Of a stretch of 26,425 nt of DNA, positions 1-26,425 are shown one piece after another (within the stretch, counting starts at the first letter, position 1; each line of letters begins with the position of its first letter). The position numbers and the translations under genes are program-made. Under the pieces are notes generated by a model. It was not told where the DNA came from. It made no database searches and saw only the letters and a program-made list of their open reading frames with translations. The stretch comes from Candidatus Zixiibacteriota bacterium (GTDB lineage: Bacteria > Zixibacteria > MSB-5A5 > GN15 > FEB-12), in the NCBI GenBank assembly GCA_038067995.1, contig JBBTMW010000136.1, positions 1 to 26,425 of the forward strand, given 5' to 3'.

Positions 1-213
1 GATTTTGAACAACCATGCCCGACAATTCGACCCCGGCTCGAATTTATCCCAGAACCGCCAGGCTTTTACATAGGTCTCCTGAACAAGGTCCTCGGCGTCG
101 CCGGAGTTCCTGGTCATCCTGAGAGCTGTGCGGTAGAGGGCGTCCATATGCGGCAGGGCTTCCTGCTCGAAATGTTTCCGCCTCTCGGCCTTCTGTACGC
201 CGTCGTTACTCAT
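1..213 (-). CDS. ECF RNA polymerase sigma factor, N-terminal part (runs off window start), SigH/SigR-like
   Basis: Not in the ORF track; translated by hand from ATG at 213: MSNDGVQKAERRKHFEQEALPHMDALYRTALRMTRNSGDAEDLVQETYVKAWRFWDKFEPGSNCRAWLFKI. This is typical ECF sigma region 2 (DAEDLVQET, F..G.N.RAWLF.I). Confidence 0.93.
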   Translation of the reverse strand, partial: MSNDGVQKAERRKHFEQEALPHMDALYRTALRMTRNSGDAEDLVQETYVKAWRFWDKFEPGSNCRAWLFKI

Positions 214-262
214 ATGAGCCTGCCTGATGTCCGATTCGATGGCGTACATACTCATGGTAAAA

Positions 263-288
263 AACACCACCGGCTACGGACAGGTTCC
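263..288 (-). promoter_or_regulatory. Putative ECF autoregulatory promoter GGAAC-N18-GTT
   Basis: Minus strand GGAAC (288-284), 18-nt spacer, GTT (265-263), about 50 nt upstream of the sigma ATG. Matches the SigR/SigH-type consensus. Confidence 0.5.
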
Positions 289-337
289 CGAAATTCGACT
301 GCAATCTGCAGTCTTTGGGACCATTCTGCGTTCTTTC

Positions 338-387
338 GTAAGTCGGTGTTCCGAACCCCCGGTATACCATGGGTTAGAAACCCGACA
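338..387 (+). repeat. GTAG-type REP-like hairpin, family B (GTAA variant)
   Basis: gtaagtcggtgttccgaa...agaaacccgaca; homologous to 497-547 and to the reverse complement of 4516-4562. Confidence 0.75.
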
Positions 388-395
388 TCCTTAAA

Positions 396-429
396 TCTGT
401 CATTCCCGCGAAGGCGGGAATCCAGTCCT
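396..429 (+). repeat. TGTC/CGTC-type palindromic repeat, family C
   Basis: tctgtcattcccgcgaaggcgggaatccagtcct; 34/34 identical to 13034-13067; hairpin attcccgc-gaag-gcgggaat. Confidence 0.9.
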
Positions 430-441
430 ATTCCTCGTTCC

Positions 442-478
442 GTGCGCGGTCTCGCCTTAAAGCGGAAATCCCGTCTGC
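442..478 (+). repeat. Palindromic repeat, family D (degenerate)
   Basis: gtgcgcggtctcgccttaaagcggaaatcccgtctgc aligns with 4410-4445 gtgcgcggtcccgcttcaaggcgggatctcgtctgc. Confidence 0.65.
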
Positions 479-496
479 TCGTCAATTCGAGTCTCT

Positions 497-547
497 GTAG
501 GTCGGCGTTCCGAACCTCCGGTGTCCCGGGGGGTGAGAAACCCGACA
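497..547 (+). repeat. GTAG-type REP-like hairpin, family B
   Basis: gtaggtcggcgttccgaa...gagaaacccgaca; GTAG tag plus gtcgg/ccgac stem. Confidence 0.8.
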
Positions 548-701
548 TTCTTGCGGCCAAAGCCGACCCGACAGTCCAAGATAGCAGGCCAATTTTGATG
601 ATACAAGCTAATCCGGCATGGGGGAGGCCGGTAGGGGGGGCGTCCGTCCCGTACTGAATGCAGGACTGTGGGATCAGTCAGGTGGGGGCCGGTCAACGAT
701 A

Positions 702-795
702 TGGCGACTGGCGCTGGTCGAGTTATGTCTGGTATATTGGGAAACGCGATGTGTCGATTGAGATTGATGAGTTTGAAGGGATTCGCCAAGAGTGA
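702..795 (+). pseudogene. 3' fragment of a second RAYT copy
   Basis: 703-795 translates GDWRWSSYVWYIGKRDVSIEIDEFEGIRQE* versus GDWRWSSYNWYIGKRDVPIEIDEFEWIRRE* at 18348-18440; 7 mismatches in 93 nt. Confidence 0.92.
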
Positions 796-804
796 AAATG
801 GATC

Positions 805-838
805 ACGGGAACCCACCTGAAAGGTGGGCCACCCCGCC
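805..838 (+). repeat. REP family A, intact (right end of the RAYT element)
   Basis: acgggaacccacctgaaaggtgggccaccc-cgcc, identical to 18451-18484; hairpin cccacct-gaa-aggtggg. Confidence 0.95.
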
Positions 839-1010
839 TGTTGAATTTGGTTTTAATCTCATGGAACAAGGCATGGTAGGTTCCTATAACTTCTATGATA
901 GAACCAAACCCGAACAACCTTTTTGGCAATTCGCGCCATGGACAGGGGAGTGGTCGAACCGAATATCCGCTTGGGCGAACAAAATCGCAGATTGGTGGAA
1001 CGGGAGATGA
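839..1010 (+). pseudogene. 5'-truncated C-terminal gene fragment, possibly a polymorphic-toxin CT
   Basis: Open frame VEFGFNLMEQGMVGSYNFYDRTKPEQPFWQFAPWTGEWSNRISAWANKIADWWNGR* starts at the REP edge. Its TGA overlaps the next ATG (ATGA, 1007-1010). Confidence 0.45.
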
Positions 1011-1324
1011 ATACAATAAAACTGTCTATAGTAATTGGGCTGGCTGTTTTCGTAGCGGCTATAATTCTATTGAATTGGCGTATTATAGGACCAGATGAAA
1101 TGTTGGTTGCAACTGGCCCAAGAACGGTGCCTGTATCATCGGAGGAAGAATGCTGGCCTCCAGCACCCGGTTCTATAATTGCAGAGCTTCTTCCGGGTGA
1201 CACAGCAAGAATCGCGGGTGACAAATATTTGAAGGAATGTTGGATAATCAAAATAGAGCTTTCAGACAATAGAAGTGGGTGGGTAACATCCGGAAACGAT
1301 TTTGAGATTATTGAAGCGCCATAA
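1007..1324 (+). CDS. Small membrane-anchored protein with SH3b-like domain (possible immunity protein)
   Basis: Likely start ATG 1007 (105 aa), coupled to the upstream stop. N-terminal TM LSIVIGLAVFVAAIILL; SH3-like pattern IIAELLPGDTARI...WIIKIELSDNRSGWV. Confidence 0.7.
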   Translation: MNTIKLSIVIGLAVFVAAIILLNWRIIGPDEMLVATGPRTVPVSSEEECWPPAPGSIIAELLPGDTARIAGDKYLKECWIIKIELSDNRSGWVTSGNDFEIIEAP

Positions 1325-1436
1325 TGGAGAGCAGTACATTGGAACTTCATACGGAGAGTCCGCCTCAGATTTTTGGGCTGGCAAGTACAATGAGAGTGGA
1401 AATATATCTTATGGCATTATGGGAAGCTTTTCGACG
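1323..1436 (+). pseudogene. Start-less fragment resembling an Rhs pre-toxin segment, truncated at a REP
   Basis: Frame from 1323: NGEQYIGTSYGESASDFWAGKYNESGNISYGIMGSF. From memory it resembles the YGE.A...WA......GN..Y...G.F segment of Rhs proteins; not verified by search. Confidence 0.35.
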
Positions 1437-1640
1437 GGGTGGCCCACCTTTCAGGGCTTGTTGAAAAAGTGGTGAAGATGCAAAATTGGCGAAGCGTGTC
1501 ACGGAACGTCGCATCGAGCGGAGACGAGATGCGTTGTCTTTCAAACGATTAGAGAAGTCGATGGAGGAAGAGTGTCCCGACTCCGCTCGACACGACACAC
1601 AAAGAGGGGTAATTCAACAAGCCCTTCAGGTGGGTTCCCG
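1437..1640 (+). repeat. REP family A copy split by a mini-element
   Basis: gggtggcccacct-ttca [insert] ttca-ggtgggttcccg. Removing the insert and one ttca restores the REP at 17822-17850. Confidence 0.92.
1454..1624. mobile_element. MITE-like element 1 (171 bp) in the REP-A loop
   Basis: TIR gggcttgttgaaaaa (1454-1468) / taattcaacaagccc (1610-1624), 13/15 match with 12 bp perfect. TTCA duplicated at 1450-1453 and 1625-1628. No internal transposase. Confidence 0.88.
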
Positions 1641-1652
1641 CGTAGAAGATTT

Positions 1653-1665
1653 TGTCGGGTTTCTC
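1653..1665 (-). repeat. Half copy of family B repeat
   Basis: tgtcgggtttctc is identical to 4516-4528; the other arm is missing. Confidence 0.4.
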
Positions 1666-1672
1666 TCCCGCC

Positions 1673-3907
1673 TCACCCCACCACCTTCAGCTTCGCGAAG
1701 CGGGCCATGATCTTCTTGGTGCCTATCCCCGTGAAGCTGATTTCAAGCTTCAGTGAATCCCCCACCCCTTCAGTTGTGACAATTCTGCCCCGTCCAAATG
1801 TCGGATGGTGCACCACCCGCCCGGGATGAAATGTCTCATTCTCTTCATACACATAATGCACCCCTGCCTCTTGCGGTCGTTGCGAGGGGAGAGGCTGTTG
1901 CATTGGTCGCGCCTGAGTTGCCGACGGCAAACTGTACATCCCCTGCCGTCTGAAATCGATCTTCTCAATCAGTTCCTGCGGCGTCTCCCGAATGAACCGC
2001 GACGGTATTGAGTCGACCGCCCCAAAGCGATGGCGCATCACAGCGCAGGTGAGATACAGCTTTTTTCTCGCCCGAGTCGCACCGACATAAAAGAGACGCC
2101 GTTCTTCTTCAATCTGCTTCGGCTCAGCGATGCTTCGCTCGAATGGAAAAATGCCCTCTTCGAGTCCGACCAGAAAAACCGTGTCGTACTCCAACCCCTT
2201 GGCGCTGTGGATGGTCATCAGGGTTATCTTGTTTTCAATCTCTTTGTAGATATCGAGATCGGTAAAGAGGGAAATGTCGGCCAGATATTGCGCGAGAGTG
2301 GAAGACGGATTGTGGGTGCTGTACTCGGAGATACCCTCGATAAATGTCTCGATATTCTCAATTTTCGTCTGGCCGGTGACCTTGTCCTCGCTCAATAATT
2401 CCTGCACCAGCCCCAGTTCCTCGACTATATCCTGAACGAGCACGGCAACCGGCTTGGTGTCGGCTGTCTCGCGATGTTTCTCTATCAGCCCGGCAAAGGC
2501 CATCAGCGCTTTAGCCTTGGCACCGAGGGGTGCATGCTGATTCGCCATCCCTGCCGTTTCGAGGAGACTGCTCCCCGATGCCCGCGCGATGGTGGTCAGC
2601 TCTTCAATCGTCCTGTCGCCGATACCGCGCTTGGGAAAATTGACAACCCGATTAAATGAGATATCGTCTTTCGGATTCACAATCAGCTTGAGATAGGCAA
2701 GAAGATCTTTGATCTCCTTACGTTGATAAAATGCCAATCCACCGACTATTTGATAGGGGATATTGCGACGGCGCAGTTGTTCTTCAAAGGCGCGCGACTG
2801 GGCATTGGTGCGATAAAGAATCACCATATCCGATAGCCGTGAGGTTTCCCCACGTCGCACGACAATATCAACGACATGTCTCGCCTCATCTTCGGCAGAA
2901 TCGGTAATCAAAAGCGAAAGAGGGTCCCCGCCCTTGAGGGCTGTCCAAAGGGTCTTTCCTTTGCGCGATTCGTTGTTGGCAATGACTCCCGAGGCCGCCG
3001 CCAGAATCGTATGGGTCGAGCGGTAATTCTGTTCGAGCTTGATGATCTTGGCTCCGGGATAATCGCGCTCAAAATCAAGAATGTTCCGAATGTCGGCGCC
3101 ACGCCATCCATAGATCGACTGGTCTTCATCCCCAACGACACAGATGTTGTTATGAGAATCGAGTAGATATTTCAGAAGTAGATACTGCACATGGTTGGTG
3201 TCCTGATATTCATCGACAAGGAGATAACGAAACCGTTCGCGCCAGTTCTTCGCGACTTCGGGATTGTCGCGCAGGAGCAGAACCGAGTTGACCAGCAGGT
3301 CATCGAAATCCATAGCGTCGCATTCCCGCAATCGCTTTTCATAGAGGGCATAGATTTTGGCGGTGGCATTCTCAAAGTAGCCTCCGGCCTGCGACAAATA
3401 GGTGGTTGCACCCACCAGCTTATTCTTAAGGTCGGAGATTTTTCGCATCTGGGCGCGCGGTGCGAACTGTGTCCCCGCGAGGCCAAGTTCCTTGATGCTG
3501 TTCTTGATTACCGTCTCTGAATCACCGGCGTCGAAAACCGTGAACTGGTTGTCATAGCCGATACGCACCGCCTCGCGGCGCAGAAGTCGTGAGCAGAAGG
3601 AATGAAAAGTCGAGACCTGAAGCCCCCCAATCTCTCCACCCATCAGTTCGGCGACCCGGTCACGCATCTCACCGGCGGCCTTGTTGGTGAATGTCACCGC
3701 CAGCAGTTGATAGGGAGTGGCCTTCCGTTCGGTCAGCAAATAGGCCAGACGGCGTGTCAGCACACGGGTTTTCCCTGACCCTGCCCCCGCTATCACCAGA
3801 AGAGGGCCATCGGTGGTGATCACAGCCGCGCGTTGTTCGGGATTGAGGTCGTCGAGTAATCGATTCATCTGCTCTGAATATACCGGATTGTGCTCAGCGC
3901 GAAACAA
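1673..3907 (-). CDS. pcrA: ATP-dependent DNA helicase PcrA/UvrD
   Basis: LNPEQ..AV, Walker A IAGAGSGKT, VTFTNKAA, LVDEYQDTN, VGDEDQSIYGWRGA, LEQNYRS, TIHSAKGLEY, EERRLFYVGATRA, and C-terminal HPTFGRG domain. Start is TTG 3907 or ATG 3868. Confidence 0.97.
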   Translation of the reverse strand: MFRAEHNPVYSEQMNRLLDDLNPEQRAAVITTDGPLLVIAGAGSGKTRVLTRRLAYLLTERKATPYQLLAVTFTNKAAGEMRDRVAELMGGEIGGLQVSTFHSFCSRLLRREAVRIGYDNQFTVFDAGDSETVIKNSIKELGLAGTQFAPRAQMRKISDLKNKLVGATTYLSQAGGYFENATAKIYALYEKRLRECDAMDFDDLLVNSVLLLRDNPEVAKNWRERFRYLLVDEYQDTNHVQYLLLKYLLDSHNNICVVGDEDQSIYGWRGADIRNILDFERDYPGAKIIKLEQNYRSTHTILAAASGVIANNESRKGKTLWTALKGGDPLSLLITDSAEDEARHVVDIVVRRGETSRLSDMVILYRTNAQSRAFEEQLRRRNIPYQIVGGLAFYQRKEIKDLLAYLKLIVNPKDDISFNRVVNFPKRGIGDRTIEELTTIARASGSSLLETAGMANQHAPLGAKAKALMAFAGLIEKHRETADTKPVAVLVQDIVEELGLVQELLSEDKVTGQTKIENIETFIEGISEYSTHNPSSTLAQYLADISLFTDLDIYKEIENKITLMTIHSAKGLEYDTVFLVGLEEGIFPFERSIAEPKQIEEERRLFYVGATRARKKLYLTCAVMRHRFGAVDSIPSRFIRETPQELIEKIDFRRQGMYSLPSATQARPMQQPLPSQRPQEAGVHYVYEENETFHPGRVVHHPTFGRGRIVTTEGVGDSLKLEISFTGIGTKKIMARFAKLKVVG

Positions 3908-3956
3908 TCACGAGCGCGATTGTCTCCTCTTTTCATTTGACGCAATTGACCGCCAC

Positions 3957-3987
3957 AAAAAAAGCCCCGCCATTCGGCGAGGCTTTC
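3957..3987 (-). terminator. Rho-independent terminator after rpmA
   Basis: Minus strand gcctcgcc-gaat-ggcggggc followed by T7. Confidence 0.85.
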
Positions 3988-4009
3988 TTCAAATTCATTT
4001 GAATTCAGC

Positions 4010-4261
4010 TTAAGGATAGACTGAAACCTTCTTGCCGTCCTTGCCGACACGCTCAAATTTGACGACACCGGTGATCTTGGCAAAAAGGGTATTGTCACGG
4101 CCGATGCCGACATTGTACCCCGGTTTTATGGGGGTGCCGACCTGGCGAACGATTATGGAGCCAGCCAGAATCGCTTGTCCGCCAAACACTTTCGTGCCAC
4201 GACGTTGTGAGTTTGAGTCGCGGCCGTTCTTTGATGATCCTACGCCTTTTTTATGGGCCAT
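4010..4261 (-). CDS. rpmA: 50S ribosomal protein L27 (bL27)
   Basis: [24 protein letters not shown]...[10 protein letters not shown]...G.GRDNTLFA signature. Confidence 0.98.
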
Positions 4262-4334
4262 ACTATTCCTCTATCGACAATTATGTTCGGTTAATACAGG
4301 CCGACGACCCGAGAGAGGCCTTCGGCAGTTTGCT

Positions 4335-4363
4335 ATTATAATGCCCAACCGGCATTTTGGCAA
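4335..4363 (-). promoter_or_regulatory. Sigma70-type promoter for rpmA
   Basis: Minus strand TTGCCA (4363-4358), 17 nt, TATAAT (4340-4335). Confidence 0.75.
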
Positions 4364-4409
4364 GAGGGGGAATTGTTTCAAAAGTCGCCCTGAACATCCT
4401 GGCTCATGT

Positions 4410-4445
4410 GTGCGCGGTCCCGCTTCAAGGCGGGATCTCGTCTGC
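4410..4445 (+). repeat. Palindromic repeat, family D
   Basis: Homologous to 442-478; hairpin tcccgc-ttcaag-gcggga. Confidence 0.65.
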
Positions 4446-4459
4446 CCGGTCCCACCCAT

Positions 4460-4509
4460 GTCATTCCCGACAAGTCCCCGCGTGAGCGGGGACGCAGAGC
4501 GGGAATCTA
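4460..4509 (+). repeat. Branched TGTC-type repeat (family C') with inner GNRA hairpin
   Basis: gtcattcccga-caagt-ccccgc-GTGA-gcgggg-acgca-gagcgggaatcta; same architecture as the reverse complement of 14346-14398. Confidence 0.7.
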
Positions 4510-4515
4510 TCTAAG

Positions 4516-4568
4516 TGTCGGGTTTCTCGTTCGGCATAGCCTCACTCGGAACACCGACCTACGAAGAA
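4516..4568 (-). repeat. GTAG-type REP-like hairpin, family B
   Basis: Reverse complement ttcttc-gtaggtcggtgttccga...gagaaacccgaca matches 338-387 and 497-547. Confidence 0.8.
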
Positions 4569-4682
4569 AATCTTGACATGTGTGAGAAAGTCATAAAAAC
4601 CCTAATTGACTTTTCATTCCCCGGCTTATAATCGTATGCTTATGACATTATTGCGACAGTGAGCACCAAGGAAAGGCAATCC

Positions 4683-5372
4683 ATGAAAACCATCGGACTC
4701 ATCGGCGGAATGACCTGGGTGTCGACCGCGGAGTATTACTCCATTATTAATCGAATCGTTAATCAGCGTTTGGGGGGAGTGCATTCGGCAAGAATACAGA
4801 TGCGATCCCTCGATTTTGGGGAAATCAAAGACTGCATCGACCGCAACGATTGGCGAGCAATTGCCGAAATAATGGTTTCCGCCGCAAAGTCTCTTGAACT
4901 TTCTGGGGCCGATTGCATTGTCCTGTGCGCCAATACCGCGCACAAAGTGTCACATGAAGTGCGCAAGGCTTCGAGATTACCGTTGATTCACATCGCCGAA
5001 GTAACCGCGCAGGCTCTCACGAACGCCGGTATCACCAAGGCTGGCCTGCTCGGCACAAACTTCACGATGATGGATTCATTTTTCAGGGATGCCCTCGCAA
5101 AGGAGGGGATCGAGGCGTTGGTCCCGGGGGACGATGATCGCGCATTTATTCATAATTCGATTTTTGATGAATTGGGGAAAGAGATATTCTCACCATCGAC
5201 AAAATCCCGCTATCTCAATATCATCGACAGCCTCGCGCAACAGGGGGCCGAAGGGGTCATTCTGGCATGCACCGAGATTCCGTTACTTATCAAACCCAAA
5301 GACTGCACTCTTCCGCTTTTCAACACCACCGAAATCCACTCCCAAGCGGCGGTGGATTTCGCGCTGGAATAG
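4683..5372 (+). CDS. Aspartate/glutamate racemase family protein (YgeA/RacX-like)
   Basis: MKTIGLIGGMTW start after an AAGGAAAGG RBS; two catalytic Cys motifs, LCANTAH and LACTEIP. Confidence 0.93.
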   Translation: MKTIGLIGGMTWVSTAEYYSIINRIVNQRLGGVHSARIQMRSLDFGEIKDCIDRNDWRAIAEIMVSAAKSLELSGADCIVLCANTAHKVSHEVRKASRLPLIHIAEVTAQALTNAGITKAGLLGTNFTMMDSFFRDALAKEGIEALVPGDDDRAFIHNSIFDELGKEIFSPSTKSRYLNIIDSLAQQGAEGVILACTEIPLLIKPKDCTLPLFNTTEIHSQAAVDFALE

Positions 5373-5385
5373 CTGGCAAAATTAG

Positions 5386-5412
5386 GTAGGGTGGAATCTA
5401 ATGGGTTCCGCC
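5386..5412 (+). repeat. Degenerate GTAG-tagged hairpin
   Basis: gtag-ggtggaa-tctaatggg-ttccgcc just after the racemase stop; single copy in the window. Confidence 0.35.
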
Positions 5413-5439
5413 TCTTGTTACTTCCGGCCCGAGCCCCAC

Positions 5440-5468
5440 TTGACGCCTTGATCGACGCACTCTATTAT
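5440..5468 (+). promoter_or_regulatory. Sigma70-type promoter for the propeller lipoprotein
   Basis: TTGACG, 17 nt, TATTAT. Confidence 0.7.
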
Positions 5469-5536
5469 TAGACGAATAAGAACACTTTCAGCGAGCGCCA
5501 CCTGATTCGGCATGCGTTCGAAATAAGAAGAATTAT

Positions 5537-6652
5537 ATGCATTCATCGAGAGTTTCACTTCTTCAAGCCGCCAGCATCGCGATCATTGTGAGCATATTCA
5601 TTGTCAGTTGTTCAGAGGATGACAAATCAGTCGCCCCGACCCACCAATATGCTTGGGCATCCCTCGGTTCGGGAATGAATGGCAGGGTCAGCTACTGCAC
5701 CGTCTATGGAAATAAGTTAATAGCAGGGGGTGATTTCACCAACGCAGGTGGAGTCGGAGCATCCTCCATTGCGGCTTGGGGAGGATCGTCTTGGGCTCCA
5801 CTCGGTGCAGGTATTTGGGGTGCACTGTTTAATATCACTCCTTATGATAGCAAACTTATCGCAGGCGGAGTATTCGACAGCGCTGGAGTAGTAGCGGCAA
5901 ATAGTATTGCAGCGTGGGATGGTTCGTCGTGGTTTCCTCTTGGAACGGGCGTAGATGCTGTGGGTCCGTGGGCCGGGGTACTTGCTCAGACCGTTTACGA
6001 CAACAAGCTCATTGTAGGTGGAGATTTCGATAGCGCTGGTGGATTAAGTGCGAATCGAATTGCGGCTTGGGATGGCTTAGCTTGGTCGCTTATCAGTACT
6101 GGAATGAGCCATAACGTCTCGGCCCTTACAGTTTATGGCAACAAGCTTATAGCGGGTGGTTCTTTCGACAGCGCCGGTGGAGTAGAAGCGCATTCTATCG
6201 CAGCTTGGGACGGATTGTCTTGGGAGCCTCTTGGTGCAGGAGTAGCTGGAAAGTATGGCTGGGTATTTGCTCTTACCGTTTATGATAACAAGTTGATTGT
6301 AGGGGGAATATTCGATAGCGCCGGTGGTGTGGCCGCGAACAATATTGCGGCATGGGACGGTTCGTCGTGGGCCGCGCTGGGTGCTGGAATAACGGGAACT
6401 TTCAGCGATGTTAATGCCCTCACTACTTTTAACAATAGGCTGGTTGTCGGAGGATACTTTCTCACCGCTGGCGGAGTCAATGCGAGTCACATAGCTACTT
6501 GGGACGGCTCATCGTGGGCTCCTCTCGGTATGGGAATGAATGCCGAGGTACGGACTCTTACAGTCTATGGTAATAGGCTGATTGCCGGGGGAGATTTCGA
6601 AACCGCTGGTGGGGTAAATGTAAACTATATTGCGGCCTGGGGTCTCCAATAG
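5537..6652 (+). CDS. Predicted lipoprotein with seven ~46-51 aa repeats (likely 7-bladed beta-propeller)
   Basis: Lipobox-like IVSC after a hydrophobic stretch; 7 repeats of W..LG.G....V..LTVY.NKLI.GG.F..AGG..A..IAAWDG. Confidence 0.85.
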   Translation: MHSSRVSLLQAASIAIIVSIFIVSCSEDDKSVAPTHQYAWASLGSGMNGRVSYCTVYGNKLIAGGDFTNAGGVGASSIAAWGGSSWAPLGAGIWGALFNITPYDSKLIAGGVFDSAGVVAANSIAAWDGSSWFPLGTGVDAVGPWAGVLAQTVYDNKLIVGGDFDSAGGLSANRIAAWDGLAWSLISTGMSHNVSALTVYGNKLIAGGSFDSAGGVEAHSIAAWDGLSWEPLGAGVAGKYGWVFALTVYDNKLIVGGIFDSAGGVAANNIAAWDGSSWAALGAGITGTFSDVNALTTFNNRLVVGGYFLTAGGVNASHIATWDGSSWAPLGMGMNAEVRTLTVYGNRLIAGGDFETAGGVNVNYIAAWGLQ

Positions 6653-6700
6653 AGCTGAATCGCAGTTCAACTTCCAACTATTTCTAGTCAGCCACTTCAC

Positions 6701-6730
6701 AAAAAAAGCCCCGCATACACGGGGCTTTCT
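6701..6730 (-). terminator. Rho-independent terminator after clpC (between convergent genes)
   Basis: Minus strand gccccg-tgtatg-cggggc followed by T7. Confidence 0.85.
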
Positions 6731-6752
6731 CAATTCAGAAATAAGCAGGGTT

Positions 6753-9212
6753 CTACTTGACCAGCTGTTTCCCTTTGTCGGGGGTCTGCTGGCGGGCGTT
6801 AAACGTGAATGTCAACTGTTCTTCGCTTGCACCCACCACAAGATCAAGATCACCGGCATACTGGCCGCGGAGCACTTCCTCGGCAAGCGGGTCTTCAAGA
6901 TACTTCTGGAGGGCGCGCTTGAGCGGGCGAGCGCCGTACTGCGGCTCCCATCCCTTCTCGGCAAGAAAATCCTTGGCCTCGACGCTCAATTGGAAGCTGA
7001 TCCCCTTGTCGGCAAGGCGCTTGGCAATATCAACGACGAGAATGTCGATGATCTGCTTGATGTGCGATCTCTCAAGGGAATGGAAAATAACGGTGTCGTC
7101 GATACGGTTGATAAGCTCGGGATTGAAGAGTTTCTTCAGTTCCTCTTTTATCCGCTTCTTCATGGTGTCATACGACTGCTCAACGGCGGTAGCATCGAAC
7201 CCGACCGTCTTCCCTTCGCCAATTTGGCGGGTGCCGACATTCGAGGTCATGATTACTATAGTGTTGCGGAAATCAACTTTCCGTCCGAATGAATCGGTGA
7301 GGGAACCGTCGTCCATCAGCTGAAGAAGAATATTGAAGACATCCGGGTGTGCCTTTTCGATTTCTTCAAGAAGGACCACGCTGTAAGGTTTGCGACGGAC
7401 TTTTTCGGTCAGCTGGCCGCCCTCTTCAAACCCGACATAGCCGGGAGGGGCGCCGATAAGACGCGAGACTGCGAACTTTTCCATATATTCCGACATATCA
7501 ATGCGAATGAGCGACTCAGTGTCGTCAAAGAGGAATGTCGCGAGGGCCCGAGCAAGTTCGGTTTTGCCAACGCCAGTCGGGCCGAGGAACATGAATGTGC
7601 CAATCGGACGGCGCGGGTCGCCTAGTCCGGCGCGAGCACGACGGATGGCTTTCGAAATCGTGGTTATTGCCTCAGTCTGACCGACAATGACCCGGCTCAG
7701 TTCCTCTTCCATGCGAAGCAGTCGCCGTGATTCATTTTCCTCAAGACGGAACAGCGGAATTCCAGTCATCTTAGCGAGAACGGCGGCGACGTCATCAGCG
7801 GTGAGAGTCACGCGCTCTTTGTCGCGCTGTTCTGTCCATTTGCGTTGAAGCTCGGCGAGGTTCTCCTTGCGGGCCTTGATCTCATCGCGAAGTTGTGCGG
7901 CAGTCTCGAAGGCCTGATTTTTGACCGACTGCTCTTTCTTCGTCTGCAGTTCAGTGATCTCGGTCTCGATAGTTCCGAACTCCTGCGGGCGGGTGTATGT
8001 CGAGAGATGTGCCCGCGAACCGGCCTCGTCGATGAGGTCGATGGCCTTATCCGGTTGGAACTTGTTCGAGACATAGCGATTCGACAGCTTGACGGCCGCC
8101 TCAATCGCCTGATCGGTTATAATCAGCTTGTGGTGCTCTTCGTAGCGCTGGCGAAGTCCTTTGAGAATGAGAATCGTATCTTCTTCAGTGGGGGGGTCGA
8201 CCATGACAATCTGGAACCGTCGGTCAAGGGCTCCATCCTTCTCAATATATTTGCGGTATTCGTTGAGCGTCGTCGCTCCGATGCACCGCAGTTCGCCGCG
8301 AGCGAGAGAGGGCTTGAAAATATTCGATGCATCCAACGACCCTTCAGCCCCGCCGGCGCCGACGATGGTGTGGATTTCATCAATGAAGATGATAACGTCA
8401 TTGCTGTTGATGATTTCCTGCATAACTGCTTTGAGACGTTCTTCAAACTGTCCGCGGTATTTGGTTCCTGCCACCAGCGAGGCCATGTCGAGCGTCACCA
8501 CGCGCTTATTTTCGAGGGTCTGAGGGACGCGGTTTTCTACAATGCGCTGGGCAAGCCCCTCGGCGATGGCGGTCTTGCCGACGCCCGGCTCGCCAATGAG
8601 GACAGGATTGTTTTTCTTACGGCGCGAAAGAATCTGCGCCACACGCTCGATCTCGTCTTCGCGGCCGATGATCGGATCAAGCTTGCCGCGACGAGCCAGT
8701 TCGGTCAGATCGCGACCGAAATGATCGAGAGCGGGAGTTTTTGATTTTTTTCGTTTTTTCTTGAACGATGACGGCCGCCCTGAGGAGATATTTTTCAATT
8801 CCTCGTAAGCTTCCTTGTAATCAATTTCGTATGTCGACAGCACCTGTGCCGCAACTCCTTCTTCATCACGAAGAAGCGCCAGCAGGATGTGCTCGGTGTC
8901 GATGTCTTTGGATTTGAGAGCGCGTGCCTCCTGGCCGGAAACTTCGAGAGTCTTCTTGGCGCGAGCGGTCAGGGGAAGCTGACCCATCGTCATCGTGCCG
9001 CCGGATGGTTGCACGACCTCTTCAATGGATGCTTTCAAATCAGAAAGCTCCAAGCCGAGGTTGTTGATAACATCAACGGCGCGGCCTTCGCCCAGCCGGA
9101 TCAATCCCAACAGGAGATGCTCAGTACCGATATAGTCATGGCGCAGACGAGCGGCCTCATCACGGGCAAACTCGATTGCCTTGCGCGCGCTTTCTGTAAA
9201 CATCTCATTCAT
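6753..9212 (-). CDS. clpC: ATP-dependent Clp protease ATP-binding subunit ClpC
   Basis: Clp N-terminal repeats; NBD1 GEPGVGKT and IFIDEIHT; UVR-like middle domain ([11 protein letters not shown]); NBD2 GPTGVGKT; GARPL; follows mcsA-mcsB. Confidence 0.97.
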
Positions 9213-9284
9213 GATTCGTCTTCCTCTCTAACGTTGTCGATCCAATATACGTTCAATCGCGCCGTTCATGCAAGAACTCTGCAG

Positions 9285-10355
9285 TCACTTTCGCGGCACT
9301 GATCGCAGACGCTCACGCACCATTTGCGCGCGAACGAAATCCCGACGATTTGCATCCATATGCTGGCCATAGTATTTCTGCAAATGGGCAGGTTGAGACA
9401 AAAGAAGTATTTCGTTGATAATCGTATTGTCGAGAAAATCGATAATCTTCATGGCGTGTCCAAGGCGCACTGCCGACAACAAGTTCATCACTTCGTCCGA
9501 GGTCAACACACGGGCGTGCTCGAGTATGCCATAAGCCCGCCAGATCTTATCCTCAATCATGTCAGCCGCTTCGTCCATCAAACGCTTTCGTGCCGAAGCC
9601 TCTTTCTCGATGATTTCATGTGTGATCCGTGTGATTTGTTGCACAATGTCATCTTCGGTTACGCCGAGCGTATTCTGATTCGATACCTGGAAAAGATTTC
9701 CAAGAACATCAGAACCTTCGCCGTAAAATCCGCGAACAACCAATCCCGACCGCGTTATGTGTGATATGAGTTTTTCAATCTCACGGGTTAATACGAGGCC
9801 GGGGAGATGGATAAGGACCGAGGCTCGCATTCCTGTACCGACGTTGGTCGGGCAGGTGGTCAGGTAGCCAAAATCCTTGTCGTAGTCATATTCAAGATGT
9901 TTTCCAATTTCGGCGTCGTAGGCGAGAGCCAGTTCAAAGGCGCCGCGAGCGTCGAGTCCGGCGGCCAGAGCCTGAATCCGGAAATGATCCTCTTCGTTCA
10001 CCATGATCGAAACGCGCTCATTTTTATCGATGAAAAGAGCCTTGAGTGTGTCGCCATTAACAAGAAATGTCGGCGAAATCAGATGACGTTCGACAAGAAA
10101 ATCCCGATCAAGTTCGTCGATTTCCTGTGCGCGATACGTGTGCCCTTCGGTGAGGAGCGTAGAGCGCGACGTCGTCGTATCGAAATAATTCACAATTCGT
10201 TTTCTGGCCTCAATCGAAGCCGAAGGCGGAAAGGCGCATCCCGCTACATTGCGGGCAAGGCGAACGCGGGTGGAGAGAACCACCAGGGCTTCCTCTCCTT
10301 TACCACTCAGCCAGGCGGCAGGGGCTTTAGCCATTTCTTCAAACATAGGTTCCAC
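9285..10355 (-). CDS. mcsB: Protein-arginine kinase McsB
   Basis: STRVRLARN, NEEDH, GYLTTCPTNVGTG, VRGFYGEGS, QVSNQ.TLG phosphagen-kinase motifs. Confidence 0.95.
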   Translation of the reverse strand: MEPMFEEMAKAPAAWLSGKGEEALVVLSTRVRLARNVAGCAFPPSASIEARKRIVNYFDTTTSRSTLLTEGHTYRAQEIDELDRDFLVERHLISPTFLVNGDTLKALFIDKNERVSIMVNEEDHFRIQALAAGLDARGAFELALAYDAEIGKHLEYDYDKDFGYLTTCPTNVGTGMRASVLIHLPGLVLTREIEKLISHITRSGLVVRGFYGEGSDVLGNLFQVSNQNTLGVTEDDIVQQITRITHEIIEKEASARKRLMDEAADMIEDKIWRAYGILEHARVLTSDEVMNLLSAVRLGHAMKIIDFLDNTIINEILLLSQPAHLQKYYGQHMDANRRDFVRAQMVRERLRSVPRK

Positions 10356-10372
10356 GTCTGCTCCTGTTGTTC

Positions 10373-10921
10373 CTACGCGTGCTCGGTATGTCGCAGTGAT
10401 TTGAGTTTATCACGGATCTCGACCGCCCGTTCAAAATCTTCGGATTCGATAGCTTTCTGCAGTTCGGCGTCGAGGCGCTCTTCTTCACGCACCACCGGCA
10501 TGACATCATCGATCACACCCTTGGCTGTCACTTCGGCAAGCGGCCCACGGCCGCGATGGAGCGACGCTCCATGCACCTTACGAAGAATCGGTTCGATGCG
10601 GGTTCGAAATGTGCTGTAACATGTCCCACACCCGAATCGTCCTTGTCGTGTGAAGGCGTCGAATGTCAGTCCGCACGACGGACAGGTAAGGTCGGGTTGC
10701 GGGTGCGCCGGTTTGGCAAAGAGAGGCCCGGTCCCCATTCCCGTCAGGCTTGAGAGTATCTCTGCAAGCGGAAAGGGGATATTTTCCAGCGGGGAGTGGA
10801 AGCCACGCTGGGCGGCGCACTCCTTGCACAACGAGAGGCTCGTCTTCTCGTTGTTGATTATCTGCGTCAGGTGAACCTGCGCTTCCCGTTGTTTGCAATC
10901 CTGACAGAGCATTTTCTGCAT
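10373..10921 (-). CDS. mcsA: McsA, activator of McsB (four CXXC motifs plus UVR domain)
   Basis: CQDC, CKEC, CPSC, CGTC; C-terminal EDFERAVEIRD UVR motif. Confidence 0.93.
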   Translation of the reverse strand: MQKMLCQDCKQREAQVHLTQIINNEKTSLSLCKECAAQRGFHSPLENIPFPLAEILSSLTGMGTGPLFAKPAHPQPDLTCPSCGLTFDAFTRQGRFGCGTCYSTFRTRIEPILRKVHGASLHRGRGPLAEVTAKGVIDDVMPVVREEERLDAELQKAIESEDFERAVEIRDKLKSLRHTEHA

Positions 10922-10927
10922 CCCTCG

Positions 10928-11647
10928 TTATCGTGAATGGACCAGATCGTCGGCGATCTGTCCAGCTACAAGTCGTATCTCGCGACGGCATCCATCGGCC
11001 AGCTCGCGGTTATGTGTCGCCACTATAATCGTTGTATTACTCTCCCGGTTCAAGCGAAAGAGTAAATCATGCAAGTGCCGTCCTGTTTGCGTGTCAAGAT
11101 TCCCCGATGGTTCATCGGCAATCAAGACCTTTGGTTCATTCGCCAGAGATCTGGCCACTGCCACTCTCTGCTGTTCACCGCCGGACAATTGCCCCGGACG
11201 ATGCGACATCCTATCACCTAAACCAACTTCTTCAAGAAGTTGTTCACTTCGACGGCGAGCTTCTGTTTCCGTCTTACCGGCGATTAACTGCGGTATCATC
11301 ACATTCTCAAGTGCGGAAAAGTCTTCCATCAAATAATGATGCTGAAAGACAAATCCCATATTTGTACATCGAAATCGGGCCAACTCTGCGTCGCTCTGCG
11401 TGTTCAACCTCAGGTCGGAGACGTCGACGGTTCCTTTTGTAGGACGATCAAGCCCTCCCAAAAGATGAAGAAGGGTCGACTTGCCAACCCCCGATGCTCC
11501 TGTCACGGCCACTGTATCTCCGGCTGAAACATTCAGGCTTACTCCGTTTAACACAGTCAGTCGGCTATCCCCCGAGATATATTCTTTATGAAGGCCAGCC
11601 GCTGAAATAATACCACCGTTGTCTTTCATCGCTGATACACGTCCCAT
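10928..11647 (-). CDS. lolD: LolD-family ABC transporter ATP-binding protein
   Basis: GASGVGKST, GFVFQHHYL, LSGGEQQRVAVAR, ADEPSGNLD; adjacent to a LolC/E permease. Start may be ATG 11629. Confidence 0.85.
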   Translation of the reverse strand: MGRVSAMKDNGGIISAAGLHKEYISGDSRLTVLNGVSLNVSAGDTVAVTGASGVGKSTLLHLLGGLDRPTKGTVDVSDLRLNTQSDAELARFRCTNMGFVFQHHYLMEDFSALENVMIPQLIAGKTETEARRRSEQLLEEVGLGDRMSHRPGQLSGGEQQRVAVARSLANEPKVLIADEPSGNLDTQTGRHLHDLLFRLNRESNTTIIVATHNRELADGCRREIRLVAGQIADDLVHSR

Positions 11648-11749
11648 GTTCCTCTAAGCGGGCTAAGCCCAATTACCATATTATTTTCGACGAATTCTGT
11701 CATTGTCTTAAGTGTCCGGCTCCGAAAATCCCGCTTTTTTCTACTTATC

Positions 11750-13012
11750 CTATTGTCTGATAACATCCACGACCTGCAACTGCGAGGCCTGCCGCGCCGG
11801 GTACAGAGAGGCCAAAAAGCAAATTAGTACTGTTACCCCACCAGTGGCCAGGAAATCCACGATATGCGGCTCAACCGGCAAGTAACTGATAAAGTAGATA
11901 TCCGGCGGCAGAGTAATAATCTCGAACCGGTTCTGGATAATCGAAAGTGACAAAGCCAGCGCCCATCCAGAGACCACGCCAAAGATTCCGATCGCCAGTC
12001 CCTTATACACAAAGATCCGCCCGATATCGGCCGGGGTCGAGCCCATCGTTTTCAAAATACCGATTTCGGGGCGCTTTTCCATTGTCATCATGACAAGAGT
12101 CGAAATCATCGAGAATGCCGCCACGAGGACAATGAGGGTGAAACCGAGAAACAGAATTTTCTTTTCGGCGGCAATATATGAAAAGAGATTCCGGTGCAGT
12201 TCGGTCCACGGCACGACGTCATACATATGCCCCAGCGCCGAATCGACCGTCGAGGCCATCTCGTCGGCCTTGTAAATATCGACTATCCGGGCATGAACGG
12301 CGGTTACGGCATTGCCTGTTTTGAAAAGTTTCTGCGCCGAAGGAAGGGAGATATAGGCAAGCTCGCCGTCAAGTTCATAGACTCCGGTTTCAAAAATACC
12401 TGAGATGTAATACTTGGCCACCCGGGGGCGGGAATTGGCGCGAAGGTCCTCACCGCGCAATGAATACAGCACCACTGGAGAACCAATGAAGACTCCCAGC
12501 CGGTCGGCCAACGTCGAGCCGAGAATCATAGCGGGAATTGTGTCATCGGGAGCTATTGAATCGACGAAGGTGTAGCCGCCTGCGGTGATATTTTTTTCGA
12601 GGTCGGAGGTTTTGCGCTCCTGATCAAGATCGATGCCGCGAATGATGATGCCATCCCCTGCTGACGCCGACGATATCGCCGCCTTGTAGTAGACGAACGC
12701 CGATGCGGCTGTGACGCCTTCGATCTTTTCGACTTTGGCAACCAGATCGTTGTAGTTGTCGAGGACGTCTATGTAGAGAGGGAAAAACGAGATATGCGAG
12801 GTGGTGCCGATGAGACGGGTGCGGATTTCGCTTTCGAAACCGTTGGTCATCGACATCACGAAACAGACGGTGGCGACGCCGAGGGTGACGCCGAGGGTGG
12901 TTATCCAGGTGGCGACCGCTACAAAGTATCGCCCCGAGGAGAGGTATCGTTTGGCTATGAAGAGCTGGTATTTCACGATACCAGTATAGCCCCATATGTT
13001 CCTCAACATCAA
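11750..13012 (-). CDS. lolC: LolC/E-family lipoprotein-releasing ABC permease
   Basis: FIAKRYL...GVTLGVA...VMSMTNGFE; EKRPEIGILKTMG; LPPDIYFISYLP; SLYPARQAS. Start may be GTG 12976. Confidence 0.88.
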   Translation of the reverse strand: MMLRNIWGYTGIVKYQLFIAKRYLSSGRYFVAVATWITTLGVTLGVATVCFVMSMTNGFESEIRTRLIGTTSHISFFPLYIDVLDNYNDLVAKVEKIEGVTAASAFVYYKAAISSASAGDGIIIRGIDLDQERKTSDLEKNITAGGYTFVDSIAPDDTIPAMILGSTLADRLGVFIGSPVVLYSLRGEDLRANSRPRVAKYYISGIFETGVYELDGELAYISLPSAQKLFKTGNAVTAVHARIVDIYKADEMASTVDSALGHMYDVVPWTELHRNLFSYIAAEKKILFLGFTLIVLVAAFSMISTLVMMTMEKRPEIGILKTMGSTPADIGRIFVYKGLAIGIFGVVSGWALALSLSIIQNRFEIITLPPDIYFISYLPVEPHIVDFLATGGVTVLICFLASLYPARQASQLQVVDVIRQ

Positions 13013-13033
13013 CGACTTTTAGGGGGACTCCTT

Positions 13034-13067
13034 TCTGTCATTCCCGCGAAGGCGGGAATCCAGTCCT
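13034..13067 (+). repeat. Family C palindromic repeat
   Basis: Identical to 396-429. Confidence 0.9.
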
Positions 13068-13134
13068 GTTCTTTAGGGCAATTTTGAACAATTTGTCGCG
13101 GGTTAAAATAACACCGCCGCTTCGTTACGCATGT

Positions 13135-13164
13135 ATCATACCACCGAGCAGGTACTGCCGTCAA
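13135..13164 (-). promoter_or_regulatory. Sigma70-type promoter for the lolC/E-lolD(-mcsAB-clpC) unit
   Basis: Minus strand TTGACG (13164-13159), 18 nt ending in TGG, then TATGAT (13140-13135); extended -10. Confidence 0.55.
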
Positions 13165-13278
13165 TTCAATTGAGAAATACTGCCATACGAGTTATTGTTG
13201 GTGGTGTGAATATGGCAGAATGGATTTGCTTCTGTTGAGAGATTAATTGCAGAGCAGATTGCGGAGGGCGTAAAGACT

Positions 13279-14172
13279 ATGAACGAACCCAAACCAAGTG
13301 ATTTTGGCAATTTCGATCCTTCGGCAAATTACGAAATTGAATTGAGATTGTTCGAGAGCGATCGAGAGGCCTTGCTTAGCCCGTACATCTACAAGCCGGG
13401 CCGCAATAAAGGGATTTTGCAAATTCCGAGCTTTCTCCTTTTTTATATATCGGGTAGCATAGTTGTATGGTGGTTCGCTCTGTGCCTTTTATGTGCGGGT
13501 ATAGAAGAAATCACAGGAACAACATTTCTGCATCACATCGAGACGTTCGGTCACAAACTATGGTTTATACCGGCAATAATCATGTTGGCCGCCATATTAT
13601 TGCCTCTGTTGAGTTTTGTGATGGACCAATACTCTAGATTTAGGCCCCGCAAGATTCCCGAAGAAGTCAAATCTCAAGTTCTTGAGTTGGAACGCAAGAT
13701 AGCTGTATCGACGGCTATGATGAACGCAAAATCGAAATACTCCTCTGCACTAGAACAATATCAATTAGAATTAGCGGAGACAGGGGAAAATTGGTGGAAA
13801 GATCTGTCTGGCTATGAGCTAGAAAAGGCTGTAGCAAGAATGTTAAATCGCCTGGGATACAGTGCCACCGTAACAAAACAATCTGGAGACGGCGGTGTAG
13901 ATGTCATTGCGCAGAATTCCAGTCACACTTTGTTGATCCAATGTAAGGGATGGAATACAAAGATTGGCGTTCGGCCAGTCAGGGAATTGCTTGGGGTTGT
14001 TACGGATTCCAAAATAAATGGGACAGTCGCTGTAATGCTAAGTACAAATGGGTTTACGGAAGAGGCGTCGAATTTTGCTAATAGAAATCGCGTCCTCCTC
14101 TTGGATGCTAGGAGTCTAAGCGAAATTGCGGTAGGTCGCATGGAGAGCCTGCATTTCAAGGATTCAGATTGA
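13279..14172 (+). CDS. Membrane-anchored Mrr-like (type IV-related) restriction endonuclease domain protein
   Basis: Two hydrophobic segments at about aa 50-115, a coiled region, then an Mrr_cat-like PD-(D/E)xK domain: ELEKAVARML..LGY...VT..SGDGGVDV...IQCK...VRE......STNGFT. Confidence 0.82.
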   Translation: MNEPKPSDFGNFDPSANYEIELRLFESDREALLSPYIYKPGRNKGILQIPSFLLFYISGSIVVWWFALCLLCAGIEEITGTTFLHHIETFGHKLWFIPAIIMLAAILLPLLSFVMDQYSRFRPRKIPEEVKSQVLELERKIAVSTAMMNAKSKYSSALEQYQLELAETGENWWKDLSGYELEKAVARMLNRLGYSATVTKQSGDGGVDVIAQNSSHTLLIQCKGWNTKIGVRPVRELLGVVTDSKINGTVAVMLSTNGFTEEASNFANRNRVLLLDARSLSEIAVGRMESLHFKDSD

Positions 14173-14210
14173 ACTCCTGCGCCCAGCCCCTCAACACGAA
14201 TCTTTGCCCC

Positions 14211-14284
14211 GGTGGCCCAGGCAATGCCTGGGTTCTTCAATTCCTTATTGGATGCACTACTTCCCGCCCGGTGGGCGGGCCACC
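14211..14284. repeat. Inverted doublet (REPIN-like) of stem-variant family A REPs
   Basis: ggtgg-cccaggc-aat-gcctggg-ttc (14211-14235) and cccgccc-ggt-gggcggg-ccacc (14263-14284): same GGTGG + 7-bp stem + 3-nt loop plan as REP-A. Confidence 0.75.
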
Positions 14285-14295
14285 AAGGCAAGAAT

Positions 14296-14329
14296 GGCAG
14301 GGCTGAAAACAAACCTGCCCTACGAAGAA
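14296..14329 (-). repeat. GTAG-tagged hairpin
   Basis: Reverse complement ttcttc-gtag-ggcagg-tttgttttcagc-cctgcc; shares the ctacgaagaa flank with 4559-4568. Confidence 0.6.
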
Positions 14330-14345
14330 TGAGCCTAAGAAAAGA

Positions 14346-14398
14346 TGGGTTCCGGCTCAGCGCACTCGCTTTCGCGAGTACTTGGCCGGAATGACAGA
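14346..14398 (-). repeat. Branched TGTC-type repeat (family C') with inner GNRA hairpin
   Basis: Reverse complement tctgtcattccggc-caagt-actcgc-GAAA-gcgagt-gcgct-gagccggaaccca. Confidence 0.7.
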
Positions 14399-14417
14399 GA
14401 GGAGAGACGGGCTCTCG

Positions 14418-15383
14418 CTACTTCTTCTGACCGCTCAGGCTTGGCAGGGATTTTCCGGTCTGGCGCATGAAGAACTCCACCGTCTTGCGAAGGCCATCCT
14501 CAAATCCCACCTGCGGATTATAGCCGAACTTTCCGAACTTACTTATCGACGCGAAAGAATGACGAATATCCCCCTGACGTGCAGGAAGATAATTTGCCGG
14601 GATTTCAACTCCCATGATTGAGCGGATCTTATCAAGCAATTGATTCAGCGTAAACTGTCCGCCGCAAGCGACATTGAAATGCTCGCCGGCGATCTTGTCG
14701 TCGGTGGCGGCGAGATAGTTGGCCATGATGCAGTTATCAATGTAGGTGAAATCGCGTGACTGTTCGCCATCGCCAAACACAGTCGGTTGCTTGCCATCCA
14801 TGAAGGCCGTGATAAACTTGGGAATCACCGCGGCGTATTCGCCGTTGGGGTCCTGTTTCGGGCCAAAAATATTAAAGTAACGAAGCGATACTGTCGGAAA
14901 CTGATAGAGATTCCAATAGACTTTGAGATAATACTCGCCGGTCAGTTTCGTAATCGCATAGGGGGATAAGGGGGATGGAATCATTGCTTCGTGTTTGGGA
15001 AGCTCCTCCGACTCCCCATAAACCGACGACGAACAGGCGAAAACGAGCTTCTTCACCCCCGCAAGGCGCGAAGCCTCCAAAAGATGCAGGGTGCCGTTGA
15101 TATTCACCTCATTGGAAGTTAGCGGATTCTTGATCGACCGTGGCACCGAAGCCAGCGCCGCCTGATGCAAGACATAGTCGACACCCGACACGGCTTGCGA
15201 GACAATCCAGTAGTCCCGGACATCCCCTTCGATAAGCTCGATCTTGTCGAGGATACCGGCGATGTTTTCCCGTTTGCCGGTGGAAAAATTATCGAGAATG
15301 CGAACCTGATGTCCCTTCCTGAGAAGGAACTCGGCGATATTTGATCCGATGAAACCGGCGCCGCCAGTGATGAGGAACTTCAT
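14418..15383 (-). CDS. NAD-dependent nucleotide-sugar epimerase/dehydratase (WbpP/TviC-like SDR)
   Basis: TGGAGFIGS, HQAALASVPRS, SSSVYG, YAITK (YxxxK), LRYFNIFGP, GDGEQSRDFTY. Confidence 0.93.
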   Translation of the reverse strand: MKFLITGGAGFIGSNIAEFLLRKGHQVRILDNFSTGKRENIAGILDKIELIEGDVRDYWIVSQAVSGVDYVLHQAALASVPRSIKNPLTSNEVNINGTLHLLEASRLAGVKKLVFACSSSVYGESEELPKHEAMIPSPLSPYAITKLTGEYYLKVYWNLYQFPTVSLRYFNIFGPKQDPNGEYAAVIPKFITAFMDGKQPTVFGDGEQSRDFTYIDNCIMANYLAATDDKIAGEHFNVACGGQFTLNQLLDKIRSIMGVEIPANYLPARQGDIRHSFASISKFGKFGYNPQVGFEDGLRKTVEFFMRQTGKSLPSLSGQKK

Positions 15384-15556
15384 GGTATTGCTAATCCTTG
15401 TCTGATTCTTTGCCTCGTGCTGTACATATCGGCAGTTGAATCCGAAGTCATGAATCCCGGCTTGGCGGGAAACAATCGGTTGCTTGTATGCAGGACTTCA
15501 CAAGTATACCCCTCATGTTAAAAGATGTAAAGAGGGGATTGTGATGAAAAACTCTC

Positions 15557-15582
15557 ATGAAACTCTTTGGAAAAACCTCCGT
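15557..15582 (+). promoter_or_regulatory. Putative ECF promoter TGAAAC-N16-CGTA
   Basis: Exact match to the B. subtilis SigW-type consensus, 50 nt upstream of the PDZ gene ATG. Confidence 0.55.
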
Positions 15583-15632
15583 ATAACAATAGTAAGTGAA
15601 ACAAAGTTTTGATTCCATGAGGATGACGCATT

Positions 15633-16625
15633 ATGAATAAACGAATTATGTCTATTGCCGGTCTCGCCCTTATTGTGGCGGGAGTCGCCTGGTTCAGCCT
15701 GGTGCAGGCTAAAACGATAGTTCTCAGCGACAAAGCATGGCTGGGAGTCTATTTGCAGACTGTCGATGATGACCTGGCCGATGGATTCGACCTTAGCGTC
15801 AAGGAAGGCGCGGTCATCAACGACATCATCAACGATTCTCCGGCCGATGAGGCCGGTTTGAGAGAAGATGACGTCATCATTGACATCAACGGCAGTGCCG
15901 TTTCCGACCAGATGGATGTCACCCGCGCCGTTCGGAAATCAAAACCGGGCGACAAGATGACCCTCACTATTATGCGCGGTGACAAGAAGATGGATATCAC
16001 TGTCACGCTCGCCAGTGAGCCGGATCGCATGACTACGCGAAACCGTGGTCGGCACTTTGCCATGCCGTCAATGCCCCCTATGCCACCCGTTCCGCCTATC
16101 CCCAATTTCAACTGGGTGTCCAACGATGACGGCGGCATGATCGGAATTACGATGACACCTCTGACCGAACAACTTGGAGATTATTTTGGAGTGAAGGATG
16201 GCGAGGGTGCGCTTATCACGGAAGTTCTGAAAGGCGCAACCGCCGAAAAAGCTGGCCTCAAAGCCGGGGATGTCATCATCGCAGTAGATGGCGACCAGGT
16301 CTATGATGTCAGCGACGTAGCAAAGGCGGTGGGCGACAAGGATGTTGACGAATCTGTCAAGATAACTATCATCCGCGACAAAAAGCAGATGGAACTAAGC
16401 GTTGTCGTGGCAGATGATGATCGTAGCCCTCGCCGTTGGGGACGTCGTGATATCGACGGACTCCACGGGATGCAATTCTTCGCTCCCCGCATGCGCGGTC
16501 TTCACAATGGCCGCGCTAACAACGACATGCTCGATCTCGACGAGCTTCGCGAAGACCGTGCCCAGCTCCACAAGGAACTTGACCAGATCCGCAGGGAACT
16601 CGATGAACTGAAAAAAGGGAAATAA
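15633..16625 (+). CDS. Secreted double-PDZ protein without a protease domain
   Basis: Signal peptide; PDZ1 (AWLGV...SPADEAGLREDDVIIDING), Pro-rich linker, PDZ2 (MIGITM...ATAEKAGLKAGDVIIAVDG), C-terminal coiled coil. Confidence 0.85.
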   Translation: MNKRIMSIAGLALIVAGVAWFSLVQAKTIVLSDKAWLGVYLQTVDDDLADGFDLSVKEGAVINDIINDSPADEAGLREDDVIIDINGSAVSDQMDVTRAVRKSKPGDKMTLTIMRGDKKMDITVTLASEPDRMTTRNRGRHFAMPSMPPMPPVPPIPNFNWVSNDDGGMIGITMTPLTEQLGDYFGVKDGEGALITEVLKGATAEKAGLKAGDVIIAVDGDQVYDVSDVAKAVGDKDVDESVKITIIRDKKQMELSVVVADDDRSPRRWGRRDIDGLHGMQFFAPRMRGLHNGRANNDMLDLDELREDRAQLHKELDQIRRELDELKKGK

Positions 16626-16663
16626 AAATCTCTCTCTCATAGCTCTCTACCCAACCTCGACAC

Positions 16664-16698
16664 GGGGGTTACGCGCCAAGCGTAATCCCCTATTTTTT
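16664..16698 (+). terminator. Rho-independent terminator after the PDZ gene
   Basis: gggggttacgc-gccaa-gcgtaatcccc-tatttttt. Confidence 0.75.
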
Positions 16699-16739
16699 GA
16701 GTATTGCCGGTCGCATAATGACTTGTGTATACTTGCGAC

Positions 16740-17711
16740 ATGCCAGCAATCACAGTAGAGATTCTCTACACGTCAAGAAATCAGGATTTGGAGCTGACCC
16801 TTCTCAATTCAGATGAGTCCGGTCTCAACAAACAGATACTAACCGCCGAACTGCACCGCCCCGGCCTTGCCCTGACCGGCTTTTTCGACCGCTTTGCCCA
16901 CCGGCGGGTTCAGATACTCGGTGAAACCGAGATGGCCTATCTGAATACCCTCGACCGTGACCGCCTTTTAGGAATATGCGAACGCCTCTTCGAGCGGGAT
17001 ATCCCGATGGTTATTATCAGCAAGGGGATAACGCCGCCGCTTGATATGATTGCTGTTGCCGACAAATTCCGCACCGGCGTTTTCTCCAGCCGACTCACCA
17101 CTACCGAACTCTCCAATCGCCTCTCGGCGTATCTTGATCACGTCTTTGCCCCGTCGATTAACGTTCACGGAACGCTGGTTGACGTCTACGGCGTCGGACT
17201 TCTTTACACCGGTAAGTCGGGAATCGGCAAGTCCGAAATAGCCCTCGATCTGGTAGAGCGGGGCCATCGCCTTGTTGCCGATGACGTCGTCAAGATTATC
17301 CGCACTACCCCCGATGTCATCATCGGAACCGGCTCCGAGCTTCTTGGCCATCATATGGAGATTCGCGGCGTTGGAATTATCGACGTCGAAGAGCTTTTCG
17401 GAATTCGCTCGATCCGCCTGCAAAAACGAATTGAAGTAGAAGTACACCTGACCCTCTGGTCGGAGAGCGCCGAATACGAGCGCCTTGGGATGGAGGAACG
17501 CTATACTACTGTACTTGGCGTTCAGATTCCGATTGTCAATGTGCCAATCTCTCCGGGAAAGAATATCACCGTAATTTCAGAGGTGATAGCCATGAACCAT
17601 ATGCTCAAGGTATATGGGGAAAATTCAGCGGTGGAGTTCACGAAGAAGCTCTCGCAGAGGCTCACCCGTCAGTCCATGACCCGCGACTATCTGGAGTCGG
17701 ATACGGAGTAA
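16740..17711 (+). CDS. hprK: HPr kinase/phosphorylase
   Basis: RPGLALTGFF, VHGTLVDVYGVG, Walker A GKSGIGKSE, LVADD, EIRGVGIIDV, PGKNI. Likely start ATG 16740. Confidence 0.96.
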   Translation: MPAITVEILYTSRNQDLELTLLNSDESGLNKQILTAELHRPGLALTGFFDRFAHRRVQILGETEMAYLNTLDRDRLLGICERLFERDIPMVIISKGITPPLDMIAVADKFRTGVFSSRLTTTELSNRLSAYLDHVFAPSINVHGTLVDVYGVGLLYTGKSGIGKSEIALDLVERGHRLVADDVVKIIRTTPDVIIGTGSELLGHHMEIRGVGIIDVEELFGIRSIRLQKRIEVEVHLTLWSESAEYERLGMEERYTTVLGVQIPIVNVPISPGKNITVISEVIAMNHMLKVYGENSAVEFTKKLSQRLTRQSMTRDYLESDTE

Positions 17712-17737
17712 GAGGGGGGCGTCGACAGTCGAGCGTT

Positions 17738-17821
17738 TTAGGGGCAGGCTGGCGGCGGTGGTCCGCCTTTGAACAGGTAAGTTATCAATTGGCTAATATC
17801 AACGATGTTCATGTCGCCGAA
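17738..17821 (-). pseudogene. Dockerin-like C-terminal tail of the interrupted NHL gene
   Basis: Minus strand reads FGDMNIVDISQLITYLFKGGPPPPACP* (TAA 17740-17738); in frame with the 19570 ORF once the element is removed. Confidence 0.82.
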
Positions 17822-17851
17822 GGGTGGCCCACCTTTCAGGTGGGTTCCCGT
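17822..17851 (+). repeat. REP family A, left inverted repeat of the RAYT element
   Basis: gggtgg-cccacct-ttc-aggtggg-ttcccgt. Confidence 0.95.
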
Positions 17852-17868
17852 GAAAAATCCAGCTACAC

Positions 17869-17897
17869 TTGAGTTATGAATGTTGTCTTAGTATCAT
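17869..17897 (+). promoter_or_regulatory. Internal sigma70-type promoter, probably giving leaderless RAYT mRNA
   Basis: TTGAGT, 17 nt, TATCAT; ATG lies 7 nt downstream (17904) with no Shine-Dalgarno sequence. Confidence 0.55.
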
Positions 17898-17903
17898 GCA
17901 CCC

Positions 17904-18440
17904 ATGCCGCTCTTGAAGCATTTTGACAATCTCAACACCGGTCGTTTTGTCACATTCACTTGCTATCGACGGCAAAAGCTACTGACTGCTCCATCTGTGA
18001 TCTGTGTGTTTCTTCATGCCTTGGATGATGCTCGTAAGAAGTATCATTTCCGCTTGTACGCTTACGTGATCATGCCTGAGCACGTTCATTTAGTCATGCA
18101 TCCGCTCGACGGAACTCTGCTCGGACCTCTGATTGGTGAGATCAAATCAAAGTCGGGTGCAAAAATTGTTGCTGATTCTCTGATCCAATTGCCTGATAAT
18201 TGTAGTGTTGAGAGAAGTGGCCAGACCAGATGGGTGTTTTGGCAACCGCGATGTTACGACCACAATTGCCGGACACCGGAGACCGCGCTTGAAAAGATTA
18301 ATTATTGTCACAATAATCCGGTGAAGCGAGGTTTGGTAGCTGAACCTGGCGACTGGCGCTGGTCGAGTTACAACTGGTATATTGGAAAACGCGATGTGCC
18401 GATTGAGATTGATGAGTTTGAATGGATTCGCCGAGAGTGA
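17904..18440 (+). CDS. REP-associated tyrosine transposase (RAYT/TnpA-REP, Y1 HUH family)
   Basis: FVTFTCY, HUH motif YVIMPEHVHL, FWQPRCYDHNCR, catalytic-Tyr region INYCHNNPVKRGLV..P.DWRWSSY; flanked by inverted REPs. Confidence 0.95.
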   Translation: MPLLKHFDNLNTGRFVTFTCYRRQKLLTAPSVICVFLHALDDARKKYHFRLYAYVIMPEHVHLVMHPLDGTLLGPLIGEIKSKSGAKIVADSLIQLPDNCSVERSGQTRWVFWQPRCYDHNCRTPETALEKINYCHNNPVKRGLVAEPGDWRWSSYNWYIGKRDVPIEIDEFEWIRRE

Positions 18441-18450
18441 AGACGGATTG

Positions 18451-18480
18451 ACGGGAACCCACCTGAAAGGTGGGCCACCC
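18451..18480 (-). repeat. REP family A, right inverted repeat of the RAYT element
   Basis: acgggaa-cccacct-gaa-aggtggg-ccaccc. Confidence 0.95.
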
Positions 18481-19570
18481 CGCCGAACAAATTGGCGGCC
18501 CCGAGATATCCGACATGCCCCCCGATGGCGTTCGGAAGCATGAACTGGTTTTCTCCGGTCCCGGTGCTCCCAAAGGTGCAGAGCGGAAGCAGGTCATATG
18601 TATACTTGGTGACTTTACCGGCGTCGCGGTCAAGCGCCCAAACCTGGCCGAATGCATCAACTTCAAGATCAATTGGGCCTGATCCGCATGGCACCTCCCT
18701 CATCCAAGATATAGTTTCGCCATTGGTAGTCTTGATCAACCAGATAATTCTGTTATTACCTGGGTCGGCTATGTAAAAGTGGTCATTGTTCGCGTATGGG
18801 GCCGACACTATGTAGGGGCTCCGGCCTGATGCAATGGCCGTGATTCTGCAGAATTGGCCCGGGATTCCCGTGCACCCATATGCGCCAAACGTGCTCTTAA
18901 GCTGACCGTTATATGTAAGTATGCGTTTTATCTGATAGGCCGCGCCACCCGGCGCATTCACCACCCACAGATAATTGTCTGCATACTGGCCTTCTCCAAT
19001 ATCCCAAAAGCTTGCGTTGTCGTTGAGATCCAAATCAACAGGTCTATCCAGCCCGAGTCCGGTGATCGCCTGATCACAAATCATGAATTGGTTCGCAGTG
19101 CGCCAATCGTAGCGAAATCTAACAATGCGATTATTCCGTGTATCAGCAACATAGCCGTAGTAATAGTAGCTGTAACCGGAATCGTTGCAAGGAGCCAAGA
19201 CATCGATACTCTGCGGCCACTTGAACTGGCAGGAACCCGTGCCGAACGAGCTGTATGCCCGGATCCAATCGTCTAATGCCTCTATGTACACTATGCGATT
19301 CCATCCTTTATCCAGATCAAATGACACAGCGCTCCAAAGTTCGCGCTGTGGTGTCATGATGTAGCTCGCTGAGGCGGAAACGGGATTGTTGAATAGGTCA
19401 ACACTCCAGGCCGAATTTGCGACTTGTCTCGTCAATTTCCAAATCAGAGGATTCTCAAATACCGGGCGTCTGATGAGGGCATATGCGCTTGGGCTCTGCG
19501 CCTGAGATGCTTCATATCCCAGACAGAGACTAAGCGCAAAGAAAGCGATAACAGAGCATTTCTTGAGCAT
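18481..19570 (-). pseudogene. Secreted NHL-repeat (beta-propeller) protein interrupted by the RAYT element
   Basis: Signal peptide; NHL-like YVADTRNNRIV, FYIADPGNNRII, PIDLEVD..GQVWALD, FG..G.G..QF..P. After codon 363 the ORF reads into the REP and antisense RAYT. Confidence 0.8.
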
Positions 19571-19573
19571 AGT

Positions 19574-20389
19574 TCATTTCCCCAGCAATTTCAGCATTTG
19601 CTCCGCGTGTCTTGCCGCGCGCGTCCCCTTATATTTTACCATCACACTGTCTAAATATTCCCTTTTCAATTCGGGGCTTAGTTCTTGAGTAAGTGCTTTC
19701 AACCTCGTCTGAGAATTTCCCGAGTTGGGAAATCGTTGCAAGAATTCCTCATACTTCAGAACGTATAACGCTGCGATTTCAGCAAATACGCTCTTGGGAT
19801 AAACTTCGAACAATCTCTGTAGAGAAGCATTGGGGGAAGAATTGAGAGATTTTGATCTGAGAGAAATGTTATAGTCCAATAGCAATCGCTCGGCCTCTCT
19901 TTCCTCTCCAGATAATTCGACAACTCTAAAACCGATTCTGTCTGAATTACTATCTGCGTATGACGCCGAAACAAAGTAGTATCCCGGAGAGAGCGAACCG
20001 AAGCCGAGCGTTTCCAAGTACTTGACTGCAAACAGCTCATTGAGCTCAAATGAGTCATAGAATGTCTCATCGGGGGTCATCAAAAATCCCTCTTTAGGAA
20101 CAAGCTCCCATTCAGGACCAGAATAGGGAATTGGGTTTCCGACACTATCGCTAACCTCAATAGTAAACCATAACCCATGGCAGGGTGGAAACAAACCCCA
20201 CGACCTGAGAGTATCACCACTTATGTTTGTGAGAACGACGTCAAGCCATATGGGCTCCCGCGACACAAATTGATCCTTTTCGAGATCTATTTTGACTTTC
20301 CATTGTTTGCTAAACGAATCCCCGACCGAAACACTTTGAAGTGGAAATAGTAACACAACGGTTACAAGAATAAAGATGTAGAGTCTCAT
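19574..20389 (-). CDS. Secreted hypothetical protein (Ig-like N-part, helical C-part)
   Basis: Signal peptide MRLYIFILVTVVLLFPL; beta-rich EPIWLDVVLTN...PGYYFVSASY; helical C-terminus; stop lies 4 nt before the NHL gene start. Confidence 0.7.
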   Translation of the reverse strand: MRLYIFILVTVVLLFPLQSVSVGDSFSKQWKVKIDLEKDQFVSREPIWLDVVLTNISGDTLRSWGLFPPCHGLWFTIEVSDSVGNPIPYSGPEWELVPKEGFLMTPDETFYDSFELNELFAVKYLETLGFGSLSPGYYFVSASYADSNSDRIGFRVVELSGEEREAERLLLDYNISLRSKSLNSSPNASLQRLFEVYPKSVFAEIAALYVLKYEEFLQRFPNSGNSQTRLKALTQELSPELKREYLDSVMVKYKGTRAARHAEQMLKLLGK

Positions 20390-20415
20390 AATTGGTTACC
20401 CATCATAGAGTGCTT

Positions 20416-21168
20416 TTATTTGGTCTGTTTAAGTCGCTCACAGCAAATAGTACAAAAATGCGGATTTGCGGTGAGATCTGTCGAACTGCACAGGGACGTT
20501 ATTCCCACACCCATTACGCATCCGGGGTCGTTGTGCAGAAGAGAATCCTGAACCCAACCAGAATTTGAAGAATTGAGCTTGCAGAGGTGCTGGAGTGCCG
20601 CTCTGTTATGACCGAGTTCATGAATGACCGTCTTTTTAAGCGTCGCGGGCTTATTGCTACCACCATTAGTCTGAATTTCGTCGTTGAAAATAGCTGTACA
20701 TCGAATATGATCGCCGCCCTCCTGCTCAGTCCAACTCATGGTATATGCAAAAGTAGCAAAATAGCCCTCACCGGGTTTGTTATAGGCGTTGGCCATTCCG
20801 ATAAGGTAGTGGTCATAATAGAAATCAACCGGAGGGCCAAGTGATGCTTGAGCATGGTCCAACACATAATTTAGCAATCCGTTTTGATTAAAATCTGGAT
20901 ATACAACAGTAGTAATTACTTCATCATACACTATTTTCAGGGATGTTTTGCACGAGGCGAAGGCGGGAAGCGGATATTCTTCTCCGGCTGTTTCTCCCGT
21001 GAAAACGTTACAACCCGTCATATAATCATATTCCACTGCAAAAACCGTGAACCCGTCTGGCGTGACTTCCTGCGGATTACTGCAACCTACCGTCCATCGA
21101 ATAAGCACAATAATCAGGATCTGGGGCAATGCCGCCTTCAGCTTCGGCGTCCATCCTGCGCCTCTCAT
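20416..21168 (-). CDS. Putative zinc metallopeptidase lipoprotein (metzincin/archaemetzincin-like)
   Basis: Lipobox-like TVGC; VIHELGH...H, CVM Met-turn-like motif, distal FCTIC cysteines; ATGA overlap with the upstream gene. Confidence 0.72.
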   Translation of the reverse strand: MRGAGWTPKLKAALPQILIIVLIRWTVGCSNPQEVTPDGFTVFAVEYDYMTGCNVFTGETAGEEYPLPAFASCKTSLKIVYDEVITTVVYPDFNQNGLLNYVLDHAQASLGPPVDFYYDHYLIGMANAYNKPGEGYFATFAYTMSWTEQEGGDHIRCTAIFNDEIQTNGGSNKPATLKKTVIHELGHNRAALQHLCKLNSSNSGWVQDSLLHNDPGCVMGVGITSLCSSTDLTANPHFCTICCERLKQTK

Positions 21169-21836
21169 TTCCCCTCCGCAACGCCATCGGTTGGTTTCAC
21201 GGTCTTATACACCTGGCTTTCTATGAATGACACGAGGTTATCAAATCGTGCAAGGCGCCAACTCTTCCGGCTGTTCTCTGGATCGTGGGCAGGGGCGCCG
21301 CCCGGCCACCGTTGATTGCCATCCGACGGGGCGCCAACCACTGGGACAGCCGTGACCGAAACAAACACTAATCTCTCCGGCGATTTGCGCCCCGGGCCGT
21401 GATGCACGCCGTCAGCGGGCGCCCCCCAAAGCACCAATTCGCAGTCGACAACAGCCGTGTCGCCGGTAATTGCAATCTTTGGATCGAGTATATCGAAATC
21501 CCAGAAGTCAGAATTGCGCTGGGGGCTGTCGGGACGAGCAAAGGCAGGTTTGGCCAGATGCATCGTCCTATTGGCCGACCCGCTGAAAAGTGTCTGTAAT
21601 CTCTGAGTAACTTGGGCGCTTGCCGTCGCCTTTTGGCCATTTACCGAAACATCAGGCGCCAGCGCCAGATTGATCTTCATGGTGTCTTCTTCCTGGATGC
21701 CGGTTCGCAACAGATCAACGCCCAGCTGAACCCATTGCTGGTCGGAGACTTTTCTGAAATGTTGAGCTTGGGTAGAGAGAGGAGTGGAGATGAACGAAAT
21801 CAGCCCTATCGCAATTGCCCAGATTTGTTTTCGCAT
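21165..21836 (-). CDS. Secreted protein, possible NTF2/SnoaL-like fold
   Basis: Likely start ATG 21836 after GAGGG; signal peptide MRKQIWAIAIGLISF...AQA; NTF2-like pattern ..LAPDV...KIAITGDTAVVDCEL...LVF...WRL. Confidence 0.65.
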   Translation of the reverse strand: MRKQIWAIAIGLISFISTPLSTQAQHFRKVSDQQWVQLGVDLLRTGIQEEDTMKINLALAPDVSVNGQKATASAQVTQRLQTLFSGSANRTMHLAKPAFARPDSPQRNSDFWDFDILDPKIAITGDTAVVDCELVLWGAPADGVHHGPGRKSPERLVFVSVTAVPVVGAPSDGNQRWPGGAPAHDPENSRKSWRLARFDNLVSFIESQVYKTVKPTDGVAEGK

Positions 21837-21924
21837 AACGTTACCCTCAACGTATGAGTTCCAATACCAAAGACGATTCAAAGCGCAGAAAGTGCAATGA
21901 TGTCAGACAGAACCCATGTAAACC

Positions 21925-21938
21925 TATATATATATATA
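21925..21938. repeat. (TA)7 microsatellite next to a TTGACA box
   Basis: tatatatatatata; minus-strand TTGACA at 21947-21942 lies 3 nt away, in a divergent intergenic region. Confidence 0.8.
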
Positions 21939-22086
21939 CTTTGTCAAGGGACAAGTTGTAGTTGTGTCATATTTTTTTGTCGGCAGTCATAGCCTCATCA
22001 CAGGTTTGAATCAAATAGGAATTTTCGGGGATTCCCGAAGCGCCACATGGGCATTCGTACTTCTCTTCCCGTCCCCAATTATCCGC

Positions 22087-22115
22087 TTGGCGGGAAAGGC
22101 CTTGCGCTATATATT
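22087..22115 (+). promoter_or_regulatory. Possible sigma70 promoter for the PPIase operon
   Basis: TTGGCG, 17 nt, TATATT. Confidence 0.4.
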
Positions 22116-22193
22116 TGCTGCTTGTCTGCGGCAGGCTGAATCTGTCCGCGCCGAAACTGGTACAAGAAACAGATGATGGAGGTCACTCGACAT

Positions 22194-23921
22194 ATGCGCA
22201 CGACACTCGCACGCCTTCTCGCCCTGAGCGCGATACTGGCCATTTTTGCCCTCGGCTGTGGTAGCAAAAACTGGGGAGACACCGTTGCCACCGTCGGCGG
22301 CTACGACATTACGACCGATGAGTTTCTCGAATACATGGGAACCCCGCCGGTCGATTTCAATTCGGCTCAGGAAGAGTTCGACAAGCGCCGCGAGATTCTC
22401 GATACGATGATCGTTACCCGCCTGCTGATTCAGTCCGCCTACGAAAAAGGGATAGACAAGGATCCGGAGATTTCCCGTATAGTGGAAGCCAATAAAGAAA
22501 AATTCCTCCTCGACAACCTCTACTTCCGCAATATCCGCGAGAAGACGCACGCCACCGAAACCGAAATCAAGGCATTCTGGGAGAATCTCGCCGATCGTTT
22601 ACGGGTCTGCCATATTCTCGTCAAGAGTGAAGACTCGGCCAACATGATTCTCGACAAACTCAGAGCCGGTGAAAACTTCGAGGAGGTTGCTTACACCCAT
22701 TCGGCCGATCCAAGCGCCAAAAAGAATCGTGGCGACCTCGGCTATATCCTCTGGGGGGCGTTTGTCGACGAGTTTCAGGATGTGGCCTTCAAGATGCAGG
22801 CTGGCGAGGTCTCGCCGCCGGTCAAGTCAGCCTATGGATGGCACATTATCAAAGTCATCGACCGCCTTCCCAATGATTCCCGCCAGCCGTTTGAAACGAT
22901 GAAATCAGCAATCAAATCCCAGCTTGAAAACCGCAAGAGCTATCGCGCGGCTGAGATTTTCATGAAGGAGATCAAGGCTAAATATCCTATCACTGTCGAC
23001 ACCGTTAGCTGTCAGTACTTGCTAAAAAAGCGGGAGACACTCTATCCGCCGGAACTGTTGGCGAGTTTGCCGCGCAATGATTTCGACCTGGCTCAACTTG
23101 ATAGAAACGAAAAAGAACTGGTACTCGCCACATGGGATGGCGGGCAGATCACTGTCCAGCAATATCTGGATAAAATCAAATCATCGCCGCGTGAGATACG
23201 CCCCGATTTTGATAATTTCGACAGCCTGCGAACCGTCATTTTCGAGCTTAAAAAGGGAGACCTCTTGGCCATCGAAGCCATTCGCTCGGGTATGGACAAT
23301 GACCCGCGATATGTGAAAAAGATCAGTCTCTTCAAAGAATACAATATGGCCGAGGTGATGAAATCCGATTCGATGCCGACTCCGCCGGATCCTGACGATG
23401 CCACTGTACGCATGTACTACGACGCCCATCCCGAGGAGTTCTCCAGTGCCGCAAAAGTGCAAGTTTACGAGATTCTTTTGAGCGATGAACCCCGCGCCCG
23501 CCAGCTCAAAAAGAGTATCAAATCGCTGGCCGAGTTCAAGGAAATGGCCATGGATCTCACCGAACGCCCCGGCAAACGAGAAGCTCGCGGAGAACTCGGA
23601 TATATCGAGAAAGAGTTTTTCCCCGATTTATTTGATGAAGCCTGGCGCACTTCAATCGGCGCCATTGGTGGACCCATCCAGACGATGGGACGCTATTCCA
23701 TCATCTATGTGGTTGACAAAATAGAGGCTTCACAGAAAGACTACCTTTCGGTCAAGCCTCAAATAGTCGGGCGACTCGTATCCGAACAAAAAACGGCAAA
23801 TCTTCAGCAGTGGATTGCTGACCGAAAGAACGCTGTGTCGATTGATGTTGACGACGATGCGCTCTGGGCGACGGTAGACAAGGAAAAGTATGCTTCAGCT
23901 GAATCTGGCAAGACGAATTAA
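22194..23921 (+). CDS. Parvulin-type peptidyl-prolyl isomerase lipoprotein (PrsA/PpiD-like, two PPIase domains)
   Basis: GGAGG RBS before ATG 22194; lipobox ALGC; parvulin motifs VCHILVK...GENFEEVA..HS.D....RGDLG...GWHIIKV, plus a second degenerate domain. Confidence 0.88.
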   Translation: MRTTLARLLALSAILAIFALGCGSKNWGDTVATVGGYDITTDEFLEYMGTPPVDFNSAQEEFDKRREILDTMIVTRLLIQSAYEKGIDKDPEISRIVEANKEKFLLDNLYFRNIREKTHATETEIKAFWENLADRLRVCHILVKSEDSANMILDKLRAGENFEEVAYTHSADPSAKKNRGDLGYILWGAFVDEFQDVAFKMQAGEVSPPVKSAYGWHIIKVIDRLPNDSRQPFETMKSAIKSQLENRKSYRAAEIFMKEIKAKYPITVDTVSCQYLLKKRETLYPPELLASLPRNDFDLAQLDRNEKELVLATWDGGQITVQQYLDKIKSSPREIRPDFDNFDSLRTVIFELKKGDLLAIEAIRSGMDNDPRYVKKISLFKEYNMAEVMKSDSMPTPPDPDDATVRMYYDAHPEEFSSAAKVQVYEILLSDEPRARQLKKSIKSLAEFKEMAMDLTERPGKREARGELGYIEKEFFPDLFDEAWRTSIGAIGGPIQTMGRYSIIYVVDKIEASQKDYLSVKPQIVGRLVSEQKTANLQQWIADRKNAVSIDVDDDALWATVDKEKYASAESGKTN

Positions 23922-25236
23922 GACCAACCTTTTCAATAAGTCGGCGATTATCGCCGCCTTTCTGCTCGTTTTAGTCGCACCCCATGCTCGTGCCGAGCGG
24001 GAGATAGTCGACGAGATCATAGCCGTTGTCGGCGACACGGTCATTCTTGGCTCGGAAGTGGCAAACCAGATACGGATGTATTTGCTCCAGGGCAACGTTC
24101 AGCTCAAGAGCGAGGAAGAGGCACGCAAGCTCCAGAACGACATTCTTGAGCAGATGATTAACGACCACCTCCTTCTTTCTGCCGCTAAAGAAGACACCTC
24201 CATTGTCATTCGCGACGAAGAGGTTGACGCCGCCCTCGATGACCACATCGCCCGAATCAGCAAGAACTTTCCATCCATGGAAGACTTCGAACAGGCGTTG
24301 ACCGCCGAGGGACTGACCCTTCGTGACCTGAAAAAACAGTATCGCGACGACGCCCGAAGCACCCTTCTCAAACAGCGTTTCATTCAGAGAAAACTCTACA
24401 ATGTGTCGGTGTCGCGCCATGAGGTGGAGTCATTTTTCGCCCGCTTCAAGGATTCAATTCCCTCTCAGCCTGAGGCAAGCAAGCTGGCGCATATTCTACT
24501 TCGCGTCATGCCGAGCAAAGGGGTTGAAGATTCCGTTCGCGATTTCGCAGTGTCGCTCAGGCAACGAATTCTCGAAGGGGCCGATTTTGCAACCATCTCC
24601 TCCCGATACTCAAGCATAGGCGCTGGCGCCAACGGCGGCGACCTTGGATATGTCTCGCGCGAAGACGTTGTCCCCGAATTTGCCCGAGCCGCTTTCAATC
24701 TTAAACCGGGGGAAATGTCAGGCGTGATTCGCACTCAGTTCGGCTATCATATCATTAAGTGCGAGGGGAAGGAAGAACCCAGGCTCCGTCTGCGCCATGT
24801 CCTTCTTGCTGTCACGCCGACCTCAGAGGATACGGCGCGGCTGAATCATCTTGCCGACTCCCTGGTGGGCATAATCGGTCAGGGGGCGGATTTCGCCGAA
24901 CTTGCAAAGGCTTTTTCTGAGGATGCCGACTCCCGCGCCAATGGCGGCGAACTGGGGTGGTTTACCCCCGAAAACCTTCCGCATGATCTCGTCGACGACA
25001 TTGCCGGTTGGAAAACTGCGGGAGAGATTCGCGGTCCGGTGGCGTCATCGCAGGGGATGCACATTCTCAAACTTCTTGACTACACTCCTGCAAAAACTCT
25101 CGACCTGGTAGCCGATTTCGACCGCATCAAAGATATGGCCCGCGAAGAAAAGACCGGCCGGTTGGTCGACTCATGGATTAAAGGCCTGCGCGAAAAGGCG
25201 TATATAGAGGTGCACCTGCCTCAACATGCGAATTGA
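23890..25236 (+). CDS. surA: SurA-like periplasmic chaperone/PPIase
   Basis: SurA N-domain (IVDEIIAVVGDTVIL.SEV); two parvulin domains (AHILL...GADFATI...GGDLGY...FGYHIIK; RHVLL...GADFAELA...GGELGW...GMHILK). Confidence 0.85.
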   Translation: MLQLNLARRIKTNLFNKSAIIAAFLLVLVAPHARAEREIVDEIIAVVGDTVILGSEVANQIRMYLLQGNVQLKSEEEARKLQNDILEQMINDHLLLSAAKEDTSIVIRDEEVDAALDDHIARISKNFPSMEDFEQALTAEGLTLRDLKKQYRDDARSTLLKQRFIQRKLYNVSVSRHEVESFFARFKDSIPSQPEASKLAHILLRVMPSKGVEDSVRDFAVSLRQRILEGADFATISSRYSSIGAGANGGDLGYVSREDVVPEFARAAFNLKPGEMSGVIRTQFGYHIIKCEGKEEPRLRLRHVLLAVTPTSEDTARLNHLADSLVGIIGQGADFAELAKAFSEDADSRANGGELGWFTPENLPHDLVDDIAGWKTAGEIRGPVASSQGMHILKLLDYTPAKTLDLVADFDRIKDMAREEKTGRLVDSWIKGLREKAYIEVHLPQHAN

Positions 25237-25480
25237 CGACTTCCTATCGACAGTCGGACTAATCAAGCGACGTACCGAAGCCAAAGACCTCGGCGATGCC
25301 GGGATGATTGAGGTAAACGGACGGCGTGTAAAGCCCTCCTATATTGTAAAGGTGCGGGATATCATCCGCCTCAAAGGGGCGCATCCATTTGCGGTGGAAG
25401 TTCTCGACGTCCCCACTCGTTCGGTCTCCAAAGATATCCGTGAACGGTACTTTCGTTCCGTCACTGCCCCCGGGGCGTAA
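25226..25480 (+). CDS. S4-domain RNA-binding protein, YabO/RqcP-like
   Basis: MRIDDFL..VGLIKRRTEAK....G.IEVNGR.VKPS..VKV.DII matches the YabO/HslR-type S4 pattern; short form without the Hsp15 C-terminal helix. Confidence 0.8.
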   Translation: MRIDDFLSTVGLIKRRTEAKDLGDAGMIEVNGRRVKPSYIVKVRDIIRLKGAHPFAVEVLDVPTRSVSKDIRERYFRSVTAPGA

Positions 25481-25531
25481 GGCGGAGTGAATGGCTGTTC
25501 CAATTTAAATGGGCGGGTGTCCCACCTTTCA

Positions 25532-25701
25532 GGGCTTGTTGAAAAACTCCCAATGTGTGTCGTCTCGAGCGAAGTCGAGAGACGGTTACTCTGGGAAGAA
25601 TACCAACTTGATGTTAGACAACGCATCTCGTCTCCGCTCGATGCGACACGCCAGAAGGCGATTCCCCCATTTTATATGTCTGCCACTTTTTCAACTAGCC
25701 C
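25532..25701. mobile_element. MITE-like element 2 (170 bp), homolog of element 1 in opposite orientation
   Basis: TIR gggcttgttgaaaaa / tttttcaactagccc (14/15); flanks ttca/ttta; 25616-25647 is the exact reverse complement of 1508-1539. Confidence 0.85.
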
Positions 25702-25747
25702 TTTAGGTAGGATTGACACTGGGATGCATCACTGGAACCCACCTGAA

Positions 25748-25909
25748 GGGCTTGTTGAAAAAGTGTGTTTGAGCTAAATGCTCATTTCTGTCATTCCCGC
25801 GCAGGCGGGAATCCATCTTGTCTTCCAAAGAGTTAGGACTGGACTCCCGCCTTCGCGGGAGTGACATTTGTGAGGGTGCGGCGGAGATTGAAGGTTTTTC
25901 AACAAGCCC
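25748..25909. mobile_element. MITE-like element 3 (162 bp) with different cargo
   Basis: Perfect 15-bp TIR gggcttgttgaaaaa / tttttcaacaagccc; TGAA duplicated at 25744-25747 and 25910-25913; interior holds a family C doublet. Confidence 0.9.
25789..25866. repeat. Inverted doublet of family C repeats inside MITE 3
   Basis: tgtcattcccgcgcaggcgggaatcca ... tggactcccgccttcgcgggagtgaca. The right arm shows compensatory att/aat to act/agt changes relative to 396-429. Confidence 0.85.
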
Positions 25910-25992
25910 TGAAAGGTGGGCCACCCCGTCCACGTCAAAAAATGGACATCAATAATTACTGTTGTCAACAGAATTTAAGATGGGCCGTGCAT

Positions 25993-26425
25993 TTATTTCT
26001 GGCCAATCGCAGTGTCCGACAGGTTGCCAAAATGGGCTAAAATCTTTCGATAATCCGATCTGCCTGCACCGGTCGCGCGGAACGCCATAAGGCATCCCCG
26101 GGCAGTGGAGGAATCTCCAACTCTCAACGCCACAATCAGTTGCACAAGGGATGCGCCGGGGGAGTCGGGGTCACCAGCCCTTAGAGAGTCGGCCACCATC
26201 AGCGCGGAATCCAGATAATTTTGGTAGTAATAGGCGAGAGCCAATCCTTCTAGGATGTTTGTATTCCTCCGGCCAATTTGCCGCCCCTTATGGAAAACCG
26301 CCGCAGCTGAGTCGTATTGCCTCATTTCCAGATACAACTGCCCCAGTTCGTTCCAGATCGGCACCAGGTAAGGCCCAATTGAAAGCGCGCGCTGATAGAG
26401 CACTAATGAGGTATCAAACTTTCCT
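25993..26425 (-). CDS. TPR-repeat protein, C-terminal part (begins outside the window)
   Basis: Frame stays open to the window edge (GKFDTSLVLYQRAL...); TPR-like WNELGQLYLEMRQYDSAAAVFHK and LEGLALAYYYQNYLDSAL. Confidence 0.75.
   Translation of the reverse strand, partial: GKFDTSLVLYQRALSIGPYLVPIWNELGQLYLEMRQYDSAAAVFHKGRQIGRRNTNILEGLALAYYYQNYLDSALMVADSLRAGDPDSPGASLVQLIVALRVGDSSTARGCLMAFRATGAGRSDYRKILAHFGNLSDTAIGQK

Follow-up and report, generated by a model that had tools for sequence, protein, structure and literature searches.

Introduction

Insertion sequences (ISs) of the IS1182 family measure about 1.3–2 kb (ISfinder), and to our knowledge IS1272 is almost the sole member for which target choice is understood. 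Elsewhere, IS1397 and ISKpn1 insert into the loop of REP hairpins. IS1272 and TnSha1, both IS1182-family elements of staphylococci, are directed to hairpins (PMC4923244, PMC5678879): they aim at short inverted repeats with little common sequence, terminators among them, and a given hairpin may be entered independently in either orientation. No target duplication is formed and part of the stem-loop is deleted or replaced; a duplication of the loop appears as variant c in the published model, where it is drawn but not documented (PMC5678879). A further member of the family, ISPse1 from Paracoccus seriniphilus, was captured experimentally and is described with 16-bp inverted repeats and a 4-bp direct repeat, and palindrome targeting is not among the features given in the part of that paper used here (PMC3281130).

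REP targeting is known in five IS families, namely IS3, IS110, IS4, IS256 and IS5, IS1182 not being among them, and the transposase is thought to choose the target; the IS3-family examples include IS1397 (Escherichia coli) and ISKpn1 (Klebsiella) (PMC1525189). A gene for a REP-associated tyrosine transposase (RAYT) flanked by inverted REPs is called a REPtron (PMC2817692, PMC3333891).

Here we report on a contig of 26,425 nucleotides from a Candidatus Zixiibacteriota bacterium (JBBTMW010000136.1), analysed over its whole length and called the window in the following, in which REP hairpins are interrupted by short elements with terminal inverted repeats (TIRs). An initial annotation had taken these for non-autonomous relatives of a DDE transposon, and rightly so: they are very probably gene-less, internally deleted derivatives (MITEs) of an IS1182-family IS, served in trans by its transposase, with a 4-bp stagger at the tip of palindromes.

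Results

Three elements at one position of the REP-A loop

Allowing at most two mismatches, the 15-nt end GGGCTTGTTGAAAAA occurs six times in the window, where 0.09 matches are expected by chance and none of 100 shuffles reached six. The six ends pair into three elements (Table 1), and this pairing recovered the lengths originally annotated, 171, 170 and 162 bp. All three have 15-nt inverted ends and a 4-bp duplication, TTCA/TGAA, and split REP-A hairpins at one identical loop position; the other three REP-A copies of the window are intact, just as had been noted before. When the flanks of MITE 1 or MITE 3 are joined and one copy of TTCA/TGAA is removed, an exact intact REP results. At MITE 2, the left flank reads TTCA and the right one TTTA, and the right REP half is decayed, so that the duplication proposed for all three elements is exact at two of them and decayed at the third. 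The annotation had considered a 2-bp TC/GA duplication next to a TIR starting with A equally valid. This reading is not favoured, as sites outside REPs give clean 4-bp duplications; moreover, the extra A/T always accompanies the AGGTGGG half of the REP, no matter which end of the MITE is adjacent, and therefore belongs to the target.

MITEs 1 and 2 are homologous (79% complementary over 87 nt of cargo) and, viewed from the REP, point in opposite directions. Their cargo (type I) consists of two GCATCGAGCG/GTCTCGAC-type hairpins, and the cargo of MITE 3 (type II), as previously described, is different, consisting of two TCCCGCG-type hairpins. MITE 3 shares 96.8% identity with a copy on contig C72 that resides in an unrelated GACCTAC palindrome, and there is a 4-bp duplication at each of the two.

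Table 1. Features of the REP-A, MITE and RAYT loci in the window.
Position	Strand	Feature	Remarks
805–838	−	Intact (empty) REP-A beside dead RAYT 3' fragment (702–803)	DNA hairpin −10 kcal/mol, z −3.1
1436–1453	+	Left half of split REP-A, comprising outer arm, stem CCCACC and loop	100% complementary to right REP half 25910–25930; matches intact REP-A 17822–17853
1450–1453		Target-site duplication copy 1, TTCA	End of left REP-A half at MITE 1
1454–1624	+	MITE 1, 171 bp, cargo type I, A-end left	nhmmer E 7e-29, full profile 1–174
1625–1640	+	TTCA copy 2 (1625–1628) and right half of split REP-A (GGTGGGTTCCCG)	
17822–17853	+	Intact REP-A upstream of RAYT, empty-site reference	−9.2 kcal/mol; 8-bp stem, 3-nt loop TTC
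17904–18440	+	RAYT (REP-associated tyrosine transposase), 178 aa	Y1_Tnp 27.9 bits
18451–18484	−	Intact REP-A downstream of RAYT	Orientation opposite to that of 17822–17853
25515–25531	+	Left half, first REP of REP doublet; TTCA 25528–25531	97% to 1437–1468
25532–25701	−	MITE 2, 170 bp, cargo type I	REP-relative orientation opposite to MITE 1; E 1.6e-31, minus strand
25702–25719	+	TTTA, a decayed duplication copy, and right half of first REP, likewise decayed (GGTAGGATTGACAC)	
25734–25747	+	MITE 3 left flank: REP-A half in reverse-complement orientation GGAACCCACC and TGAA (25744–25747)	
25748–25909	+	MITE 3, 162 bp, cargo type II, perfect 15-nt TIRs	E 8e-41
25910–25930	+	TGAA copy 2 and REP-A half AGGTGGGCCACCCCGTC	36 nt 100% complementary to 1433–1468

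The intact form of REP-A is CCCACC-TTTCA-GGTGGG with outer arms, and the short REPs of the window fold with −9.2 to −10 kcal/mol (z −2.6 to −3.1). With 33–35 intact copies in the genome, a GC-rich hairpin and an inverted pair around a RAYT gene (17822–18484), the target is a bona fide REP in a REPtron-like arrangement. The RAYT scored 104.8 bits with the NCBIfam model REP_Tyr_transpos (cut-off 80), and both REP-A copies flanking it are unoccupied, in agreement with the annotation. Here the REPtron receives the insertions and is not what has been inserted; RAYT belongs to the Y1/HUH enzymes and leaves neither TIRs nor a duplication.

A full-length IS1182-family element with the same ends

The transposase had been called unseen, but a full-length IS of 1417 bp with the same ends as the MITEs is present in the same genome (C130:15584–17000; L001:785–2201). 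It is flanked on both sides by the 4-bp duplication CAAG and sits in a REP-B-like loop. Its ends, GGGCTTGTTGA(T/A)(T/A)AA, match at 13 of 15 positions, and its single open reading frame (L001:814–2148, minus strand) encodes a DDE transposase of 444 aa, full length when compared with relatives of 440–446 aa. The protein scored 373.1 bits with NCBIfam NF033551 (transpos_IS1182, cut-off 270) and matched DDE_Tnp_1_6, DUF772 and DDE_Tnp_1 in Pfam, while every score against IS5, IS4 and ISNCY models remained below its cut-off (for IS5, 19–109 bits against cut-offs of 110–275). Model score, a single reading frame between TIRs, size and short direct repeat thus all place the element in the IS1182 family.

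The first 17 nt of the MITE A-end are identical to the right end of this IS, and the MITE B-end has AACCC in common with its left end, so that both have asymmetric sub-terminal bases, with AAAGT on one side and AACCC on the opposite side. The window elements are short, non-coding and multi-copy, and they carry the TIRs, sub-terminal bases and duplication length of the IS. From these common ends we infer that the MITEs would be mobilised in trans by its transposase, the gene for which is the only intact one found in this 57%-complete groundwater metagenome-assembled genome (MAG).

Two other affiliations were rejected. The annotation had likened the TIRs to IS903-type ends, a likeness limited to the first end bases: the duplication here is 4 bp and the IS5 models stay below their cut-offs, whereas IS903-group elements produce 9-bp target duplications (PMC3281130, Table 2). 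An IS3-family element of the IS1397/ISKpn1 type does not fit either, as the transposase is IS1182 and about 80% of the copies lie outside REP-A, some of them in non-palindromic DNA.

Insertion sites across the genome

An nhmmer search retrieved 119 MITE loci, of which 58 are near full length; the elements measure 161–199 bp. About 11 MITEs reside in REP-A; they are found in both orientations and belong to different subfamilies. About 80% of the copies are located elsewhere: many in other palindromes, with REP-B, CCCGCCC, GACCTAC or CCCCCTTCC stems, and some at non-palindromic sites, where 4-bp duplications are present. Duplications of 4 bp prevailed (n = 12), followed by 5 bp (n = 3) and 3 bp (n = 2); a clean duplication is absent at about half of the copies.

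Insertion is enriched at palindromes and at CCCAC-type stems. Flanks with at least seven complementary matches were present at 16 of 40 scored copies (40%), as opposed to 2.6% of 5000 random sites, and CCCAC, CCACC or CCCGC was found no more than 15 nt from the TIR at 41 of 125 ends (random, 2.9%). Between REP-type stems (CCCAC...) and the cargo hairpins of the MITEs, which are just as rich in GC, there is a strong preference for the former: 14 TIR ends abut REP-A arms, of which 27 perfect empty copies exist, whereas the three classes of cargo hairpin account for 104 empty copies and a single abutting TIR end. The earlier idea that the elements recognise this hairpin therefore holds in so far as REP-A is hit far above chance and above other hairpins, but it is not hit alone. 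Counted against REP-A only, most copies do lie elsewhere; counted against palindromes in general, this is not clearly the case. Similarly, the elements may be said to parasitise the RAYT/REP system as far as their location is concerned, but a dependence on RAYT goes beyond the evidence.

The REP-A cut always yielded TTCA and never the mirror-image TTTC (13 ends), and the bases duplicated across all sites show no consensus. In the way the duplication is offset relative to the centre of the palindrome, REP-A and the REP variant on contig C117 agree and that on C161 is opposite; therefore, no general offset rule is claimed for REP variants.

With a median pairwise identity of about 77%, the MITE copies are mostly old. 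A pair of identical (100%) copies on contigs C6 and C153 was discarded as proof of recent movement because the former, located where a contig ends, could be the product of a collapsed assembly. Several copies have flanks drawn from two different hairpins, which may stem from recombination between copies and may blur site counts. The MITEs make up about 1% of the assembled DNA and are located at the ends of many contigs, and recombination among them probably leads to rearrangements.

Related elements in other genomes

Related ISs of 1409–1428 bp (58–68% amino acid identity) occur in Zixibacteria, GN15 and other MAGs, whose UvrD is 60–64% identical to that of the host; this suggests a Zixibacteria-like lineage for the latter, for which the protein atlas yielded no informative taxon. 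They sit in CCCAC-type or other palindromes, and 4-bp repeats were seen at five copies (among the duplications TAAA, TATG, CTTG and CTCG). The junction CCACC-N3-6-TIR was detected in 20 of 41 order-level relatives, with none in the reversed-pattern control. The nearest genomes have about 70% DNA identity in uvrD, the host being the sole member of its genus in the comparison set. Contigs from four groundwater/aquifer runs, compared with positions 25200–26200 in a search for empty alleles, showed only the filled arrangement, which is weak evidence since contigs drop rare variants; two apparent joints were rejected as empty alleles, as they contain foreign letters and derive from paralogous MITE copies.

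Discussion

The insertions into REP-A are independent events, as the initial annotation had argued: both orientations and different subfamilies are represented, and the outer flanks are unique. It is very improbable that the filled REPs instead descend from one or a few REP-plus-MITE composites, spread as units through RAYT, in REPIN-like fashion or through duplication. MITEs 2 and 3 share one REP doublet and could move together, and the chimeric flanks mentioned above attest to recombination between copies. However, the REP is asymmetric and carries MITEs in either orientation, these span type I, type II and chimeric cargos, the DNA beyond the REP differs at each locus, the same subfamily also occupies unrelated palindromes with 4-bp duplications of its own, and the full IS resides in a different REP variant; a lack of congruence between MITE copies and the type and orientation of the flanking REP is largely seen already. 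That there was no insertion at all, the REP halves being the outer part of a longer TIR, is less probable still, and we rejected it. Inverted repeats of 36–40 nt do span REP half and TIR and the same junction recurs in other genera, but all intact REP-A copies, the pair flanking RAYT included, lack a MITE, the bases between stem and TIR are duplicated directly and not inverted, and the flanks vary widely among copies.

As to how independent insertions come to share one position, the transposase would act in trans and join the element ends to the target with a 4-bp stagger that coincides with the tip of short palindromes of high GC content. Within REP-A, it would always comprise the 3-nt loop TTC and the adjacent A, giving TTCA/TGAA at one exact position, and the remaining insertions would enter related REP variants, other palindromes and occasionally ordinary DNA. 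REP-A, as the commonest favoured palindrome, would for this reason receive roughly a fifth of the insertions. Alternatively, the transpososome might bind two inverted CCCAC-like half-sites in double-stranded DNA and cut midway between them, without extrusion of a hairpin or cruciform, a possibility that we consider rather unlikely but take seriously. The alternative concerns the mechanism only; that the elements are MITEs of an IS1182-family IS is accepted in it. It would account for the abundance of C at positions −11 to −5 beyond either end (at −10 and −9, C makes up about 60%), for the presence of CCCAC at no more than about 12 nt from an end in seven of nine related IS copies from other genomes, for the preference for REP-type stems over cargo hairpins of equal stability, and for the strict TTCA asymmetry, which a symmetric cruciform does not predict. 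The cargo hairpins, however, may be hit less often on account of their 4-nt loop, their younger age or their location inside MITEs. Clean 4-bp duplications in the unrelated stems GACCTAC and CCCCCTTCC, and in CCCGAGG for a relative, speak for recognition of structure, as do the missing consensus among duplicated bases and the habit of the family's studied member, which targets hairpins without common primary sequence (PMC4923244, PMC5678879).

More speculatively, this IS1182 clade might be a long-standing, sequence-aware partner of one REP/RAYT superfamily (GGTGG-CCCAC...) across an order or phylum of groundwater bacteria, reading CCCAC stems, cutting asymmetrically and carrying hairpin repeats in its MITEs. 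We regard this as doubtful. If it were true, Y1/HUH REPs and DDE MITEs, two unrelated mobile systems, would shape each other's distribution.

With IS1272 and TnSha1, the element shares the transposase family, the preference for hairpins and independent insertion into the same hairpin in both orientations. It differs in that both sides of the stem are kept and four loop base pairs are duplicated, in that the targets mostly belong to a REP/RAYT family, and in that most copies are MITEs; since IS1272, the best-studied member, deletes the hairpin without duplication, the mechanistic detail departs from the published case. ISPse1, likened here by its description, is longer (1653 bp as compared to 1417 bp; PMC3281130). 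IS1397 and ISKpn1 likewise enter REPs (PMC1525189), but they belong to another transposase family, and the present element is not confined to one REP and is mainly represented by MITEs.

As the IS1182 family is already known for hairpin seeking, the locus illustrates an established habit neatly and introduces no new kind of element. What it offers is a natural record of IS1182-family target choice at dozens of sites in empty and filled forms, and three points extend the published cases: 4 bp of the loop are duplicated and the stem-loop is not lost; within one genome, REP-type stems attract the elements much more than other stable hairpins do; and the cut in REP-A is fixed and asymmetric. Together they make it testable whether DNA shape or DNA sequence is read. 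For REP/RAYT biology, it is of note that about one in four copies of one REP family has been disrupted by a foreign element and may thereby be beyond the reach of RAYT.

Inserts in REP-A hairpins and their mobile family

Allowing no more than two mismatches, the window contains six matches to the 15-nt sequence GGGCTTGTTGAAAAA, where 0.09 are expected by chance and none of 100 shuffles reached six. These ends form three inverted pairs, each bounding one gene-less element with terminal inverted repeats (TIRs), i.e., a MITE. The initial annotation had given the lengths of all three correctly and was also right that elements 1 and 2 share cargo in opposite orientation and that the cargo of element 3 differs. 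When the flanks of elements 1 and 3 are joined minus one TTCA (TGAA on the other strand), an exact REP-A results; at element 2 one flank carries TTCA but the opposite flank TTTA, and the right half of the REP is decayed.

Coordinates of the MITEs, the intact REP-A copies and the full-length insertion sequence (IS)
Feature	Location	Length	Remarks
Element 1	window 1454-1624	171 bp	between two REP-A halves
Element 2	window 25532-25701	170 bp	between two REP-A halves
Element 3	window 25748-25909	162 bp	between two REP-A halves
Intact REP-A	window 805-838		
Intact REP-A	window 17822-17853		
Intact REP-A	window 18451-18484		
Full IS	contig C130, L001:785-2201	1417 bp	same ends as MITEs; CAAG duplication; one 444-aa ORF

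REP-A is a genuine REP because inverted copies of it lie on either side of a gene for a 178-aa protein that passes the NCBI model for REP-associated tyrosine transposases (RAYTs; 104.8 bits, cut-off 80). Folded as single-stranded DNA, intact copies form a hairpin with a 3-nt loop on a stem of 7-8 bp (CCCACCT/AGGTGGG; free energy -9.2 to -10 kcal/mol, z-score -2.6 to -3.1). In total, 33-35 REP-A-like copies in the assembly are intact, and compensatory changes are present in the stems of some. Adjoining the REP at 805-838 is what remains of a second RAYT copy, a dead 3' fragment (window 702-803; 86.7% over 30 aa). At least four further diverged RAYT paralogues (26-40% identity) lie at C100:20448-20924, C135:7656-8081, C127:2410-2868 and C142:8052-8345 and possibly correspond to different REP stem variants. 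Elsewhere in the window, six tandem copies of a 138-153-bp unit (5672-6641; 60-72% identity) lie within a 371-aa ORF (5537-6652, + strand), which therefore encodes a repeat-domain protein.

The window represents one complete contig, C136, of the assembly (1.675 Mb, 167 contigs, 57% complete), DNA of which is present in groundwater and aquifer metagenomes. A search of this assembly with a profile built from 38 copies yielded 119 MITE loci, of which 58 are nearly full-length, a copy number that is underestimated because many contigs break inside MITEs. Contigs that start or end in this way include C6, C74, C92, C105, C108, C114, C131 and C163, and the family is a main cause of assembly breaks. 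The cargo falls into two types, I (elements 1 and 2) and II (element 3), plus chimeras of both; copies are mostly old (median identity ~77%), and metagenome contigs from four runs contained filled alleles only. A 38-nt palindromic repeat (TGTCATTCCCGCGAAGGCGGGAATCCAG...) stands alone at window 396-433 and 13034-13071 and also forms part of type II cargo, including 25787-25824 in element 3. It has at least 42 perfect copies in the genome, yet almost never receives a MITE; its summed contig depth of up to ~10,000 in groundwater metagenomes indicates that it is common to many groundwater organisms or elements. At five positions (C6:1055, C50:3689, C76:6914, C24:2102 and C78:4447) MITE flanks derive from two hairpin families, or from none on one side, and lack a duplication, which suggests recombination between copies, that is, family-mediated genome rearrangements.

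A REP-A half is found on at least one side of ~11 MITE loci, and the junction is invariably CCACCTTTCA|TIR or CCACCTGAA|TIR, i.e., there is one cut position throughout. Since these MITEs face either way within the asymmetric REP, belong to differing subfamilies and have unique outer flanks, the insertions are independent and not copies of one composite, so that the independence proposed from the window is borne out genome-wide.

An IS1182-family element with the same ends

The transposase was initially thought to be unseen; a full IS with the same ends is in fact present on C130. Both of its ends are mirrored in the MITEs, including the asymmetry (AAAGT after one, AACCC after the other). Its 444-aa transposase, a length that agrees with the 440-446 aa of its relatives, scores 373 bits on the NCBIfam IS1182-family model (cut-off 270), contains the Pfam domains DUF772, DDE_Tnp_1 and DDE_Tnp_1_6, and does not reach the cut-off of any IS5, IS4 or ISNCY model. 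Every feature of IS1182 membership open to testing was found in the element, and the suggested affinity to the IS903 group does not hold, as the duplication is 4 bp instead of 9 bp and the IS5 models remain below cut-off. It likewise lacks the traits that define the IS3-type REP specialists. The IS itself lies within the 4-nt loop of a different REP variant (stems CCCACAG/CTG(G/T)GGG), of which six intact copies exist.

About 60 bp upstream of the IS, the B-end remains of a truncated MITE whose cargo is type II (L001:638-722; C130:15437-15521). A further REP-like hairpin separates the two, and the whole is a small nest of mobile elements. Apart from the IS, the assembly contains one other trace of the transposase, a C-terminal piece on C3 (18878-19198). 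It is what is left of a diverged second IS1182 element (C-terminal 96 aa 63.5% identical), with a perfect TIR end at C3:19198. TIRs, a fixed short duplication and a DDE transposase encoded between matching ends support ordinary DDE transposition, in which the MITEs would be mobilised in trans.

Target choice

Among 41 MITE copies with both ends located, 40 were scored for their target. Exact duplications measured 4 bp in 12, 5 bp in three and 3 bp in two, without a consensus among the duplicated bases. Mutually pairing flanks (at least seven matches near the insertion point) were present at 16 of the 40 sites (40%) compared to 2.6% of 5000 random sites, site counts being approximate because several copies carry mismatched flanks. 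Stems include REP-A, REP-B, CCCGCCC, CCACCG(C), CCCCCTTCC, CCCCGC and GACCTAC, and some sites with a clean 4-bp duplication are wholly non-palindromic. A MITE 96.8% identical to element 3 resides in a GACCTAC palindrome, where CTAA is duplicated at its ends, so REP and non-REP palindromes are served by one transposition machinery.

Targeting is selective, not indiscriminate. Twenty-seven perfect empty copies of the REP-A arm compare with 14 abutting TIR ends, and the three abundant GC-rich cargo hairpins show 104 empty copies and one abutting end. A C-rich stretch lies at -11 to -5 outside both MITE ends, and CCCAC, CCACC or CCCGC occurs within 15 nt of 41 of 125 ends (2.9% at random). In REP-A, the duplication is always TTCA (loop TTC plus the 3' A), never the mirror TTTC, in either MITE orientation (13 ends, e.g., window 1450-1453 and 25744-25747), an outcome not expected of a symmetric cruciform target; another REP variant (C161) has the opposite offset. 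The preference among stems and the unchanging TTCA point to a degree of sequence or strand readout, whereas insertions in unrelated palindromes argue for recognition of shape. The transposase may thus recognise either an extruded structure or a palindromic double-stranded site; we consider recognition purely by sequence rather unlikely.

Related elements and published systems

Transposases 58-68% identical occur in Zixibacteria, GN15 and MAGs of similar distance, and the ends of the related elements read GGGC(T/C)TGTTGAAAAA. Of nine related copies examined, five lie within palindromes, with 4-bp duplications TAAA (twice), TATG, CTTG and CTCG, and CCCAC lies close to one or both ends of seven. 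A CCACC-N3-6-TIR junction with many different loop sequences was found in 20 genomes among 40 family- or order-level relatives and the present one, which, with CCACC required by the search, shows that the junction is widespread and says nothing on exclusivity; the reversed pattern gave zero matches in the same genomes.

The 4-bp stagger at palindrome tips agrees with published IS1182-family behaviour. IS1272 and TnSha1 insert into hairpins without common sequence and in both orientations, and targeting of palindromes is attributed to some other members (PMC4923244, PMC5678879); for ISPse1, an experimentally captured member, PMC3281130 gives a 4-bp direct repeat. Whereas part of the stem-loop is lost without duplication in IS1272 and TnSha1, the elements described here retain the stems and duplicate the loop, which corresponds to variant c of the model in PMC5678879, drawn but not documented there. 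REP targeting is established for insertion sequences of the IS3, IS110, IS4, IS256 and IS5 families (PMC1525189), and hairpin targeting is already established for IS1182. The insertion of this family into REP hairpins is real and well documented, and it is of a kind already known.
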